Made by a program: the position numbers and the translations under genes. Below the pieces are notes generated by a model that was given only the letters and a program-made list of their open reading frames with translations, was not told where the DNA came from and made no database searches. A stretch of DNA of 64,000 nucleotides from an uncultured virus (IMG/VR IMGVR_UViG_3300046692_000582). Taxonomy: Duplodnaviria > Heunggongvirae > Uroviricota > Caudoviricetes. Below, piece by piece: positions 1 to 64,000 of this stretch. Positions within the stretch are counted from its first letter, which is position 1. Each line of letters begins with the position of its first letter. The DNA lies in IMG/VR virus record IMGVR_UViG_3300046692_000582; one strand, given 5' to 3'.

Positions 1-3
1 CGT

Positions 4-246
4 ATGAACATTCTTAGTGGCGTAGCAACTTCTCTTCGCAACGCAGTGAATCGCGTGAAAGCGTTTGTCGCTGCTCGCCATGAGCATGCGGAAGATCGCG
101 CTCTGTTCGCCATCGCGTGCGATGATGAGGCCTGTGATCACTACAGAATTGTGCAATCCCAGCTTGAGCTGGCCATTCGCGACATCCGGATTTTCGTTCC
201 AACGTATGTGCGGGCTTTCGTTAAGTTGCCCCCTGCCGATATTTGA
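4..246 (+). CDS. hypothetical protein
   Basis: 80-aa ORF, first of a co-directional run. Confidence 0.55.
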   Translation: MNILSGVATSLRNAVNRVKAFVAARHEHAEDRALFAIACDDEACDHYRIVQSQLELAIRDIRIFVPTYVRAFVKLPPADI

Positions 247-259
247 TGAGGTCGTAAGC

Positions 260-469
260 ATGAGTTGGCTGTCGGTTAAAGACAATCCGCCCACAATGAC
301 AAACGATGGCAGTCAGCGCTTCGTTTCAGCGCGAGTGCTGATTAAAGTCGATGGCATCGTGTACATCGGCACACGCTTCACGTTCGATGAGGACGAGGCT
401 GATGTCACTTGGGCCACCGATGGTGGTTTCACGGTCAAGCCTCAATTGTGGCAGCCACTGCCCCTCTGA
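260..469 (+). CDS. DUF551-like phage-type small protein
   Basis: ATG 260 after GAGG; N-term WLSVKDNPP and C-term LWQPLP typical of DUF551. Confidence 0.55.
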   Translation: MSWLSVKDNPPTMTNDGSQRFVSARVLIKVDGIVYIGTRFTFDEDEADVTWATDGGFTVKPQLWQPLPL

Positions 470-528
470 TTGCCTTCGCCTGATACGATGGGCTGCTGGC
501 CCCTGATATGCCCAATTAAGGATCTGTA

Positions 529-831
529 ATGCCTACTGAAAGCACTCTGCCCTCTTCTTTGAAGCCGTCTGATGATGACTTGGCAGCGGCTGTGCGTCAT
601 ACGCTGGATTGGATTGATAAGGTCCCCAGCGAACTGCCATTGCCCGCCATGCCTGGATTTGATCGCGACTGGGTTGAGAGCTTGCTGATTGGAAATCTTC
701 AACCGGAAGATGAGCCAATCACGCTCTCGGATGCGCTGTCCATGGCGCTGGAGTGGGTCGATGCAATTCCCCGGAGCATGATGGATGAGTTGCCACCATT
801 CACTCGGCCTGCGACCGCAAGCCCTCTCTAA
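529..831 (+). CDS. hypothetical protein with internal duplication
   Basis: AAGGA RBS; repeated LDWIDKVP..MPGFDR / LEWVDAIP..LPPFTR. Confidence 0.6.
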   Translation: MPTESTLPSSLKPSDDDLAAAVRHTLDWIDKVPSELPLPAMPGFDRDWVESLLIGNLQPEDEPITLSDALSMALEWVDAIPRSMMDELPPFTRPATASPL

Positions 832-850
832 TTATCAGGATGATTACGCC

Positions 851-1288
851 ATGCTTGAACACACTCCGCCGTCCATGAGAGCCCTTTCCGGCATTGAACT
901 TGCCTTGGAGCATGTCAATTTGGTCAAGCCGTTGACCAAACAGGATTTGCTTGGTTTGCAGGGCCAGTGCGTCGACGCTCCTTTGCCGTTTCGTATCCGT
1001 GTGGCGCCTCGTAGTGCGCGCAACGCTATCGAATTGGCAGCCGTGGTCGTGGACAAGGAGGATCTCTGGAATTGGAATAATGAGATCATCTTCATGCTCG
1101 ATGTCACCAAGGGTGGCATCCAAAATATTGAATGCGGTTCTCTTAGAGATCATCAGGACAGTTTTGCTGGTGCCCAAATGATCAGCTTGGCGATGACGGT
1201 GCTTTTGCGTAAAGCGGCTTTTTTCGCAGCCGATTTTGAACGCAGTTTGGTGCAATTTCCTGAAAAGCGCTTCCTGGAGTCGGTGTAA
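851..1288 (+). CDS. hypothetical protein
   Basis: ATG 851 after AGGA; TAATG coupling to next gene. Confidence 0.55.
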   Translation: MLEHTPPSMRALSGIELALEHVNLVKPLTKQDLLGLQGQCVDAPLPFRIRVAPRSARNAIELAAVVVDKEDLWNWNNEIIFMLDVTKGGIQNIECGSLRDHQDSFAGAQMISLAMTVLLRKAAFFAADFERSLVQFPEKRFLESV

Positions 1289-1575
1289 TGACTCAGAAAG
1301 TCGATTTGTTGATTTTGACGGGCGGCGGCGCTGAATTGCTTCAGAAAATGGCCCGTACAACTGCTGGTAACGACTTGCTTCAGCGAGCAGCGAGTGTTGT
1401 TCTGCGTGAGGCGTTGGATGACATCACAGTGCATCCTTGTGATGAGGGTGATGACCGTGTGTCGTCCCGCCAGCTTCCGATGTCCATGCAGCAATTGCTG
1501 TTTGCTTTGACGGGATACGAAACGCCAGGAATGGCGCCAATCGAAAACTTGCCGCCCATCAAAACGACATTTTGA
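1288..1575 (+). CDS. hypothetical protein
   Basis: translationally coupled ORF. Confidence 0.55.
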   Translation: MTQKVDLLILTGGGAELLQKMARTTAGNDLLQRAASVVLREALDDITVHPCDEGDDRVSSRQLPMSMQQLLFALTGYETPGMAPIENLPPIKTTF

Positions 1576-1661
1576 TTGACTTAAATAACGGTCAACCTAT
1601 AATAAACATCTATGTATATTGGCCTGCCTCATGGCTAGCTTGGCTATTTTTTGGAGTTGCT

Positions 1662-1886
1662 ATGAGCGTGTACTGTAATTGTCGTCAATGCGGCGGCACA
1701 AGCGATTCGATGTGGTGTGAAAGCGGGATGATGGATGCACAGGAATCTGTATGGAAGGCCGAGCGCCGACTGCGCCAGTTCAATTACATCTTGTTTGGCA
1801 TCATTGTCTTGTTTGTGGCCGCTGCAAGCTTTACTTCTCCTGAGCGCCCGCCTCAACCTGCAAATGCAGCCCATGCCAGTCGATAA
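1662..1886 (+). CDS. small Cys-rich single-pass membrane protein
   Basis: promoter TTGACT-16-TATAAT upstream, GGAG RBS, CxCxxC and one hydrophobic segment. Confidence 0.55.
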   Translation: MSVYCNCRQCGGTSDSMWCESGMMDAQESVWKAERRLRQFNYILFGIIVLFVAAASFTSPERPPQPANAAHASR

Positions 1887-2166
1887 CAAGGATATTTGAA
1901 CAAGCTTGAATCCCCTGTGTTTGCTGACACTGAAGCGGTCAAGTGCCCGATTTGCAGCTTGTTCAAATATCCTTGCAAAACCATCGGCAGCACACCATTT
2001 TGTTGACCCTGCGGATGACTTTTAGCTTTCTCAGCGGATTATCTCTGCGTGAGAGCTGATGCATGTGTGCATTTACAAGGATATTTGAATAAGCAGAAAA
2101 CACCGGGCTTCAAGGGCCTAAGTGCCCATTTTGCAGGGCACAGGGCTTGTTCAAATATCCTTGTAA
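1887..2166. repeat. two tandem elements, each bounded by inverted CAAGGATATTTGAACAAGC arms
   Basis: 1887-1906/1956-1975 perfect 20-bp IR; 2073-2094/2145-2166 21/22 IR; shared internal AAGTGCCC..TTTGCAG. Confidence 0.95.
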
Positions 2167-2172
2167 CGTGCA

Positions 2173-2574
2173 CTACATCGAAGGGCCTTGAGACCAAGTA
2201 TTGGGATTGTCGATCACCAACTCTTGATCATTTGAGATGGGGACGTACGCCCAAATGTGCGTTTCACCCTTTGCAATTGCGTCACGCAATCGGTGATTGC
2301 CATCGCACACCTCCTTATCAAACCCCAAAACAATGGGTGGTCGATTAGCTGAGTTAAGCTTTTCGTATTTTTTCTGTTTGGCTGGGTCGGCAATATTGTG
2401 GTCGGGGCTGCCCGCAACAATTTCGCTGATTAGCACCTTTTCAAGGCGTGCGTGACTGTTGAAATAAAACTCCTCAATGAATTCTTCATCCACATCACCA
2501 GGACTGGAATCGCTTATGTAAGCCGAAATTTCGTGGGCGTCCTTGAGGACGAGGGGCCATCGGGGTTTGGACAT
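2173..2574 (-). CDS. ParB/Srx N-terminal-domain-only protein
   Basis: PPIVL...VCDGNHRLRDAI..GETHIWAYV motif; AGGAG RBS. Confidence 0.75.
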   Translation of the reverse strand: MSKPRWPLVLKDAHEISAYISDSSPGDVDEEFIEEFYFNSHARLEKVLISEIVAGSPDHNIADPAKQKKYEKLNSANRPPIVLGFDKEVCDGNHRLRDAIAKGETHIWAYVPISNDQELVIDNPNTWSQGPSM

Positions 2575-2797
2575 TTATCTCTCCTTCTTTTGTCCAAATT
2601 ATACCATCCTGCTTAGTTCTTTGATCCGCAATGGATGATCTTCTCAAAAAATCATTGCAAATTTGAGGAATAGTTTGTTTTTACCTTTGTTTTTAGGTCT
2701 GGGTAACACTAGATCTGTTGCTGGCCGAGCGACAATAATATTGACTTTATTAGCTGCATTATTTATATTAAATGCAAATCACAGACCGGACAAAGCT

Positions 2798-3865
2798 ATG
2801 CGCCACCTCGTTACCGTTCGCCGAATTTCAGCCATTGAATCCATCCCCAAAGCAGATCGCGTTGTGCTCGCGACCATTGATGCCTGGAATTGCGTGGTTC
2901 CTAAAGGTGATTTTGAGGTTGGCGACCTTTGCGTCTATTTTGAGATTGACAGTTTTTTGGTTCAGGGCCAGGAGCGCTACGAGTTTCTGATGAAGGACGC
3001 GGTTATATGGGAAGGCCAGATCGGCGTTCGCATTCGTACGCGGCACTTCCGTAATCAGGTGTCGCAAGGTCTGGCTCTGCCGCTGTCTAGCTTCCCTGAT
3101 GTCGCCGCTTTGATCCAGGGGCTGGATGCGGTTACCATTCGCGGCATGGACTTCACCGAAGTGGTTGGCGCTCAGAAGTATGAGCGAGCCATTCCAGGTG
3201 AGCTGGCTGGAGCAGTGATTGGCGCAAAGCCGACTTACATTGCCACAACCGGTGAAGAGCGGATTCAGAACATCCCTGAGCACAGGATCGAGCATGCGAA
3301 CAAGCTGTATCATCGCACCGTCAAGCTCGATGGCTATAGCTCAACCATTTTCAATCACTCCCACTGGGGCGAAAGTGGCGTGTGCGGGCACTACTGGTGG
3401 TATGACGAAACCCAACCGCTCGATGAAACTCAGCCAAATCCCTACGTTCAAGTGGCGCTTGAGTCCGGAATTCTGGACGCGGTTCGCCGCTATGGTCGCA
3501 ACATTGCGCTTCAGGGCGAATTGGTGGGGCCGGGCATATGCGACAACATTGACGACTTGCCAGAAAAGCAGTTCCGTCTGTTCAATATCTGGGACATTGA
3601 TAAGAGCCGTTATCTGAGCCAGGACGAGCGTGCCATTATTCTTGCTGATCTCCAGGAGCTAGGGGTTACCGTACTTCAGGTGCCATCGCTTGGCATTGTA
3701 CGATTGGGCGACATGGGCTCCATTGAGGACATGATCAAAGCCGCCACTGGGCCATCGCTCAACCCTAAAGTAAACCGTGAGGGTGATGTCTACAGCGCCG
3801 TCGATGGCAGTGATTCGTTCAAGGTGATTTCCAACGTATTTCTGATGACCAACCCTGATGCCTGA
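2798..3865 (+). CDS. ATP-dependent RNA ligase, DRB0094 (Rnl5)-type
   Basis: N-term LVTVRRISAIESIP..AD, GDLCVYFEIDS; motifs KLDG, QGELVGPGI, FRLFNIWD, REG, SFKVISN. Confidence 0.9.
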   Translation: MRHLVTVRRISAIESIPKADRVVLATIDAWNCVVPKGDFEVGDLCVYFEIDSFLVQGQERYEFLMKDAVIWEGQIGVRIRTRHFRNQVSQGLALPLSSFPDVAALIQGLDAVTIRGMDFTEVVGAQKYERAIPGELAGAVIGAKPTYIATTGEERIQNIPEHRIEHANKLYHRTVKLDGYSSTIFNHSHWGESGVCGHYWWYDETQPLDETQPNPYVQVALESGILDAVRRYGRNIALQGELVGPGICDNIDDLPEKQFRLFNIWDIDKSRYLSQDERAIILADLQELGVTVLQVPSLGIVRLGDMGSIEDMIKAATGPSLNPKVNREGDVYSAVDGSDSFKVISNVFLMTNPDA

Positions 3866-3940
3866 CGGTTGTTTTAAAATGGAGGCGCGGGCATTGCTGG
3901 CGCCTTCCATCACCAGCGTCCTGCTTGCTGCGGAGTTCAA

Positions 3941-4453
3941 ATGAGTACTGTTTCAGAAGCTGTCTCCAAAGCGATCAAGGTTCGCGATCTTGTGTGGAGC
4001 GGACATCTCCCTGTCGAGACATGCCGTATTGCAAGGGATACGGTAATCATCCGTGATGGATGCCGCTTCGAGGTTGTCACTCGCCCCATTGAAAGCGGTG
4101 AGACGGCCAGTAGTCGCGCATTCTTTGACGAGAAGGAGCAGAAGTATGTGTGTCAGTGGAATGACAATGAGATTTTCAATCGATCAAATTTCGCGCTGGC
4201 CCATGCCCTGGGTCATGTAGTCCTCGGCCATGTGAAGAACCCTGCTGTGATTAAGCAGACCTACACATTCAGCTTGAAGTCCGAGAATCTCGAAGACCGT
4301 GCTGCGACTGCTTTTGCGATGGAGCTGCTACTTCCTGCGCGACTTGTTCGTTTCCTTTTTGGGGGCGCAAAAAACGTACAGGAATTGGCGGAAGCCTTTG
4401 GCGTATCAACAACGGCAATCACTCATCGCATCAGAGAGCTGCGCCTTATTTGA
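3941..4453 (+). CDS. ImmA/IrrE (DUF955)-like metallopeptidase homologue, HEXXH altered to HALGH
   Basis: NFALAHALGHVVLGH, FAMELLLP, C-terminal LAEAFGVSTTAITHRI HTH. Confidence 0.85.
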   Translation: MSTVSEAVSKAIKVRDLVWSGHLPVETCRIARDTVIIRDGCRFEVVTRPIESGETASSRAFFDEKEQKYVCQWNDNEIFNRSNFALAHALGHVVLGHVKNPAVIKQTYTFSLKSENLEDRAATAFAMELLLPARLVRFLFGGAKNVQELAEAFGVSTTAITHRIRELRLI

Positions 4454-4590
4454 CAAGCACTGCAATTGACTCTCCCTCCAAAAACCTCAATCAACAGTGA
4501 CACCAACTGGCGTTGCTGATTAGCCCAGCGCTTTGCCTTTCTTCGCGTCCATCAGTTACCATTTCTCTTTTTGCCATTGAGGATGTGCGA

Positions 4591-5066
4591 ATGTCCATTC
4601 TTGATTTTGGTAAAGTCGTCCCCCTACCCCTTTATCATCGCCTTCTGAATTTCGACCCTGCCACCTGTGATGCCGAAGCTGCGTCCTTGATGGAATTGCA
4701 GGAGGATTGGTATGCCGTGGCTGATGCTCTGAAGCGAATGGAGCCTGGGACGATAGCTCTAGTCGGGGATGATGAGCTGTTCATTGCTGCCTTGGATGGC
4801 GAGCTGATGATGCAGGCCATTTTCTATTCTGGAAGCGAGCGAAACTTGGATGATGCATGGCCGGAGGAGTTGTGCGGCCTCTATGGAGGCGGTCTTATTC
4901 GACTCTCACATCTAAACAAAACCTTCGTAAGTGGCTGGAGCAACCCTCGACTCGAATGGTATTGGCCATGGATCTCATTCGACTCATTGAGAGCAATTCA
5001 AACCAATCCACCACCGCATTTTGGTGCTGGAATGGTAATGCGCCTTGCGTGCTTGGCGTCGAGTGA
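4591..5066 (+). pseudogene. hypothetical gene, probably frameshifted
   Basis: GAGG-ATG 4591 frame runs through the terminator at ~5072; the overlapping frame 4857-5066 stops just before it. Confidence 0.4.
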
Positions 5067-5115
5067 ACAACAAAAAGCCCCGCTCAGAAAGACGAGGCTT
5101 TTTGTAGCTCGGCGA

Positions 5116-5751
5116 TTAGCGCTCGATGCACTTGAGGCCATTGTGGTGGTAGGAGAACCACCAATAAATCTTGTCTTGCTCATTGCCGTTATAGGTGGTG
5201 ATTTCGCCAGGGAACGCATCCCTGAGGGCCTGCATGGCGAGATCGTGCCTTGTCCAGAGCTTGCCCAGGGCAACAAAGTGCTCATCAATGACCAACAGCA
5301 CAGGCTTGTCCGGCTTGGTCAAGTCCAGCCGGTGGGTTTGGCTGCCGATCTGGGTCAGCAAGCTAATGATGTCCTTGATCGAGAATTTGGCGCGAACAAG
5401 GGCCACCAGAGCAAGGCGGAGTTGTGAATAATCCTCCATGTACGCCAGATACGTTTCACGAGCCCCGACGTCGGAAATTTCTTTTTCATCGAAAAAGTAT
5501 TCGAAATAAACAAAATCACGCCCGACCATCAGCGTAGTGTCTTCGTGCGCAGGCTTTACCCGGTCATAGCAGAGCGTCATCGTCATGCCGTCTGATTTTG
5601 GGTAGCCAATTGGGCTGTAGTCGACGGAGACCGTGGAGCGCCCACTGTCGTTGATTGCCATGCCATAGCTGATCCGGCGATGAAACAACGGATGGGCACC
5701 CATGTTGATGGTTTGAGCAACAGCTTCAACAGTAACATTCGATTCGTTCAA
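5116..5751 (-). CDS. paralogue family A member 1
   Basis: FHR..VDYSPIGY and C-term IYWWF; own promoter TTGACA-17-TATGAT. Confidence 0.8.
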   Translation of the reverse strand: MNESNVTVEAVAQTINMGAHPLFHRRISYGMAINDSGRSTVSVDYSPIGYPKSDGMTMTLCYDRVKPAHEDTTLMVGRDFVYFEYFFDEKEISDVGARETYLAYMEDYSQLRLALVALVRAKFSIKDIISLLTQIGSQTHRLDLTKPDKPVLLVIDEHFVALGKLWTRHDLAMQALRDAFPGEITTYNGNEQDKIYWWFSYHHNGLKCIER

Positions 5752-5809
5752 AGTGATGTCCCGTCCAGAGTGTGGGTATAGATAAAATCATACCCACACA
5801 AAGCAATAC

Positions 5810-5826
5810 TGTCAATAACAGTGACA
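5810..5826. promoter_or_regulatory. TGTCA-N7-TGACA operator on -35 box
   Basis: TGTCA ATAACAG TGACA. Confidence 0.75.
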
Positions 5827-5837
5827 TTTATTTGTAT

Positions 5838-6056
5838 TTAATGCGCGGCCTGGGCTGCGTCTGGATAATTGATGGTCGTGCTGCTTGCAGCAGGTGCGGC
5901 GAAGCCACAGCTGTCATGCACGGCTACATCGGAGGTGGCTGGCTTTGGCACATCAATTTTGTTTGACAGGAAAAATTGATCGATAGACGTGGTGTTGTCT
6001 GCCTGGGCGATGCATGAAAGTGTAGTTAATACCAAGGCTGCAATCATTTTTTTCAT
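5838..6056 (-). CDS. small secreted protein
   Basis: MKK-hydrophobic-AQA signal peptide. Confidence 0.6.
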   Translation of the reverse strand: MKKMIAALVLTTLSCIAQADNTTSIDQFFLSNKIDVPKPATSDVAVHDSCGFAAPAASSTTINYPDAAQAAH

Positions 6057-6274
6057 GATAATCTCGATGTGTGGTTTTTGTTGGAAACGTCGATTGAATA
6101 TGTCAATAACTATTATGCGAATAATGACACATTCATCATTAACATAAAATTAAGTGCTATTACTTGCCAGATGTTATTTGCACAACTAAAATTGATTTAA
6201 TCGTCGCGCCCCACAAGAAACCCTGTCGCAATGACACCCGAACAACTCTCTCGAAGCCAAACAAATGGGAATGA

Positions 6275-6460
6275 TTGATGAGCACTGAAATAGAAAGAGA
6301 CTCCTGGGCTTATTTTTCTCACAACGGCCAGCGCTGGACGTTTGACGCGGACCAGCTTGCTCTTTGGGATGATGAGGAAGAAGACTACCACTTTCATTCG
6401 TATCACGGTCTTGCTGAGCCCAACGTCGAATCGCTGATCAAGCTGATCGATGAAAAATAG
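6275..6460 (+). CDS. small acidic hypothetical protein
   Basis: 61-aa ORF with protein-like composition. Confidence 0.5.
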   Translation: MMSTEIERDSWAYFSHNGQRWTFDADQLALWDDEEEDYHFHSYHGLAEPNVESLIKLIDEK

Positions 6461-6555
6461 CAGCCTTTGATAATTTTGGCGTGGAACTGCTCGGATAAAA
6501 TTCAGCCCTTTAATGGGGCCACATTTCGTAGATATGCTATAAATAAAATGGTGAA

Positions 6556-6924
6556 ATGCTCGTGTTAAAATTTAAAGATATTTTGGAATGGTTGTTAATC
6601 GGAGCGTGTGTGACTGTTGGGCTTTCATTGTTGATTTTTTCAATGTGCGGATGGTGTAAAAACCCTCAGCTAACCGCCTATCTGCTCATTGCGCCGCTAT
6701 TTATTGGGTCTTTTTTTGAAAGCAAGTTTGATGCTGTTGCTGCTTACGGTTACCCCAACGGGCATGTTGACTGGCGAATTGGCTTTGTAATTTTCTCAAT
6801 TATTGCCTATGCAATAAACCCGGCGAGTGAGATGAGTTACCTGTACTACTCCGTCATCGCGGGAGCGGTAGTTGGTAAGCTCTATCAGTTTCTCTGTGAT
6901 CGACGAGAGGTGGCTGTCAAATGA
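6556..6924 (+). CDS. multi-pass membrane protein
   Basis: about 4 hydrophobic segments. Confidence 0.6.
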   Translation: MLVLKFKDILEWLLIGACVTVGLSLLIFSMCGWCKNPQLTAYLLIAPLFIGSFFESKFDAVAAYGYPNGHVDWRIGFVIFSIIAYAINPASEMSYLYYSVIAGAVVGKLYQFLCDRREVAVK

Positions 6925-7283
6925 TTATAACAACCGAGCTTTATCATGCGTGCGTGATGCCCGTTCTCATTTTTACAATTATCTGTGGGCTAATCGTCTT
7001 AGCTGACGACTACCGAACTGTTGGCGGTGGCGTACTGGGCGTGATGCTTTCTTCAATATTCATCGGGGTTCTTTCGACTGGAAATATAGAGGCTTTTAAA
7101 GCACTCGTTCCAGTGATTGCCCCTGTACTTTTGGGTGTTTGGCTTGTAACTTGGCTCGTCTTAGCAAAGCCGTTTGATCGACGTGGCCGAGAGAAGACAA
7201 GGAAAATTGCGGCGGCTCGGGCTGCCATTGCCGCACGTGGTGGTTACACCAATCCGGCGAAAAACAAAAACGAGTCTGCTTGA
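6921..7283 (+). CDS. membrane protein
   Basis: 3 hydrophobic segments, ATGA overlap with upstream gene. Confidence 0.6.
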   Translation: MIITTELYHACVMPVLIFTIICGLIVLADDYRTVGGGVLGVMLSSIFIGVLSTGNIEAFKALVPVIAPVLLGVWLVTWLVLAKPFDRRGREKTRKIAAARAAIAARGGYTNPAKNKNESA

Positions 7284-7338
7284 ATAAGTTGCCGATGCAT
7301 TGCGCTTGAATTCGCAATGCATTGGCTGGAGATAGTGG

Positions 7339-7977
7339 TTACATCGAGCCAGGGGAGCTTTCGGCAATCGAAAGAATTGATGCCCTGCCGTTGTGGTAAC
7401 GGAAACTCCAGTAGGTCTGCTCGCCCAGAGTGGCTTCACGCACCTGATAGGTGATGCCCGGACGCGCAGCGTTCAGATGCGCAGCGGCTGACACTTCGTT
7501 ATCAAAGATCTTGTTCTCGTAGATGACAAAATCATCCGCGAGCTTGACGAAGATCGGAGTTTCCGGATTATCTAGCAGGCTGGTTCGGTCGAGGTCAATT
7601 TGCAGAACTAGATCCATCAGGTCCAGAATCTGCGTTTGGGCTTCCACTTTCTCATTGAGAAAATCCAGTAGCTCAGTGGCATTATTAATCGCAGCCAAAT
7701 AGGCCTGCGTACTCACCAGCCGATCCGCGTCCTTGTCCATGCCGTCACTGCCGCTGAAGCGAAGTTTGTACTCAACAAACATGTCGCCCAGCTTAGGACC
7801 CGTCGTTTGGCCGTAACTGCCCAGCTTGGAGAAAGCTACCTCTACTGTGACTGTATCGGAGACCCAAAAGCCTACCGGTCGGTAGTTGATGAGCAGAAAG
7901 CCGCCGTGAGTTGGATCAAAACGCCACGAAGGTGTACGGGTGAAACGAGGATCCGCTTGAAGTGCAATGGCTTTCAT
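7339..7977 (-). CDS. paralogue family A member 2
   Basis: FTR..INYRPVGFW, VREATLGEQTYWSF; promoter TTGACA-17-TATTAT. Confidence 0.8.
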   Translation of the reverse strand: MKAIALQADPRFTRTPSWRFDPTHGGFLLINYRPVGFWVSDTVTVEVAFSKLGSYGQTTGPKLGDMFVEYKLRFSGSDGMDKDADRLVSTQAYLAAINNATELLDFLNEKVEAQTQILDLMDLVLQIDLDRTSLLDNPETPIFVKLADDFVIYENKIFDNEVSAAAHLNAARPGITYQVREATLGEQTYWSFRYHNGRASILSIAESSPGSM

Positions 7978-8035
7978 ATCGCTCTCTTAAATGGCGTCTG
8001 AGTAATGAGTGAATAATAATCCAGCGCCGCGCATA

Positions 8036-8052
8036 TGTCAATACTACTGACA
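8036..8052. promoter_or_regulatory. TGTCA-N7-TGACA operator on -35 box
   Basis: TGTCA ATACTAC TGACA. Confidence 0.75.
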
Positions 8053-8092
8053 TAAAGAGCAAAAATGAAGGGAGGCAAGAAACCCGATGGAC

Positions 8093-8629
8093 CTATATGC
8101 TCGACATGTCGAGCGCTTGCTTCTTAGACCAGATGCAGCCTGCTTCACAGGGTTTGCCGCGTTCAAGCCAGCCAATGGCTCTCTCAATCGCTTCGACTGA
8201 CTCAGGTGAGCGTAGATTGTCTTCAATTGCTTGTGCAATAAGAGCATTACGCAGCTTTTGCCAATCTTCAGCGCAAGCCAATTGCGGTCTCCAGGCGTCA
8301 CGCGCAATGGACTTGCATGCAATATTTTTCGGAAAGTTCAGGTGATACAAAAAAGACTGGGAAGCAAATTGCTTGGAATTGACGAAGGCTTTCATGGTGT
8401 CGGCAGGAAGTACAAGGCGATTTCGTTGAATCCAACGAATAATGGTTCCAGTGGCTGATTGGTTTCTGTGGCCTCTTCGCTGTACGTCTATCAGAGTGGC
8501 AGTTTCCTCATCTAAACTCCAAATCATTTCGAATTCGCCCGGATCTCTTTCGATGACGCCCCATACTGCTGCGCACATTTTCAGGGTCAAAATTTCAGGG
8601 TATTCATTTCCAATATTTTTGATATTCAT
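8093..8629 (-). CDS. hypothetical protein
   Basis: 178-aa ORF. Confidence 0.6.
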   Translation of the reverse strand: MNIKNIGNEYPEILTLKMCAAVWGVIERDPGEFEMIWSLDEETATLIDVQRRGHRNQSATGTIIRWIQRNRLVLPADTMKAFVNSKQFASQSFLYHLNFPKNIACKSIARDAWRPQLACAEDWQKLRNALIAQAIEDNLRSPESVEAIERAIGWLERGKPCEAGCIWSKKQALDMSSI

Positions 8630-8787
8630 GAGGCAATCACTCTGTAAAAATCAGCACTGTTATAGCTTTATTATACGCGGTTTAAGGGCTGTTCGATCAT
8701 CGCGAAATGTCTTTTTATGACATTCACATTGACATCACTGTGTGGTGTGTCATAATGAACCCATTACAAATGCCAAGGAAAATCCAA

Positions 8788-9612
8788 GTGACCACGCTCA
8801 ACGCGCCGACTACTGTAGCTCCTACATGGTTTACTCGTGACGGAAGCGCTGTGCCTTCTGACAAGGTGTCAGGTGTTGATTTGGTCAAGGGCAAGGCTTT
8901 TTACAGCTTCATCCCAATGTGTGGCCGCTGTGGCGGTCAAGGTGGGAGCCAAGCGTGGTCTCATACTGGGTACGTGTGTTACGAGTGTAATGGCACCCGT
9001 GTTGGTCCACGGCGCACCCTTGAAGTGTTTCTGGAGTCGCGTCTGGCGGTCCTAAACGCAAGTCGTGACAAGCGCCGTGCAAAGGCTCAGGCCAAGCTTG
9101 AAAAAGCAGAGGCGGATCGTCTTGATGAGTTGCGTGGGCCTTGGCAGGCCTGGAAGAACGACAATGCCGATCTGATTGCAGAAATGCGCAAGATTGCTGA
9201 CTCCAACAAGTTCATTGGCGACCTTCTCGCGAAGCTAGATGCGATTAATATCCTGAGCGAGCGCCAGATCACCGCCGCACAAAAGTGCGTAGATGATGCG
9301 CACATCAAGGCTCAGGAACGCATCAGCAATGAGCAGTCCAAGTGGATTGGCAAAGTGGGGGATCGGGCTGAGTTTACATTCACGGTTGAGCGTATTATTG
9401 ACTGGACCAAGCCTGATGACTATCCACTGATCTATCGCTACCTGCACATCTGTAAGGATGCTAGCGGCAATGCGATCAAGTACGTAGGCAATGCGGCTTG
9501 CATGCCGGGCGAGGGTGAAACTGTAACGCTAAAAGCGACAGTCGCAGCCCATGAAACTTATGATGGCATCAAACAAACAGTTCTTTCCAGGCCAGCCATT
9601 ATCAAAAAATGA
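8788..9612 (+). CDS. CxxCxGxG zinc-finger protein with probable C-terminal OB fold
   Basis: CGRCGGQG / CYECNGT; GTG 8788 after AAGGA; promoter TTGACA-16-CATAAT. Confidence 0.7.
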   Translation: MTTLNAPTTVAPTWFTRDGSAVPSDKVSGVDLVKGKAFYSFIPMCGRCGGQGGSQAWSHTGYVCYECNGTRVGPRRTLEVFLESRLAVLNASRDKRRAKAQAKLEKAEADRLDELRGPWQAWKNDNADLIAEMRKIADSNKFIGDLLAKLDAINILSERQITAAQKCVDDAHIKAQERISNEQSKWIGKVGDRAEFTFTVERIIDWTKPDDYPLIYRYLHICKDASGNAIKYVGNAACMPGEGETVTLKATVAAHETYDGIKQTVLSRPAIIKK

Positions 9613-9640
9613 ATGCATTGGTCCCAAGGCGCCTTGCTCT

Positions 9641-9937
9641 TTATGCCTGAAGGACCGGTTCGTTATTGTTTTCGGTATAGGGTTCAATGAAATCAGCAAT
9701 CTGCTGGTGTAGATTTTCTTTTCTGATTACCTTTGAACCCAAATCCAACACTTTTCTGCCTTCACTGAGTGCTTTGGGTGATTCAGCAAGAATCAAAAAA
9801 GTCACTCCGGAAGGTCCCGAGCCATCCAGGTATGTTTTGACTAATTGTGCGTGCAAGCCATCCGGCATACTTTCAAAAAATTTCATGTACGCATTTTGGA
9901 TTATTTCTTGATTTTTGTCGTCCATTGAATCTTCCAT
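9641..9937 (-). CDS. hypothetical protein
   Basis: 98-aa ORF abutting upstream gene. Confidence 0.55.
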   Translation of the reverse strand: MEDSMDDKNQEIIQNAYMKFFESMPDGLHAQLVKTYLDGSGPSGVTFLILAESPKALSEGRKVLDLGSKVIRKENLHQQIADFIEPYTENNNEPVLQA

Positions 9938-10312
9938 TTATGAATGTGTTGGTTTAATTTGCATGGCATTCTTATGAGCGATCACTTTCTGTCTAAGCTG
10001 TCCGTCTTTCTTAAAAAGCTGAGTCAGTTGCTCGTCATATTCTTTTGCGCGCTGTAGGCATGAATCCCGAAATCCATCAGTGAGCATGTCAGCTATTTCG
10101 ATTTTATGCTCTTTAAAAACGTTGGTAACCTCATCATAATCTGCACACTTAAGCATTAAATCCCTGTCGCGCTCTAATTTAATTGCCCTTTTAACGTTAG
10201 CGTCAGGTTTTTTGAGTATTTTTGAGATGATTAGGGCAAAAAAATACATTGTCACAATGACCAGCACACTGATGAGGAAGCTTAGATCCTCCATTTTAAT
10301 TTGATTTTCCAT
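9938..10312 (-). CDS. membrane-anchored coiled-coil protein, family B member 1
   Basis: N-term TM, FRDSCLQRAKEYD motif. Confidence 0.75.
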   Translation of the reverse strand: MENQIKMEDLSFLISVLVIVTMYFFALIISKILKKPDANVKRAIKLERDRDLMLKCADYDEVTNVFKEHKIEIADMLTDGFRDSCLQRAKEYDEQLTQLFKKDGQLRQKVIAHKNAMQIKPTHS

Positions 10313-10376
10313 TGGTATTCCTATTAAAATTTATTGGTTCTGTTAAAGCGGATAAAAGCCAAATTTAAGTATCATT

Positions 10377-10730
10377 TTATGATTTGTGGCTTATTTGATC
10401 GTGGTACGTATTAAGTTTGTCTTTTAGAGTCTTGTCTTTCGCTAAGATCTTATCAATATCATTTTCAAATTCTTTGGCACGAGCAAGGCATGTGCGCTGA
10501 TATTCATCATTTTGCATCGCTGCAAAAACTTGCCCTTCACTCTTCAATTTTGTTGCTATTTCTCCAAAGTTCTTTGCTTTATCTAGCATTATTTTTTTGG
10601 TATTCTCCATATAAACAGCGGCGTCTAAGCTGGTATATTTTCGATTGCTTATTACAACTGTCAGCACAGTTGTAATAATAAAAAATGCTAATATGGCAAC
10701 TATGATCAGGTGATTGTTTGAGTCATCCAT
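10377..10730 (-). CDS. family B member 2
   Basis: N-term TM, YQRTCLARAKEFE motif. Confidence 0.75.
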   Translation of the reverse strand: MDDSNNHLIIVAILAFFIITTVLTVVISNRKYTSLDAAVYMENTKKIMLDKAKNFGEIATKLKSEGQVFAAMQNDEYQRTCLARAKEFENDIDKILAKDKTLKDKLNTYHDQISHKS

Positions 10731-10848
10731 TTATATCCCCTTAATTCAAATTAATTATTATAATCCTCTATCTTTTTAGGTATGAAGGACCGGTTCGTAA
10801 ACTAGCTTACGCTAACCCCACTGCTTTGCTGGCTTGAATTTTGAGATG

Positions 10849-11220
10849 TTAACCCTGGTTATTTTGATTTTTGTACGTCTCAAGTCTGTCTTTAAGGTTG
10901 GGGTTTTTATTCAATAGCTTACCAATTACATCATCGCAGTCATGTGCGCGAGCAAGGCATCGATCACGATAATCTTCGCTTTGTATTGCGGCCAGTTCAC
11001 GACCTTCACTATGAAGAACTAGAGCGCGCTCTCCATGATGCTTTGCCTTTTTCATCAATTCTACTTTCGCATCCTCCAAGCCAACCGCTTGTTCTAGCGC
11101 TGTGGTCTTTGTTATCAAATGTATGATTGTCAATAAAAACAAAAATACGCATAAAATAAAAAACCCACTTTTAAGAAAATGCTCAACATCAAATTCCATA
11201 TTTCCTCCGTTCATTAACAT
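10849..11220 (-). CDS. family B member 3
   Basis: N-term TM, YRDRCLARAHDCD motif. Confidence 0.75.
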   Translation of the reverse strand: MLMNGGNMEFDVEHFLKSGFFILCVFLFLLTIIHLITKTTALEQAVGLEDAKVELMKKAKHHGERALVLHSEGRELAAIQSEDYRDRCLARAHDCDDVIGKLLNKNPNLKDRLETYKNQNNQG

Positions 11221-11267
11221 TATTAAATTAGCGCGATCTGCTTCTGTTAACGGATTGTCTTCATTCG

Positions 11268-11930
11268 TTATCGTTGCGAATTTAGGACGTTCCAGATATA
11301 CGTTTCTTTATCATCCGGAGACTGGACACAACCAAAAGTTGCATTGGTCAATGTCGAGGCTTTGAGGTTAATCATTTCACACAACTCCTTGTTAATTGGC
11401 CTGCGCTCAACCGATTTGATCGTGACTGCGGACTTGCCAACAAACCCCCACTCAACTTCGGGATAGGTCAATAGGCGAGGAGTGTCTGTAAATACCCGCT
11501 GCAACTGCGCGAATGCGTTATCGGCAGAAAAATCGATTGAGCTTGCCTGATCACTGGTTTTAGCGGGATAGGCATTACTCATTAGATCCATGTTGTACAA
11601 AATATCAGTGGCAAGTCGAGCATTATTGTTAACTGCCAGTTCATTGATCTCTTGTTTGTACCCAACCGATGAATCTTCGTCAGCGTCGTTCATGTAGCCC
11701 AGGATGCCTGCCAAGCAAAGGATGCCGATCAACGGATTTTCAACCATCAGGGTCTTTAGGCGTAGAAGAATGCGCGTGTCAGATTTAATCAAATACCTGG
11801 AAAAAAGAATTGCCAGAACCACCAGTAACCCGAAAATAATCCACCACATAACCATTCTTCCCGTATTTATTCGGCTTACTGAGGGTAAGTCTTCGAAATT
11901 TATTAATGAGCTTTTGCTTGCTCTCTGCAA
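11268..11930 (-). CDS. membrane-anchored exported protein
   Basis: two hydrophobic segments, C-terminal Cys pair; true start probably internal. Confidence 0.55.
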   Translation of the reverse strand: MQRASKSSLINFEDLPSVSRINTGRMVMWWIIFGLLVVLAILFSRYLIKSDTRILLRLKTLMVENPLIGILCLAGILGYMNDADEDSSVGYKQEINELAVNNNARLATDILYNMDLMSNAYPAKTSDQASSIDFSADNAFAQLQRVFTDTPRLLTYPEVEWGFVGKSAVTIKSVERRPINKELCEMINLKASTLTNATFGCVQSPDDKETYIWNVLNSQR

Positions 11931-12040
11931 ATAATATATGATGAATCAAATAACGGTCAACCAGCATAACTCACGGCATCAAAATGATTTGTGTTAAGGG
12001 CGACCTATGTATCTCACTGACTTAATAATTTGGAAACAAC

Positions 12041-12802
12041 ATGAAGCGCTCTGTATTAATTTTTGCTTTATTGTCATCTTTAGTAGCATCACTCGCTGGT
12101 TGCAGCTCAGAATCTCCGAATGCGCCAACATCAACCACTTCATTTCGGGCTCCAGATTTTAACAAGCCAAAAGGGCTCAAAAAGGATGAAATAGGGTTTA
12201 GGAGTTCGGGAAACGACTGCGTTTTTTACGCGAAGGGTGGTTACGTGTCATTTAAATGCACGGATTTGCAGGAAGCGGATCTTGTTCAGGGGAGAGATAA
12301 TGATTTGTCGCTCACCAAAAAGGCCAAGCTGCTTGGCAAAGATTTAATACCTGTGGCTACCGCAGCCGGTCAATTTAAAGATCCTCTGGTCGTGGATATT
12401 TTTACCTCTCGAAAAGATGGTGCCTGGATTTACGCTGAAGCCAAGTCGCACATGGCTGTTGCTTCCGGCCTGCCCGCCAGCCAATCATTTTGTGGTAATG
12501 GCGTTTGCTACCTTGTTGCCGTTGAGCGCACTCAGGGGACTTCTGCACTCGAAGAGCTGCCCAGCCTAGGGCAATGCCTCTGGCGCATCGACAAGGCTGT
12601 GCCAGGGGCCTCCGTAACTGGAAAGTGCTTGGGAGATGAGTGGCTGATTAGGCTTCGCGTGCCAGGAGAAAAACAAGCCCCGCTTCCTTTACGACCAACG
12701 CCAACGCCAACGCCAACGCCAACGCCAACGCCAACAGTGAAGGCGGTTCAAGATCAAGAGATCAAGCCTATTCAGCCAATCGCACTTAAAAAAGCAGCGT
12801 AA
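12041..12802 (+). CDS. lipoprotein with Pro-Thr repeat
   Basis: lipobox LAGC; (PT)7 near C-terminus. Confidence 0.8.
   Translation: MKRSVLIFALLSSLVASLAGCSSESPNAPTSTTSFRAPDFNKPKGLKKDEIGFRSSGNDCVFYAKGGYVSFKCTDLQEADLVQGRDNDLSLTKKAKLLGKDLIPVATAAGQFKDPLVVDIFTSRKDGAWIYAEAKSHMAVASGLPASQSFCGNGVCYLVAVERTQGTSALEELPSLGQCLWRIDKAVPGASVTGKCLGDEWLIRLRVPGEKQAPLPLRPTPTPTPTPTPTPTVKAVQDQEIKPIQPIALKKAA
12695..12736 (+). repeat. (CCAACG)6+CCAACA coding microsatellite
   Basis: seen directly. Confidence 0.95.
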
Positions 12803-12813
12803 GGAGCTTCCGC

Positions 12814-13095
12814 ATGACATCAGTCTACAAAGAAAAGGATTACGAGATAAGTTCGGTGCAGTACATGTGCCACCCAGAAACGTGCTGTCATGATGCGCAC
12901 CACCCTTATGCTGCTGTTTATCTGCCTGAGAATAAGGGCATAGCATGGGGCTCTGAAAAAGAGTGTCTTGAGGGTATTGAGTTTGACAAGCAGCACCGCA
13001 AATTCCGTGCCGCTTACCCGTTTATGAAGCTAAATCCGGCGTGGCGAGATGTCAGTGTGGCCGGTGAGAAGCCACGCCTTCGTGGCCGTTCCTAA
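12814..13095 (+). CDS. hypothetical protein
   Basis: AAGGAG RBS; CHPETCCH motif. Confidence 0.65.
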   Translation: MTSVYKEKDYEISSVQYMCHPETCCHDAHHPYAAVYLPENKGIAWGSEKECLEGIEFDKQHRKFRAAYPFMKLNPAWRDVSVAGEKPRLRGRS

Positions 13096-13217
13096 CCTTT
13101 TTAGGCGACCGCTGCGCGAATCATCCAGTGGCTCCTGGTTGTCTCGCAGACATCGCAATGAACAACGCCCTGAGCTGATGCCAGGGCGTTTTAGGTTCTT
13201 CAAGGTTGGCTTGGTGG

Positions 13218-13463
13218 TTAAGCGCTCAGGGCTTTTGCCGATTTCATTTGCACCCACATCCAGCCGAACAATTCTTCTTTCGATACGGTGACTTTTCGAT
13301 CTTCCGAGCAGCCGGGGAAATTGTAGGTAACGTGCCAGCGCCCGTCTTCCTCATAGTGCCGGTAGATTGATTTCACTGCCCCTTCATGCTCGACCTCACT
13401 GTTGTTACGTGGGTCGCTCAAATAGTCTTTGAGTAGCACTTCAAAATCATCCATTGTCATCAT
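13218..13463 (-). CDS. hypothetical protein
   Basis: GGAG RBS. Confidence 0.6.
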   Translation of the reverse strand: MMTMDDFEVLLKDYLSDPRNNSEVEHEGAVKSIYRHYEEDGRWHVTYNFPGCSEDRKVTVSKEELFGWMWVQMKSAKALSA

Positions 13464-13540
13464 CTCCCGCGTAATTTTTTGAATTCTTTGATGACGCCAG
13501 GATTGTTAAATCCTAGCGTCAGGTGCTGTCAGCATCGTTT

Positions 13541-14047
13541 TCAGGCCTTGATTGGCTTGTACTGCTCATACCGATAAATAATCCAGTCAAGGTAGTGCTC
13601 CACCTCGACGATGAAGGTGAAGTCATCACTGGTTTGAAGCTCGTCACCGTTGCCGGTTTTGAACTCCACCGCGATGTCGCCTTCTGGCGAGAGGAAAACA
13701 TTAATCCCGTCAGTGATTTCGACGATACCATTCGATGATCCCGCAGGCTTAACAATGCGTTTGACGTTAAACCCTTTTGAGACCAATTGATCGGCCATTT
13801 TCTGTAGCGTAACCGGGTTCATTTTCTTGGATGCCCCAAATTTCTGGAAGCACTCGACAAAAATGGTGGGGGTTTTCTCGACCAGCTTTTCTTTGATCAG
13901 TTGCAGAAGAACTGCACGAACTTCACGCCAGTCCTTCACCTCGATGCTTTTACCCACCTGATTTGAAATTTCAGTCCAGTGTTTCGGCTCATCGTTGATG
14001 GTAGACAGAAGAATTTCACGGCATTTGGCTTGATCAGCTGGGCTCAT
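13541..14047 (-). CDS. hypothetical protein, possible N-terminal winged helix
   Basis: helix-helix-LIKEKLVEK pattern; own promoter upstream. Confidence 0.6.
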   Translation of the reverse strand: MSPADQAKCREILLSTINDEPKHWTEISNQVGKSIEVKDWREVRAVLLQLIKEKLVEKTPTIFVECFQKFGASKKMNPVTLQKMADQLVSKGFNVKRIVKPAGSSNGIVEITDGINVFLSPEGDIAVEFKTGNGDELQTSDDFTFIVEVEHYLDWIIYRYEQYKPIKA

Positions 14048-14310
14048 TGGGCACCTGAGAATTCGTTATTTGGTTACTGGGTGATGGATTTATCATAGCT
14101 CATTAATGTCAACATGACAAACATATTTTCCGTAATCTTATGCTGATGTACGAGATTGCTTTTTACGGGTGACTGACTTCAATGTTGTACATGAACACCT
14201 GTTGCTTTTGACTATGATATTGCTTAATCGCATAGATCTACATATAATATTATGAATTTGCGGCCAGATAGATCGCTGCTTGCCATTTCTAGGATCACAG
14301 GGAGATCACC

Positions 14311-14901
14311 ATGAAGGTATGGGTGACACGTCCAAGAAGCGATGAGGTGTATTTGGGGGGCTGGCGCAGAGTTAAGTTGTGGGTAGAAAAACCACATTTT
14401 GATCATCGCCCTGCGCGTGAGGAATTTGAGTTGAAAGACCCTGAGACGGAGAAATACTTTGGCTGCGTATTCAAGGAACATGGGTGGTATAGCCGTGCTG
14501 ACTCGACTCGTGCAAAGGGATTTTTCAAGCAAGACCCTGAGATGATGAAGCGAGTTTGGCTCAAAATTTATGAGTCTTGTGTGCCTGCTGATTGCCCTGA
14601 TCCTCAGAACAAGGAGATGAACGATAAAGAGTATCGTCGCCTGTATTCTGAACCTCACTACGAGATGATTTGTTGCACGCACTGGAAGCGCTTCCTGCTG
14701 GAGATCGACTTGTATCAAAAGACGGTGACGTTGATTGAGCCCAAATCAGTTATTGATATCAATGGTCCAATTGGGACTTATCCTATGACCCGTGAGCTTT
14801 CGGCATCTTACTTTGTTGACGAGGACATGAGCAGGCCTTTTTTCTTTGACGATCCGCAATTTAAGCATTTTAAGCACTGTGACAAGAGACAGACTTTGTG
14901 A
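14311..14901 (+). CDS. paralogue family C member 1
   Basis: MKVWVTRPRSDEVYLGG...THWKRFLLE shared with 35068-35655. Confidence 0.8.
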   Translation: MKVWVTRPRSDEVYLGGWRRVKLWVEKPHFDHRPAREEFELKDPETEKYFGCVFKEHGWYSRADSTRAKGFFKQDPEMMKRVWLKIYESCVPADCPDPQNKEMNDKEYRRLYSEPHYEMICCTHWKRFLLEIDLYQKTVTLIEPKSVIDINGPIGTYPMTRELSASYFVDEDMSRPFFFDDPQFKHFKHCDKRQTL

Positions 14902-14977
14902 GGAATCGGCACGCCAATTTTATGAAAAGGTTTTGATTCTCAGTTAAGGCCTTGAGATGGCTGTTTAATGTCTAGTG

Positions 14978-15009
14978 AAAAGCCCCAGGCCTTTGCCTGG
15001 GGCTTTTTT
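14978..15009. terminator. bidirectional intrinsic terminator
   Basis: AAAAGCCCCAGGC-CTTT-GCCTGGGGCTTTT between convergent genes. Confidence 0.85.
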
Positions 15010-15011
15010 AA

Positions 15012-15584
15012 TTATCGCAAAGGCTGATATTTTTGCGCCTTGATCATTTTACGATCCAGCATGAATGACCAGTAAGCCGATTCTTTTGATGTTGGGTTTC
15101 GTACGCACAAATTGCCTTCACCCCATTCGAACATTAGGTCTTTGACAACGGCTTTCACGTCTTTGTAGACCTCGCCTTTCACAACAGCGCGATCATTGCC
15201 CAGGCGCACAATGTGAAGGATCCTCGTGCGCGGCCCGTCCTCAAGGGTCTCTTGACCCATACCGAACTTCATCAGCTCAAGTACAATGCTGTTGAAATCT
15301 TCGCCATCAGCCACCATCTCCTTGACCTGATTATTCGTATTGATCAGATCCAGAATTGCCTCAGCGTAAGATTCGGCCATGGCGAAAGGCTCGCCAATTG
15401 GATCTTGCGCGGCACCATAGCTAATGTTGTGATCGCACGTGAGTTGAGTGTCGTTGGAGGAAAAGTTCAACATGAGCGAGAACGCTTCGACTTGCTCATA
15501 TCCTTGCGGGATATAATCGACACGCGCATGGTTTTCCCCAAACCGAACGCGACGTTCAAATGTCTTTACTTCTGCCTGGATCAT
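15012..15584 (-). CDS. paralogue family A member 3
   Basis: FERR..VDYIPQGY, VRNPTSKESAYWSF. Confidence 0.75.
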   Translation of the reverse strand: MIQAEVKTFERRVRFGENHARVDYIPQGYEQVEAFSLMLNFSSNDTQLTCDHNISYGAAQDPIGEPFAMAESYAEAILDLINTNNQVKEMVADGEDFNSIVLELMKFGMGQETLEDGPRTRILHIVRLGNDRAVVKGEVYKDVKAVVKDLMFEWGEGNLCVRNPTSKESAYWSFMLDRKMIKAQKYQPLR

Positions 15585-15594
15585 GCTCAAAAGC

Positions 15595-16065
15595 CTATTT
15601 TTTCTGAGGAGTGTAAATGAAATCGAAGCGCCAAATCTCAAAGCCCGACGCTTGATTGCAGCAATCCACAATCTTTACCAGTTCGAGGTTTTCGTCACGG
15701 TGATAGTCACGCAAGAACGCCTGAATGGCGATGGCTGATCCACTACGGAAGCCGCCGGATCCGATGGGCAGTGACTTTGCGAAACAGGCGTCAAAATGTT
15801 CCCGATTCCAGCTTGCAAGGTGATCGGTGTATGAGGTGTCCAGGCGTTTTCCTTCCTCAAGCACGATTGTGCACGGATTGGTGCGTCCTCGGTATTTGGA
15901 GTTCACCCAGCGCACGTAATCGCTGAAGTTGTAGGGGTACTCGCGCTTGGAGCGTTCGATACGATTGCCTTCTGCATCGTGATTTCGACTGTCGCGGTAA
16001 ATCCCAAATTCCTCGTCGTGGATGACAAATCCATCACAATCAATGAACATCTGGCGTCGCGGCAT
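15595..16065 (-). CDS. phage-type hypothetical protein
   Basis: AGGA RBS, promoter TTGACA-16-TATAAT. Confidence 0.7.
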   Translation of the reverse strand: MPRRQMFIDCDGFVIHDEEFGIYRDSRNHDAEGNRIERSKREYPYNFSDYVRWVNSKYRGRTNPCTIVLEEGKRLDTSYTDHLASWNREHFDACFAKSLPIGSGGFRSGSAIAIQAFLRDYHRDENLELVKIVDCCNQASGFEIWRFDFIYTPQKK

Positions 16066-16118
16066 TGTTTATGTCCTGATAATTAACTATTTAGAAATTA
16101 TAATTAAAAAGCCAGCAA

Positions 16119-16135
16119 TGTCAATGCTGCTGACA
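16119..16135. promoter_or_regulatory. TGTCA-N7-TGACA operator on -35 box
   Basis: TGTCA ATGCTGC TGACA inside a 13-bp-arm IR. Confidence 0.75.
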
Positions 16136-16201
16136 TTGCTGGCGAGCTTCTAACTAAAGCTCATTGATCATAATCACAGAGTCTGGATCGCCCGGCAGAT
16201 T

Positions 16202-16912
16202 TCACAGTGTCTTTTCTTGACTGTCGATGGCGTCTTGAACCCACTTCTCCATGTCCTGCATTGACATGGAGTGGTGATGTAGGCAGGAAAAATACGGATT
16301 GATCGTCAGGTAGCGTGTTTGGATCAGTGCCCACCAGTAGTTTTCTTCGCGCTGACTTGCTTCACGAAAAACCACTTGAGGGGTGCCCTCCTTAAAATTC
16401 CGCTCAACCCAGCTTTTGGCTGCCTCTTCATTGAGGAATACGATGTCATTTCCAGCCACTTTATTGTCGCCAATGGAGACAAACACAATGGAGCCTTCGA
16501 CGACTTCAGGGGTTGGTAGATCAAGGCTGGCCAGCTCTTTGGTCAGATCGTGGTACGTCGCTCCATTCTTGGCGCGCTCTTTCACATGTTTGATGATGCC
16601 CAGGGCATCAGTCAGCGCAGCATGAAAATTCTCGATGGTGGTGATTGGGTCAATGCCCATTTTAGAGTCTTGTCCACCACTGGCGAAGCTTACGGAAAAC
16701 TCCACGGCGAGGTTCTCACACATGCAGTTTGCTTCGCTTTTCATGCGCAACGAAAGCGGTTCAAAGTTGATTCGCAGGGAGACGGCGGTATCACTCCAGT
16801 AGCCAGCCGGTTTGTAATTTACAATCACGTAGCTGAGTGGATCATTAAACTGTACGTGAGGAAAACGTTCAAACTGTGGGTTGGCTGTTGTGATGGACAT
16901 TGGTGAACTCAC
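16202..16912 (-). CDS. paralogue family A member 4
   Basis: FERF..VNYKPAGYWS, FREASQREENYWW; promoter TTGACA-17-TATACT. Confidence 0.8.
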   Translation of the reverse strand: MSSPMSITTANPQFERFPHVQFNDPLSYVIVNYKPAGYWSDTAVSLRINFEPLSLRMKSEANCMCENLAVEFSVSFASGGQDSKMGIDPITTIENFHAALTDALGIIKHVKERAKNGATYHDLTKELASLDLPTPEVVEGSIVFVSIGDNKVAGNDIVFLNEEAAKSWVERNFKEGTPQVVFREASQREENYWWALIQTRYLTINPYFSCLHHHSMSMQDMEKWVQDAIDSQEKTL

Positions 16913-16956
16913 TGATGATTGGTTAATGTGGCAAGTATAGTGGCCATCCAGCTCAA

Positions 16957-16973
16957 TGTCAATATCATTGACA
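16957..16973. promoter_or_regulatory. TGTCA-N7-TGACA operator on -35 box
   Basis: TGTCA ATATCAT TGACA. Confidence 0.75.
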
Positions 16974-17041
16974 TCACTTCAGAATGTCTTGGCTCTGTTT
17001 CCTAAGTTGACATAATAACACTGCGGTGCTAAGTTGTTTTT

Positions 17042-17224
17042 ATCGATTCGGGCTGACTGTAATCAACGCAGATCAGAAAGACGATGGCTTGACGAAGCCG
17101 CCCTGCTCGCCTCAACCGAGGTTAGGTCAAAACGTAATCAGCACCCTCCTCCTACGTTGCTTTTTTCTCAGGCATGCAGGCGGTAATGAGCAGAGCCGTA
17201 ATCCGTGTGCATTGGAGAATTAGC
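17042..17224 (+). ncRNA. candidate structured 5' leader
   Basis: about 180-nt leader after TTGACA-17-TAAGTT with several nested stems. Confidence 0.45.
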
Positions 17225-18307
17225 ATGACCATTATCAATCGTTTTGAATCAAAAGATGAATTTCTGAAGTTTCGTGATCACGTGGCCAAGGTTTTGGCTG
17301 CCAAGAGCGTCATCTTCAAGCCACGTAAGCTTGATGAGCTGGTGGCGCAGATCGCAGGAGCTTCTGATTTCAATACAGCCCTGGCCATGTGTGCAACGCC
17401 GCCTGGACGGGTCGTCGTTGAGGCTGATCCTGATGCTAAGGGGGCCCTGACTCATGGACTTGGCTATGCGGTGCCAGCCAGCCTGACGACCAGCGTTGGT
17501 GGCTTTGCTACTCAGTTTGATGCCGCTGCGTTTTTTGAGAACTGCCTGAAGCATCACAGCTTGTTTCAGATGCTGGCGATGCTGGATAGAAAAGGCAACC
17601 CCGTTGGGATTGCAGCAGCCACCTTCATGGCCAAGAGTAATCCTGCCGTGGAGTGCATCCTTGAGGAGTGCGCAGATAAAGGTTTTAAGGTCACTGTCAC
17701 CTTCGATCTGACAAGCATTCGTGATTGGATAACCTCGTCGCATCAGTGGATTATCGCGTCTTGGTTTACATCAAGGATCACCCAGGAAACCCTTGAGCCA
17801 GTCAACTTTTACGAACTGAATCGTCAATATCCTGATCTCTGCTACCACACTGATGGAGAGCCTGACACCCAGGTATTCTTGAGCGCGATGGGTCGAGATT
17901 TTAAGCTCAAGCCCTCCCGCTCTATGAAATCCTCCAGCGGCCATTTCTTCAAATGGAGTTACCAGGGTCGCGAGCATCCAGTTCGATTTGAAACCAAAAT
18001 TGATGCCATTATCAACTTCATGGATCATATGGCTCTGGTGCTTGTTGCTGAAGGTCAGATTGATACGCCGATCAATCCGCTATTGACCCACTACATGGTG
18101 GTGGATGCGGGCGTCTGGGGCTCTGGAGCAACCCTTGAGGAAGCGCGAAGCAACAAGCCGTACTACCAGAGTGCGCCGCTGACGGCATCGACTCAGGTCT
18201 ATCGCTGTACTCCAGGAACGTACATCAATGACGATGGCGGCATTTCACGCCCCCGTAACGATCCAGCGCCGGTTCGCGTTGACCACAAGACCGGCCTGCC
18301 ACGGTAA
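17225..18307 (+). CDS. hypothetical protein with N-terminal helical domain of the glyoxalase-superfamily-annotated type
   Basis: GGAG RBS; LDELVAQIAGASDFNTALA. Confidence 0.65.
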   Translation: MTIINRFESKDEFLKFRDHVAKVLAAKSVIFKPRKLDELVAQIAGASDFNTALAMCATPPGRVVVEADPDAKGALTHGLGYAVPASLTTSVGGFATQFDAAAFFENCLKHHSLFQMLAMLDRKGNPVGIAAATFMAKSNPAVECILEECADKGFKVTVTFDLTSIRDWITSSHQWIIASWFTSRITQETLEPVNFYELNRQYPDLCYHTDGEPDTQVFLSAMGRDFKLKPSRSMKSSSGHFFKWSYQGREHPVRFETKIDAIINFMDHMALVLVAEGQIDTPINPLLTHYMVVDAGVWGSGATLEEARSNKPYYQSAPLTASTQVYRCTPGTYINDDGGISRPRNDPAPVRVDHKTGLPR

Positions 18308-18381
18308 TTAAGTTCACAAAAGGCCCATCCAAAAATGGATGGGCCTTTCAAGAAAAAAAGTAAATCACCCCGAAGGGTAGG

Positions 18382-18582
18382 ATGATGAAGGTTGAAATTT
18401 ATGGCGTTAAAAACCAGTCGGAGGTCAAGGATTTCCGGCTGGATCAGCTGTATACCGTTGTATCTGAGGAAGCTAGCAACTACACCATTCTTGATGACAA
18501 AGGCAAAGAGGTTGTGGTGTCCAAACCAATGCATCGTTGCCCGCACCTTCCTATCGGCGGCTGGTGGGAATGCGTTGAGTAG
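18382..18582 (+). CDS. small hypothetical protein
   Basis: RBS, 66 aa. Confidence 0.55.
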   Translation: MMKVEIYGVKNQSEVKDFRLDQLYTVVSEEASNYTILDDKGKEVVVSKPMHRCPHLPIGGWWECVE

Positions 18583-18720
18583 CTTACAGAAACATGCGAG
18601 CCGTTACTTTAATCTGTTGAAGACTTGAGGTGGATCGTCCCTGAATGGGACTATCCACCTTAACGTTTCAGAAGGCCGTTATGTGGGTGAACACTTTCCT
18701 GGGTCGGCAGCATCTAACGC

Positions 18721-19152
18721 CTATTGATTAACTACGGACTCTTCACCGTAAATGAGATTAAACAGGGTCAGGTCGATCCGTTTTTTGAAGTGTGGGCAAT
18801 CATAATGATCGGGCACTGTTTCGCCAAAGCAGGCATGAACGATGGCCAGCGCATAGCCGTACAGAAGATCTTGCGCCAGGAAAGCCGCGCCGGACGGCAA
18901 TTGCATCCGATACATCTCTCCCTCTGGAGTGGCACTCAGCTTCAGCGTCTTCGCGGTCGGATAGAGCTGCCCGAATGCGTTATTTTGGGTGTGCGCATCC
19001 GGAGTGTCGAAGGGTCCGAATTGATGGCGGTTGACAGAAATATCGCCCTCCCAGTAATCCCACGGCACCCAGAAGTCCGGGTTGCTGTCCAGTTTTAGCG
19101 CCAGCGCCACATAAAAACTGAGCAGATTGCCTTTGAGTTCAAGTGTTTTCAT
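18721..19152 (-). CDS. phage-type hypothetical protein
   Basis: promoter TTGACA-17-TAAAAT; ELKG.LL.FYVA.A N-terminus. Confidence 0.65.
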   Translation of the reverse strand: MKTLELKGNLLSFYVALALKLDSNPDFWVPWDYWEGDISVNRHQFGPFDTPDAHTQNNAFGQLYPTAKTLKLSATPEGEMYRMQLPSGAAFLAQDLLYGYALAIVHACFGETVPDHYDCPHFKKRIDLTLFNLIYGEESVVNQ

Positions 19153-19215
19153 GTGAGGCCCGATGGATTCAATAAAGGAGATTTTATTGACGGCCTTCCT
19201 TTATGTCAATGTGAT

Positions 19216-19554
19216 TTACACTTGAGCAGTTGAAATGCAATCAGTGTGCTTATCAATGTTTCCGCCCAGGCAATTGCTTTTCCATTCAGGCCACGTGGCC
19301 ACCAGCGCAGAAGCGGCTTTGCAGTGCTCTCTCAGGCTTCGTGGAGACTCTGCCTCGTCTACCGGCGTACTGACGATGCAAGCACCCGCCAGAAGCGCAT
19401 CAATGGCCGCGAGCTGCGCATCCAAAACCGCTTGGTGATCAGGTCGATACGCAGCCAGGAGCTGTCGATGACTTTCGGCCTCGTCATGCGTGTAATCACG
19501 CAGGGTCTCGATCATTGATCGAGGGATCCCATTGAGAAATTCAGTAGTCATCAT
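19216..19554 (-). CDS. hypothetical protein
   Basis: AGGAG RBS; VATWPEWK motif. Confidence 0.65.
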   Translation of the reverse strand: MMTTEFLNGIPRSMIETLRDYTHDEAESHRQLLAAYRPDHQAVLDAQLAAIDALLAGACIVSTPVDEAESPRSLREHCKAASALVATWPEWKSNCLGGNIDKHTDCISTAQV

Positions 19555-19603
19555 TTAGCTCCTGGCATTAACGTGAAATTATTATAGCATTTCACGGGCG
19601 ATC

Positions 19604-20236
19604 TTACGAAACTTCGTAAGGCACAACACCGGCATGAAGGCCAAATCGCCACATCACCGCCTCTGCATCTTCGGCGCTGCGAATTTGCACCTTGGAGGCT
19701 GGAAACTTTGCCAGAGCAGCATTGCTGGCAGCTTGAGCAGATCGGTAACCGATGCCCTGACAGATGAACTCATTAAGCCCCAGGTCAATGACTGCGATCT
19801 GATCAGGCTTAATAATGCTGCCTTCCTCCTCATGATCAAAGCCATCCCGACATGCGTCTATTTGCAGCAACTCAAAGAGCAGTTCATCCTGCGTAAGTCC
19901 CGAAGCCTGGGCCTGTACCCAGTCCGTCAGTGCAATCGCATCGGTCAAAGCGGCATGGAAATTACGATACGCCTCCAGGTGCGTCAGCGTGTCATCCATT
20001 CCGCCAATCGAGTGCCTGAGTTTTACATCTACATCAAAGTCACCGTGCACGACGGTATCCGGAGTGCTGGATTCCGCACAGGACTTTTGCAGTGTCACGC
20101 GGGCACTGACAACTTCCTCTGACCAAAAGCCAACTGGCGTGTAGCTGACAACAACAGACGACCGATTTTGTGCGTTGGTCATGGTTACCAGACGTTTGAA
20201 ATTTTGGTTTTTCTCGTTAGAAAACATGATCTTCAC
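19604..20236 (-). CDS. paralogue family A member 5
   Basis: FKR..VSYTPVGFWS, IRSAEDAEAVMWRF. Confidence 0.8.
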   Translation of the reverse strand: MKIMFSNEKNQNFKRLVTMTNAQNRSSVVVSYTPVGFWSEEVVSARVTLQKSCAESSTPDTVVHGDFDVDVKLRHSIGGMDDTLTHLEAYRNFHAALTDAIALTDWVQAQASGLTQDELLFELLQIDACRDGFDHEEEGSIIKPDQIAVIDLGLNEFICQGIGYRSAQAASNAALAKFPASKVQIRSAEDAEAVMWRFGLHAGVVPYEVS

Positions 20237-20278
20237 TCTCTAATTTGTGAAATTGGATGATAAAAAAGAGCGCTTGTA

Positions 20279-20908
20279 TCAGGCGATGGGAGGCCCAATG
20301 GTCTTGGAGGTATATTTGTTCAAAAACCTCCAAAAACTCAGTTCTCCATCGGTCGCCTTTCGCACCACAATTTTATTGTCTGGAAAATTTTTAGCGTAGG
20401 ACTCTTTGCAAATTGTATTGCTGTTCCATTTTTCGCCATTACACACGGCCTCTCCCGAACCCAGGTCAATGATCGTGTAAATCCGACTCGGCGAGGCATC
20501 TGAATTGAAGAAATTCTCAGGCGATACGTTTTCGCGAAGAATGTGTTCAGCGACCACCTCGAACGCAACTCCTGCCTGAACCAGCCTTTCGGCTGCAATG
20601 GCCAGCCGCATCGCGTCTTCGTAGAGGCCCTGGAAGGCTTTAGCGCCCGCAAGAGAGCACGCCGCGCCCACTGGACTGAATCCATGGTTGCGTACTTCGA
20701 TATTCACCAAGCAGTCGCCGAGCGGGATCAAATGCGCTTTGAGTGCGTCATTCAGGCACTCAGGCGATTCAGTGAAATAGCCAATATTGAGGTTCAGCGT
20801 GCCACCTTCAAACTCTTTCAGGCTGTAGCTCACCGACATCATTTTTTCAGAGTAGATGTGTACTTCGCGCTTGAAGTGTTTGGGATCGACATTGCCCATG
20901 ATGTGCAT
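20279..20908 (-). CDS. paralogue family A member 6
   Basis: FKRE..VSY, IIDLG, VRKATDGELSFWRF. Confidence 0.75.
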   Translation of the reverse strand: MHIMGNVDPKHFKREVHIYSEKMMSVSYSLKEFEGGTLNLNIGYFTESPECLNDALKAHLIPLGDCLVNIEVRNHGFSPVGAACSLAGAKAFQGLYEDAMRLAIAAERLVQAGVAFEVVAEHILRENVSPENFFNSDASPSRIYTIIDLGSGEAVCNGEKWNSNTICKESYAKNFPDNKIVVRKATDGELSFWRFLNKYTSKTIGPPIA

Positions 20909-20970
20909 GCTTGATGTTCTCTGGAAGGTTTAACGCGATCAGGCCTCACGAGGAGGCCTGGGGCGGTTGA

Positions 20971-21210
20971 TTACTGAGCGCGCAGCCAGATGGCCACTTC
21001 TTGAAGTCGGATGTGAGCCATCTCGGCGCGGTGACCCTTGATGTAGCCCTTCAGAAAGAACGCCATCTCTTCTGGCAAGTTTGGCTGGGCCAGCGCTTCA
21101 CGCAGGACACCTTCGTCGTACAGATGGTTCTGGGCGATGGCGTCGAGGGCGTCAGCGGTTTTGCGAAGTGCTTGCGGCATGTTGGTCACCTGTTCTGTTG
21201 ATGGGTTCAT
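20971..21210 (-). CDS. hypothetical protein
   Basis: GAGGGG RBS. Confidence 0.6.
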   Translation of the reverse strand: MNPSTEQVTNMPQALRKTADALDAIAQNHLYDEGVLREALAQPNLPEEMAFFLKGYIKGHRAEMAHIRLQEVAIWLRAQ

Positions 21211-21231
21211 TATCCCCCCTCAATAAAACAT

Positions 21232-21248
21232 TGTCAATGTCATTGACA
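21232..21248. promoter_or_regulatory. TGTCA-N7-TGACA operator
   Basis: TGTCA ATGTCAT TGACA. Confidence 0.7.
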
Positions 21249-21262
21249 CTACTTTGATGACT

Positions 21263-21793
21263 TTATGCGGTCAGGACGCACTGAAGCTCATGCAAAGCAT
21301 CCTCTATGGTTCGCTCACGTATTTCGCTCCGACCCAGCTTAGGGTCATACTGTTTTTGAATGGCAAAGGCTCGCCATGGCGTCGCCACGCCGATCCAAAC
21401 GGTGCCGACCGGGGTTTCCTTGGTTCCGCCCCCTGGGCCCGCCACGCCGGTTACCGCGATGGCATACGTTGAGTTGGCGCGGTGCATGCCGCCAAGCGCC
21501 ATTGCAATAGCCACATCGTGGCAGACGGGACCTTGCTCAGCCAGCAACTCTTCTGAAACGCCAACCAGACCTGCTTTGTGCTCGTTCGAGTAGGTGACAT
21601 ACGCCACTTTGATCCATTCCGAACTGCCGGGTACTTCGGTGATGGCCTGAGCAATGCCGCCTCCGGTCAATGATTCTACTGTTGTAACGGTAGCCTGTTC
21701 AGCCTTGAGCGAATTACCCAGCTTGACGCATTGTTCGTAGTGCTTGTTCACACTCAAATTCCTTGATTCGGTCGGAATAACGCTGATCGTCAC
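21263..21793 (-). CDS. pncC: CinA-family NMN deamidase (PncC)
   Basis: ESLTGG, PGSS, VTYSN..K, TGVAGPGG, PVGTVWIG motifs. Confidence 0.9.
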   Translation of the reverse strand: MTISVIPTESRNLSVNKHYEQCVKLGNSLKAEQATVTTVESLTGGGIAQAITEVPGSSEWIKVAYVTYSNEHKAGLVGVSEELLAEQGPVCHDVAIAMALGGMHRANSTYAIAVTGVAGPGGGTKETPVGTVWIGVATPWRAFAIQKQYDPKLGRSEIRERTIEDALHELQCVLTA

Positions 21794-21799
21794 CTGACG

Positions 21800-22234
21800 T
21801 CAGCTTGGGCGTTTGCTGTTTGCCTGCGCCAACACCTGCTTGGATTCGTCGATATTCCATGCGGTGGCTGGATCCTGTCCGGCCTGAAGAATGCCGCTTT
21901 GGGCGCTGTCGCCGAACGCAGCTGTGGATTCCACAAAGCGGTGTGCGCTGGCCAAATGGCCCGACAGAGCGGTATTTTGTTCCCGCAGGTTATTCAGCTC
22001 AGCCAGCAGTGCATCCAGATCGTAGCCATCCTGCTCGCTCCCCAGGTCTTGTTCTGGACGAGCGCCATACTTGACTGGAAACTCGTAGCGAATAGTGCCT
22101 CGGATGGCGAAGTGCTCCTGGCAACGAGGCCCGCAGCAATCGCAGCTGGTCGTGGGAGCGTCAGCATAGACACCCTCGCAATCCGGGCAGATGAAGGCTT
22201 TGCGAACAATGGACTTGCCGGATTGGTCTTTCAT
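21800..22234 (-). CDS. hypothetical zinc-ribbon protein
   Basis: CPDC..CDCC; AGGAG RBS. Confidence 0.6.
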   Translation of the reverse strand: MKDQSGKSIVRKAFICPDCEGVYADAPTTSCDCCGPRCQEHFAIRGTIRYEFPVKYGARPEQDLGSEQDGYDLDALLAELNNLREQNTALSGHLASAHRFVESTAAFGDSAQSGILQAGQDPATAWNIDESKQVLAQANSKRPS

Positions 22235-22275
22235 GCCTGCTCCTATAAGCTGGGGTTGCCAGCCATTGAAAGTTT

Positions 22276-22578
22276 TTAGTAGACCTGATGAATGTTTGGC
22301 AAGCTCAGGTTCGCTGAGCAGTCTTCATCCAGATTGGGGACATCAGGGTAGCCGCCTACGATGGAATAGGAAATGTCCAGATGAGCAAAAGCTGGTTCAT
22401 TAAGAACGTGATCAATCAACGATTTCATATCGGGAAATTCTTGTCGAAAGCCTTCCAGCGTTTTGGAGACTTCGTAGACAGCCTCCGCATGATCGTCCTT
22501 GGCCAAATAGCCAAAAACACTCTCGTCACTGCCCACGTCACGAAATTCAACAACGCGAATGCTCAGGGTATTTGACAT
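22276..22578 (-). CDS. hypothetical protein
   Basis: GAGG RBS; promoter TTGACG-17-TACAAT with operator 22626-22642. Confidence 0.65.
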   Translation of the reverse strand: MSNTLSIRVVEFRDVGSDESVFGYLAKDDHAEAVYEVSKTLEGFRQEFPDMKSLIDHVLNEPAFAHLDISYSIVGGYPDVPNLDEDCSANLSLPNIHQVY

Positions 22579-22689
22579 GTATTTTCCTCTTAATGTATGG
22601 AAATTGTACAAGTAAATTAGAGTAGCGTCAATGACAGTGACTCTTTAATTAGCCCTTATTAATCCTCCACGCATTTTCCATGAGGTCGG

Positions 22690-22992
22690 TCAGCAGCCAC
22701 CTTTCAGGACATTCAGCTCGCGAGTGACTTGTGACAATTTACCTTCAAGGTCCAGTTTTTCCAGTTGGTGTTGTCGCGCCTTTTCGTTGGCGGCACGTCC
22801 CAGTAGGGCATCCATTTGAAAGTCCTGGTGCACGTCTGCCATGATTTTCAGGGCGATATCGACGTGGATGAAATCCTTGTCTTCTTGAAGCTCAAGGGCT
22901 ACTTGTTCGAGCCGATCTGCTCGGGCGCGCAGAGCTTTGGCGGTGTTCTGAATCAATTCAACGGATGGGCGTACGATGATTTCACGGCTCAT
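22690..22992 (-). CDS. coiled-coil hypothetical protein
   Basis: 100-aa helical ORF. Confidence 0.6.
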   Translation of the reverse strand: MSREIIVRPSVELIQNTAKALRARADRLEQVALELQEDKDFIHVDIALKIMADVHQDFQMDALLGRAANEKARQHQLEKLDLEGKLSQVTRELNVLKGGC

Positions 22993-23071
22993 AAAGGCCT
23001 TCTATTCCGGGAATAATGGACGTGTAAAACCGCCCATCACAGGGGGTGGGCGGCTGAATTTTGGTGGCGAA

Positions 23072-23248
23072 TTACTCGTTGATGAGGACGGGCTCGTCTT
23101 CTTCAAACTCGGAGTTGTCTCCCTTTCCTGCGAGGTCGCTGGTGATCATGACTGCTTCAGAAGCCGACACTTTGCGGTAGGTTTCCTGAGTGATGGCATC
23201 GAAAAACTCGCTGTTGATCGAAACCTCACCAAATGTACTCTTTTTCAC
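23072..23248 (-). CDS. 58-aa hypothetical protein (below ORF-track cutoff)
   Basis: GAGG RBS, GTG start MKKSTFGEVSINSEFFD, followed by GC hairpin. Confidence 0.5.
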   Translation of the reverse strand: MKKSTFGEVSINSEFFDAITQETYRKVSASEAVMITSDLAGKGDNSEFEEDEPVLINE

Positions 23249-23338
23249 GATTAACCTCTTACCCTGCTCATTGACTGGTGGTGCATGCCTGTATTTTACA
23301 GGCTGCTGCGGACTGCTGCTGAAAAGTTTGCTAGTCGC

Positions 23339-23758
23339 TTAGGCGGCATCGGCTTCGATGTCTAGATAATCGGCAATGGCCGACAGGGTCTCTTCAAACG
23401 TTTTTCCAGCGCTCGCCAGTTCGCCTGCCAGATCGGCAACGCAAACAGCCTCTTGGTAAGCGGCCAGGAAGCGCTTGGCCAGTGACACGCTCTGATCCCC
23501 CTCATTGGATTGAGAGGCGTCATGATGCAGCAGGATTTCAACGTAGCATTCGCCAGACCTGACTGAAAGAGCGGAGCGGCGTGCGTTTTCTTGACGAAAA
23601 AAGTTGATGTCGAGCGTGATCTCTTCTGCGAACCAGTCAAAAAGCTTGTACGTCACTTGAATATAGCTGGTGCTGGTATTTGAGCTGGCGCTGGAGAAGT
23701 TCCGAATGAACTGGGCATTACTGGAAGTACTGGAAGCGATCATCGACTTGATACTCAA
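23339..23758 (-). CDS. paralogue family A member 7 (N-terminal domain only)
   Basis: FIRNF..IQVTYKLFDW..EEITLDINF; promoter TTGACA-17-TATGAT. Confidence 0.65.
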   Translation of the reverse strand: MSIKSMIASSTSSNAQFIRNFSSASSNTSTSYIQVTYKLFDWFAEEITLDINFFRQENARRSALSVRSGECYVEILLHHDASQSNEGDQSVSLAKRFLAAYQEAVCVADLAGELASAGKTFEETLSAIADYLDIEADAA

Positions 23759-23919
23759 GAAGGTATTTCCAACATCATACGTTCTGTCATTATTATTGTC
23801 AATTTAATGCAGCTTGATTTTTTAACAACAGAATGTGCTGCGGGTATATAGTCAGCATTATTGACTTTATTATCATCACTGATAAAATGGACTCCTACAC
23901 CCTTCAGGCACAAAATCTC

Positions 23920-24510
23920 ATGAGCGCTCCATTCGTATTTGATTGTCCGATGGCATTGGTCAAGGCTCACACGTCCAGTGATATCGATCCGATGAATTAC
24001 ATTTTGTATTTTTCACAACAGGGATTTCGGTTCGCCGACCCTGAATTGCAAAGCGCAGAGCTGACATCTCAATTGGAAATGCTCAATTCCGCCATGAAAG
24101 AGCGCTTTGAGGCATCCTTCTCTGTGAGCATGTTGCCCTCTTACAAGTTGCACAAGAAGGACGATCATTTTGACGGCCCGGTCGAAATTCCAGACTTGCT
24201 GAGCATTTTGGAGCCCTACTCCCAAAGTCTGGCGGAAAACGAGCTTGTCCACGGCGATTGCAAGGTGGCCCTCTCTGTATTGATCGATCAGTGCAAACAT
24301 CCCAAGATTGGCCTGGAGATTCAGGCTCAAGGCTGGGGGCCTGGAAAGGAGCGCAGCTTGACGTTTTTTGTCCACAATACCTTCGATAAGGAATACGCTT
24401 TGTTTAACAAGAATGGCACCAGCCTTGATCCTCTAAAGCGCTTCTATGCTGGTTCATTTGGTGGTCGGATGGAAATGCACTGGAGTCACTCACTCAAGCG
24501 TTTTGTGTGA
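23920..24510 (+). CDS. hypothetical protein
   Basis: follows operator-bearing promoter 23850-23888. Confidence 0.65.
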   Translation: MSAPFVFDCPMALVKAHTSSDIDPMNYILYFSQQGFRFADPELQSAELTSQLEMLNSAMKERFEASFSVSMLPSYKLHKKDDHFDGPVEIPDLLSILEPYSQSLAENELVHGDCKVALSVLIDQCKHPKIGLEIQAQGWGPGKERSLTFFVHNTFDKEYALFNKNGTSLDPLKRFYAGSFGGRMEMHWSHSLKRFV

Positions 24511-24598
24511 GTCACTGTTTGCGGCGGCAGTTCCTGTGCCATTTGGACACTTGGAACTGCCATTGCAGGGAAGGAGGTTCAGACTCTGGGGCCGATAT

Positions 24599-25153
24599 TC
24601 ACTGGCCGATGATCTGGTAGATGAATTCCTTTCCGCCCGTTTCGGAATCCACTGCGACCCTCATCAACAGCCCCTCATCAGAGAGTCGCTTAAGGCGCGT
24701 ACTAGCGTTCTGGACGCTGATGTTCAATGCATCGGCGATCTTGGTTGTGGTCGTTTCCCTTTGATTCGAAGCCGCGTCCAGGAGAATCTTGGTCGATTCG
24801 CTCAGCGCTGGTCCTGCGAACTTGCACACGCCTTCATTCCAGCAAGTAAGATGTATATCAGAAGCCAAGGCAGCCCCCTGAAGGTTGGCAAAAAGATCTT
24901 CATCATGGGCATCAAGCACAAACAGGAAGATTTCCTTGCGATATCGCTTGGCGGTATAAATCAGTGCCTCGCGAAAAAAGGAGGCGTCAGCTCGATCCAG
25001 ATTGCCAAGCGATATCCCGATAATCTTTACGCCTGACAGATTGTCGATGTAGTCCACCAGCTTGGTATAAGTGAGTCGCCCCGTGACGCTGCCATAAGGC
25101 GTGCTGTCTGGGGTGAAATGTCGCAGCGCAATAACAAGGCTTTTCTCGTTCAT
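24599..25153 (-). CDS. STAS-like N-terminus plus winged-helix (MarR-like) DNA-binding protein
   Basis: ADASFFRE; IADALNISVQNASTRLKRLSDEGLLMR...GGKEFIY. Confidence 0.75.
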   Translation of the reverse strand: MNEKSLVIALRHFTPDSTPYGSVTGRLTYTKLVDYIDNLSGVKIIGISLGNLDRADASFFREALIYTAKRYRKEIFLFVLDAHDEDLFANLQGAALASDIHLTCWNEGVCKFAGPALSESTKILLDAASNQRETTTTKIADALNISVQNASTRLKRLSDEGLLMRVAVDSETGGKEFIYQIIGQ

Positions 25154-25490
25154 TTTGCGAGTTTAACCAGCAATCTATCTTACTGTCAATGGCAGTTGTT
25201 TCATCATTTCAGCAACGCCATGGCCTGCACTTTGTCAGGTCAGCGCCCAGGCACTCGGCGCGAGTCGTGCATGACTCTGACGCCCGTATCATCAAGCGTA
25301 GCGCAGTAGTCGCCACAATTTGAGAGATCAGCCTCGGTCAATTCTACAATTCGATGAACTGACCAATAGTGCTGGTAGCGCAGAGGGATGTTGCTTGTTC
25401 GTTCTCGGTGGCGTTCAGCCAATAGGCCTTGCCGATACACCATGTCTGGCCGCTCGAACTGCATAATTGACCTTCCCTTCCCGATTTGAT

Positions 25491-25817
25491 TTACGTTGTC
25501 GGCAAATCAATGGTCGTGCCTTGTGTACGCCCACCATTCTGGACATAAACAGCCATACCTTCAGCGGTCAGACCATAGTGCTTTTCTGGATGGCTGCCGT
25601 TCAAATCGGCGCACAGCTTAACCAATCCCTTTTTCAGCAAGGCATCCAGCGCGCTGCGAGAGAAGCGTCGGCATTTAGGGTCACCCAAGCTTCCACCATT
25701 GGCACTAAATCCTCCTGTGGCCTCCATGACAATCCATTTCGCACGCTCAGCCACAATCACTCGACGTGAGTGGTTCTTTCCCAGCTCGGTGATCATTCGC
25801 AGTTCGGCAGCATTCAT
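25491..25817 (-). CDS. hypothetical protein, winged-helix-like
   Basis: LDALLKKGLV...YGLTAEG. Confidence 0.55.
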   Translation of the reverse strand: MNAAELRMITELGKNHSRRVIVAERAKWIVMEATGGFSANGGSLGDPKCRRFSRSALDALLKKGLVKLCADLNGSHPEKHYGLTAEGMAVYVQNGGRTQGTTIDLPTT

Positions 25818-26453
25818 GTATTCACCATGAGCATTTTTGATTGTTCAAGATCGCAAAGGGATATTGTTCGACAAAACGGCGGAGGACAAGTGCGCCCATT
25901 GCTGGGGTGTGACATCCAATGTGCCTGCGTTGAATTGCTGATCAATTTGATCGACGACATTGGCTATTGCAGCGTTGGATGTCGCCTTGTGGACTGCATC
26001 CAGCGCCTCCTCAAAATCACAAAACGACAATGTGGCCATGACTCTTGTGCCTCTATTTTGACTGATTTGTAGCGCCCGCAATTGAGAGCCTTTTCAGCGG
26101 CTCAAGTAGCTCATTCAGCCTGTTAAAATGCAGTTTGTGGCGCTCCATGTTTTCCACATACTGCTTAGTTCCTGGCACAGGCTTATTGGCAGAATCAAAA
26201 GCCCGCACGGTTTCCTCTTGCTCATGAGAGATGTTCTCCAGAAGCAAGGCGAGGCTAAATGACTCGTCCTTTTCTGTAATGGACTCAGCCATCGATAATT
26301 TTCCCGTTAACATTTGCCGTAACCAGAAATATCAGCAGCAAGCGCTCTTTGAGCGAAATCACCAACGTGCTCTCACGCTTCCTCGCACTGACTTGGCCGG
26401 AAACGGTCTCTCAACAGGACGAGAACAGCCGAATATTGCTACGAACTGCTCAG

Positions 26454-26663
26454 TTACAGGCTCAGGAATGAGGCTTGAGCGCTTGTGAAGGCCTGTTCTT
26501 CGATCTGGCCCATCATCGCATGCATCTGGTTAGCCAGATCACGGCGCAAGTCCGGTGTGAGCGGCTTGTCGGAATACAATGTATCCATGATCCGGCGCAG
26601 CTTTGCTTGCTGCCCAGGCTCAATGTAGTAACCGGCGATGTCGTTTTTTTCAGTGTTGCTCAT
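26454..26663 (-). CDS. hypothetical protein
   Basis: AGGA RBS; LTPDLRRDLAN motif. Confidence 0.6.
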   Translation of the reverse strand: MSNTEKNDIAGYYIEPGQQAKLRRIMDTLYSDKPLTPDLRRDLANQMHAMMGQIEEQAFTSAQASFLSL

Positions 26664-26791
26664 GACCGTTCCTGTTTGATTTGTCTCTAGTGCTCGATGC
26701 TACGTGCAAAGCGTGGAAATGCCCAGGCCTGCAATTGCGCGAAAAGACAGTGATTGCAATCACTTGAGCAATCACTGCTTTTGATCCTTTA

Positions 26792-27061
26792 TTACTGGCT
26801 GCTCATCGCGTCAACCAGCTCGCGCTCTGCCCTGGCCGCTGCATCACGGGTTGTGAAGGTGAAGTCACCCTCCACATTCAAATCCGTGCGTCGTGGGTCA
26901 CAGACAATCCGCCATTTGTGATCGACGTAGTTGTTACTGACGCAGCCAATCGCACCGCTTGGATAGTTGACGTTATGCACGTACCAGCCACCATGGCGCC
27001 AGCGAGAGAAAATGGGTTGCCAGTTTTGCGTCTTCGAATTAGCGGCTTTGGCGTGTGGCAT
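26792..27061 (-). CDS. phage-type hypothetical protein
   Basis: WRHGGWYV..YPSGAIGCVS..WRIVCDPR..TRDAAARAE. Confidence 0.65.
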   Translation of the reverse strand: MPHAKAANSKTQNWQPIFSRWRHGGWYVHNVNYPSGAIGCVSNNYVDHKWRIVCDPRRTDLNVEGDFTFTTRDAAARAERELVDAMSSQ

Positions 27062-27124
27062 CGTTGGCACCTTGTAAATGATGTTGAATATTGTGTCTTT
27101 GTTGAGGGGCAATACTGTTGGACG

Positions 27125-27466
27125 TCAGGCTACGCTTACGGAAAATCCGTGATCGTGGGTTGGCCATCCGTTTTTCATCATGATCTCGTTCAGTGTCAGC
27201 ACACCGCCCTTCTGGTTAGTGAAGGACACGTAATATCGCCGATCCGAACGCTGTTCTTCAGCATCGTAATTCATCACATCGCATTGCCACGTCTCAACAG
27301 AAAAGCCAGCCTCCTCAAAGCGCTTGATGGCGAAATTCCGCAGGCGCGAAACAAGGCCATGGCTGACTTTCTCGTCCATTGGAATAATGCCATAACCGAT
27401 GAATTTGTCGTTCATGTCAAATTGGGGTTCGCCGGTTTTAGCAACAAACGTACTGACAGTAGGCAT
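27125..27466 (-). CDS. hypothetical protein
   Basis: downstream of operator-bearing promoter (27571-27587). Confidence 0.65.
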   Translation of the reverse strand: MPTVSTFVAKTGEPQFDMNDKFIGYGIIPMDEKVSHGLVSRLRNFAIKRFEEAGFSVETWQCDVMNYDAEEQRSDRRYYVSFTNQKGGVLTLNEIMMKNGWPTHDHGFSVSVA

Positions 27467-27933
27467 GATTAATTCCGAAATAAGATCTGGGCGGGCTCAA
27501 CATTCTCACTCAATTAAAGCAATTTGGTTTAGCGCTTGAATAAGATTAATTGTACAGGATTCATTAAGAGTGTCAATCAAAATGACAAAATATTCAAAAG
27601 AAAAGTGAAGGTGAGATTCTTGTGAGAGCGAGAGGGGGAAGGAGCGTAGAAAGAGCGGCTGGATAGATCAGCGACGCCTAGGCGTCGCTGTTTTTCTGAC
27701 TCTTCATATGTAAAACTTCAAGGATAATCGACGACCATCGTGGTTCGTCCAAGCCAAGAATCTCGGCCAAATCCCTGCGAGCTTGATCGCAACCAGACAT
27801 CATCAATTCTGCATAGTCTCTTTGCGCGTCACAATCCTCAAACTCGCGAGCAGTGACCATGGGCTCAGCCAACTTGCCGAGCTTGCCATTTGCCAGCTTG
27901 ACACGCGTCACGGCCTTCACGGCCTTCACGGGA

Positions 27934-28857
27934 TTATTCGTCATCGGCTCTTTCCGGGCCAACAAAGCCTGCACGACGTACATCTTTCAGGAGTCTGGCA
28001 TTCGGGTAGCCTTCGCTGTCACGCACCGTCACAAAGACGCGGTTCACGTTCTTGTCGTCCCCGTGGTTGCCCCATACGTAGTAACCGGACACAACGTGGT
28101 CAACCCACGCTTTATTACTGCTGAGATAGATGCTGACGCGCTTTCCAATGGGGGGCAGAAGATTGTAATGTTCAGGCCCTGGCTGACCATCCCAGCATTG
28201 CGAAACGCCAGCCAAGCTTTTGTTCACTTCCTCAAGCTTTTCTCGATACGCTTCAGCCAGACGAGGTGAAACGCTGGATTTTGCATCTGCCAATGACGAG
28301 AGCTGCGAAATAGCATCAAACAGCAAAACATCACGCTTGGCGATTTCAACACTCATTTCGCCGATGGTCATTTCCATGCCACCGGCCATCATTCGAGCTG
28401 AATCCCCCTTTAGCGCGGCATCTTCTGCCATCGCCAGTTGGTGGGTCAGGCTTTGGATAACGGCGTCCTTCGCTTCGCCGACGCCTTTCCAAACCTTCAG
28501 CGACCAGCTCTTTTCAGCCATCCACGCTTTCATCAAGACCAGATTGTTGGGGTCTGGTCGGGGATGCCCGTGTTTGGAAAAGAACGCTTCAAAATCATCA
28601 AGCTGCTTAAACAAACTCATGTCGCCGTAAACAGCTGAAGTCAGATCAAAGTCGCCCAGTTCTTTGGCAATTCGATTTGCTACGTTTTGCAGCTCGTTGA
28701 GAGACAGTACATTAACTTGCTCCCCCCAGGCATTTTTGATCGGATTGGACGCGCACTGATCCATCATTGAGCGGTGTGCCCCGCCCATAGTCAGTGCGGC
28801 AGTCTTCAGTAGACTGCGAAGCCGCTCATTTTCTGCCAATAGTGTCTTATTATCCAT
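27934..28857 (-). CDS. phage-type coiled-coil hypothetical protein
   Basis: 307-aa ORF. Confidence 0.65.
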   Translation of the reverse strand: MDNKTLLAENERLRSLLKTAALTMGGAHRSMMDQCASNPIKNAWGEQVNVLSLNELQNVANRIAKELGDFDLTSAVYGDMSLFKQLDDFEAFFSKHGHPRPDPNNLVLMKAWMAEKSWSLKVWKGVGEAKDAVIQSLTHQLAMAEDAALKGDSARMMAGGMEMTIGEMSVEIAKRDVLLFDAISQLSSLADAKSSVSPRLAEAYREKLEEVNKSLAGVSQCWDGQPGPEHYNLLPPIGKRVSIYLSSNKAWVDHVVSGYYVWGNHGDDKNVNRVFVTVRDSEGYPNARLLKDVRRAGFVGPERADDE

Positions 28858-28893
28858 TTTTTATCCGATCAATAATTTGGGGGAAGTGTCTGA

Positions 28894-29274
28894 TTATTGC
28901 TGATGGCGCTGGTTTTGACCGGGACGGCGTTGCTTTTGAACAACATCTTTTTTTGTTTTGGAGTCAAAAAAAGTCTTTTCTGGCGCCATGCCGCCGTTCA
29001 TCATTGCCATGGCAAGCATTTGACCGAAACTGTCTGTATCAGCGCGCATCGCGTCTTGCTGACGTGCTTCGTTGCGACGATTGTCACAGTGCTCGCTGGG
29101 CACGCAGTGCCCGCCCGTCATGTCGCAGCCATAACCATTGCTGCTGGTGCCTTGAAAATGTGCGTTGACTTGAGTGCGGAGTTCGCAGCTGACGTTGTGA
29201 CCAGGATGATTGGCGTGTTTACCGTGCTGCGCAGAAATGAATGTCATGACCCGCTCCTCTGTATGTGCATTCAA
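28894..29274 (-). CDS. Cys/His-rich hypothetical protein
   Basis: GYGCDMTGGHCVPSEHC. Confidence 0.55.
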   Translation of the reverse strand: MNAHTEERVMTFISAQHGKHANHPGHNVSCELRTQVNAHFQGTSSNGYGCDMTGGHCVPSEHCDNRRNEARQQDAMRADTDSFGQMLAMAMMNGGMAPEKTFFDSKTKKDVVQKQRRPGQNQRHQQ

Positions 29275-29436
29275 TATATTGTTTCACCGATATTATGTCA
29301 ACGCAACAAGATTAATTTTGTACAAACTATATGTGCAGATTGTTCGCTACAAATGAGCAATCCTCCTACGTCGGGAGGTCTTCCAGTCGGGGCCTTGTTC
29401 TGCCCCTCCCCCGTTTGTGCCGGGGGAGGGCTTCCG

Positions 29437-29685
29437 TTACAGTGTCAGATCATCAAGCCAGACCAGTGCCCAGCGGTAGCAGTTGAGCATTGTGGTTTTA
29501 CTGGCTTTGGTTGGGCGACCCGATTGGTGCCAAGGTATTCTGGCTTTTACCAGCGTGCATTCTTTGTCCTGGTAGATGCATACATCACGCTTTCCTTTAA
29601 CGCCCTGCGATAGCACCACGTAATCGTTGGTGGGCTCATAACGCGCATACAGGGTAATCAGCGAAGACGTTTGTGAAATGCTCAT
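29437..29685 (-). CDS. hypothetical protein
   Basis: GGAG RBS; operator-bearing promoter 29736-29752. Confidence 0.6.
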   Translation of the reverse strand: MSISQTSSLITLYARYEPTNDYVVLSQGVKGKRDVCIYQDKECTLVKARIPWHQSGRPTKASKTTMLNCYRWALVWLDDLTL

Positions 29686-29793
29686 GACATGGGGCTCCAG
29701 ATGTTGAGTCGAAATTGTACCAAATTTAGAGTGCGTGTCAATGACGCTGACTGTAAAATGATTTTCGGAAGCCTTATTTTTTGTACAAATTTA

Positions 29794-29833
29794 CGTCATT
29801 TGCATTGACATAATATCCGACAATCCATATACT
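29794..29833 (+). promoter_or_regulatory. sigma70 promoter with operator
   Basis: CGTCA TTTGCAT TGACA; TTGACA-17-TATACT. Confidence 0.75.
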
Positions 29834-29857
29834 GGACACAACTAAAGGAGATCACTC

Positions 29858-30505
29858 ATGAACACCACTGATCACGCAAAACTTCGCCTAACCCTGCATT
29901 CTCAGCTTCTTGGCTTGGCCAAGGAGAATAGCAATTATTATATGACCGTGGCGGCATTTAGCTATGCTGAGAAGCATCACCAGGGCATGCGTAAAGACGG
30001 TGTGACTCCTGAATTTAACCATCAGCTGAACATCCTGGGCATCTTGATGACCCAGATTGCCAACATCAAGCAGCCATGGCTGGTGCTGGCGCTCATTCTT
30101 CTGCACGACACGCTGGAAGACAACAATCATCTTGAAGACGAGATCATCACGAAGTTTCCAGTGCTATTCCCTTATGTGAACCGCATCTCCAAGGTGCGTC
30201 GGGGCCAAAAGCTCTCTAATGCGGAATACTACGCCCCAATGCCTGCGTGTTTTGTGGTTTCGGTTGCCAAGGGCTCCGACCGCCTGCACAACCTGACGAC
30301 CATGATGGGTGTCTTCACCATCGAGAAGTTGGATGAGGCAGTAGTGGAAACTGAAGAGTTTGTGCTGCCAATGCTCAAGCTGGCAAAGCATGAGCACCCA
30401 GAGCAGAACGCGATTTACGAGCTGATTAAGTCGCTGATCAACATTCAGCTCAATAGTATCCGCCAGTACATTGCTCTCTCCAAGAAAGTCGCTGATCAGG
30501 CGTAA
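29858..30505 (+). CDS. stand-alone RelA/SpoT-type HD hydrolase (small alarmone hydrolase-like)
   Basis: AEKHHQGMRKDG.P..H, LLHDTLED, K.SDRLHNL. Confidence 0.85.
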   Translation: MNTTDHAKLRLTLHSQLLGLAKENSNYYMTVAAFSYAEKHHQGMRKDGVTPEFNHQLNILGILMTQIANIKQPWLVLALILLHDTLEDNNHLEDEIITKFPVLFPYVNRISKVRRGQKLSNAEYYAPMPACFVVSVAKGSDRLHNLTTMMGVFTIEKLDEAVVETEEFVLPMLKLAKHEHPEQNAIYELIKSLINIQLNSIRQYIALSKKVADQA

Positions 30506-30638
30506 ATTTGGGGTTGGACTCAGGGGGTTAATCCCCCCTTCCGTTATGCGCCCTTCTCTCAAAAGTGGCTACCATCGACTGTTGTTTGGGTCAATGGTAG
30601 CTTGGCGCTTTGCATCCTAGCTAAAGGCGATATGTAGC

Positions 30639-30986
30639 ATGACCACCTTGACCCTCAATGAGAAACTCCGTGCGCTTCGCGACACTGTTGGTGTGCCTAC
30701 CAGCGATAATTGGCGCCTGCTGGAAGATAATCCAGTCAAAAACAAGCAGATCGTTGATCAACTCAATGCGGCGCTGCTTGAGACGCTGGAATACTGCAAA
30801 AACAAGGAAGGGAAGACCAACAAGATGATTGGTCAGCATTTGCAGGCGCGCATTCTTCCAATTGCCCAGGCGCATCCTCATGCAGATATTTTCAGCAGCG
30901 AGGCGTCTATTACCATCGCATTGTTTTTTGCTGCCAACTACTCACCTTCGATCTATGACTACCTGCGACATCGCTGGATCGAGTGA
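30639..30986 (+). CDS. hypothetical protein
   Basis: 115-aa ORF. Confidence 0.6.
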   Translation: MTTLTLNEKLRALRDTVGVPTSDNWRLLEDNPVKNKQIVDQLNAALLETLEYCKNKEGKTNKMIGQHLQARILPIAQAHPHADIFSSEASITIALFFAANYSPSIYDYLRHRWIE

Positions 30987-31043
30987 GTTTCTTTGCGCAG
31001 GCGTATTGAATTTAGCCCTGGCAAGCCAGGGCTTTGATCGTTA

Positions 31044-31922
31044 CTACCCAGTAAAGATGACGAGCGTGGCGATCATTAGGCCCAGCAATACTGAGTCGCG
31101 CATATTGTGCGTTTTGTTTTTCTCAATCAGCCACGAGTAGCCATAGCTTACAAAGATGATCCCCACGTTTCGCAGGATCGTGTAAGACTCAATGGTCGAG
31201 TGCTTTACGACATATCCACTCAGGTACAGTGAAACCACAAAGCAAATCACGATTTGGGAAATGGGGCCGATTTTTAAATTGGCTTCCTTTAGGCGCTTGT
31301 TCTCGCCATTCAACAGAGCCAGCGCCAGGAACGAAAAGGCGCTGAATACGTTTGATGCGATCAGGTAGTTGATGGCGTTAAATTCCTGCACCATCCGGCC
31401 TCCCAAGATGATTGCTACTGATCCAAACACCACGTTGGCGATGAGCAGGTCTGCCCTTTTGCACGACTTGTTATTAAGCTTTTTCATGTAAAAAAGAATG
31501 GTCAGCACCAGCATGCAGCTGACCATCGCGTACATTGAGTACGGGCTGCTGTAACTCTCTTCTACTGCGTGCTTGAAGCTGAACAGGCCGGTCAAAAAAG
31601 GCGTGAGGATGGGGATCGCCGAGATAATCAGGAAGTTTGAAAAATAGAAGACTTCCATGTTTTGCTCGTTGTGTTTTCGGCCTTCAATCTGCACCATCAG
31701 CATGATGATATTGAAGATTTGTGCCAAATAAAACCGATAGTCCAGCAGGAAGACAAAGGATTCTTTATTAATTTCTCCCCCGTGCGCCATCAGCAGGATG
31801 GCCGAGCCACACAGGCAGATAATCACGGAGCAGGTGTATTTGACGGGGTAAAATTTTACTTGGATTTTTTGAATGTGGATGGACAGCACCATTTGCACAA
31901 AAAGCATGAGGTTTATGAGCAT
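31044..31922 (-). CDS. multi-pass membrane protein, DMT/EamA-like topology
   Basis: about 10 hydrophobic segments in 292 aa. Confidence 0.6.
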   Translation of the reverse strand: MLINLMLFVQMVLSIHIQKIQVKFYPVKYTCSVIICLCGSAILLMAHGGEINKESFVFLLDYRFYLAQIFNIIMLMVQIEGRKHNEQNMEVFYFSNFLIISAIPILTPFLTGLFSFKHAVEESYSSPYSMYAMVSCMLVLTILFYMKKLNNKSCKRADLLIANVVFGSVAIILGGRMVQEFNAINYLIASNVFSAFSFLALALLNGENKRLKEANLKIGPISQIVICFVVSLYLSGYVVKHSTIESYTILRNVGIIFVSYGYSWLIEKNKTHNMRDSVLLGLMIATLVIFTG

Positions 31923-32108
31923 CTGGAGCCCTTAATCGCGTTTTCTAGTTATTATTAATCTCTTATTATCTCATGTATTTATGAGCACAGGCGCACTGCG
32001 CTTCAGGTTGATGACAAAAAGCGAAAAGCGAAAAAACTGTGTTTGTGTAGTTGACACTGCCCCTGCATATTTGTACAATGATCCCACACACAGTCAGGGG
32101 ATGAAGCA

Positions 32109-32483
32109 ATGTACGATGTAGCCGTAACCTTCGATTTGTACAAGGTTGGTATAACCGAAGATGGCGAAGACGCTATCTCTAACCGTTACTTTGTCATGCT
32201 CCAGGCACCAGACGGTAGCCGCTGGAATCATAAGGTTCGTTTCGATGGCTGCAAGGCTGGTTACGATGATGAGCATGGTATCCCGTATTTCGAAGATCTC
32301 TGCGAAGTCGCCAGCGCCAACGCTGAAAAGCTCGCTGCTACCATTCGCGATCATCTGAATGCCGGTGGTGAAATTGATTTCTTCGACTGGATTGAAGATC
32401 ATCCAGCCTACGGTTCTGAGGCATATCAGAAGCTCGATTCATTCGGTTATTTTCGAGATCTGGAGCGAATGCACGATCATTGA
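32109..32483 (+). CDS. hypothetical protein
   Basis: promoter TTGACA-17-TACAAT; PAYGSEAY motif; terminator after. Confidence 0.7.
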   Translation: MYDVAVTFDLYKVGITEDGEDAISNRYFVMLQAPDGSRWNHKVRFDGCKAGYDDEHGIPYFEDLCEVASANAEKLAATIRDHLNAGGEIDFFDWIEDHPAYGSEAYQKLDSFGYFRDLERMHDH

Positions 32484-32647
32484 TTTTGATTGCAACTAAG
32501 CCCTCTTTAAAGAGGGCTTTTTTGTGCCTGTTGTTTACTCCTAATATAATTATCCTATAAGCGTGTGTCGTTAAGTTTTTCGCGCAAAAGAGGTTAGAAT
32601 GGAGGGGTTTGATGTCCCTCTATTTGATATTTATTGGATTAACTACA

Positions 32648-33369
32648 TGAATACCGCATCGGCATTTAATAGATGTACGCTGGCAGCCATTTTAATGTGC
32701 GTCGTAACTGGCGTTTACGCTCAAGATACTGAAGACGTCAAAGCGAAAATCATTGAGCATGAGCGCATGCTCAAGAACGAAAGTCATCAACAGCAGCGCG
32801 CACAAACTCAGCAACAGATGCGTTGGCGTGAACAACACGAGCGTCAGGGACGTGAGTGGCATCAGGAGTATTGGAATAATGGCGTCCCCACGCACATCAA
32901 CACCAAGCCGGGCGTGATCGTGACCTTTGATAATGGGTCAAGCCGGGTGCGGTATGTCAATGCGCCCCCTGTATATAATCAATATGGAAATCACTATTAC
33001 CAGACCCAGCCTGTTTATCAAACCTTTGCGCCAGAACAAGTTCAGGATCGTCGTTATGACTATGACATGGGCGCATTGAGGGCTATATCGGCTCCAGTAG
33101 ATGGGCGTGTTTTTGGCACTTGGATTTATTCTAAAGGCAATGATCAGCGAAAAATCGTTGGCTACTACGCCAATGACCGATTGTTCTTGAGGTCTTTTCG
33201 TCTTGATGGGACGGTGGAAGATCGCGAGTATTCAGGTCAAATGGAAAATGGCCTTTCACAATTGCGTCGAATTGATGGCAACTCAGATGGGTTCTTGACG
33301 ATTAACCAGGACGGCCAGCTTGAATTTTGGCAGGGGTCATTGAAGGTCTATGCTGCTCAACCGTTATAG
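32648..33369 (+). CDS. secreted hypothetical protein
   Basis: signal peptide ending VYA-Q; start approximate. Confidence 0.6.
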
Positions 33370-33432
33370 CCACTACCTGCGCAAAGCCCTTGAACAATTT
33401 GCTCCAGGGCTTTTCATTCCAGGCCATCAAAA

Positions 33433-33852
33433 TCAAGAAGCCAGTTTGGCCTTCTCTTTCCTGATGGTCATTTCAAGGTCGTAAATTTCGCTCTCCCAGC
33501 CTGATTTGGCGTAAAGAAATTGATCATCATCACTTTTGGGAGTGTTGAGTATTGAGGGAGGAATTCTTTCCAGGGTGGCGACGCCATTGGCAATTAGCCC
33601 ACGCAAGGCCGAGATTTGATCTTGGGCACACTTGATGCGTTCTTCGGGGGTCTGGGCCTCCCACCGAATAGCTTCAGCCAGATCGCCTTGTAGGCGCTTC
33701 AACTCATGTAGCCAAGATGTTAATGAGAGCTGCACCGAAAGCTCACTCGGATCAGCGATCAGTTCTTCCCTCTCCTTCTGGATAAATGACTCAACCATGC
33801 GGATTGAATCTTTGATCGCATCGATTGGATTCTTGACTGCTAGGTCATTCAT
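33433..33852 (-). CDS. coiled-coil hypothetical protein
   Basis: internal W..E..L duplication. Confidence 0.55.
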   Translation of the reverse strand: MNDLAVKNPIDAIKDSIRMVESFIQKEREELIADPSELSVQLSLTSWLHELKRLQGDLAEAIRWEAQTPEERIKCAQDQISALRGLIANGVATLERIPPSILNTPKSDDDQFLYAKSGWESEIYDLEMTIRKEKAKLAS

Positions 33853-34092
33853 GATTAGGTCCCTGTCTGAACATCCTTTAAGACTAGCGGCCAGTGACGA
33901 ATGCTGCAATCCATTTGCTAAGCGAGGTCCGTCAGGCCACAGAAATGACGGCTATTACTGTCGTTCAGCCAAATGGCCAGGGTGCTTAGTTCTGTCTCGC
34001 CTTCACCTTTTATCGGGATGTCATTGTCATTGACTTTTTTGTTGATTTTGGTATATTTGCTTTATTAAATACAAACCTATCGGAGACTCAAA

Positions 34093-34305
34093 ATGCATGC
34101 ATCAATGGCTAATTCGGTTCCGCTCATTGACCACGAAAATCAGGTGCACTTTGATGCGAAGGAGCTGAAAGTTTTGTTTGGTGACGCTGGCCATCCCGGT
34201 TTGGGCATGGACAAGGACTCGTGGAAGGCTCAGGTTCAAGCAGGCCAAACTGACCTGGGTTATTGGGAATGGGTTCATCAGATCGTTAGCGAAAGCGACG
34301 TTTGA
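34093..34305 (+). CDS. hypothetical protein
   Basis: GGAG RBS; TDLGYWEWV; operator-bearing promoter 34019-34035. Confidence 0.65.
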   Translation: MHASMANSVPLIDHENQVHFDAKELKVLFGDAGHPGLGMDKDSWKAQVQAGQTDLGYWEWVHQIVSESDV

Positions 34306-34360
34306 TCGGGACTGCACAGTATTCATGACCACAAAAAATCACAGCAATGCCGGAGATTCC

Positions 34361-35071
34361 ATGACCGAACAGCCCCGCTCCATCATTGCCGCTTTGCGCG
34401 ACATCGTGAACGAGCAGACCTTGCTGTATGTCGAGTCGTTGCCTCCAGAAAAACGAGCATTGATGGAGCTACCAAAGGCAGAGCTTGAAATGCTGTCCAA
34501 GGAAGACCGTCAGGAACTGTTTATGCTGTGGGTGACCATAACTGCACTTAATGGTGAGCCCGCGAAGCCTGATGAGTCAGTCGATCTTGTGTCAGCTTAC
34601 GCCAAGCATGGGTTGATTGTTGAGAGGCCCAAGGGCGGAAGCTGGCATAGCAAAACGATGATGGCGGCGCCACATGACGGAGTGCAGTACTGTGTGGACA
34701 ATCATGGTCACCACCTTAAGGCGGGCCGTGAAGATTCCATTCTTCATGGCATTTGGCATCGTGAGCAGTTGATCAAGCGTCACCACGCCATGATTAAAAC
34801 CATCTACGAATATTGCGTGGCCTTGGAGGTTGGTGATATTTGGGTATTGTGTTCGGGGGGCGCGCAGCTTCAGGCCTTCTTTGGCAACAAGACGGGCTAC
34901 CTCGCGATCCTGTATCTCGACATGGAAGATGAGAATGAACGTGTTGATGACGACTACCTGAAGGCTGTCGGAAACCAAAAACTCACCCTCCAGGTGAATT
35001 GGAAGCACAACAATCCGCTCTTTGTGGGCAAATTCAAAATGCCGGGTGTGAAGCTGAGAAAAAGCACATGA
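34361..35071 (+). CDS. hypothetical protein
   Basis: GGAG RBS, overlaps next start. Confidence 0.65.
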   Translation: MTEQPRSIIAALRDIVNEQTLLYVESLPPEKRALMELPKAELEMLSKEDRQELFMLWVTITALNGEPAKPDESVDLVSAYAKHGLIVERPKGGSWHSKTMMAAPHDGVQYCVDNHGHHLKAGREDSILHGIWHREQLIKRHHAMIKTIYEYCVALEVGDIWVLCSGGAQLQAFFGNKTGYLAILYLDMEDENERVDDDYLKAVGNQKLTLQVNWKHNNPLFVGKFKMPGVKLRKST

Positions 35072-35655
35072 AGCTTTGGTTTACGCGGCCAGAATGCGAT
35101 GAAATCTACATGGGCGGGCTACGCTCTGTAGATCTGTGGCTGAGTAAACCTGTGTTTGACCAGCGGGCGACAACGCTTGATTTTGAGTTGATTGACCCTC
35201 TGAGTGGAGGGGTTGTTGCGGAGATTTACCATGAGGTTGGCTGGTCTTCTCACTCCGGATGCGTTCGCGCCAAGGAGTTTCTGGCCCAGGACAAAGCGGT
35301 GACGCAAAAGGTCTGGGACAAAATCTACGAGTCCATTCTGCCCATTGACTGCCCGGTTCCCGAAATCAAAATCATGGGGCTTAATGAATTCAATTACCTT
35401 CTGGATTACGGTTCTGAGCTTCAGTGCCGCACACACTGGAAGCGCTTCCTTCTGGAGCTGGATCTACGAACAGATTCGGTGAAACTTATTGAGCCGGATG
35501 TCTTGTGGAATGATAGCCTGCCAAAAGGCAAGCGACCCATCACGTCCGATACTGCTCTGACGTCCTTGTTTTATGATGGAAATCTCAACCGCCCATTTCT
35601 AAGTCGGGTCGCCATCCCCTATGAAGAGACACGAAAAAACATCGTCCCGTTCTAG
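35068..35655 (+). CDS. paralogue family C member 2
   Basis: MKLWFTRPECDEIYMGG...THWKRFLLE. Confidence 0.8.
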   Translation: MKLWFTRPECDEIYMGGLRSVDLWLSKPVFDQRATTLDFELIDPLSGGVVAEIYHEVGWSSHSGCVRAKEFLAQDKAVTQKVWDKIYESILPIDCPVPEIKIMGLNEFNYLLDYGSELQCRTHWKRFLLELDLRTDSVKLIEPDVLWNDSLPKGKRPITSDTALTSLFYDGNLNRPFLSRVAIPYEETRKNIVPF

Positions 35656-35752
35656 GGAGCATATAATTACCGAACAACACGTCATTTAATTTGACACTTC
35701 TAATTTTATAGGTATAATATCCCCACAACTAAAGCTCTTGTGGTGACTCCTG

Positions 35753-36082
35753 ATGTCCGTACTTAATATCGAGATTGTCAAAATCTCCGTCGTCGGCACG
35801 TGTAGTGAAATGCTTGGCTACCTCGCCTCCATGGACATCGACGGCGCAGATTCCTTCGCCCGCGTAGGTCATACGCAACAAGCCTTTCTTGAAACCTATC
35901 CGACGCGTGAAGCGCTCTTGGAAGATGTATTGGGCGCAGCTCAATTTCAAGGCATCCAAGCCGAAATCGACGTCATCAACGATATTCCAACCGTTACCAA
36001 GCGCTGCAACATGCTTAGCGACATCTGCTTCTTTGGTGATGCGATGTATGAGCGCGAGTGCGCCTCTTCTGGCAAGGCTTAA
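35753..36082 (+). CDS. hypothetical protein
   Basis: first gene after operator-bearing promoter (35680-35696). Confidence 0.65.
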   Translation: MSVLNIEIVKISVVGTCSEMLGYLASMDIDGADSFARVGHTQQAFLETYPTREALLEDVLGAAQFQGIQAEIDVINDIPTVTKRCNMLSDICFFGDAMYERECASSGKA

Positions 36083-36085
36083 TTC

Positions 36086-37012
36086 ATGAAAGAACTTGCG
36101 GTCATTACGACCTACTATAACCCTTGCGCTTACGTTTCTCGCCGCCGAAATTTTGATTTGTTCATGGATGGCATGCGGAAAGCTGGCGTCACCTGCATCA
36201 CCGTTGAATGTGCTTTTGGCGACACTCCCTTTGAGTTGGAGCCAAGCCTTGATGTCATTCAGGTGCGCTCAAAGACCCTGCTCTGGCAAAAGGAGCGACT
36301 GCTCAATTTGGCGGCTTCGTGGTTGCCGCAGAGCTGTAAATACGTGGCGTGGCTGGACTGCGATATTGAATTCGAAAACCGTAATTGGGCCAAAGATTTG
36401 GTTCGATTGATGGAGCAATACAAGGTAGCCCAGGTTTTTGAAACCTGCCTGCGGCTGGACCAAAATGGCCAGCCGGGTGATGAGCCCGACATCTCAGAGT
36501 CATTCGCCAGTGTGATGCGGCGAGACCCGAGTCAGCTGAATAAGGGGCGTTACGACGTCCATGGCCACACGGGCTATGGCTGGGCGATGCATCGTGAGAT
36601 TTTCGAGGAAGTGGGTCTATACGAAAGCGCCATCTCCGGCAGTGCTGACCACTTTATGGCGCATGCCATTTATGGCGATTGCAATTTTTGCATTCAAAAT
36701 GCCCTGAAAAAAGACCCTCGCCAAATTGTTCATCTGCAAGAGTGGACAAAGCGCTTCCATGAGATGGTTGATGGCAGCCTGTGCGCAGTTCCTGGCCAAA
36801 TTCGCCATTTGTGGCATGGTGACACCGTAGATCGGAGATATTTTCTTCGAATGCACGACATTACCGATCTTGGCTTTGACCCTCACACGGACTTGCATAT
36901 TGTCCCTGGAGCGCCGATTGAGTGGGCGCCTGAAATGAACAAGCCCGAGCTTAAAGAATATTTCGTTAACTACTTTGCCAGTCGTCGTGAAGACGGCGCG
37001 ATGGCAGGATAA
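36086..37012 (+). CDS. glycosyltransferase-like protein (GT-A fold)
   Basis: WQKERLLN, YVAWLDCDI (DxD), GSAD, HLWHG. Confidence 0.7.
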   Translation: MKELAVITTYYNPCAYVSRRRNFDLFMDGMRKAGVTCITVECAFGDTPFELEPSLDVIQVRSKTLLWQKERLLNLAASWLPQSCKYVAWLDCDIEFENRNWAKDLVRLMEQYKVAQVFETCLRLDQNGQPGDEPDISESFASVMRRDPSQLNKGRYDVHGHTGYGWAMHREIFEEVGLYESAISGSADHFMAHAIYGDCNFCIQNALKKDPRQIVHLQEWTKRFHEMVDGSLCAVPGQIRHLWHGDTVDRRYFLRMHDITDLGFDPHTDLHIVPGAPIEWAPEMNKPELKEYFVNYFASRREDGAMAG

Positions 37013-37024
37013 GGAGAAGCATCT

Positions 37025-37972
37025 GTGAACACAGGAAATTATAATATCGACTCAGCGACAGGTGCATTGGCCGGTGTTTATGAGGCCGTCGAGCGTCGCA
37101 GCATTGTTGTAGATGCTGCCTTGGCGGATCTTAACAAAACTCGAAAAATCTACCTAAAGAAAAAGGCGGCAGAGCTGCTGCCCGCCATCAACAATCGCGT
37201 GCTAAAGTTTTTGGTTCACGGATTTCCAAGCTTTGTCACCTCGCCGATTCGCCAAAGTTTTGAGTCCAATAAAAAGTTTTTGGGTCTATTCGCTGGCAGT
37301 CGCTATCAGCAGACACTTGACTACTTGCAAACGCACTTTGCAAGCCATCTTGACGTGATCAAGTTCCGTGACCTGCGTGATATGGATGAGGAAATCACAG
37401 AGCTGTTGGCTGAAAAGCGCAGCCTGAGTACAAAACGCGAACAGGCATCGGAGCTGCTAAAGCTTATGCGACGAGCGAAAGCTGAGGGGATCAAGCTCCC
37501 AGAAACAGTTGCTGAGCAGATTCGTCGAATTGACCGGCATGCCCGTAGTGGGCGCGTACCAGTCGGCCAGCAGTACAAGTCGAGCCACACGTACAGCTCT
37601 CGCTCGTACACCAACACACCAACGCCACAGGACGATCAAACCGATCTGCTGTTCTACATTCTCACCGACATTCCGACTTCGTTCCGAACCGCGATGATCG
37701 ATGCTTTTGAGGATAGTCAGCGAACTCAAAATATCGGTCAGGGTGGCACCTTTGGTGGCGCTGGCGCCTCGGGCGATTGGTCAGATAATCGTCAGTCTGC
37801 ACCTGACTCTTCGACATTTGATGCGCCGTCGTTCGATGCTCCGAGCAGCGGATTTGGCTCTGCGATTGTCTCTGGTGGAGTTGCAGTTGCTGCTGGCGTT
37901 GCCGCCGTTGAAGTTGCAGGTATCGCTTCTGATTTTATTGCCACGGACGACAGCCTGGGCCCGTTTTCCTGA
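37025..37972 (+). CDS. hypothetical protein with GGTFGGAGASGDW tail
   Basis: AGGAG RBS, GTG start; Gly-rich motif. Confidence 0.7.
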   Translation: MNTGNYNIDSATGALAGVYEAVERRSIVVDAALADLNKTRKIYLKKKAAELLPAINNRVLKFLVHGFPSFVTSPIRQSFESNKKFLGLFAGSRYQQTLDYLQTHFASHLDVIKFRDLRDMDEEITELLAEKRSLSTKREQASELLKLMRRAKAEGIKLPETVAEQIRRIDRHARSGRVPVGQQYKSSHTYSSRSYTNTPTPQDDQTDLLFYILTDIPTSFRTAMIDAFEDSQRTQNIGQGGTFGGAGASGDWSDNRQSAPDSSTFDAPSFDAPSSGFGSAIVSGGVAVAAGVAAVEVAGIASDFIATDDSLGPFS

Positions 37973-38030
37973 CGGCTAATGGGGCGGGATCTCTCGCCCC
38001 ACAGTTCTTTCTTTGTAGAGGCGAATTTCC

Positions 38031-38903
38031 ATGAAATATTTTGTGTTGGCGCTGATGCTTGTCTTTTGTTCTGCTCAAGCGCAGGCAGGACTTAAAACAA
38101 AACTGGCTATTGGTGCCGCTGGGTTTGTCATCAAGCAAGAAATTGTCCCTGCCCTTTCAACGGGGGCTGGAATGAAGGTAGCTGTTGCAGCGGTCAAACG
38201 ACTGGTGCAGACGCCCGTTGGAAAAAACATGGTGAATGGCGCAATTGCTTTCTACATCGTTACTTCGGCCAATACCTTTGTGGGACAAAAATCTAACGAA
38301 TTGGCCGATCAATCAGGTCTTTTCGATGACCCCGAGTTTGTCGAATACCTTAAAGCTACGCATGCCAACTATGCGGTGATTTCGGCTCAACTAGAGGCTG
38401 TCGCATCCAGTATCGATAAGAAAAACCCGCAGGCCTGTATCAATCCAAAAGATATTTACCAAAAAGACTTGCCCGCCTACCTTGCCAATATCAGCAGTTA
38501 CCGAAAGCCTGTACAGCCAGGAGACTACGGTTCCTACCAGCAACTGAAGTCCTCTGAAGTGGTTAAGGATCAACTTGATCACGACCACATTCCTTCGGCA
38601 AAAGCTATTGAACGCTATTTGCTCAAACGAGACGGCGCCATGATCGCGGGCCCAGGCATTAAGAACTCCTACAATAATGCGACCGCACTGGAACTTTGGC
38701 ACGCTCAACATAAAACGGGTGCAACGTTCCGTGGTCGTAATATTCCTCTTGCCACCGTAGACGGTTCAAGTGGTTTTGCCATGCGTGCAGCAACCATTCG
38801 CGATTTTGCATTCTATTACCTCGGTGCTAAACTCACCCAGGTAGAAATTGCTGAATTCAGCAAGGTTTATTTCAGAAACAAAGCCCTCTGCGTTTACAAC
38901 TAA
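38031..38903 (+). CDS. Sec-signal protein with C-terminal His-Me/HNH-like toxin domain
   Basis: signal peptide ending AQA; GSYQQLK..DQLDHDHIPS..H...TFRGRN resembles Rhs/pyocin-type nuclease tips. Confidence 0.65.
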   Translation: MKYFVLALMLVFCSAQAQAGLKTKLAIGAAGFVIKQEIVPALSTGAGMKVAVAAVKRLVQTPVGKNMVNGAIAFYIVTSANTFVGQKSNELADQSGLFDDPEFVEYLKATHANYAVISAQLEAVASSIDKKNPQACINPKDIYQKDLPAYLANISSYRKPVQPGDYGSYQQLKSSEVVKDQLDHDHIPSAKAIERYLLKRDGAMIAGPGIKNSYNNATALELWHAQHKTGATFRGRNIPLATVDGSSGFAMRAATIRDFAFYYLGAKLTQVEIAEFSKVYFRNKALCVYN

Positions 38904-38912
38904 GGAAATAAC

Positions 38913-39362
38913 ATGTCGTTGAAAGCAGATACCAGTTCCCCAGTTTTCTTTGCCACACTACAGGCTTTGGATTCTGAAATTCGTCAGCCTGCGCTTGCTC
39001 AATCACGCGTGCTGCGTTTTGAAAAGGCATCGGACAAGAGCAAGCGGAACTATGATCCGATGGCTCACATGATTCGCGATTTGCTGGCGAACACCGTATT
39101 CTTTGCCAAAGATTCGGCGGGCGATCTGTACGGTGTTTATACTGCTACCGACAAAGAGTTTATCGTCAAATTCGATCACCAAGATGTATTCATGATCATT
39201 GGCGACTCCATCAGTAATTGGGTTCGTGAAGTCTATTTCAACACATCGGAGTACGATGTTTCGGCGTTTGAGGCTGCCTGTCAGTCACAGTTTGGTGTTG
39301 GTTACCAAGCACCAGATGAGCGCGGATTTCCAAACATTTACTTGCCGTACTTCCCTGCTTAA
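38913..39362 (+). CDS. SUKH/SMI1-like immunity protein
   Basis: FFAKDSAGDLYGV...IVKFDH; 9 bp after toxin gene. Confidence 0.55.
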   Translation: MSLKADTSSPVFFATLQALDSEIRQPALAQSRVLRFEKASDKSKRNYDPMAHMIRDLLANTVFFAKDSAGDLYGVYTATDKEFIVKFDHQDVFMIIGDSISNWVREVYFNTSEYDVSAFEAACQSQFGVGYQAPDERGFPNIYLPYFPA

Positions 39363-39419
39363 TTTTAGAACTGATGCCCAGGCGCCAACAGGCGCCTTTG
39401 ATAATTTCATGGATTTATT

Positions 39420-39947
39420 ATGCCCTGCTTGACTTATTTGGGATCAATTGAGATTGCTGAAGACCTAAAACTTGAATGTCGCGCTCTCACCAAACAAGTG
39501 CAGCAGGAGGGTCTTTATGGCGTCACCATTGTCAAAAAGAATCGCACTCGCGAGGAAATGAATGCCATCGTGAAAAAGGTCGGTTTAGATCTGGGGACAT
39601 TGATCAATGCAAATCTAGTCAGCGCTGATATCATCATGTCCGCGCCACTGGTATTGCATCATGACAACAACCTTTGGCAAAAATACGGCGTCCTGATCAT
39701 GGTTGATGTTCCTGATGGTTCCAGCCTTTTTCAAAAGAAAAGTGATTCCATTCCCATCAAATCAGGCGACGTCTTGAGCATCAGGTATCCGATGTATCAC
39801 GGTCTGACCATGCCGAACGAAAGTGATCGGCTGATCTTTATCTCCGTGGATTTTCACGTGGGGAAAAAAGTAATGAATGAGACGTGGCAATCAAAGATCG
39901 CTGCATGGCATGACAACACCTCAAAAGAAGTTGCCATGTCATTTTGA
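39420..39947 (+). CDS. possible 2OG-Fe(II)/cupin-fold protein
   Basis: HHD...GDVL...YHG. Confidence 0.45.
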   Translation: MPCLTYLGSIEIAEDLKLECRALTKQVQQEGLYGVTIVKKNRTREEMNAIVKKVGLDLGTLINANLVSADIIMSAPLVLHHDNNLWQKYGVLIMVDVPDGSSLFQKKSDSIPIKSGDVLSIRYPMYHGLTMPNESDRLIFISVDFHVGKKVMNETWQSKIAAWHDNTSKEVAMSF

Positions 39948-40007
39948 TTGACATTTTTTCATGGCTCGATATAATTACATCCATTAATTCTGCCTTCGAG
40001 AATATGG

Positions 40008-41198
40008 ATGAAAAACGAATACGGCTTGGACATCAGTTATTTTGAAGACAAAATCCAGACTCAGGTGCTGCCCAGCATCCACAACATGAGTCCAGCCGAG
40101 TTTGCTCGTGAATGTGCGCGTATGGCCATGGCGGCAAACCCCGCAGTGTTCCAGGAGCTGGAGTTTGTTCGCCCTCAATCTCAACCCTGTGAAAGGTTCG
40201 AGGCTATCGAGCGGCAATGGCAATACTCCCTTGATGAGCTGACCGCAGTTCAGCATGAGCTTTCGCAGAAAGACGTCATCCTTGAGTCGGTCAAGGCCAT
40301 TGTGGATGCGTTCCGAGCAGGCTCAGTCGAAGACGATGCCTTTCCCATTGCCTTTTACGACATCAACCGAGTTCTCCATGCTGGACGAGAAGCCATGCAG
40401 GGTCGGTACGCCCTACGGTCATTGCTTGCCCCAAGCCAAGTGCAATCTCAGTTGTTGCGCGATCTGATCGTGCAGGAACGTCCACTGTTTGAGGCACAAT
40501 CGCCCGTTCAGATTACGTTCACCGAAAAAGGCACCTACTCTCCAGGCGTTCAAATGCGTTGGGAAGGATGGCTGTCAAAATGTGGCGACCTCGCACGACA
40601 GCAACAAGCGTTGGGAGCTTTCGCCTATGACGGCAATCTGCACAAGCAGTTGTTCATGGCGCTGCCATCGGCTCCCGGCGATGCGACCTTCATTGATCTG
40701 GTCAAGCTGCTGCTGAGCTACGTCCAAATGCTGGAATCCACTTCGAACGAACAGCGTCTGGATACGACTCGCGAACTGTTTGCTGATAGTGCATCTGCGC
40801 TGATGAAATTGGCCCAGGCCAATGTGGAGATCGTCACCCTTCAAGAGCGGTTGAGCAATCGTGCTGCCGACCAAATCGGTCAATTGGAGGAGTTGCTGGC
40901 GACCAAGGAGGCCTTGCGCCTTGCTTGCCCTCAACAGCCTGACGGCATGCAGTCGCAAGGCCATGCGCTGTCTAACGCTGGCCGTGAGGCGTTTTCCAAT
41001 TCCATTCTTGTTGCCCTGAATGCCTATCGCCTGCGCACTCAGCATGATGGCGACGGCGCGGGTTTTCCGCTTGTCGATGCCCTGACTCACAACGACCAGA
41101 GCGACATTTCTACCGGGCTTGAAGAAATCGAGTACCTCAGCGACCACCTGTACAGCGAATTGGTAGACCGCCTGCCTAAATTGATTGGGTCAGAATAG
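40008..41198 (+). CDS. phage-type mosaic hypothetical protein
   Basis: NEYGLD..YF..K N-terminus; operator-bearing promoter 39937-39953. Confidence 0.7.
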   Translation: MKNEYGLDISYFEDKIQTQVLPSIHNMSPAEFARECARMAMAANPAVFQELEFVRPQSQPCERFEAIERQWQYSLDELTAVQHELSQKDVILESVKAIVDAFRAGSVEDDAFPIAFYDINRVLHAGREAMQGRYALRSLLAPSQVQSQLLRDLIVQERPLFEAQSPVQITFTEKGTYSPGVQMRWEGWLSKCGDLARQQQALGAFAYDGNLHKQLFMALPSAPGDATFIDLVKLLLSYVQMLESTSNEQRLDTTRELFADSASALMKLAQANVEIVTLQERLSNRAADQIGQLEELLATKEALRLACPQQPDGMQSQGHALSNAGREAFSNSILVALNAYRLRTQHDGDGAGFPLVDALTHNDQSDISTGLEEIEYLSDHLYSELVDRLPKLIGSE

Positions 41199-41293
41199 GA
41201 CTCCTTAAATCAGGCGAAGCGAGGCAGAGGAGCCGCTGGCCACATTCGTCAGAATGACGGTCAGCCCAACGGGCGATAAGACGGTGGCAGAGC

Positions 41294-41518
41294 ATGAACA
41301 TTCTTGATATCGCAAACCGCGAACCTCCAAAAGATCCATTTTTTGTCGGCAATGAGATTTCCTTTCTACACGGTGAGCACTACCGCGTGGTCAAAATCCT
41401 AAAAGTCGAGCCTGATCGTGTTTTCGTCAGCGGTATGACAAGCCAATACTGGATACGTCGCAAGGGTTTGGAGCGGCGATTGGACAAAGTTCCAATTACC
41501 CCCAATCGTTTCTTCTAA
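41294..41518 (+). CDS. small SH3-like hypothetical protein
   Basis: 74-aa ORF. Confidence 0.5.
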   Translation: MNILDIANREPPKDPFFVGNEISFLHGEHYRVVKILKVEPDRVFVSGMTSQYWIRRKGLERRLDKVPITPNRFF

Positions 41519-41524
41519 TAATCC

Positions 41525-41941
41525 ATGTCATCGAGAGCTTTCATGACAACAACCAATCAAGATGGAATCCAGGGCGAGCCACTGTGTATTGTGGAGGGCA
41601 AGCCCGTGTACATTGGGGATGTGCTCTACAGCGAGCGTCATACTCCATTGTGGGGCGATAGCCGCGTCCTTCTAAAGAAATCTGAAAAGGACGGAATGAC
41701 TGAAATCCTTGCCTATGCTGGCGAATGGATTCAAATTTCTGTGGGGGATTTGAGCTGGGAGAAGCCCCTGACGATGAGGGATCGTGAAGCCTTTGAGGCA
41801 TTTATGGAGTCTGAAGAGGCATCTGCGATCCTGAAGCGAGTGCGCCCCCAGGACCGCGAGTTTGCTATTTGGCAATTGAGCCGCGCAAAAAAGTCAAAAA
41901 TGGAACTGCCGGAAACTCTCAGTCATTTGGTAAACCAATAG
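41525..41941 (+). CDS. hypothetical protein
   Basis: VEGKPVYIGDVLY. Confidence 0.6.
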   Translation: MSSRAFMTTTNQDGIQGEPLCIVEGKPVYIGDVLYSERHTPLWGDSRVLLKKSEKDGMTEILAYAGEWIQISVGDLSWEKPLTMRDREAFEAFMESEEASAILKRVRPQDREFAIWQLSRAKKSKMELPETLSHLVNQ

Positions 41942-42157
41942 CCGATGTCCTCTGTGAGCGTGATCTGTTCATGTGGCAATTGGGGAGTTTTCTCAAAAAG
42001 CGTTGACGTGAATATGGTTACTTCAATCCCGTTTATCAACGGGGACTGCCCAGCAGTTGTCGGCTCCCCTTCTCCTCTCTTTTGCATTGACAACCTCATT
42101 GTCCATATATAATATCAACCTATCTGGCGCATTGCGCTCACTCAAATAGGGTTCTTC

Positions 42158-42727
42158 ATGAACAAAGCAGGCGAAGTGGATTTCGAAGCAATTCTGACAC
42201 TCAAAGATCGGACTGATGTTGGCATCCATATTCTCAATGAAGTCGTGAACGGCAAGGATCATGATAATATTCGAAATTTCGCCCTGGGCATGTTCGATGT
42301 CGAGGTTCGCCTCGCGATTTACTGGGCACTCAATGACAAATACCTGACGATGGAAGGTGGAAACGCAGTGGTGCTTGAGGCGCTCAATGCTCCATGGGTC
42401 ACCACTTCCTTGACAGATTTCAAGGGCAAGGCCTCTCAAAAGCTAATCAACGCAGCCACAAATGTTCTTTTTGATGGGGTGTTTGATCGCCTGATGCGCA
42501 TGGGTGACGTGAGTTTTGGCTCCCCTACTCGTCGTGAGCAGGAGCGCGAGCGCGCCAATAAGCTGATGGACAAACAACGCGTCAACTTCAATGCTCAGCA
42601 CGCACCTGCTCCGGAAGGCACCGTCAAGGAGCTGGCAGCACGTTTTGGTAAGTCTATCGGTGAGATTCGCCGCTTGAAGGCTGCTGGTGAGTTGCACACG
42701 CTGACTGAGACGGTTGCTCAGGCTTAA
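42158..42727 (+). CDS. hypothetical protein with C-terminal HTH
   Basis: TVKELAARFGKSIGEIRRLK; promoter TTGACA..TATAAT. Confidence 0.7.
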   Translation: MNKAGEVDFEAILTLKDRTDVGIHILNEVVNGKDHDNIRNFALGMFDVEVRLAIYWALNDKYLTMEGGNAVVLEALNAPWVTTSLTDFKGKASQKLINAATNVLFDGVFDRLMRMGDVSFGSPTRREQERERANKLMDKQRVNFNAQHAPAPEGTVKELAARFGKSIGEIRRLKAAGELHTLTETVAQA

Positions 42728-42787
42728 TTCGTCTGATATTGACTGGCAGTAACAGGCCCAGGCTGAATTCAGCCTGGAGCCACTTTA

Positions 42788-43570
42788 TTACAAATCCAAA
42801 TCCCAATCCCAATCCTCGACGTCATTTTTATCCTCGGCGTCATCTGCATCAGTCGGATATTTCTCTACATCGCGCTTCCAGATATCGACTATCTCATTCG
42901 ACAGAACGCCTTCTTCCACGCAGTGCTGGAGCGCTTTATTCAGGTAAATTGGCACATTAAATCCATTTTCTATGCTCCAGCCGGGGATTGACACGTGAAT
43001 GTCTTCAATGTCATCCGTCATTACTTTTGATGGCCGGTGAAAGTCATTGATGTCCTTCGGTGCGGCCTTCATCAAATCTTGTCCAAAAACCTCGGCTAAA
43101 AGTGACTCAACGGTGTGCCCAAGCGCTTCCGAGTAAAGTTTTCCTTTGACGTGAATAATTCCGCCTGCTCGCAGGCCGGTAATTACCGTATGCGTATTGG
43201 GGAAGCCAAGGGCCAAGTCATCCGGATGAGCAAATACGTCGTCTCCAGTCTTCAGGGCGTCTTCAGCAAGAAGCGCATACTCTCTTTTGAGGAAGGCCGT
43301 TGAGGCTTGCAAAAAGCCTGCATGGTTGTTGTAAGCCATGATTTTTTTAGCCACATGGTCTATCAGCAGTAATCCATAGGCATGATGGTGAAATAGCTCG
43401 GCACCTTCGCTTATCCGCCAGTCCCGCATGTTTTTGACCACGCGCTGGACGTACTCTTTCGACAGAATGTCCAGGGTGCTCAGCTTGCCGCGCACTGCGC
43501 CCGTTGAGGTTTCTTTAATTAAGAATGGCTCGCCCTCCATTCTCACCATCAGTTTAATTGAGCCGCCCAT
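42788..43570 (-). CDS. paralogue family D member 1
   Basis: GLLLIDH..K, DIHVSIPGWSI, GVLS...W. Confidence 0.7.
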   Translation of the reverse strand: MGGSIKLMVRMEGEPFLIKETSTGAVRGKLSTLDILSKEYVQRVVKNMRDWRISEGAELFHHHAYGLLLIDHVAKKIMAYNNHAGFLQASTAFLKREYALLAEDALKTGDDVFAHPDDLALGFPNTHTVITGLRAGGIIHVKGKLYSEALGHTVESLLAEVFGQDLMKAAPKDINDFHRPSKVMTDDIEDIHVSIPGWSIENGFNVPIYLNKALQHCVEEGVLSNEIVDIWKRDVEKYPTDADDAEDKNDVEDWDWDLDL

Positions 43571-43573
43571 GCC

Positions 43574-44380
43574 CTACTCCCCAGTATTGTTATTCAACCA
43601 TTTGGTCAGATTTCTTTGATTCATTTTATGCAGTTCTAGCTCAAATTCATGCAGTCCACTGGCCCAGTCGCGCCAACTATTGAACTCATCTTGTGTCAGC
43701 AACCCTGAAGCCAAAAAGGTATTGGCGCTTGATTCAACCCATTCAGCTCGAACTGGACAGGTCTGAATTTCCCAGCTTTGAAATTGAATGTTGAGGTCAT
43801 TAAAACTTTTCGTACCTTGAATGACGTCGTCTTCGTAATTTTCCATGGCTTTATGATCGAGGCTCATGACATCTACGCCCGTGATACCTGTAATGGCGCT
43901 GTCAAAAGAGGCTTGTTCGTAGTCAATGCAGTTACCACGCCTGATCAGGCGAGCATTGTTGTCTACCGCATTGTTCAGCAGCTTGAGGGGCATTATTTTT
44001 CCGATTGTTTCAATCACGTCTTTTTTAGTGCCCGCTTGCTTAAGAAACTTATGTCGCAAGAGGATGGCGCCCACGACGACGTCATGGCAACTCAATTGCA
44101 TGAAGCTGTGAAATGAGCTGGAGCAATAAGCCACCTTTCTTTCGTAGTCGAGCAGTATGCCGCCGTTTTGTGTGGCGAAACACAAAAACTCAACCTTCAT
44201 TGAGGTGTTTCCAGCAAAAGGCTTTAGATTCAGTATGTCACTAATGTTTTCCAGGTAACGCTCATCAAAAATCTGGCAGGTCTGAATGTGCTCTCTAAAG
44301 CCTTCCCAGCCGATGGAACCTGTGCTGATAGAGCCGTTGCTGTGTTTGATAAAAATGCGTGTTTGTAAATCAAGGTCCAT
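43574..44380 (-). CDS. paralogue family D member 2
   Basis: GGILLDY..K, DLNIQFQSWEI, GLLT...W. Confidence 0.7.
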   Translation of the reverse strand: MDLDLQTRIFIKHSNGSISTGSIGWEGFREHIQTCQIFDERYLENISDILNLKPFAGNTSMKVEFLCFATQNGGILLDYERKVAYCSSSFHSFMQLSCHDVVVGAILLRHKFLKQAGTKKDVIETIGKIMPLKLLNNAVDNNARLIRRGNCIDYEQASFDSAITGITGVDVMSLDHKAMENYEDDVIQGTKSFNDLNIQFQSWEIQTCPVRAEWVESSANTFLASGLLTQDEFNSWRDWASGLHEFELELHKMNQRNLTKWLNNNTGE

Positions 44381-44503
44381 GCGAGTTGATCCATTCTGCC
44401 TAATGAAATGTTTTGTCTCTTTAAATGACTTTTATATCAACCTTAGTGCCGCCTGATCATCGACTTTCGTCTATAATAAATCTTTATCATTCAGGAGGTT
44501 TTC

Positions 44504-45739
44504 ATGCTGTACCGTAAAGAGCTGAGTTCAGCTCTGGGACTTGATCCCACCAGCTTTATTTTTTCGTCAATTGAAGCTGGAGTGTTAATTGTACTCGTCA
44601 TGCTTGGACATTGGCTAATAAAAAATAGTTTGTTGCGCATTATCAAGGTATTTACTGATCGCTCTCGAAATGAAGTGATTAGGACGCTTTCAAGAAACCG
44701 CGTATTGAGAAATGTCATTTTCAGCTTGCCTTTCGTGTTGTTGTTGAATTTCAAAGACCTATTTTTGAACAAAACAGTGTCGCAGATTTATGAAAAAGTC
44801 TTTTACACCAGCACCGTGATTGTGTTGACCATGTTGTTCTTTTCTGTGGTCAATGTGCTGACAGAAACCTATGGTCGAAATCCGAAGATCGTTGAGCGTT
44901 TTCCGGTCAAGCCCATGTTTCAGATCATTAAGGTTATGGCCTTTGTGGTGGCGCTGATCGTGATTGCAGCCAACTTCGTTGATCAGACCCCCGTGTACAT
45001 CCTCAGCGGCCTGGGCGCGATCTCAGCGGTCATCATGTTTATCTTCAAAGATTCTCTACAATCGCTGGTCGCTGCTTTTCAGATCACCTTGCACAAGACG
45101 GTAACGGTTGGTGATTGGATTGAGGTGCCTAAGCATCAGGTGGACGGCAATGTGATCGACATCAATTTGAGCGTGATGTCGATTAGGAACTGGGACAATA
45201 CAACCACAGTTATTCCAACGTCTTGCTTGCTGACCGAATCCTTCAAGAACTGGACGACCATGCACCGTGATGGTCGGCGCATCAAGCGTCACATCAATTT
45301 GGACGTGGCGAGCGTGCGTCGTCTTGACGCCGAGGACATTCAGCGTCTGAAGCGCGTCCGGCTGTTGCGTGAGTATCTGGAGACCAAGGAGGCTCTATTG
45401 AAGGAAATCAATAAGGATTGTGCGGAGAGCGATTTGATTGAGGTCAATGGGATGAGTTTGACCAACGTGGGCACGTTCAGAAAATACATTGAGTTCTACC
45501 TTCGCCAGCACCCCCAGGTGCTTCAAGAGCAGCTTTTGGTAGTACGGCAGCTTCCTAACCAGTCACTGGGACTCCCAATTGAGCTGTACTGCTTTACAGA
45601 CAAGACAACCCTGGCTGAGTATGAAGAGGTTCAGTCCGACATGTTTGACCACCTGTACTCGATCATTGAGCTTTTTGATTTGCGTGTCTTCCAAAGCCCT
45701 TCTGGTCGTGACTTGTCCTCATTGCGAGCGGAACGATAA
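44504..45739 (+). CDS. ybdG: MscS-family mechanosensitive channel, YbdG type
   Basis: GLGA.SAV...FKD, VGDWIE, NWDNT, FKNW, GRRIKR, TNVGTFR, GLPIELYCFT. Confidence 0.85.
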   Translation: MLYRKELSSALGLDPTSFIFSSIEAGVLIVLVMLGHWLIKNSLLRIIKVFTDRSRNEVIRTLSRNRVLRNVIFSLPFVLLLNFKDLFLNKTVSQIYEKVFYTSTVIVLTMLFFSVVNVLTETYGRNPKIVERFPVKPMFQIIKVMAFVVALIVIAANFVDQTPVYILSGLGAISAVIMFIFKDSLQSLVAAFQITLHKTVTVGDWIEVPKHQVDGNVIDINLSVMSIRNWDNTTTVIPTSCLLTESFKNWTTMHRDGRRIKRHINLDVASVRRLDAEDIQRLKRVRLLREYLETKEALLKEINKDCAESDLIEVNGMSLTNVGTFRKYIEFYLRQHPQVLQEQLLVVRQLPNQSLGLPIELYCFTDKTTLAEYEEVQSDMFDHLYSIIELFDLRVFQSPSGRDLSSLRAER

Positions 45740-45871
45740 CGGCATGCGTGCAGTCAGCTTTGCGGTTGGCTGCCAGAAAACTATCTTTTTAATCAAAATG
45801 TTAGAGATTCATTTCTCATTTCAGAATCCTTGCCCTAGAATCATGTCCATCAGTTAAACCGGAGTTTTGAG

Positions 45872-46396
45872 ATGCTTCCAGTATTTATAGCAGTGGGCGT
45901 TGGCATAGCAGGTTACAGCGCTTACGGCTTTGCTCGGGGCTGCCAGGTTTGCTCGACCAAATTCACGTTGACTCAGACTTGCTCTGCTTGCAAAAAGGAC
46001 GCCTGTAAAGACTGTACCACCACACTGGCTTCGATCAGTTACAGAGGGCACGTCTATCGCAAGCAAGTTTTTGCCTGCTCCAAGACCTGTGCCGACAAGC
46101 TGATCGCGGAAGGTAAACCACTTGAAGCAAAAGCAGCGGCTGCTGAGGATCTTGACCGTCGTGCAGCTAAAGTCCGACTGGTCAGTGTGAATTATGGCGG
46201 AAAACAGAAGCCGCAGCAGCCTGACTGGACAATCGAAAGTGGCTGGTTTCGCAGTCATGTCGATGCGGAGAATGACCTGCGATGGAAAGCGGCGGAGAAC
46301 GACTGCGCAACCGTTTGGCATGTTCGGTCTGAAACCTCAACCGGCCAGGAAGGCAACTACAAATTCCGACTGCACAGGGTTTCCGGCTTGCTGTGA
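45872..46396 (+). CDS. membrane-anchored Cys-rich zinc-finger protein
   Basis: N-term hydrophobic, CxxC x3 and CxxxC. Confidence 0.6.
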   Translation: MLPVFIAVGVGIAGYSAYGFARGCQVCSTKFTLTQTCSACKKDACKDCTTTLASISYRGHVYRKQVFACSKTCADKLIAEGKPLEAKAAAAEDLDRRAAKVRLVSVNYGGKQKPQQPDWTIESGWFRSHVDAENDLRWKAAENDCATVWHVRSETSTGQEGNYKFRLHRVSGLL

Positions 46397-46547
46397 TGTC
46401 CTTTTTTTACGGGCGGGAGCGCAGTAAGCGCCCTGCCCGTTTTAAGGCGATGAAATTACTATTGTCACGTTGACAATATAAAAACCGAACCCATAATAAA
46501 AGGAAATCATACCTTGCTGTCAGCACAGCCATTATTGTGGAGAAAAC

Positions 46548-46775
46548 ATGAAAATTTCAACAATTGCGCTCATTGCGAGCGTTGGCATTATGACAGGTGT
46601 TCCGGCTTTGGCTTTGGGAGCTGACGGCGGTGATCGCACGTTTGCGCGGATGATGGAGCACACTGAGCGAGCCATGGCGGCATACCGCGCCAAGCAGGCC
46701 GAGCTGGAGCGCCAGAAACAAAAGTCCAATGAAGGAAGTGCGCTGGTTCTGCCTGTCATTTACGTTGATGGCTAG
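46548..46775 (+). CDS. PtrA-like small periplasmic protein 1
   Basis: signal peptide then ADGGDRTFARMM..AMAAY, the PtrA N-terminal signature. Confidence 0.8.
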   Translation: MKISTIALIASVGIMTGVPALALGADGGDRTFARMMEHTERAMAAYRAKQAELERQKQKSNEGSALVLPVIYVDG

Positions 46776-46948
46776 GTTTACCATTCTTGGACGGGCAAAA
46801 CTTAAAATATTTATGTTTACCAGTTTGACGTTGCCCTGAAGCGGACCCATAATTTACACATCAAAGAGAGTTTGGGCCACACATAATCCGCCTCCCTGCG
46901 AACACATAAATCGGCATTTCGCCACTTGCTCTATAAAGGAAGATTCTC

Positions 46949-47149
46949 ATGAAAAATGCATGCATTGCTCTGATTGCTGGTCTGACCCTGATGGCTGGTG
47001 CTTCGGCTTTCGCCAAAGACGGTGGTGGTGCAGACGGTGGTAGCCGTACCTTCGAGCTGTCCTCTGCGCATACCCAGGAGGCCATGGACGCCTACGCCGC
47101 CAATCAGGCTACTCACAGCGCCACCCAGGTTGCCTCCGTCCAGAAGTAA
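46949..47149 (+). CDS. PtrA-like small periplasmic protein 2
   Basis: AFA-KDGGGADGGSRTF..AMDAY..QVASVQK. Confidence 0.8.
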   Translation: MKNACIALIAGLTLMAGASAFAKDGGGADGGSRTFELSSAHTQEAMDAYAANQATHSATQVASVQK

Positions 47150-47431
47150 GGCCGGTCGCTGAAAAAGCCCGGCAAGCATGGGCGGGCTTTTGAGGCAGCA
47201 TTATTAATGCACAATTTTTGTGGCAAGAATTTTTGGATTTCCTTAAAGGCGAATCCCTTCGGGGAAGATCCAGCCCGTTTGCTCCTGTTAGGCGGGTGCA
47301 AAATAAATGATTGTGGCATTGACATTTATTTAATATCTGCCTATACTAAACACATCAAAGAGAAGGCGCATCCTCTCTGCGATACCAAATTTAACCGGCA
47401 TTTGCCGATCTGCTCTGAATGGATAAACCCG

Positions 47432-47692
47432 ATGAAAAATGCATTTGTTGCTCTGGTTACTGGTCTGGCCCTGATGGCTGGCGCTTCGGCTTTCGCAGGT
47501 GAAGGCGGCGGTGCAGACGGCGGTAGCCGTACTGCTGATCTGGCGCAGTCCCATGCCAAGCAAGCCACTGACGCCTACGCGGCCAAAGAGGCGGCGAAAA
47601 ATGGCACCCAGGTTGCAGTCGTGCAAAAGGGCGGTAAGGTTGGCAAGGCCAAGACCGACGCCAAGCCTGAGTCCGAAACTGCCCAGAACTAA
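47432..47692 (+). CDS. PtrA-like small periplasmic protein 3
   Basis: AFA-GEGGGADGGSRTA; start placed by alignment with paralogues. Confidence 0.8.
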   Translation: MKNAFVALVTGLALMAGASAFAGEGGGADGGSRTADLAQSHAKQATDAYAAKEAAKNGTQVAVVQKGGKVGKAKTDAKPESETAQN

Positions 47693-47966
47693 GGGCAGTT
47701 TCACCCAAAAGCCCGCGATTATTCGCGGGCTTTTTTGTTTCCGCGATTTGTTTGCCTAAGAGCGCCGACCTGCTCCCTGTCTTTTTACAATAACGACATT
47801 CCAGCCGCCACTTAAAAAACAGTACAAATAGCTGATAATTTAATTGACATATAATATGAATCTATCTACAATAGCCCCATCAACGAGAGACATGGCAAAT
47901 CAGCCTTTCTCCCGGCGAATCACTAAATACTCGGCAATTTGCCAATCCATTTAAAAGGAACAAAGC

Positions 47967-48167
47967 ATGAAAAAAGCATTCGTAGCAATGATCGCTGGTA
48001 TGACCCTGATGGCTGGCGCTTCGGCATTCGCCAAAGATGGCGGTGGTGCTGACGGCGGTAGCCGCACCTTCGATCTGTCAGCGGCCCACACCAAGCAAGC
48101 CATGGACGCCTACGCGGCCAACAAAGCGGCACAGGGTAACACCCAGGTCGCCACCGTCCAAAAGTAA
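47967..48167 (+). CDS. PtrA-like small periplasmic protein 4
   Basis: same signature. Confidence 0.8.
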   Translation: MKKAFVAMIAGMTLMAGASAFAKDGGGADGGSRTFDLSAAHTKQAMDAYAANKAAQGNTQVATVQK

Positions 48168-48180
48168 GGTCGGTTGCCAG

Positions 48181-48212
48181 AAAAAAGCCCGCGATGATTC
48201 GCGGGCTTTTTT
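48181..48212 (+). terminator. repeated intrinsic terminator of the PtrA-like array
   Basis: AAAAGCCCGCGA-TGAT-TCGCGGGCTTTTT; related copies at ~47162, 47707, 48602, 49058. Confidence 0.9.
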
Positions 48213-48389
48213 GTTGCATGAATTTTTTGTGCAAATAAAAGTGTGAAAAAAGATGATATTTTAATTGACACTTATTATAGATTAATCTATAATAAGCACA
48301 TCAAAGAGAGACAAGGCCCTTGTTAGCCAGTCTCCCTGCGAACAACCAAAATCGGCATTTTCGCCATTGCTCTCCATAGGAAGACCCTC

Positions 48390-48587
48390 ATGAAGAAAGT
48401 TCTCGTTGCTGTAGTTGCTGGCATGACCCTGATGGCTGGCGTTTCGGCTTTCGCCAAAGATGGCGGTGGCGCTGACGGCGGTAGCCGCACCTTCGATCTG
48501 TCGATGGCGCGCAACCAGCAGGCCATGACTGCCTATGCCGCCAATCAGGCTGCCCGTGGCACCCAGGTCGCGACCGTCCAAAAGTAA
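48390..48587 (+). CDS. PtrA-like small periplasmic protein 5
   Basis: same signature. Confidence 0.8.
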   Translation: MKKVLVAVVAGMTLMAGVSAFAKDGGGADGGSRTFDLSMARNQQAMTAYAANQAARGTQVATVQK

Positions 48588-48831
48588 GACTCGGTTGCCA
48601 GAAAAAGCCCGCGATGATTCGCGGGCTTTTTGTTGTCTCGGTTAAATAATAATCTCAATAAGGCATTCCGGTGCAATGCAACAATATCATTATATATTTT
48701 CAATCTATCTATTGACGCTCTTTCTATAATTTTGTACAATGTGCGCATCAAAAAGAGACAGTGACCTTCGCGGTAAACCTCTTTTGAAATCAAAATAGGC
48801 ATATCCGCCGCTCACTCTCTAGGGGTTAATT

Positions 48832-49050
48832 ATGAAAAAAGTTCTCGTTTCTCTGGTTGCTGGTCTGACTCTGATGGCCGGGGCTTCTGCCTTTGCAAAA
48901 GATGGTGGTGCTGATGGTGGTAGCCGTACCGCTGACCTGAGCGCTGCTCACACCAAGCATGCAATGGAAGCGCATAAGGCCAAGCATGCCGCGCACGTCA
49001 AGAAGGAAGCTCAGCCTTCTGCCGAAAAAGCTGTAGCAGTACAAAAGTAA
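48832..49050 (+). CDS. PtrA-like small periplasmic protein 6 (His-rich)
   Basis: same signature; HTKHAMEAHKAKHAAH. Confidence 0.8.
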   Translation: MKKVLVSLVAGLTLMAGASAFAKDGGADGGSRTADLSAAHTKHAMEAHKAKHAAHVKKEAQPSAEKAVAVQK

Positions 49051-49123
49051 GGTCGATCAAAAAAAGCCCACAATGATTGCATTGTGGGCTTTTTTGTACC
49101 TGCAATTAATTGGAAACCGAAAA

Positions 49124-49438
49124 ATGGCATTCAAGAAAGATAAGGATAGACGTCTCATTGGCGTCATTAGGGACAATATCAAGAGTGGCACGTTGTTCAA
49201 TGCAGGATTTTATTCCTGTGATGAGCTGTCTCGGGTAGTGCAGGCTGTGATTGAAGATGTGCAGCGGTACGATTCTCTCACTATTGTTCGCCCGGCTGAG
49301 CGTTGGAGGCCATCTGACGGCCCCGTTCTTTGGTGGATTCTTCCAGTCACCGAAGCGCCTTTTGTAGGCATTCCGGGTGATCCAGGGTGGGAGTCGAGGT
49401 ACACGCACTGGACGCCACTTCCAGAGCCTTCACTCTAG
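49124..49438 (+). CDS. phage-type protein with DUF551-like C-terminus
   Basis: DGPVLWW...YTHWTPL. Confidence 0.6.
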   Translation: MAFKKDKDRRLIGVIRDNIKSGTLFNAGFYSCDELSRVVQAVIEDVQRYDSLTIVRPAERWRPSDGPVLWWILPVTEAPFVGIPGDPGWESRYTHWTPLPEPSL

Positions 49439-49511
49439 CTTAGTGCTTTGCTCAGGAAATTTAAAAGCGGGAGGCTTGGATGCCTCCCGCTTTTTTGTTC
49501 TGCTGCGGATC

Positions 49512-50204
49512 TTATTCAGCGACTCTGAACATTGGCCGCTGAACTGTCTCTCTTGCTTCGGCTTCTGTCAGGGGCTGCCATGCAGTGACGTTGTACATTT
49601 CCTGCTCCATCCAGTTCACCCAGCCGTCCAACCAATACACATGTGTGTTGGTAGAGGGGTTTTTGGTGATGCCATCGTACCGAATGCGAACACGCTGTCC
49701 CCGCATCGGCACCTTGGGCCATGGCTGCTCATATTCTGGAGAGCCAAAATACGCCTTTCTGTTTTTCTCGTACCAGAAATTGTCACGGTGGTTAGCGATC
49801 CGATAGCGTTCAACCCCACCATTTGCTGGAGAAGTGTCCCACTTCAGGTCATCCACTCGGGTTTGCACTCGCTCGCCATTTTTTAGCGTTGCGTCGACGA
49901 TGACAAATCCTGGCAGTGGAAATTTCCCGAACAGGCTGTCATGCAGCATATCGTATGACCATACGATGGTCGTATCGACACCTATGCAATCTATTTTTCC
50001 TGCTGCTTCAAAGCACAGGTCATAGAAGTGGCCAATATCCGACCCCATGACTCGCATCATGCGTTCGGTGGCGAGCGCAGTTCCCCGGAGGGACTTGTAT
50101 AGACCAGGATCCGTTTTAGAGAGTTCCGGCGTGGCTCGATAGGCCCGGTGCAGCATCAACAGCTCAAGCGATTCGGCAATGGCTTCTGGCTCGATGGCGT
50201 TCAA
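49512..50204 (-). CDS. hypothetical protein, DUF551-like C-terminus
   Basis: VTAWQPL. Confidence 0.6.
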   Translation of the reverse strand: MNAIEPEAIAESLELLMLHRAYRATPELSKTDPGLYKSLRGTALATERMMRVMGSDIGHFYDLCFEAAGKIDCIGVDTTIVWSYDMLHDSLFGKFPLPGFVIVDATLKNGERVQTRVDDLKWDTSPANGGVERYRIANHRDNFWYEKNRKAYFGSPEYEQPWPKVPMRGQRVRIRYDGITKNPSTNTHVYWLDGWVNWMEQEMYNVTAWQPLTEAEARETVQRPMFRVAE

Positions 50205-50289
50205 GCGATATTCCTTCTGGAAAATTGTCGGCGTTAGGTCAGTCTGGGTGTGGGAAGGCGTTTCGCCCTCCCCCTCAATGCCCAGGCAG

Positions 50290-50718
50290 TTACGCGTCGT
50301 TCACATTGAAGTGTTCGGAGATGCTGTAGCCCTTGACGGTCTCCAGACGGCCATTGGAGAAGTGCACCGTCACGTTGCCGTACAGGCCTTCATCATCCTC
50401 TGAGTTGCGATTGCTGCGAATGTAGAAGTCAACAATGGCGCGACCGTCTTCAGTCAGGGGCACTCCGCTGAGGAAATTTGACCAGTCAAGGGTGTCGGCC
50501 AAATCAGTATCGCCCCAGGTGCCATCGTTCATCTTGGTGACGAGCGCGATGTTAATGCTTTCGCTGACACTGTCTTCATCAACATTGTGGCGTAGGCCAG
50601 GGCAGAGATCGACCTGAGTTGCTTTGAGCTTGGGCTGGGACTCTGCGGCGGCTGCGGCCTTGATCAGTGCGCATTCGGCTTTTGAGGGCATCCAAATTGA
50701 AGCATTACTCATCATCAA
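50290..50718 (-). CDS. hypothetical protein
   Basis: 142-aa ORF after structured leader. Confidence 0.65.
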   Translation of the reverse strand: MMMSNASIWMPSKAECALIKAAAAAESQPKLKATQVDLCPGLRHNVDEDSVSESINIALVTKMNDGTWGDTDLADTLDWSNFLSGVPLTEDGRAIVDFYIRSNRNSEDDEGLYGNVTVHFSNGRLETVKGYSISEHFNVNDA

Positions 50719-50838
50719 TACCCTTCACTGTAGAAAATAGATCCGGACACCACTTCGGTTTTCACCTCGGACCCCCTCGCGGGATCACCGATCACTCGGC
50801 TGGAAGGCGTTCTAATCTCATCCGGTTTGTCGCCTTGA
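50719..50838 (-). ncRNA. candidate structured leader with pseudoknot and three GNRA hairpins
   Basis: GCCGA-GTGA-TCGGT, CCC-GCGA-GGG, GGT-GAAA-ACC; AAGGCG/CGCCTT stem whose loop CCGGA matches downstream TCCGG. Confidence 0.6.
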
Positions 50839-50866
50839 GTACCTATGATACCACAATAATTACTGA

Positions 50867-50883
50867 TGTCAATGTCAGTGACA
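50867..50883. promoter_or_regulatory. TGTCA-N7-TGACA operator on -35 box
   Basis: TGTCA ATGTCAG TGACA; minus-strand TTGACA-16-TATCAT. Confidence 0.75.
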
Positions 50884-50901
50884 CAGCGTGTTTTGTCTGA
50901 T

Positions 50902-53304
50902 TTAAGCCTTACATTGCCAATTTTGCTCCGTGGTAGCTCCGGGTAGAATTGCGCGTGAACGTGCATTTTGATGCAGTTGCTCGGGCGAAATACCCTCATA
51001 AATGGTGGCAACTGTTTTAACGAGTGGGTGATTTCCCGGTTTCAATGCAAAATTCCAGTTGTCCTCGTTGGTGTAGACCGTGGATTCGCCATTGCGCCGC
51101 ACGCTCAATCGCTCAAGATCGCCGTCATGACTAAGTGAGCGGAGGATCTGAGAGGCAATAAAGCCCCAGCCAGTGTGCCAGCGTTCATTAAACATGCGCT
51201 GATCTGAACGCTCTACCGCATGGTAAGTAATGTAATAGTTTCCTGTGCGCATCTTCAGGGATTCATCAAATTCCATTACGTCATGCGGTTGGTTGAGGTC
51301 AATCAACCGGGTGATTGCACCTTGCTGTTTTGGCGGTTCGGCATCGTGCGTCAGTTTGCCGCTGTACGACCTTGTTCGAATGTACCGAACGATTGATCGC
51401 AACTCTTCTGGAATGCTTTGATCGCCTTTCAGGGTGTCAAATAGCATCTTTGAAGACAGGTCTAGTCTCAAGTGCTGAGAGCCCTTCAAAATGGTTTTTT
51501 TCGTGCTGAAATGCTCAATCAGTACGTGCCGAATCGCCATTGCCTCGATGGCTGCCTTCAGGTAGCGACTTGGGATGCTGTCTGTATCCACAAACCCATA
51601 ACTGAAAGACCTTACTTCGTTGTTATAGCGAACTTTCAGGTCGACCCTGGCGTCATTCTTGTTGTGATAGGCGTTGGAAAAAATGGACATTGCCTGATGA
51701 ACATTCCGGAATTCATCTTGCGGCTGAAAGTCTGACAGGTCATTCACCGTCGTAAACTCTGGCAGGTAAGCTCTGCGCCCTTCCAGTTGTGCCACTTCTT
51801 GCACATACTGTTTTGAGTCTTGAACGTCCGCAATCGCTCGTTGGTGCGCGCTCTGCACATGAATGGTAGCTTTTCCATCACGGACGAGTTTGCCATGAAA
51901 AACGATATGTTTAGATGTACTTTGGCCGTGCAAATACACGCTAGAAGCATCATTTCCGTAGGCTTGATAGAGGTTCCAGGTAAAAATCTCTTCATCCAAA
52001 ATATGATTAAGTCCCAGGTTTTCGTGTTTAACGACCAGGGAGGAGTCCATGTTTTGACATTTAACGGGCTCAACACATTGCGACAGCTTTATTGCCTCAT
52101 TGACGTCGCGCATGTGCTTTTTGTAGTTCAATACCTTTTGGGCGTCCAGCGGCGCATCAAGGGTAAAGGCATCCACTGCTTTCAGTGAATAGTTATCGCC
52201 CGGCTCCACCTTTATATACAGTTCTCGCCACTTCAATTGGCGGTGCAAAAACAGCTCCTTGTCCACTTTTACCAATTCAAAGGTATCCTGGGGACTCGCT
52301 ATGGCTCTGTTCTGTTTTTCAATGGTCCTATTGCCACCCAATGAAAAAGATACGCCCTTGTGCTCAAGAAACTCCATCATCAACTTCGGAATTGCGACAA
52401 ACTCAGACAGTTGCTCGATGCGGGTGTGTACGGGGATTTCAAAAGCCTGCTTCATCAATTTGACGGGCATTCTCGTGGGGATGCATTCTTTCCCGATGTT
52501 CAGATTGAAGGTCTGAATAAAGTCATGCCATTCATCCTGATCCAAATCAAAAGACCGACAATCGCCATTGTAGTCAACCAATACTTCTTTGCCATCAGTG
52601 TCAGTAAAGGCATGAATGGAGTAATTATCTTGCAGAAAAATCCGATTGATCATTCTCTCTTGTCCTTTGAAAAGGACAAATCTATTTCTGTTGCTGTCTT
52701 TATAAAAAAGCGTTTCCTTTTCCAGCGCTTTTGAAAATGCCTTAACGGTTTCCGGGCAATAGTACGTTCCCAGGGAGAACAGAAATTCCTCCACGCGAAC
52801 GCGCTCATCGGTATTGGTTTCTTTAAAGCAGTGGTGATAGCGCAGACCCTTTGGCATTAGCCAGCGGCCATGGGTTGTCTCAAGTGGCATGTGTGTACTT
52901 CGAATCGCGAGCCCGCCCCCGGTATGCTGGGAGCTGACAATGAAGTCATCTTGTTTTGACAGTGTGTGAATCTTATCCGAACTATAATCGACATGGTATT
53001 GAGGTAAAGATGTGGGGGTGATTGCAGCATCTTTGGGGAATTCGGATGCCAAGATCACGTCATCGAGGATCAGGGCGTCGTTTTGTGGTCTCAATAGAAT
53101 CGCAATAGCCGTATCCAGTTGCTCGCTTGATACGATATACAAGGCAAGATAGCGATCTCCGGATGAATATATCGCCATGACATTTCTCAGGGCGTTATTC
53201 AGGCGTTTCAGCAAGATCGGCTTGTCTAGAAAAATTCTATTCGCCTCCTGTGCATCACAGGTGACAGGAACCATGTGAGACTTGCTGACTCTGATGTTGA
53301 ACAC
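50902..53304 (-). CDS. large hypothetical protein (800 aa)
   Basis: long ORF, GAGG RBS, GTG start. Confidence 0.85.
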   Translation of the reverse strand: MFNIRVSKSHMVPVTCDAQEANRIFLDKPILLKRLNNALRNVMAIYSSGDRYLALYIVSSEQLDTAIAILLRPQNDALILDDVILASEFPKDAAITPTSLPQYHVDYSSDKIHTLSKQDDFIVSSQHTGGGLAIRSTHMPLETTHGRWLMPKGLRYHHCFKETNTDERVRVEEFLFSLGTYYCPETVKAFSKALEKETLFYKDSNRNRFVLFKGQERMINRIFLQDNYSIHAFTDTDGKEVLVDYNGDCRSFDLDQDEWHDFIQTFNLNIGKECIPTRMPVKLMKQAFEIPVHTRIEQLSEFVAIPKLMMEFLEHKGVSFSLGGNRTIEKQNRAIASPQDTFELVKVDKELFLHRQLKWRELYIKVEPGDNYSLKAVDAFTLDAPLDAQKVLNYKKHMRDVNEAIKLSQCVEPVKCQNMDSSLVVKHENLGLNHILDEEIFTWNLYQAYGNDASSVYLHGQSTSKHIVFHGKLVRDGKATIHVQSAHQRAIADVQDSKQYVQEVAQLEGRRAYLPEFTTVNDLSDFQPQDEFRNVHQAMSIFSNAYHNKNDARVDLKVRYNNEVRSFSYGFVDTDSIPSRYLKAAIEAMAIRHVLIEHFSTKKTILKGSQHLRLDLSSKMLFDTLKGDQSIPEELRSIVRYIRTRSYSGKLTHDAEPPKQQGAITRLIDLNQPHDVMEFDESLKMRTGNYYITYHAVERSDQRMFNERWHTGWGFIASQILRSLSHDGDLERLSVRRNGESTVYTNEDNWNFALKPGNHPLVKTVATIYEGISPEQLHQNARSRAILPGATTEQNWQCKA

Positions 53305-53425
53305 AAAAAACCTCTCAAAACAAATACTTAATGCTCAAATGAGCTAAAGCTGAAAATGTAATTAGGCCGATATTATCATGACAAGAATAAGCTGTGGCCT
53401 GGATTTGTGATCGGAATTGCAAAAT

Positions 53426-53612
53426 AAAAAAGAGACCAAAGGTCTCTTTGTTGTCAGCCGCTGCCTGACATAACGATAACGGATTTTACATCCCGGCCTC
53501 GTCGGGCGCTACGCGGTCCCCACGCCCAGTCGAACTGACTGCGGCGCTTCCAATTTTTAGGCCAATGGGATCAAGCGCAGGCCGACACGAAACAAGGATA
53601 GATTCTCATGAC
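53426..53612 (-). ncRNA. candidate stand-alone ~190-nt structured RNA
   Basis: promoter TTGAAT-17-TATTAT, multi-stem junction, terminator 53429-53449, no ORF. Confidence 0.6.
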
Positions 53613-53651
53613 AAATACATAATATACCTGAAACAAATGAGATTCAATGAA

Positions 53652-54041
53652 TCAGCATCTTTTTCGATTCAGCGTGTCATCCCACTGCTTTGATAATTGG
53701 CGAATGGAAGACGACAAACCAGCTTTCCCGGAAGATCCATGATTCGCTCCACGGCGCCCTGAAAGCTCTCCAGTGCTGTGGGCTCCTCTCCAGTCCCATC
53801 GTCCCGTAGTTCGATCTAGGCGCGTTCCCTTGAGCAGCTTTTGCGCCCTCTCAATGTCACGAAACTGGCAGCAGAGCCAATCTCCATTGACCAGAACATC
53901 CAGATCACCAGCCATCGCGACCAAAATGAAATGATTGCTATTCTCAGTGTCTTCTGCATCGAGCTTCGCTAGAATTTCGTATGCTTGATCTTTGAATTTA
54001 CCAATTTTTGCGCCTGACGCAGGCGTGTACTTGCTAGACAT
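53652..54041 (-). CDS. hypothetical protein
   Basis: AAGGA RBS before ATG 54041. Confidence 0.55.
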   Translation of the reverse strand: MSSKYTPASGAKIGKFKDQAYEILAKLDAEDTENSNHFILVAMAGDLDVLVNGDWLCCQFRDIERAQKLLKGTRLDRTTGRWDWRGAHSTGELSGRRGANHGSSGKAGLSSSIRQLSKQWDDTLNRKRC

Positions 54042-54186
54042 AATGATCCTTAATATTTCATGACCAATTATATCACTGAGCACGCAATTTTGTCAGCAGC
54101 ATCGGCCTTGGCCTTGGCATACAGATTCGGATTTTGATGGTTGATATCAGAAGGTGTAACGAGGGGATATTGCAGGAAATAAGTTG

Positions 54187-54262
54187 TGGCTCCGTGACCA
54201 GGACTCGAACCTGGGACCCAATGATTAACAGTCATTTGCTCTACCGACTGAGCTATCACGGA
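54187..54262 (-). tRNA. tRNA-Asn (GTT)
   Basis: 76-nt cloverleaf TCCGTGATAGCTCAGTCGGTAGAGC...GTT...GGTTCGAGTCC..GGAGCCA with encoded CCA. Confidence 0.98.
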
Positions 54263-54346
54263 ACTAATTTCTCAACTTTGACTATCTTATATTAACCTTA
54301 TTAAATATGCAAGAAGATTTTGTTTGATTAAGGTCACGATGTACTT

Positions 54347-54700
54347 AAAAAAGGGGCTTTCGCCCCTTGGTGTATTGCTAGCCGTTGCCTAGCGAGATCG
54401 ACTATGCCCCTTATGGACTGACCTCGATCAATGGTGCCGCACGGTCCCACACTTGCTTATACAGTTCTCGATATTTTAAGTCGAAAACTCAGCCACCGTG
54501 CCTTGGCGTTGCCAGTGCACGGTAGGGCAGGTCGCTGTTACCTCGTCGTAGACGAACTATCTCTAGTAGCGGGGTGCGACCCTAAGGCCCCTGTAACCAC
54601 CCTTGTCCTGCACAATGTTACAGCATTGCCTGAACAGCCATGTGCTTCATGTTTTTTGACCATCGGGAATATGAATGGTCTGGCTCCTTGTGAGAGCAGA
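54347..54700 (-). ncRNA. candidate stand-alone ~350-nt structured RNA
   Basis: extended -10 TGATATAAT, about 10 stems plus pseudoknot, terminator GGGGC-GAAA-GCCCC-T6. Confidence 0.65.
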
Positions 54701-55048
54701 GTTTGTATTATATCAGCCTTACAATGGACCCACAATAGCTTGAAGTTAAGTTAATGATTCCGGAGACTGCTGTTTCAGTGGCGTCCATGATTCAAAATCC
54801 ACATGCAATTCGCTGTGGACAAATTGACGCTTAAGACATGGGGTCAAAGGACTCAAGTGACATTGCCTTCAATGCCCTGCCCACTACACAAATTGGCCAT
54901 TTTACCGTTTGCTAGGATTTTTCTTCCCTGCGCAGGCGTCACGTCCATTGTCATCTAATTCCAGATAATATATAAACTATTAATTAAATTGTCAATCTAC
55001 AGGATTTCCTCCCTGCATGATTGAACCTCCATCGAGTTTGGAATTAAT

Positions 55049-55384
55049 ATGAGCAAATTAAAGATTATCAAGGCATTCCTGGCTGCGTCATTTATAGCTG
55101 CTGCATGTCATTCTCAAGCTGCGGGGGCCTTTGACTCTCCCGGCAGCCACATAGCAAATTGGGTTAACAATCGCGACTTCAGAACACTGAGCGTTAAAGA
55201 TGTCACCTGTGCACCAAATGGCCTGGGGTATTGGGTGTTTGGTGGTGAGGTTGGAGCTGATTTGGGCGATTATGCCCTTTCAGCCAGCGTCGCAGTTGGT
55301 GTCAATGGAAAGCCCATGACTTGTGATCAGGCAAGGGCCGCTTTGTCGGCTTTTCTTGACGCTGGCTCTAAAAAGGCAAATTAA
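55049..55384 (+). CDS. secreted hypothetical protein
   Basis: signal peptide, Cys pair. Confidence 0.65.
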   Translation: MSKLKIIKAFLAASFIAAACHSQAAGAFDSPGSHIANWVNNRDFRTLSVKDVTCAPNGLGYWVFGGEVGADLGDYALSASVAVGVNGKPMTCDQARAALSAFLDAGSKKAN

Positions 55385-55402
55385 GCGCCATACAAATGCC
55401 TT

Positions 55403-55419
55403 TGTCATTTGTATTGACA
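55403..55419. promoter_or_regulatory. TGTCA-N7-TGACA operator on -35 box
   Basis: TGTCA TTTGTAT TGACA; TTGACA-17-TATCAT. Confidence 0.75.
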
Positions 55420-55471
55420 TAAATTGATGATGCGGCTATCATTGCCTCATCAAATCACATTGGAGCCGTTC

Positions 55472-55975
55472 ATGGAATTTCGTATTGGCGATGCGCCTGA
55501 GCTGGGTAAATATGTCCTGTCGTGCTTCACTGACAAGCCCGAAGATCACCCCGAAGTCGAGCGCGAGCTGGTTCGTTTTTTCTGGAACAGTGCTGATTAC
55601 GGTATAGCCCTCCATATCGAGCAAGGTGGCGCACAGCGCATCATTCAGGGCGAAGGTAAAAACTTCGTTTATGACCGCCAAACCGGCTTGATCTTCTTTG
55701 ACGTCTCTTTCGGAAAACACCAACTCCTGATGGCGCACTTCGGTGCGCTTCATAAAACTGACTTTTCCAAGAGCACTGTTGACTGGTATCACGAGCAGTT
55801 CGTAGAGCCGTGGGATCCCCAGGCCAAGCTGGTTGCTGCGTTCCTCAATGACGGGCATGGCCTGTTCCAATCGAACGTAGGGGCAAAGGAAAGCATCTGG
55901 GTGTCTCCTGACATTGACTTCTCCCCCCTTGAGCGTCAGGCCTTCCGTCGCTTCAGCAAGCAAGACCCCAACTAA
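55472..55975 (+). CDS. hypothetical protein
   Basis: GGAG RBS. Confidence 0.7.
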   Translation: MEFRIGDAPELGKYVLSCFTDKPEDHPEVERELVRFFWNSADYGIALHIEQGGAQRIIQGEGKNFVYDRQTGLIFFDVSFGKHQLLMAHFGALHKTDFSKSTVDWYHEQFVEPWDPQAKLVAAFLNDGHGLFQSNVGAKESIWVSPDIDFSPLERQAFRRFSKQDPN

Positions 55976-56026
55976 CAGCCTGACAACTCGCGCTCCGGAT
56001 GGAGCGCGTGAGCGGAGAGCGGAATA

Positions 56027-56338
56027 ATGTCCCAGTGGCAAAACATGGAACGAAAGCGTCTTCTCATTGGAGATACCTTCCGCGCCGAAGATGATCCTGA
56101 CATACACTATCGTGTGACAGATGAATATCAGGCGGTACAACTCGCCATCACCCAAGGCGAGCATCAATCAGGTATCAGTGGACATTTGCATGGCCCACGG
56201 TATTTGCGAGTTCGGTGTCAGGGCGGCGCCTGGAATGCTTGGATGGATACCTCGTCGGGTGTGCTCTGCACCTGCCTCATGAGTAAAAAGCCCATTGGCC
56301 GGAAGTTTGAAGACAAAATCCAATTGCGCATTAAATAA
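56027..56338 (+). CDS. hypothetical protein
   Basis: 103-aa ORF. Confidence 0.5.
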   Translation: MSQWQNMERKRLLIGDTFRAEDDPDIHYRVTDEYQAVQLAITQGEHQSGISGHLHGPRYLRVRCQGGAWNAWMDTSSGVLCTCLMSKKPIGRKFEDKIQLRIK

Positions 56339-56343
56339 CCGGT

Positions 56344-56868
56344 TCAGTACCGAACGACTTTAAGTCCATGCTTTTTGTGCTGTAGGCGAATTTTGGACTG
56401 CTCTTGAGATTCGCCAGACAGTACTGACCTGACCAATGCGTCAGTGTAAGGCCCCTTTCTTTGTTCGCGTCTCTTCTGAGCATTATTGGCCATAAACTCG
56501 GTGGTGAGATCGGTCAGCCCCCACAGGATGGCTTGAGATTTTCGCATCGACTCCGTCAGCCAACCATCGGCAAAATCCTCCTCATCACACTCCAGGCCGA
56601 TAGCGCGCCCCACTGCTGCAACCCATTGGTCGTAGCGCTGATGTATCAATGGAACGCCAAACAGGATCTTTCCATCCGCGATAACCAACCAACGAATGTC
56701 TTGGTTCGACAGCTGACTCATGAAAACTTCAGTGATTTTACCGGCAGAGATGATTCTGGCCTCGCTGCTCAATGCCTTGGACAGCGATTCGCTCAGCAGG
56801 GTGAAATCTACGTGCTCATCTATCAGGAGATCTTGCTTCCACTGATGTCTGTTTTTTGGGAAAGTCAT
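56344..56868 (-). CDS. hypothetical protein
   Basis: GGAGG RBS before ATG 56868. Confidence 0.65.
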   Translation of the reverse strand: MTFPKNRHQWKQDLLIDEHVDFTLLSESLSKALSSEARIISAGKITEVFMSQLSNQDIRWLVIADGKILFGVPLIHQRYDQWVAAVGRAIGLECDEEDFADGWLTESMRKSQAILWGLTDLTTEFMANNAQKRREQRKGPYTDALVRSVLSGESQEQSKIRLQHKKHGLKVVRY

Positions 56869-56980
56869 CTTCGCCCTCCGATGATGAAATTGAACACGTT
56901 CAATTGCAAATTGAGGGCTAATGCTACCTGATCCAAGCGAAGGAATCACGGGTGGGAGTAGGTAGAGAAAGAGAGGACCC

Positions 56981-57109
56981 CCGCTGGATAAATCCTCGGA
57001 ACGAGGTTCAACGTAATAGGACTGCTTGGTAATCAACAAGCAGGGGAACTGCTTTGAGCCACATCACTACTCAACAACCAAGGCTTCGCCGTGGTTAGGG
57101 GTCCAGCGG
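56981..57109 (-). ncRNA. candidate multi-way-junction RNA element
   Basis: closing CCGCTGGA/TCCAGCGG with four internal hairpins. Confidence 0.45.
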
Positions 57110-57112
57110 CTC

Positions 57113-57463
57113 TTAGCGTAGACGTATTCCTTTCTTTTCCAGATCCTGGGCAATTCTCATGTCCAGTTGTCCATGAGGCTCCCGTTCGCCCATCGCTTTG
57201 CAGACACGATTGCGCCACACATAGGTTTCAAGGAGGCTAAAGACCTCCAGTCTGGCCAGCAGGTTGAGTTCCCCCATGGCCACGCCCTTCCAATAGTTGC
57301 GCATGGCATCATTGGGAGCGTCTTCGATGCAATCAAGGCGGTCGGATAGCAAGGCGACCTGCTCGGCCTTGAGAGCGTCAGGAAGGGTGACCAGCGCCGG
57401 TTGCCCAGAGGTAATGCCCCGAATAACCTCTTCAAAACTTCGCACCTCTATGTCTGTAGGCAT
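57113..57463 (-). CDS. hypothetical protein
   Basis: 116-aa ORF. Confidence 0.6.
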   Translation of the reverse strand: MPTDIEVRSFEEVIRGITSGQPALVTLPDALKAEQVALLSDRLDCIEDAPNDAMRNYWKGVAMGELNLLARLEVFSLLETYVWRNRVCKAMGEREPHGQLDMRIAQDLEKKGIRLR

Positions 57464-57493
57464 ATAGCATCCATTCGGGGATTGATTAAAGTG

Positions 57494-57802
57494 TTAGCAA
57501 CCGAAGCGGCGCTCGGCAGCCATTTCGGCATTGATTTCACGATCCAGTCGCTGCGCTCGCTGCTCAAGAACGTATTCGCGTTTCTCGGTGAACGTCATTG
57601 CGGCCACATTGGGCACTTGAACGCTACCACGGCCATTGCAGTCAGTGCAGATCACGTCGTATGCCCCGGTCTTGTAGCTTTGCTGATCTTCCAGGTCCAT
57701 GGCGTGCCATTCGGACGAGGTAAAGCCGCTGGAGAATGCTTCATGGACAACCTTGCCTTCACCGTGACAGCAAGAGCAGATGACCCATTTCATTTTTTTC
57801 AT
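57494..57802 (-). CDS. DnaJ-type CxxCxGxG zinc-finger protein
   Basis: CSCCHGEG and CTDCNGRG. Confidence 0.75.
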   Translation of the reverse strand: MKKMKWVICSCCHGEGKVVHEAFSSGFTSSEWHAMDLEDQQSYKTGAYDVICTDCNGRGSVQVPNVAAMTFTEKREYVLEQRAQRLDREINAEMAAERRFGC

Positions 57803-57934
57803 GGCGTTACCTATGTCGTTAGGTGATCAATGATGATTGAATGAACGCATCATAGGATTTTTGTACAAAAAAGTCAATAAATAGCACATTATTAATGGTG
57901 CTTTTAGAGCAGAAACGTAACGATAATCCGGGCT

Positions 57935-58189
57935 TTAGCGGCTCCAGGTTGCGCTGAGTTTCCTGCGCTGTGTTGCTGACATCGCCACCAGCTTTTCTGC
58001 CAACTCTATAGCTTGCGGGTTTCCGCTTTCGCGTGCATTTTCGAGCGCAGTGGTGGCATGGCACTGCTGGTAATTCTTGTCTTCAAGAATAACGTGAAAA
58101 AGGTCACCTGCCGCTCTTTCCGGCTCTGCGTACCACTGCTTTACCAAGGGAATCACCTCGGGCAAAGTCGGCTTGCTTTTCTGGGTCAC
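57935..58189 (-). CDS. phage-type hypothetical protein
   Basis: GDLFHVILEDKN..MSATQRRKL; GGGAG RBS. Confidence 0.65.
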   Translation of the reverse strand: MTQKSKPTLPEVIPLVKQWYAEPERAAGDLFHVILEDKNYQQCHATTALENARESGNPQAIELAEKLVAMSATQRRKLSATWSR

Positions 58190-58266
58190 TACTTCTCTCC
58201 CTGATTGCGGACAATTGAGAAGATTAGGCGCATGTATCTATGCTTTAAATGGCCATGTGTCGGGCG

Positions 58267-58647
58267 TCACACCGCTTTTTTGATGCCTACCTTACGCATA
58301 GTCTCATGAGTGAAGGATTCCAGCCACGTTGGTGAGACGTTTTTTGCACTCAACATCATCCATTCTTTTTCAGACATTTTGTGCATTGTTGGAAGCCAGA
58401 TACTTGCATCGTTGTCCGCACAATGCTCGTAATCAAAGCAGCCCTCCTCCCACTCCAGTGGGTAGGTGGCGACAGCGTTGGCAATGCCTTGCGCCAATTG
58501 CAAAAACCCAGCAGTCAGCCAGTCGTGCGGAAGGTCGTCTTGAACGGCCTTATTAAAGAGGCCTGGAGTGTTAGAGACGTGGTCATCCCACTCGCACATA
58601 TTGCGCATCAAGCAGGCAGTGAGCAGGTGTGTAGTCGGGTAAGTCAT
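58267..58647 (-). CDS. paralogue family E member 1
   Basis: LAQGI..AV..Y..FDYEHC..SIW.PT..WLE.FTHE. Confidence 0.8.
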   Translation of the reverse strand: MTYPTTHLLTACLMRNMCEWDDHVSNTPGLFNKAVQDDLPHDWLTAGFLQLAQGIANAVATYPLEWEEGCFDYEHCADNDASIWLPTMHKMSEKEWMMLSAKNVSPTWLESFTHETMRKVGIKKAV

Positions 58648-58708
58648 GGAGAGTCCACAGCAAATGGGTGTTAACGAGCGGCGCTGGGCCGCTCGTCACA
58701 ACATAGAA

Positions 58709-59098
58709 TCACGCGTCGACAGGTTCGTCCGACAGTTTCGGGATCTTGAGCCCGGCCATGACTTCATGGGTATAGGCTTCTAGCCATGCTGGCAGGACGT
58801 TGTCATCCGCGAGCTTTTCCCATTCTTCTGCGGTCATTTTGTTGACCGTTGGCCGCCAGATGCTTAGTTCGTCATCGTGGCAATGGGCGTATTCAAACAC
58901 CATGTCCTGCCAGTCCATTTTGTAGGTTTCTACTGCCTCGGAAATGCCTTGGGCCAGTAGCCAGAAACCGCCCATGCGCCAGTTTTCGGCGGCGTCGCCA
59001 AAATTAGCCTTGTCAAAGTCGGCAGGCGGTTTTTTGTAAAATGAGAGCAGGCCCTGCATAATAAAACCGGCGGTGATGTGACAGTATTCTTTGTACAT
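58709..59098 (-). CDS. paralogue family E member 2
   Basis: same motif set. Confidence 0.8.
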   Translation of the reverse strand: MYKEYCHITAGFIMQGLLSFYKKPPADFDKANFGDAAENWRMGGFWLLAQGISEAVETYKMDWQDMVFEYAHCHDDELSIWRPTVNKMTAEEWEKLADDNVLPAWLEAYTHEVMAGLKIPKLSDEPVDA

Positions 59099-59235
59099 GG
59101 CTTTTCCCTGATGGTGATTTTGTACTGCTCAGTGGCAGCATTTAGTTGGAATTATAGTTATTTATTGTACAAAAATCAATATTTAAATACAAAAAAGAGC
59201 GCTTTGTTTGCGCCCTTTCTATGAACTGTTAATAA

Positions 59236-59793
59236 TTAGTCGGCTTTAGGAATGCCGTACTCGGCCATCAGTTCGTGGGTGTAGGACTCTACCCATTCTG
59301 GCACATCGAAATTGCAGCACAGTTCATACCACTCATCCTTGGACATCCGAAGAACTGTAGGCATCCACACGCTTTTGCCATCAGCTTCGCAATGAGTGTA
59401 CTCAAAGGGCATCGAGTCCCAGTACATGCCGTAGGAGCGAACAGCATCGGCAATGTCTCTGGAAAGACGAAACAGCCCGCCACACAGGGCGTCGTAGCCG
59501 ATGTCTTCATGCTTTTCTTCGTCAAAATCTTCGGGAAGATTTCGTTCCCACAGACTCATGCGATGCATGATAAAGCCTTCTGTGATGCACCATGCTTGTT
59601 TCAGGTGCTCAGAAGATGGCGACGCTTCCCGGATAATGGCAACGGCTTCTTCGGTGGTTTCTTTGCCGGTTAGTCTGAGTGAAAGGTGCAGGGCGTTGAG
59701 GATTTCCTGAATGGCAAGCAGGTTCTTATCGCCGCCTGGGACCGACTTAAGCGCGCTCAATGCATCCGTCATGGTGTTCAGGGTAATCGTCAT
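59236..59793 (-). CDS. paralogue family E member 3
   Basis: same motif set plus N-terminal extension. Confidence 0.8.
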   Translation of the reverse strand: MTITLNTMTDALSALKSVPGGDKNLLAIQEILNALHLSLRLTGKETTEEAVAIIREASPSSEHLKQAWCITEGFIMHRMSLWERNLPEDFDEEKHEDIGYDALCGGLFRLSRDIADAVRSYGMYWDSMPFEYTHCEADGKSVWMPTVLRMSKDEWYELCCNFDVPEWVESYTHELMAEYGIPKAD

Positions 59794-59942
59794 AATCTGC
59801 GCCTTTGCTTTTCTGAGATGATGGCTAATTTTATAGTGATCTTGTACAAATGTCAATTGCACAATCAAATTCAAGCTTGGTTACCCAAGCATTCGCCGAG
59901 TGCTGTCTCTTTGGTCGCTCTCTGGAATGTCTGCTTGGCCGC

Positions 59943-60269
59943 TTAAACGTAGGACTCCAGGTACGCAATTTCGCGCTCAATGTATTTTACCGCGCTTTCG
60001 CTTAGGCCTTGTTCACGTGCGAAAGCCACGATCTTGGGTTTGAGTTCAATCGCTAGATGCTTGGCGGCAATGTATTCGCGATTGTGTCGGCACTTGCCAT
60101 CCTCGGCCACTGCTTTGAAATTTGGAGAGTAGCTGTAGCTACGGCCACAATCAAATTCGAGCTTCTCGTTCCATTCGCCACTGCTATGTCGGCTTCCAAT
60201 GGCTCGGTTACGCACACTGTCGCTATTGCACGCGTCACAGCGAGTGATGTTCATCAGATGCTTTTGCAT
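59943..60269 (-). CDS. hypothetical zinc-ribbon protein
   Basis: CDAC..H..G.WNE..F.CG; GAGG RBS. Confidence 0.65.
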   Translation of the reverse strand: MQKHLMNITRCDACNSDSVRNRAIGSRHSSGEWNEKLEFDCGRSYSYSPNFKAVAEDGKCRHNREYIAAKHLAIELKPKIVAFAREQGLSESAVKYIEREIAYLESYV

Positions 60270-60302
60270 GATCTTTTCCTCTGGCCGCTAATAATCGGCA
60301 AT

Positions 60303-60662
60303 TCAGTCGCGAAAGGTTCGGAAATCTTCTTCCCAGGGCATATCTGTAGCGGCAAGCATGGTGCTAAAGCGCAACTGCCATTCAGCCACATGTTTTCGGT
60401 ACTCAGCTGCCAAGAGGGCTTTGGCCTCTTCCAGCCGATGCTCTTCGCAATAGGTATAGCGCGATGGCTGAATTTCAACAGTCGCTGTTTGGACTGCCAT
60501 CAGCTCAGAAACCTTGATTTGAGAGCCGGATTCGAGCTTGAAGACCTTCTTCATCAGGTTGGCGCGATAAGGGGTGATGCGGCACACCCAGTTTTTGTCG
60601 TTGCTGATATCGCAACCAACGCGAACATGAAACAGGGTGTGCGAATAGTGTTCGGTGCTCAT
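60303..60662 (-). CDS. hypothetical protein
   Basis: GAGG RBS. Confidence 0.6.
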   Translation of the reverse strand: MSTEHYSHTLFHVRVGCDISNDKNWVCRITPYRANLMKKVFKLESGSQIKVSELMAVQTATVEIQPSRYTYCEEHRLEEAKALLAAEYRKHVAEWQLRFSTMLAATDMPWEEDFRTFRD

Positions 60663-60734
60663 TGAGCTGGCCTCATTAATTCATTTTTTGAAGGGGTGCG
60701 TATTTTACTGAAGCCAGTTCAGTATGGCGCGTTA

Positions 60735-61082
60735 TCAGCCATGATAAGCGCAAGGATCGCCAGTTCCGTTATTGCAGTGTTGGCATTCTTCAGTCTCCGC
60801 GAAGTCGGCAGCCAAATTCCAGCCATCTTTCCAGCAGCTGGCCAGCAGCGCATATCGCGCCAGAAGCTTTGGCGCATCGTCATGGCGCTCATCGGCTTGG
60901 TAGGCGGCATAACCGCTCATGCGCGCACTGTCCATTGCGTTGTACAGCAGGTCTGAATCATCCAATATCAAAGATTTTTCGTAATCGCCACGGGCCGTCA
61001 ATGCGTCATCCAAAGCCTTGGCCAACGCATACTGTAGGCGCAACGCCTGAGGAAATGGCGACGTTTGAATGAAGTTATTCAT
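60735..61082 (-). CDS. hypothetical protein
   Basis: C-term CQHC..GDPCAYHG. Confidence 0.6.
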   Translation of the reverse strand: MNNFIQTSPFPQALRLQYALAKALDDALTARGDYEKSLILDDSDLLYNAMDSARMSGYAAYQADERHDDAPKLLARYALLASCWKDGWNLAADFAETEECQHCNNGTGDPCAYHG

Positions 61083-61199
61083 GAGCACCCTCGCCTATGT
61101 TTGTTGAAGGAAGCGCAAAAAAGATCGCATCAGCCTTTCGATGCAATCATCATAATAAACAATGAATAATGTGTCAATCACACAAACCATTAAAATTTG

Positions 61200-61490
61200 T
61201 TAGCTGCGTTGCACCCGATCATTGATTACAAAACGAATGATGGCCTTGACGTCATCGGTACAATTCTGGAAAGACAGTTTAGAAAGAACTTTCCGACCAT
61301 GAACAATCACCAGCTGGCCCACTAGCTCGTCCAGAAAGCCTTGAGTGGCGTCAATCCCGGCAAAGTCCAGGGTAACGGCGTAATTCGCCTTCAGCAAGCG
61401 CTCAGCCTGCTCCCTGAATGGCGTAGCGCTGGCACGCATGCCCAATGTGCGCACTCCATCAGGAGCCGTCAAAATAATCGTGGTTTTCAT
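61200..61490 (-). CDS. STAS-like domain protein (DUF4325)
   Basis: LGMR.SA..FR, VTLDFAGI.ATQGFLDELVG, LSFQN; GGAGG RBS. Confidence 0.85.
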   Translation of the reverse strand: MKTTIILTAPDGVRTLGMRASATPFREQAERLLKANYAVTLDFAGIDATQGFLDELVGQLVIVHGRKVLSKLSFQNCTDDVKAIIRFVINDRVQRS

Positions 61491-61529
61491 GAGCACCTCC
61501 TGTGGAATGCGCTGTTGAGAATATCAGTG

Positions 61530-62141
61530 TCAGGCGCGATGGCCTTGAGCTTCAAACCACGCCCCTGCTGAGTTCAGTGTTACGGACAGAAACTGACCTT
61601 CGCGAGTCTTGATGATCAGTGTGGTCACGATGGGACCATTGGTGCGATCTTGGTCAATGACTTCATGGCTTACGTGCTCGATGGTAAAGCCGAGAATGCT
61701 CGCCGATGGGATTGCAGGCTGATCAGTAACTACATGCCAGTGGCCATTCGAATCTTTTTGGGCCGGGAATGCATCAAGGTTGTCCGGTAGCGAGAAAATA
61801 ACCCGCTGATCATCCTTGATCGCAATCAGTGTGCGATAGGCCTCAGTGTCCGGGACGGCGCTGGCATGCAGCTCAGGGATTTTGACGATGATCTGCTCGC
61901 CATTGGCCTGTTTGCTGTTGCTCACGCTGTAGCACAGCTGATTATTTGAGTAGGCGATGTGATGCACGTTGTACACGTTGCCCGGCTCAAGCGTTTCTGT
62001 TTTGCCGCTCGGCGTGCAGCCAAAAGCTCGGCGGTGAACCAGCACCTTGTCATAGATAAAGGCTTTCAGGCCTTTTTCAGAGGCTTGGCGCAGTTCTGAC
62101 TCCAGGCGTTTGACCAGCTCTACTACCGTGTCTTTTGGCAT
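61530..62141 (-). CDS. hypothetical protein
   Basis: AAGGA RBS. Confidence 0.65.
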   Translation of the reverse strand: MPKDTVVELVKRLESELRQASEKGLKAFIYDKVLVHRRAFGCTPSGKTETLEPGNVYNVHHIAYSNNQLCYSVSNSKQANGEQIIVKIPELHASAVPDTEAYRTLIAIKDDQRVIFSLPDNLDAFPAQKDSNGHWHVVTDQPAIPSASILGFTIEHVSHEVIDQDRTNGPIVTTLIIKTREGQFLSVTLNSAGAWFEAQGHRA

Positions 62142-62188
62142 TGCAGTGTCCTTTCTGTTGGCGGATGGCGATTCAGTTGAGAATCAGC

Positions 62189-62425
62189 TCAGTCGAGATA
62201 GTTACAGATTTTGTCTTGCAGGGGCTCGAAAAGGTTACGGAAGCCGCTGTCGCAGAACACTTCATTCAACAGTTCCCTCGCCATGCTGTTTTGCGATTCG
62301 AGTTGGCGGATCCGCTAAGCCATCACAGCAACGTCATCCGTCGCCGGGGCTTTTTCGATATTTCTCAGCGCGGTATCGGTGCGCCCCATAGTCGCCTCGT
62401 GGTGGCGCAGGTCTTCAGGGTTCAT
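62189..62425 (-). pseudogene. small ORF interrupted by in-frame TAG
   Basis: ATG 62425 to TGA 62189 with a single TAG at 62315-62317. Confidence 0.4.
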
Positions 62426-62757
62426 TTCGGCAATTCCGTGAGGTGAGGTTATGCTGCGCAAAGCTTGAGGAACTTCCAAGCCTCAAACCTCGTGAAAATC
62501 ATCAGAGCCCTTTGTGTAAGGCAGTTCGTATACCCGACCGGTTTCGGACACCAGCACGATGTCGTGCGATACGGTAAAGCCGAGGCACAGGTACTCACCC
62601 AGGCACTTAAACTCGCCTTGTCCGACCTGTTTTTCGATTTCGTCCAGCCGGATTTGCAGCGAGGCCGTAATGGGAAGGCCAATTTGGTATTTGCTGATTA
62701 GCGGCATTGGATGGCTCCAGATTTGAATGGAAAAGGCCGGATTGCTCCGGCCCTTCA

Positions 62758-63396
62758 CTACACCTTATCCCGTGGGTCTGCATCTGGATTCCAGACGATC
62801 CCAAAGTCCTTGCGTCGTACCTTGGCGACCCTTCCATCCGGGTGGTGAAACACCAACCCTTCTTCCTCGTGGCGAATTAGCCACTCGCGGATCGCACTGT
62901 ACGAACGCTCAAGTTCCACTGTATCGGCGCCATGGCGGTGCAGCTCATGGCGCTCCAGCCCGTGCGGGTTGAGGCGCACTTTAGGGCCTACCAGCTCGTA
63001 AGTCCCATCTTCCAAGTCGCCAGCATGAGCAAGCGCCTCAAGATGGAGATGGTCAGCTGGATCCCCTTCCCTTACCGGAACCCAACCGGGCCAATGGCCG
63101 GTCTTTTTGTCCGGTGCCGCTTCGCACGGCTCCCATCCTTCTGCGGCTTCCTTGAACATAGCCTCGGTAATCGCCATGTCAGGGTTACGCTTGAAGGAGA
63201 ACAGATGGTGCTTGGACATCTTGCGGGCCATTCGTTTGAACAACCGACCATGTCGCACCATCGCAGCGGAACCGTCTCTTTTGATCGAGGCGATGCCTTC
63301 CCCAGCCAGTACCCACTCGCACCCAGGAACTGGAATGCTGGTGGCCAAGCTGCCGTTTTCACGGTCAATTACAAAAACAGTCTTCATCTTTTTCAT
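62758..63396 (-). CDS. RNA ligase-like nucleotidyltransferase (DUF5565-type)
   Basis: KRDGS, GHWPGWVP, GTYELVGPKV, EGLVF, AKVRRKDFG. Confidence 0.75.
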   Translation of the reverse strand: MKKMKTVFVIDRENGSLATSIPVPGCEWVLAGEGIASIKRDGSAAMVRHGRLFKRMARKMSKHHLFSFKRNPDMAITEAMFKEAAEGWEPCEAAPDKKTGHWPGWVPVREGDPADHLHLEALAHAGDLEDGTYELVGPKVRLNPHGLERHELHRHGADTVELERSYSAIREWLIRHEEEGLVFHHPDGRVAKVRRKDFGIVWNPDADPRDKV

Positions 63397-64000
63397 CGGT
63401 GTATCACCTTGGATAATTGGGTAGTTTTCGATTCCGACCCAGTCACCAATCGCTGATGAGGCGATGAATTGATAATATCTAAGCGCCAACGAGATGTCAA
63501 CAGGATAAACCATTTTTAATTTAGATTTCGTGCCTGCCTAAAGCATCAGGGTTCGTTCTTTAGGGCTCCTTGGCTTTTTCGACTTTTGGATCGAAATTCC
63601 GGAGGACGTCAGGACGCAAATCAAAAGCCTGATGTTCTTCCCAAGTGACTTCTTTGTAACCCATGCCTAGGGCTTCCAGGGCATCCTTGGTTTGATTTAC
63701 AGTGAGTCGGGCGCGGTGCCGTTCGTGAATAAAAAATCGCTCGGACATTTTGCACTCCGCAAAAAGGATAAAGGGATTTTGATGGGATGGATCTGGATTG
63801 ATGCAACGAGTGTTGCACCTCGCCAAACCGTTGGAATTAATGAGTTCCCTTACTTGCGCAGCGTCATTCCGGAAGCAGAACTCACATACGACCGGACACA
63901 CTGGCACTGCGCAAGCTCGCCTGAAGACCATCTCGGGCAATCGCCCCACCAATCGCTTGGTGGCCATTCTTTAAATTCGGGAGTTCCAAACTTACCCCAC

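Follow-up and report, generated by a model that had tools for sequence, protein, structure and literature searches.

What could place the same inverted repeat on the -35 box of promoter after promoter along a single stretch of DNA? A preliminary description of the 64-kb window (the whole stretch of DNA that was analysed) had proposed that TGTCA-N7-TGACA is built into about 18 promoters as the target of a single dimeric repressor or activator, and here we follow up that proposal.

Enrichment and distribution of the dyad

Across the 64-kb window, TGTCA-N7-TGACA had 9 matches relative to 0.09 expected, a number reached in 0 of 100 shuffles, and GTCA-N7-TGAC had 16 relative to 0.95 expected, no shuffle giving more than 4. 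When all 4-mer dyads, inverted or direct, were counted without bias at spacings of 0–14, GTCA-N7-TGAC took the top rank (16 vs. 1.7 expected, z 10.9). All 15 exact or GTCA-N7-TGAC copies reported earlier were present in the sequence; a 16th GTCA-N7-TGAC copy, missing from the earlier list, lies at 57377 within an ORF, has no promoter and appears to be a chance occurrence. Four copies with one mismatch (1565, 2730, 8718 and 19204) were also confirmed, each in promoter register, with arms CGACA at 1565 and 2730, TGACA at 8718 and TGTAA (promoter orientation) at 19204. One-mismatch copies were not enriched by count in the 64-kb window, and two further ones (1102 and 28017) fell within ORFs; it is promoter context, not number, that supports these four. 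Both N3-spaced variants (14107 and 46463) were found on promoters. The sites are listed below with strand, -35 hexamer, spacer, -10 hexamer and the gene that each promoter is predicted to drive.

1565..1581, plus strand: one-mismatch CGACA-N7-TGACT; TTGACT, 16 bp, TATAAT; drives small gene 1662-1886
2730..2746, plus strand: one-mismatch CGACA-N7-TGACT; promoter of the RNA ligase gene (2798-3865; Pfam/PHROG RNA ligase)
5810..5826, minus strand: exact TGTCA-N7-TGACA; TTGACA at 5815-5810, 17 bp, TATGAT; drives 5116-5751
8036..8052, minus strand: exact dyad; TTGACA, 17 bp, TATTAT; drives 7339-7977
8718..8734, plus strand: one-mismatch TGACA-N7-TGACA; TTGACA, 16 bp, CATAAT; gene in the 8707-9612 frame, later start
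14107..14119, minus strand: N3 variant TGTCA-ACA-TGACA; TTGTCA as -35, 17 bp, TATGAT; drives 13541-14047
16119..16135, minus strand: exact dyad; TTGACA, 16 bp, TATAAT; drives 15595-16065
16957..16973, minus strand: exact dyad, 7-bp arms TGTCAAT/ATTGACA; TTGACA, 17 bp, TATACT; drives 16202-16900
19204..19220, minus strand: one-mismatch, arm TGTAA; TTGACA, 17 bp, TAAAAT; drives 18721-19152
21232..21248, minus strand: exact dyad, 7-bp arms; TTGACA, 17 bp, GATAAT; drives small gene ending at 20971
22626..22642, minus strand: GTCA-N7-TGAC; TTGACG, 17 bp, TACAAT; drives 22276-22578
23850..23866, plus strand: GTCA-N7-TGAC; TTGACT, 16 bp, TAAAAT; drives gene in the 23833-24510 frame
27571..27587, minus strand: exact dyad; TTGACA, 16 bp, TACAAT; heads eight minus-strand genes (27466 down to 24599)
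29736..29752, minus strand: GTCA-N7-TGAC; TTGACA, 16 bp, TACAAT; drives 29437-29685
29794..29810, plus strand: GTCA-N7-TGAC; TTGACA, 17 bp, TATACT; drives HD-domain gene 29858-30505
34019..34035, plus strand: TGTCA-N7-TGACT; TTGACT, 16 bp, TATATT; drives 34093-34305 and the genes after it
35680..35696, plus strand: CGTCA-N7-TGACA; TTGACA, 16 bp, TATAAT; heads six-gene run 35753-39947
39937..39953, plus strand: exact dyad; TTGACA, 16 bp, TATAAT; drives 40008-41198
46463..46475, plus strand: N3 variant TGTCA-CGT-TGACA; TTGACA, 16 bp, CATAAT; drives 46548-46775, the first family-A-like gene
50867..50883, minus strand: exact dyad; TTGACA, 16 bp, TATCAT; drives 50290-50715
55403..55419, plus strand: exact dyad; TTGACA, 17 bp, TATCAT; drives 55472-55975

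The sites at 29736 and 29794 are arranged back-to-back, and in the N3 variant at 14107 the second arm falls within the promoter spacer. Flanks and spacers vary between dyad sites and the arms reach no further than 5–7 bp; the 17-mers at 27571 and 39937, on opposite strands, are identical. Clear copies were confined to 1.5–40 kb and 50–55 kb of the window, while promoters at 46–49 kb and 57–64 kb carried a degenerate arm only, and given this uneven spread a single regulon for the whole replicon would be an extrapolation from 64 kb.

Most genes behind dyad promoters are ORFans. Among the targets named earlier, the HD-domain gene stood, with its GTCA-N7-TGAC site, and the RNA ligase gene stood in part, by virtue of a one-mismatch arm; family A showed a weak arm only (TGAT/TGTT). 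In the five tandem family-A units, each gene of which is followed by a terminator, TG(A/T) at -46 to -44 was retained in four of five and the flanking bases had diverged.

Promoter register and symmetry

A total of 38 strong promoters with no more than one mismatch per hexamer were identified in the window, using sigma70-type criteria (-35 TTGACA, 16–18 bp spacer, -10 TATAAT and a purine start 6–8 nt past the -10). Predicted starts had A+1 in 27 of 38 and C-1 in 25 of 38, and in most promoters an SD and start codon lay 18–30 nt downstream of the predicted start site; judged by sequence, all 38 would be sigma70-type promoters. In every one of the 15 copies listed earlier, one arm was TTGAC(A/T/G) with a -10 (at least 5/6) 16 or 17 bp on, as the preliminary description had claimed. 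The register was fixed, such that 15 of the 16 GTCA-N7-TGAC copies and the four one-mismatch copies all spanned -46 to -30. A good operator-like dyad was present on ~19 of the 38 strong promoters, and another ~10 retained only T-46, G-45, T/A-44 and T-40.

When the 38 promoters were aligned on the -35 box, conservation was two-fold symmetric about -38 (pairs -46/-30, -45/-31, -44/-32, -43/-33, -42/-34 and -40/-36), with G-45 in 32, T-44 in 25, C-43 in 21, A-42 in 23, T-40 in 28 and A-36 in 27. At -41, which mirrors T-35 (the first T of the -35 box, critical for sigma), A occurred in 10 of 38 promoters and in 2 of 15 exact copies; because -41 was not conserved, the upstream arm cannot be taken for a second or divergent -35 box. 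The argument that the -35 box explains one arm only is upheld by this pattern, since the arm mirrors TGACA and not the first T of TTGACA, and a cause beyond the -35 box is supported also by the T-40/A-36 pair, which lies outside the hexamer. The site is two-fold symmetric, and its position is fixed relative to the core elements at many promoters.

The arm was found with the best promoter cores, not the weak ones. There were 25 TTGACA-N16-18-TANNNT sites in the 64 kb, 21 of which had a -10 with at most one departure from TATAAT. Among promoters without the GTCA arm, G-45 was kept in 17 of 23 and T-40 in 16 of 23, and this persistence without C-43/A-42 is equally compatible with a weak half-site and with an asymmetric contact upstream.

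Comparison with promoters outside the window

If the arm were an ordinary companion of TTGACA promoters, it should be equally common elsewhere. It was found at 11 of the 25 TTGACA-N16-18-TANNNT sites in the window relative to none of the 33 that E. coli K-12 has (Fisher p = 2e-5), which served as a generic sigma70 reference and may not represent the host of the element. The distant relatives searched (a metagenome locus, two jumbo phages and three megaplasmids of 0.8–1.0 Mb) lacked the arm, as did 20 strong promoters of the related locus L120. The dyad itself was at chance level in L120, in pBASL58 and pMPPla107 (both Pseudomonas megaplasmids), and in a Variovorax 0.8-Mb plasmid. Relatives at 90–95% identity were short contigs only. 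A search of the open literature with the motif in several notations gave no match.

Candidate regulators in the window

Scans of the ~114 window ORFs against Pfam, PHROGs and NCBIfam did not reveal a cognate regulator, in agreement with the preliminary description, which had not identified one in the window; they returned only three DNA-binding candidates. The clearest is a full-length homologue of CapS (24599-25153; E 7e-32), a dimeric STAS-wHTH repressor that recognises TTAA half-sites spaced by N1 or N10 (PDB 9Z71; PMC13373217; EMBO J 2026). Its recognition helix is the same as that of CapS and the DNA-contact residues are conserved, so this protein probably reads TTAA rather than TGTCA. 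Its gene lies in the eight-gene run behind site 27571, and also has its own promoter, which lacks the dyad, and no capK gene adjoins it; it is probably not the dyad regulator. The dyad was rejected as a CapS operator: it resembles CapS sites in that the palindromes overlap promoters, but it is TGTCA at N7, not TTAA at N1 or N10. The second candidate, a 108-aa protein (25491-25817) in the same 27571-headed run, is a possible winged-helix protein with weak fold matches only (Foldseek E at least 0.06, TM ~0.47), and the third is an M78 peptidase with a C-terminal HTH.

Competing explanations for the dyad

A single dimeric DNA-binding protein would best explain a dyad that is both symmetric and phased with promoters. 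We infer, giving this reading about an even chance of being right, that one dimeric sequence-specific protein, probably encoded by the element, uses the 17-bp dyad as its operator and would repress through the -35 box. The upstream arm might instead be a docking site at -46 to -40 for an activator or RNA polymerase-associated factor, supplied by either the host or the element and in contact with sigma region 4 or the alpha C-terminal domain, or an unusual upstream element of the host polymerase, its mirror likeness to the -35 box being secondary. The arm lies upstream of the -35, where activators and alpha bind, the bases at -53 to -47 are A-rich as in UP elements, and the retention of G-45 and T-40 in promoters without GTCA would suit such a contact. 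(Two sites depart from the upstream placement: the 14107 variant and a copy in direct repeat at 23785.) However, with 21 of 25 TTGACA sites also having a strong -10, the core elements are already near consensus, so these promoters need no activator; the arm accompanies the best cores and does not compensate for weak ones, contrary to what an activator or UP-like role would suggest. The T-40/A-36 pair and the favoured A-30 suggest that a single protein reads both halves, -35 bases included, and E. coli TTGACA sites do without the arm. We consider a positive promoter element of either kind rather unlikely. The UP consensus consists of A/T tracts at -59 to -38, and the arm was rejected as an UP element, being TGTCA with an invariant-like G-45 and A-rich only at -53 to -47.

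It is less likely still that the dyad is the operator of a host-encoded global regulator, through which the element would couple its genes to the physiology of the host. Such a regulator would account for the lack of a recognisable one in the window, but the chance-level counts in L120, pBASL58, pMPPla107 and the Variovorax plasmid speak against it, as does the lack of a literature match. Crp/Fnr boxes are TGTGA-N6-TCACA, with TGTCA-N6-TGACA variants, of 16 bp centred near -41.5, and are mostly activator sites at promoters with a poor -35. The dyad resembles them as a TGT...ACA-type inverted repeat near -40, but differs in its N7 spacing, its odd 17-bp length, its centre at -38 or -37 and its consensus -35, and was rejected as a Crp/Fnr box.

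We regard as very improbable that the palindrome is a nucleic-acid structure or recombination cassette, combining a stem-loop or terminator with an early-type promoter and spread by cassette copying. The model would be the PeSL cassettes of T4-type phages, which have near-perfect TTGACA-N17-TATAAT promoters, terminators and small ORFan genes in plastic regions (PMC2839356; PMC4122927) and shuffle these ORFan genes (PMC4122927). The window shares this layout, with near-consensus sigma70 promoters and terminators before small ORFan genes. At site 16119, the sole site with extended arms, the -35 box is part of a 14-pair stem, which together with the T run behind it makes a hairpin resembling a terminator for 16202-16900, the gene upstream; a 44-bp piece (16099-16142) recurs in another metagenome with unlike sequence on both sides, one relative skips 101 bp around site 16957, and two sites share their 17-mer. 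Against this, 16 of 17 sites fold weakly (-0.4 to -5.6 kcal/mol, as ssDNA), the exception being 16119, and a structure upstream of the start site would not be in the promoter's own transcript. The short arms with variable flanks and spacers also disfavour this reading, and the terminator–promoter cassettes of L120 have no dyad. Changes at -30 were compensated at -46 in 1 of 3 class I sites, or 1 of 5 with the two one-mismatch TTGACT sites included (TTGACT-AGTCA matches; TTGACG-AGTCA, TTGACT-TGTCA and two cases of TTGACT-CGACA do not). In PeSLs, the stem-loop is a G/C-rich terminator apart from the promoter, whereas the dyad is A/T-rich, sits on the -35 and is rarely stable; with a stable stem and T run in 1 of 17 dyads and terminators lying elsewhere, the dyad was rejected as a PeSL.

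A proposed repressor–operator model and its closest parallels

For the dimeric repressor, the operator consensus would be (t)GTCA-n-T-nnn-A-t-TGAC(a). Its downstream half-site would be the TGACA of a consensus -35 hexamer, and a bound dimer covering -46 to -30 would exclude sigma70 region 4, thereby repressing near-consensus promoters that may otherwise be constitutively strong. The preliminary description had left repressor and activator open; the former appears much more likely, because the cores hardly deviate from consensus and the -35 box doubles as the downstream half-site. Degenerate arms (T-46, G-45, T/A-44, T-40) may give weaker, graded control. The regulator gene is probably on the element, either outside the window or unrecognisable inside it.

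The IncP proteins KorA and KorB are plasmid-encoded global repressors. For plasmid R388, six repressors and a predicted transcription burst on entry into a new cell are described (PMC3937220). As in these systems, operators predicted here from sequence are repeated at many strong promoters that would be held down; unlike them, one operator type occurs at ~19 promoters per 64 kb, fused to the -35 in one register, and relative to R388 the element is ~20 times larger and most target genes are ORFans. Operators of phage P1 C1 are scattered over the genome and asymmetric, and lambda-type operators are two-fold symmetric, 17 bp long and overlap promoters, lambda itself having six sites at two loci. 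The dyad is likewise dispersed on promoters for one predicted repressor and 17 bp long, but differs from P1 in its symmetry and from lambda in its many loci; no immunity-region layout was visible in the window.

The parent contig, a soil element, is 876,603 bp long and is probably a megaplasmid. The best plasmid relatives of its HD protein are on 0.9–1.0 Mb Pseudomonas megaplasmids (42–44% identical to the pBASL58 and pMPPla107 copies), and one 69-residue domain is common to the element and pMPPla107/pBASL58-type megaplasmids; in the same comparison the 800-aa protein and RNA ligase had no match. That family is described as ~0.9–1.0 Mb in size, with mostly hypothetical genes, many tRNAs and common gene content (PMC6482414); one tRNA only was found within the window. 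This context suggests a very large plasmid-like element. Contig size and the megaplasmid relatives of the HD protein make it reasonable to picture an expression burst upon arrival in a new host: a transmissible giant element entering a repressor-free cell would express these genes in a burst, until the repressor builds up and silences them collectively. The dyad pattern is real and lineage-specific, and the regulon that it predicts is of a familiar kind. If the model is true, many genes without assigned function would be switched on and off together by one regulator.

Enrichment and promoter context of the dyad

Compared to dinucleotide-preserving shuffles of the 64-kb window, TGTCA-N7-TGACA was found 9 times where 0.09 copies were expected, and its core, GTCA-N7-TGAC, 16 times where 0.95 were expected and no shuffle exceeded 4. 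Among all 4-mer inverted and direct dyads with spacings of 0–14, the core ranked first (16 vs. 1.7 copies, z = 10.9), and its place at the top of an exhaustive enumeration indicates that the motif was not cherry-picked. All 15 exact or core copies listed in the preliminary description were correct in the window sequence; a 16th core copy at 57377 lies within an ORF, without a promoter, and is probably due to chance. The four one-mismatch copies (1565, 2730, 8718 and 19204) and the two N3-spaced variants (14107 and 46463) that had also been proposed were found as well. One-mismatch copies as a class were not enriched in the window, and two more of them (1102 and 28017) fall within ORFs; it is promoter context that supports those four.

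Both strands were scanned for TTGACA-like and TATAAT-like hexamers 16–18 bp apart with at least 5/6 matches in each, and 38 strong promoters, most of them intergenic, were obtained. ORF calling with a self-trained model gave ~114 small genes on both strands, and at most of the 38 promoters a Shine-Dalgarno-like sequence and start codon followed 18–30 nt past the predicted start, which had C at -1 in 25/38 and A at +1 in 27/38. The operons headed by these promoters comprised one to eight genes. GTCA occupied exactly positions -45 to -42 in 15 of the 38, and four more had it with one mismatch, giving 19/38 with a recognisable upstream arm (the distal half-site of the dyad).

Bases upstream of the -35 hexamer in the 38 strong promoters (alignment on the -35 hexamer; positions relative to the predicted start)
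Position, base, promoters
-46, T, 19/38
-45, G, 32/38
-44, T, 25/38
-43, C, 21/38
-42, A, 23/38
-40, T, 28/38
-36, A, 27/38

These positions are related by a two-fold axis at -38, about which -46 to -42 mirror A-30, C-31, A-32, G-33 and T-34 of the hexamer and -40 pairs with -36. The arm thus mirrors TGACA and not TTGACA, and the T-40/A-36 pair lies outside the bases read by sigma70.

Two further promoter-linked features were observed. Family A is a set of tandem small-gene paralogues:

46548–49050 (plus strand): five tandem genes encoding secreted proteins of 65–72 aa, with a sixth, divergent copy at 46548

Its products carry a signal peptide and then a KDGGGADGGSRTF... motif, and each gene has its own consensus promoter, a conserved ~88-nt leader starting CACATCAAAGAGAG and, at its end, a strong terminator. 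The window also contains 10 copies of the 8-bp palindrome TTGTACAA, where 1.0 would be expected (e.g. at 29318, 29781, 57861 and 59842); three or four copies form TGn-extended TACAAT -10 boxes, the others lie in promoter spacers or just upstream of promoters, and the palindrome may be a second operator type.

Alternative explanations for the upstream arm

That a -35 box accounts for one arm only, as proposed previously, was borne out in E. coli K-12, which served as a generic sigma70 reference in place of the host: the GTCA arm accompanied 0 of 33 TTGACA-N16-18-TANNNT sites in 4.64 Mb. The window contains 25 such sites in 64 kb, with the arm in 11 and G-45 in 20 (arm frequency 11/25 vs. 0/33, Fisher p = 2e-5). 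A divergent promoter was also rejected as the source of the arm. Position -41, the mirror of the sigma-critical T-35, is A in only 10/38 promoters and in 2 of the 15 exact copies, and no -10 lies on the far side. The arm therefore does not serve as another -35 box facing the opposite way.

It is unlikely, in our estimate, that the arm is an activator or polymerase-contact element. In its favour, G-45 and T-40 are retained even where the symmetry is incomplete: the 23 promoters lacking GTCA kept G-45 in 17 cases (binomial p = 1e-6 vs. 0.25) and T-40 in 16, their arms reading TG(A/T)T(T/A), often TG(A/T)TTGTG, and such degenerate arms prevail at 46–49 kb and 57–64 kb. For the operator reading, constraint is seen in family A, whose five tandem units keep TG(A/T) at -46 to -44 along with the -35 and -10 while adjacent bases diverge. 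A bound dimer would be expected to repress, since its downstream half-site coincides with the -35 hexamer and the promoter cores are near consensus. Control by a host regulator, with the dyad as its operator, appears quite improbable. To our knowledge, none of the sites of Fis, LexA, PhoB, CRP and NtcA fits the N7 geometry.

Least probable of all, and by our reckoning very improbable, is a nucleic-acid structure or a recombination cassette of the PeSL kind. In its favour, the arms of the dyad at 16119 lengthen into a 14-pair stem with a T run behind it (16111–16143), a terminator-like hairpin that serves as the terminator of gene 16202–16900 and encloses the next promoter's -35 box and dyad, and a 44-bp piece of this region (16099–16142) was found in a different context in another rhizosphere metagenome. 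A related metagenome sequence also skips 101 bp at 16940–17042, a stretch that covers the dyad promoter at 16957 and a neighbouring plus-strand -35 box at 17007. Against it, 16119 was the exception on single-stranded DNA folding, the other 16 of 17 dyads being weak (-0.4 to -5.6 kcal/mol). Deviations at -30 were matched by a change at -46 at one of three class I sites (22631, 23861 and 34030, all with the core dyad), or one of five when two one-mismatch TTGACT sites were added, and such rare compensation argues against selection for base-pairing.

Distribution of the dyad among relatives

The dyad was shared by none of the comparators, namely two jumbo phages, three megaplasmids and a metagenome contig (L120). 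Going by sequence length, every one of the three megaplasmids should have ~12–15 core copies; the 64-kb window contains 16.

Copies of the dyad and its core in comparison genomes
Genome, motif, copies
Serratia phage BF, TGTCA-N7-TGACA, 0 in 357 kb
Erwinia phage Hallingskeid, TGTCA-N7-TGACA, 4 in 366 kb
pBASL58, TGTCA-N7-TGACA, 1 in 904 kb
pBASL58, GTCA-N7-TGAC, 18 in 904 kb
pMPPla107, GTCA-N7-TGAC, 28 in 972 kb
Variovorax plasmid, GTCA-N7-TGAC, 16 in 816 kb

L120 (20.6 kb, GC 37%) encodes an HD-domain protein 73% identical to that of the window (gene 29858–30505) and has 2/114 window proteins in common; the dyad was absent from its 20.6 kb and from all of its 20 strong promoters. Those promoters are near-consensus, mostly TTGACT-N17-TATAAT, and several come right after a G/C stem and T-run terminator in a PeSL-like layout. 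A second HD-protein locus on metagenome contigs (L121) also had no dyad. Its absence from all comparators indicates that the operator is lineage-specific, which is what an element-specific repressor-operator pair would predict.

Other searches returned little. Megablast of 20 kb of the window against phages and plasmids gave no match, no related loci were found in viral contigs with the 800-aa and 377-aa proteins, and an alignment of the 377-aa family found none in genome and metagenome contigs. The dyad-plus-promoter pattern matched once per viral contig among the matches listed. A peat RNA library and a second rhizosphere DNA run yielded short contigs of 80–99% identity that cover parts of the window; occurrence in the RNA library does not show transcription. 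No paper on the dyad motif was found in the literature searched, nor anything relevant on phage early promoters.

pBASL58 has a promoter-embedded dyad of its own, GTATA-N7-TATAC, at four clustered promoters in an ssb/MvaT region (L122, record 136760–140793), with 5 copies in all 904 kb. It is a local analogue of the window design, except that its downstream arm is the -10 (TATACT) whereas that of the window is the -35.

Gene content and nature of the replicon

Nearly all window genes are ORFans, and Pfam, PHROG and NCBIfam scans gave few matches: two RNA ligases, an M78 peptidase, CinA, the HD-domain protein, a YbdG-like MscS channel, a DUF4325 STAS-like protein and a CapS-like winged-helix (wHTH) protein. 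There is one tRNA-Asn. A 360-aa protein of the window is encoded on an 876,603-bp contig, the stretch being found in a rhizosphere metagenome run, and its relatives (31–38% identity) come from contigs that reach 1.06 and 1.14 Mb; a 69-residue domain of it also matches pBASL58. The HD protein is 42–44% identical to proteins of the Pseudomonas megaplasmids pBASL58 (904 kb) and pMPPla107 (972 kb) and ~34% identical to copies on ~0.8-Mb Variovorax plasmids and Rak2/Eneladus-type jumbo phages. The 800-aa protein and RNA ligase had no match in the megaplasmid comparison. A megaplasmid family described in PMC6482414 spans 0.90–0.97 Mb, with mainly hypothetical genes and 44–54 tRNAs. On these comparisons, the replicon is more probably a giant plasmid-like element than a phage; hallmark genes that would prove it were not among the matches. 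Six head-to-tail ACGCCA hexamers (the final unit ACGC only) were also seen at 12698–12731, inside ORF 12245–12802.

Candidate regulators

Three proteins of the window were considered as regulators of the dyad:

24599–25153 (minus strand): CapS-like protein
25491–25817 (minus strand): basic 108-aa protein
3941–4453 (plus strand): M78/IrrE-type metallopeptidase

The first is a full-length homologue of CapS (PDB 9Z71, E = 7e-32; 9Z72, E = 2.5e-17), which is described as a homodimer of the STAS-wHTH type that represses anti-phage immune operons until CapK phosphorylation releases it; the E. roggenkampii protein binds TTAA half-sites with N1 or N10 spacing (PMC13373217). In the window protein the recognition-helix stretch is identical, the Asn, Lys and Gly-Gly DNA contacts are kept (N145, K151 and G169-170), and the phospho-serine is still there (D-A-S-F, matching the V. 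cholerae protein). The dyad is absent from its own promoter, and no CapK-like kinase gene was found beside it. With a TTAA-type recognition helix and a promoter without the dyad, it was judged an unlikely regulator and, on sequence, appears a poor candidate for TGTCA-N7-TGACA. One might speculate that a solitary CapS carried by a mobile element serves as a decoy through which CapKS-controlled defence operons of the host stay repressed. Directly downstream of an unassigned 203-aa ORF, a DUF4325 STAS-like protein is encoded (96 aa, Pfam E = 9e-13; both in 61200–62141, minus strand); this gene and the CapS-like one suggest that the element carries signalling modules of the partner-switching type.

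The gene of the 108-aa protein is one of eight in a run led by the dyad promoter at 27576, and a set of 1.8 billion representative proteins includes only four homologues, all small. Its model had a pLDDT of 36.5 from the single sequence and 73.8 from a 5-sequence alignment, and it matched MarR, PadR and RosR-type winged-helix regulators weakly in Foldseek (E at least 0.06, TM ~0.47), with no match at E = 0.001 or better; the model makes this protein a lead only as a dyad-binding regulator. The metallopeptidase (Pfam E = 2e-12), with a C-terminal HTH-like segment, is also a candidate. It is similar to proteases of the CapP/ImmA class, which cleave repressors upon DNA damage; no gene for a partner HTH repressor adjoins it.

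Proposed mechanism and implications

Judged from the sequence, the dyad set is a real, lineage-specific regulon whose cognate regulator is only at the candidate stage. The pattern is observed directly; that a protein binds it, whether binding lowers or raises transcription, and where the gene for that protein lies are inferred from it. A dimer over -46 to -30 is predicted to exclude sigma region 4, and 19 good operators together with about ten degenerate ones would allow graded control. On a transmissible element this could yield a transcription burst after transfer, followed by tight negative feedback. Such an architecture, with strong promoters under repression, resembles that of plasmid R388, for which strong promoters, tight negative feedback and a transcription burst after transfer are described (PMC3937220).

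Dispersed operators of a mobile-element repressor that overlap promoters are already known; this case is unusual in how many promoters are involved, in how strictly the operator is fused to consensus -35 boxes and in its location on a probable 0.9-Mb element made up of ORFans. In its broadest form, which we put forward tentatively and regard as doubtful, a ~0.9-Mb soil megaplasmid-like element would place a large share of ~1000 mostly ORFan genes under one repressor, with the operator in the -35 of consensus promoters, as a genome-wide 'reboot switch' of ~200–250 operators (an extrapolation of 19 sites per 64 kb). If true, no larger regulon of a single repressor would be known from a mobile element; every promoter would fire in a naive cell before collective silencing, and the half-site TGACA, the target of sigma region 4, would make the repressor a direct sigma competitor at each site.

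As an operator, the dyad is a clean natural case of the -35 hexamer doubling as one of the half-sites. Plasmids of ~1 Mb carry about a thousand genes of no known role, and how hosts tolerate their arrival is poorly understood. A common operator at consensus-strength promoters offers an experimental handle, since the 17-mer could capture the regulator, and the regulon would define co-expressed ORFan genes and predicts a testable burst-then-silence after transfer.

Follow-up and report, generated by a model that had tools for sequence, protein, structure and literature searches.

The small RNA PesA (SPA0021) of Pseudomonas aeruginosa is encoded by the PAPI-1/pKLC102 conjugative element (PMC5493400; PMC3349714). 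Its gene is reported to follow pilus and T4SS genes and to share sequence with the 3' end of a functionally uncharacterized gene that runs towards it, and PesA is described as a processed product of a longer transcript (PMC5493400). The module REx-C, which combines replication control with a putative antisense RNA, directly precedes the rep gene in Pseudomonas plasmids (PMC5304414). Its conserved core of 175-194 nt is described as forming stem-loops with compensatory changes and as moving between replicons (PMC5304414). In Legionella, the small RNA RocRp of a conjugative element silences host competence and is described as a copy of a chromosomal small RNA (PMC6744872). GOLLD and ROOL are described as large RNAs located near tRNAs in phages (10.1101/2024.12.08.627333).

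The stretch of DNA analysed here, 64,000 nt long and referred to as the window, contains on its minus strand what is almost certainly a genuine RNA gene, the central 144 nt of which (54463-54606) belong to a family of small RNAs from Pseudomonas mobile elements. The family is absent from Rfam 15. Its carriers are Pseudomonas plasmids, conjugative elements, and genomic islands. As far as the published descriptions go, the family and PesA are alike in being small RNAs of Pseudomonas mobile elements, a few hundred nt long, with the plasmid members of the family located in a convergent-gene setting. The two are not homologous: the PesA locus was placed in pKLC102 (~2795-3061 of our locus L164) by the published primers, and the covariance model of the new family, R1, gave no match there with filters off; its best score was 8 bits and lay elsewhere. 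The PesA primers, with up to four substitutions allowed, had no match in the family loci examined. REx-C, as described, shares with the new family the restriction to Pseudomonas, a core of compensated stem-loops, and the occurrence in pPT23A-family and other plasmids. In plasmid pFKN, repA occupies positions 44-1357 and the sole R1 match in 39.6 kb is at 9849-9984. This leaves ~8.5 kb between the match and the closer repA end, and distinguishes the RNA from REx-C by position in this one plasmid. At other loci, the RNA either follows a Rep gene or is remote from every such gene. RocRp, likened here by description, exemplifies the principle that a stand-alone trans-acting small RNA on a mobile element reprograms host expression. 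It differs from the new family in its genus and in having a chromosomal original; no counterpart of the new family was seen in the chromosomal core. GOLLD and ROOL, to judge from their description, resemble the window RNA in being structured and borne by mobile elements, and in having a tRNA neighbour, a feature of the window copy that is not conserved in the new family.

The RNA is contained in a unit at 54345-54700 that probably extends from a promoter to a terminator and gives rise to a non-coding RNA of ~355 nt (Table 1). An unannotated non-coding RNA gene on this strand had been proposed in an earlier note made from the sequence alone, and the results support it. The promoter named in that note is present as described, with TTGTGG at 54735-54730, a 17-nt spacer, and the extended -10 element TGA-TATAAT at 54715-54707, but it is missing from the output of our consensus promoter scan because its -35 element fits three of six bases and the scan requires at least four. 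A weak -35 element can be offset by an extended -10. The terminator was found by scanning, and its stem-loop (54368-54351) consists of seven pairs, five of them G-C, and a 4-nt loop, followed by a run of T. The two scans returned six promoter-like and two terminator-like sites, against 3.5 and 1.6 expected in shuffled sequences, respectively. The remark of the earlier note that no credible reading frame lies between the two signals also holds. The minus strand of the RNA region has ORFs of 65 aa, beginning with TTG inside the promoter, and 38 aa; the 107-aa ORF that crosses the region on the plus strand has no relative among 5.8 billion proteins (one candidate, none scoring). The tRNA-Asn is a neighbour gene outside the RNA.

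Table 1 Features of the RNA gene and its immediate surroundings, ordered along the transcript
Feature	Positions	Strand	Basis and remarks
Promoter-like site	54707..54735	-	Direct reading; inferred start near 54700
5' extension, window-specific	54607..54700	-	MFE fold; no similarity to any homologue
Conserved core	54463..54606	-	R1 106 bits; BLAST matches over 54521-54606; covariation
Domain 1: stem GGGUG/CACCC, internal loop GUUACAGG, capping hairpin	54572..54602	-	Pairing counts
Small variable hairpins ACUA-GAGA-UAGU (54556-54567) and UCGUC-UAC-GACGA (54543-54555)	54543..54568	-	Helices 3 and 4
Near-invariant unpaired linker GGUAACAGCGACCUGCCC	54525..54542	-	CCUGCCC in 25/25 members
Hairpin CUACCGUGC...GCACGGUGG with inner UGGC/GCCA	54493..54525	-	Helix 6
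Invariant GGCUGAG, then hairpin AGUUUUCGA...UCGAGAACU	54463..54494	-	Helix 7
3' extension, window-specific, with hairpins 54396-54429 and 54377-54393	54369..54462	-	Complementarity verified; common to no homologue
Intrinsic terminator AAGGGGC-GAAA-GCCCCUU + U6	54345..54368	-	Scan match
tRNA-Asn (GUU), separate gene 83 nt downstream	54187..54262	-	ARAGORN; Rfam tRNA model 72.2 bits

The window copy differs from its relatives at both ends. Its 5' extension of ~95 nt replaces the short 5' hairpin of the relatives with other hairpins, predicted from the minimum free energy fold as GCUCU/GGAGC, GACCAU/AUGGUC, CAUG/CAUG, and UGUUC-GCAAUG/CAUUGU-GGACA. At the other end, the window copy reads past the core to the strong terminator ~95 nt further on. 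The relatives form their 5' hairpin from covarying sequences (GCGCC/GGCGU in some, GCGAC/GUCGU in others), and a near-consensus promoter, TTGACA-18-TATTAT, is located ~7 nt before this hairpin in six of the 17 flanks listed. In most relatives, the RNA ends with the last hairpin, which usually doubles as the terminator, and the adjoining CCGUUUCU; one lineage has a canonical terminator after the hairpin instead. The relatives have their own promoter and terminator hairpin, and are therefore stand-alone genes of ~170 nt.

The comparison with known RNA families identified the tRNA only. At the gathering threshold, it was the sole match of Rfam 15 in the whole window. With E up to 10, the 901 nt from 54100 to 55000 gave, inside the RNA, just TYMV_upPK (14.5 bits, E 6.9) and snoMBII-202 (14.1 bits, E 8.3), which are at chance level. 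No Rfam match was obtained to tmRNA, RNase P, 6S, SRP, RsmY/Z, CrcZ, or group I/II introns, nor, in 54100-55000 with E up to 10, to GOLLD, ROOL, known ribozymes, or T-box, and ARAGORN detected no tmRNA. The earlier note had stated that the hallmarks of tmRNA, RNase P, 6S, SRP, RsmY/Z, and CrcZ were lacking and had named Rfam as the check; both programs agree with it. The full-text literature searched, which leaves out most subscription journals, yielded no description of the family. One relative (L149), compared with Rfam, had RsmY as its sole match, at 19.5 bits and on the opposite strand. A role as an Rsm/CsrA sponge was considered with regard to UUACAGGGAUCU, which resembles the CsrA SELEX consensus. 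It was rejected, as the window copy has GGG and not GGA at this place, and GGA is not enriched (three in 137 nt, counted by eye). A fragment of group II intron domains D1-D4 next to the RNA was likewise set aside; it is on the other strand and occurs at one of the eight loci scanned (L134).

The earlier note considered the gene to be a new class of large RNA similar to GOLLD and ROOL, possibly a decoy or a ribozyme. The RNA is indeed structured, carried by a mobile element, next to a tRNA gene in the window, and without a match in Rfam. The size proposed in the note does not hold: the conserved part is limited to ~140 nt (144 nt in the window) of simple hairpins, the relatives are ~170 nt long, and the flanks that bring the window RNA to 355 nt are not conserved. 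The conserved core is about four to five times smaller than GOLLD or ROOL. The pseudoknot that the note had drawn is not conserved either, and nothing was found to favour a ribozyme, since even with E allowed to reach 10 no ribozyme family matched. It is accordingly highly improbable that the gene represents a new class of large ornate RNAs or of self-cleaving ribozymes. The results speak neither for nor against a decoy. The family is one of small RNAs of ~170 nt, embedded here in a transcript of ~355 nt, and not a giant of the GOLLD or ROOL kind.

The relatives of the core were found in Pseudomonas. BLAST (E <= 1e-3) matched the core in 16 of 401 Pseudomonas genomes, which had been reached through a scan for the tRNA-Asn, and nearly all matches covered query positions 105-190, corresponding to 54606-54521. 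The best of them (genome G106; 87% over 90 nt, E 8e-24) is independent of the covariance model. With 321 nt of one relative as the query, matches were obtained in 31 plasmid records, all from Pseudomonas (among them pFKN, pQBR55, and P. aeruginosa plasmids of ~50 kb), and in none of the phage records. Model R1 matched eight of 151 Pseudomonas genomes at E <= 0.01, six strongly (119-154 bits) and two weakly (~20 bits, not counted as members), and none of 151 genomes chosen to represent other Gammaproteobacteria. Altogether, the searches covered 1,109 genomes in addition to the collected loci. Neither the viral contigs nor the JGI metagenomes or GTDB genomes contained an exact match to the 26-mers and 21-mers taken from the RNA. 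None of the pattern matches of a wobble-tolerant probe derived from the antisense 107-aa ORF (11 in viral contigs, 591 in metagenomes) was confirmed. The blastn comparison of 54100-54800 with phages and plasmids returned only the tRNA. The 64-kb window contains no paralogue of the RNA, and the tRNA-Asn region of phiKZ has no comparable gap.

The alignment of the family shows a core of ~140 nt, in which invariant single-stranded blocks alternate with hairpins that vary in sequence while preserving their pairing. Model R1 comprises 137 positions and 39 pairs. Positions 54463-54606 of the minus strand match R1 over its full length (positions 1-137 of 137, 106 bits, E 3e-31), including the invariant GGUUACAGGG, CGCACCCC, CCUGCCC, and GGCUGAG, a match that arises partly by construction, since the window is one of the nine seed rows. 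Covariation was counted in 25 matches with E <= 1e-10, after the removal of two weak 20-bit matches present in an earlier set of 21. Across these members, 97.9% of 964 cells are paired. Changes on both sides occur in 22 of the 39 pairs, a number reached by none of 500 shuffles, while slid controls gave 1-6; the counts lean towards the R1 structure because the alignment was fitted to it, and many of its rows are close relatives. RNAalifold applied to a MAFFT alignment of nine sequences is an independent check on the fold, and it predicted 41 pairs, with compensatory changes in 14. The hairpins of the window diverge in sequence from those of the relatives and still pair.

The pairing also distinguishes the two strands. 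Among the 25 members, G-U cells number 101 and A-C cells eight, which shows that the folding strand is the one that carries the promoter and terminator. The strand specificity of the fold would also be expected of a single-stranded DNA element, the folded strand of which could serve as a single-strand promoter or priming site in conjugative transfer, and many of the carriers are conjugative, with TraG, TraH, TraX, or T4SS ATPase genes nearby. Such an element is improbable, as a consensus promoter upstream and terminators downstream are oriented in the same direction as the folding strand, and in DNA the 101 G-U cells would correspond to G-T pairs, which are weaker. Furthermore, copies are present in islands without transfer genes and in the phage-like or megaplasmid DNA of the window, and the region is covered by a contig from an RNA library. 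This contig, from a soil metatranscriptome (run X2), is the only one of its run on 54100-55000. It is 198 nt long, falls wholly within 54434-54631, and has two differences from the window. It was assembled by Logan from an RNA library in which DNA carry-over is possible, contigs of this kind do not show transcript ends, and the run comes from a different study than the DNA run that holds the window; we regard the contig as a hint of expression. Both differences are structure-neutral. The first, 54523 T>C, reads A>G in the RNA and gives G-U in place of A-U in the hairpin at 54493..54525, and the second, 54561 C>T, changes the GAGA loop of the hairpin at 54556-54567 to GAAA. Two other RNA runs (X10 and X21) cover only the tRNA within 54100-55000 and are uninformative on the RNA.

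The core begins with domain 1, the internal loop of which is invariant. All 100 cells of the capping hairpin, GGCC-UUAG-GGUC (54586-89/54578-81), are paired, and A-U/G-U/G-C and U-A/C-G occur as variants. The stem beneath the internal loop, read as GGGUG/CACCC, is paired in 121 of 125 cells and has one double change from G-C to A-U. In the R1 counts, the capping hairpin and the stem of domain 1 each have two pairs with changes on both sides. The register of the stem is ambiguous, since GGUGG/CCGCU is an alternative to GGGUG/CACCC. Support is strong for the four hairpins that follow domain 1 in the 3' direction: both sides have changed in three of six pairs of helix 3, two of four pairs of helix 4, five of six pairs of helix 6 (54493-501/54517-25), and eight of nine pairs of helix 7 (54463-71/54481-89). 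The linker between helices 4 and 6 has the family consensus GGUAACAGCGUCCUGCCC. R1 contains a helix 5 in this linker, which is paired in 91% of cells and has no compensatory support, and it is to be dropped from the model.

All nine pairs of complementary segments listed in the earlier note are fully complementary in the window, and they fared differently as helices of the family. Covariation confirms three, 54543-47/54551-55, 54493-501/54517-25, and 54463-71/54481-89. Three others, 54658-63/54675-80, 54396-401/54424-29, and 54377-81/54389-93, fall outside the conserved core. The GGGG/CCCC helix is not conserved: its inner pair is formed in four of 25 members, and it clashes with the fully paired capping hairpin. 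The GUUAC/GUAAC helix pairs in 109 of 125 cells without a compensatory change. For the proposed pseudoknot, 103 of 150 cells are paired, and two of the six positions pair in 2/25 and 8/25 members.

The invariant unpaired motifs imply a specific molecular partner. One candidate is tRNA: GUUACAG and GUAACAG, both unpaired in the supported structure and both containing a codon-like NAC before AG, could pair with anticodon-loop positions 32-37 of GUN-anticodon tRNAs (Tyr and Asn), and the RNA might thereby sequester, sense, or shield them. In the window, UAACAG (54540-54535) is, by eye, an exact complement of the CUGUUA that the neighbouring tRNA-Asn(GUU) has in its anticodon loop, and the position of the window copy next to an extra tRNA-Asn gene would be explained if such binding took place. 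The first motif reads NAC-AG in 25 of 25 members, and the second has AAC or AAU in 24 and GAC in one. Nonetheless, we estimate that a 6-nt complement to a 7-nt loop occurs by chance in about one in six RNAs as long as this one. Whichever base takes the place of N, NAC is one of the four codons concerned, so the real constraint is just AC, and the family lacks tRNA adjacency. We therefore consider tRNA binding improbable, and slightly more so the existence of a new class of mobile-element RNAs with motifs that would kiss the anticodon loops of Tyr and Asn tRNAs, or in variants His and Asp. GUN-anticodon tRNAs are the target set of colicin E5-type anticodon nucleases. If the RNA did bind them, plasmids, conjugative elements, and a giant element would be shielding, sensing, or sequestering the targets of these nucleases.

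The neighbourhood of the chromosomal copies is rich in mobile and defence genes. A Pfam search of 144 neighbouring ORFs at 14 chromosomal loci identified CBASS operons, AbiJ, Tn7-like TnsA/TnsB/TniQ, a serine recombinase with two ParB/RepB genes, a ColE2-type Rep with AlpA, TraG, TraX, MvaT, and integrases. The mobile-element part of the setting proposed in the earlier note is thus confirmed, but its tRNA part is not: no tRNA is present within 8 kb at 12 of the 14 chromosomal loci (9.6-16 kb each), and at the other two a tRNA-Arg is ~6-7 kb away. All-against-all clustering of the proteins from 15 loci revealed no constant neighbour family. The largest cluster consisted of a spurious antisense ORF across the RNA itself.

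The plasmid copies do have a recurrent neighbour. Each of the six plasmids examined has a hypothetical gene of 188-191 aa that runs towards the RNA and stops 15-29 nt short of the core's end, and in small plasmids the pair is located beside rep and par genes. The same gene occurs at three of the 14 chromosomal loci, truncated at one of them, and its chromosomal copies resemble YjaZ weakly, with a match of E 2e-11 that falls well short of the curated cutoff. This arrangement could mean a role in cis and not in trans, with the RNA acting as the partner of the ~189-aa gene in a plasmid-maintenance module, either as a 3'-overlapping antisense or through a shared bidirectional terminator. We judge such a partnership to be unlikely, as we do its corollary that the window copy is an orphan deprived of its partner. 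The gene is missing from the window and from 11 of the 14 chromosomal loci, where the covarying helices of the RNA are intact; the overlap is limited to the terminator hairpin at most, and the invariant motifs are far from the end of the gene.

On balance, the locus as a whole is best explained as a non-coding RNA gene of a new family with a presumed role in trans, and the lack of an obligatory protein neighbour at the 15 loci fits a stand-alone, trans-acting gene. We tentatively propose the following mechanism, which is possible but should not be taken as the expected one. The RNA may act in trans on behalf of the mobile element. The variable helices would provide a scaffold that presents the invariant unpaired motifs GUUACAGG, CCUGCCC, and GGCUGAG to a factor, protein or RNA, of the host or of the element. 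Through the contact of the motifs with this partner, the element might tune the expression of host genes or its own. Extensive conserved structure is unusual for small RNAs that act by simple base-pairing, which counts against the trans mechanism.

Finding the partner of the invariant motifs would reveal how these elements communicate with their host. Model R1 permits the annotation of a gene that is now left blank or labelled as a hypothetical protein. The carriers of the gene include pPT23A-family plasmids of P. syringae, pQBR55 of P. fluorescens SBW25, clinical P. aeruginosa plasmids of ~50 kb, and conjugative elements located beside defence systems, as well as a rhizosphere contig of 877 kb that is phage-like or a megaplasmid. 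The RNA ties this otherwise orphan giant element to the mobile gene pool of Pseudomonas.

The element that carries the window copy is a giant phage-like element or megaplasmid. Pfam and PHROGs recognised in the window two RNA ligases (2663-3865 and 62758-63513), CinA, an M78 peptidase, an MscS-like channel, and a small number of functionally unassigned phage protein families; the window is otherwise rich in orphan ORFs. Beyond the tRNA, no phage or plasmid record resembles the window, including in a megablast of 20-24 kb. The neighbouring 800-aa ORF matched nothing but its own record, which belongs to a contig of 876,603 bp, and no viral locus was found for it. This ORF has a protein record from the window's own contig, and the 107-aa antisense ORF has none. 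A 142-aa protein of phrog_19710 has distant relatives in Pseudomonas phages and no close locus. The window stretch is present in one DNA run, from a rhizosphere metagenome. The tRNA-Asn is identical over 76 nt in at least 120 contigs of Pseudomonas lineage (~370 estimated), and nearly all of 80 among the matches listed belong to Pseudomonas (fluorescens, syringae, and chlororaphis lineages), which points to a Pseudomonas host. A 23-nt direct repeat (54004-54026 and 54917-54939) was set aside as a chance lead; it was found from a 9-mer seed, of which we estimate ~20 by chance in 3.5 kb.

The folding energy qualifies the description of the RNA as highly structured in the earlier note. The 366-nt RNA folds with -127.4 kcal/mol, compared with -109.5 +/- 5.8 kcal/mol for shuffled sequences (z -3.08; one of 100 shuffles as good), but against the background of the window it is unremarkable, since after regression on GC content the region ranks 46 of 522 same-size windows across the 64 kb of the minus strand (z -1.36). 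The energy alone is consequently weak evidence. The opposite strand has a fold z of -2.62, and the 257 nt upstream of the RNA have -1.27. Sequencing run X1 had an excess of depth at 54565-54626 that looked like the conserved core. Chance can produce such short matches, as illustrated by one of 29 nt and 86% identity to a gene of Pseudomonas (L124; E 0.04) that presumably encodes a glutathione S-transferase, and the excess in X1 could originate from chance short matches, from real homologues, or from both.

The window derives from a very large, mostly orphan element (a giant phage or else a megaplasmid), since the 800-aa ORF near the RNA gene (50902–53304, minus strand) belongs to no family in Pfam or PHROG, and a search of 5.8 billion proteins returned only the ORF itself, on an 876,603-bp contig. 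The two RNA ligases, CinA, and M78/IrrE-like peptidase of the window, together with its extra tRNA-Asn, suggest RNA-repair or counter-defence cargo.

Coordinates of features in the window and, where prefixed, in loci L151 and L144 of other genomes that carry the RNA family
Feature	Coordinates	Strand	Remark
RNA ligase gene	2663–3865	+	PHA02142 OB-fold + RNA_ligase
RNA ligase gene	62758–63513	-	RLIG1-like, phrog_14301
CinA gene	21263–21793	-	
M78/IrrE-like peptidase gene	3941–4453	+	
tRNA-Asn	54187–54262	-	
Promoter-like site	54995–54967	-	TTGACA-17-TATATT; better than the RNA gene's own
Strong-fold stretch	1831–2196	both	residual z -4.2
Strong-fold stretch	47459–48434	-	residual z -3.0 to -3.5 around region
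Strong-fold stretch	18301–18666		far better than background
Strong-fold stretch	49045–49532		far better than background
Strong-fold stretch	26109–26474		far better than background
Strong-fold stretch	13421–13786		far better than background
Complete CBASS operon (CD-NTase, E1/E2, JAB genes)	L151 8174–11653		
Complete CBASS operon (CD-NTase, E1/E2, JAB genes)	L144 2738–6218		

The tRNA-Asn matches the chromosomal tRNA-Asn of many Pseudomonas (fluorescens, syringae, and chlororaphis lineages) with 100% identity over 76 nt, and that of phiKZ with 94%. In one P. veronii record, an identical tRNA-Asn precedes genes for an integrase and a MobH relaxase. Therefore, the tRNA-Asn gene is a hot spot for integration.

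The sequences directly 3' of the RNA differ between otherwise similar loci, a divergence that looks like a hot spot for cargo insertion. The CBASS operons of two genomes are located 0.2–1.7 kb from the RNA, on opposite sides of it. Locus L134 (= L152) contains, immediately past the terminal hairpin of the RNA and on the opposite strand, a D1–D4 fragment of a group II intron (1217–1433; Rfam group-II-D1D4-6, 100 bits) without a reverse-transcriptase ORF, which may have inserted beside the terminator-like stem. The conjugative-element-like locus L149 carries two copies of the RNA (1365–1541 and 7915–8051), spaced 6.4 kb apart. The second copy is divergent (49.6 bits): one of its hairpins contains a large insertion, and the near-invariant unpaired linker reads GAC in place of the AAC of other members.

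The second promoter-like site of the window precedes a 33-aa ORF (54853–54954, minus strand). This ORF and the 143-aa ORF located downstream of the tRNA begin in a similar way (TPAxGxKI); the DNA repeat that underlies the similarity is at chance level.

Fold energies were judged against the window's own GC-corrected background. Six other stretches fold much more stably than this background, several of them located in inter-ORF gaps. None of the six has a match in Rfam, and they may represent additional structured RNAs or clustered terminators.
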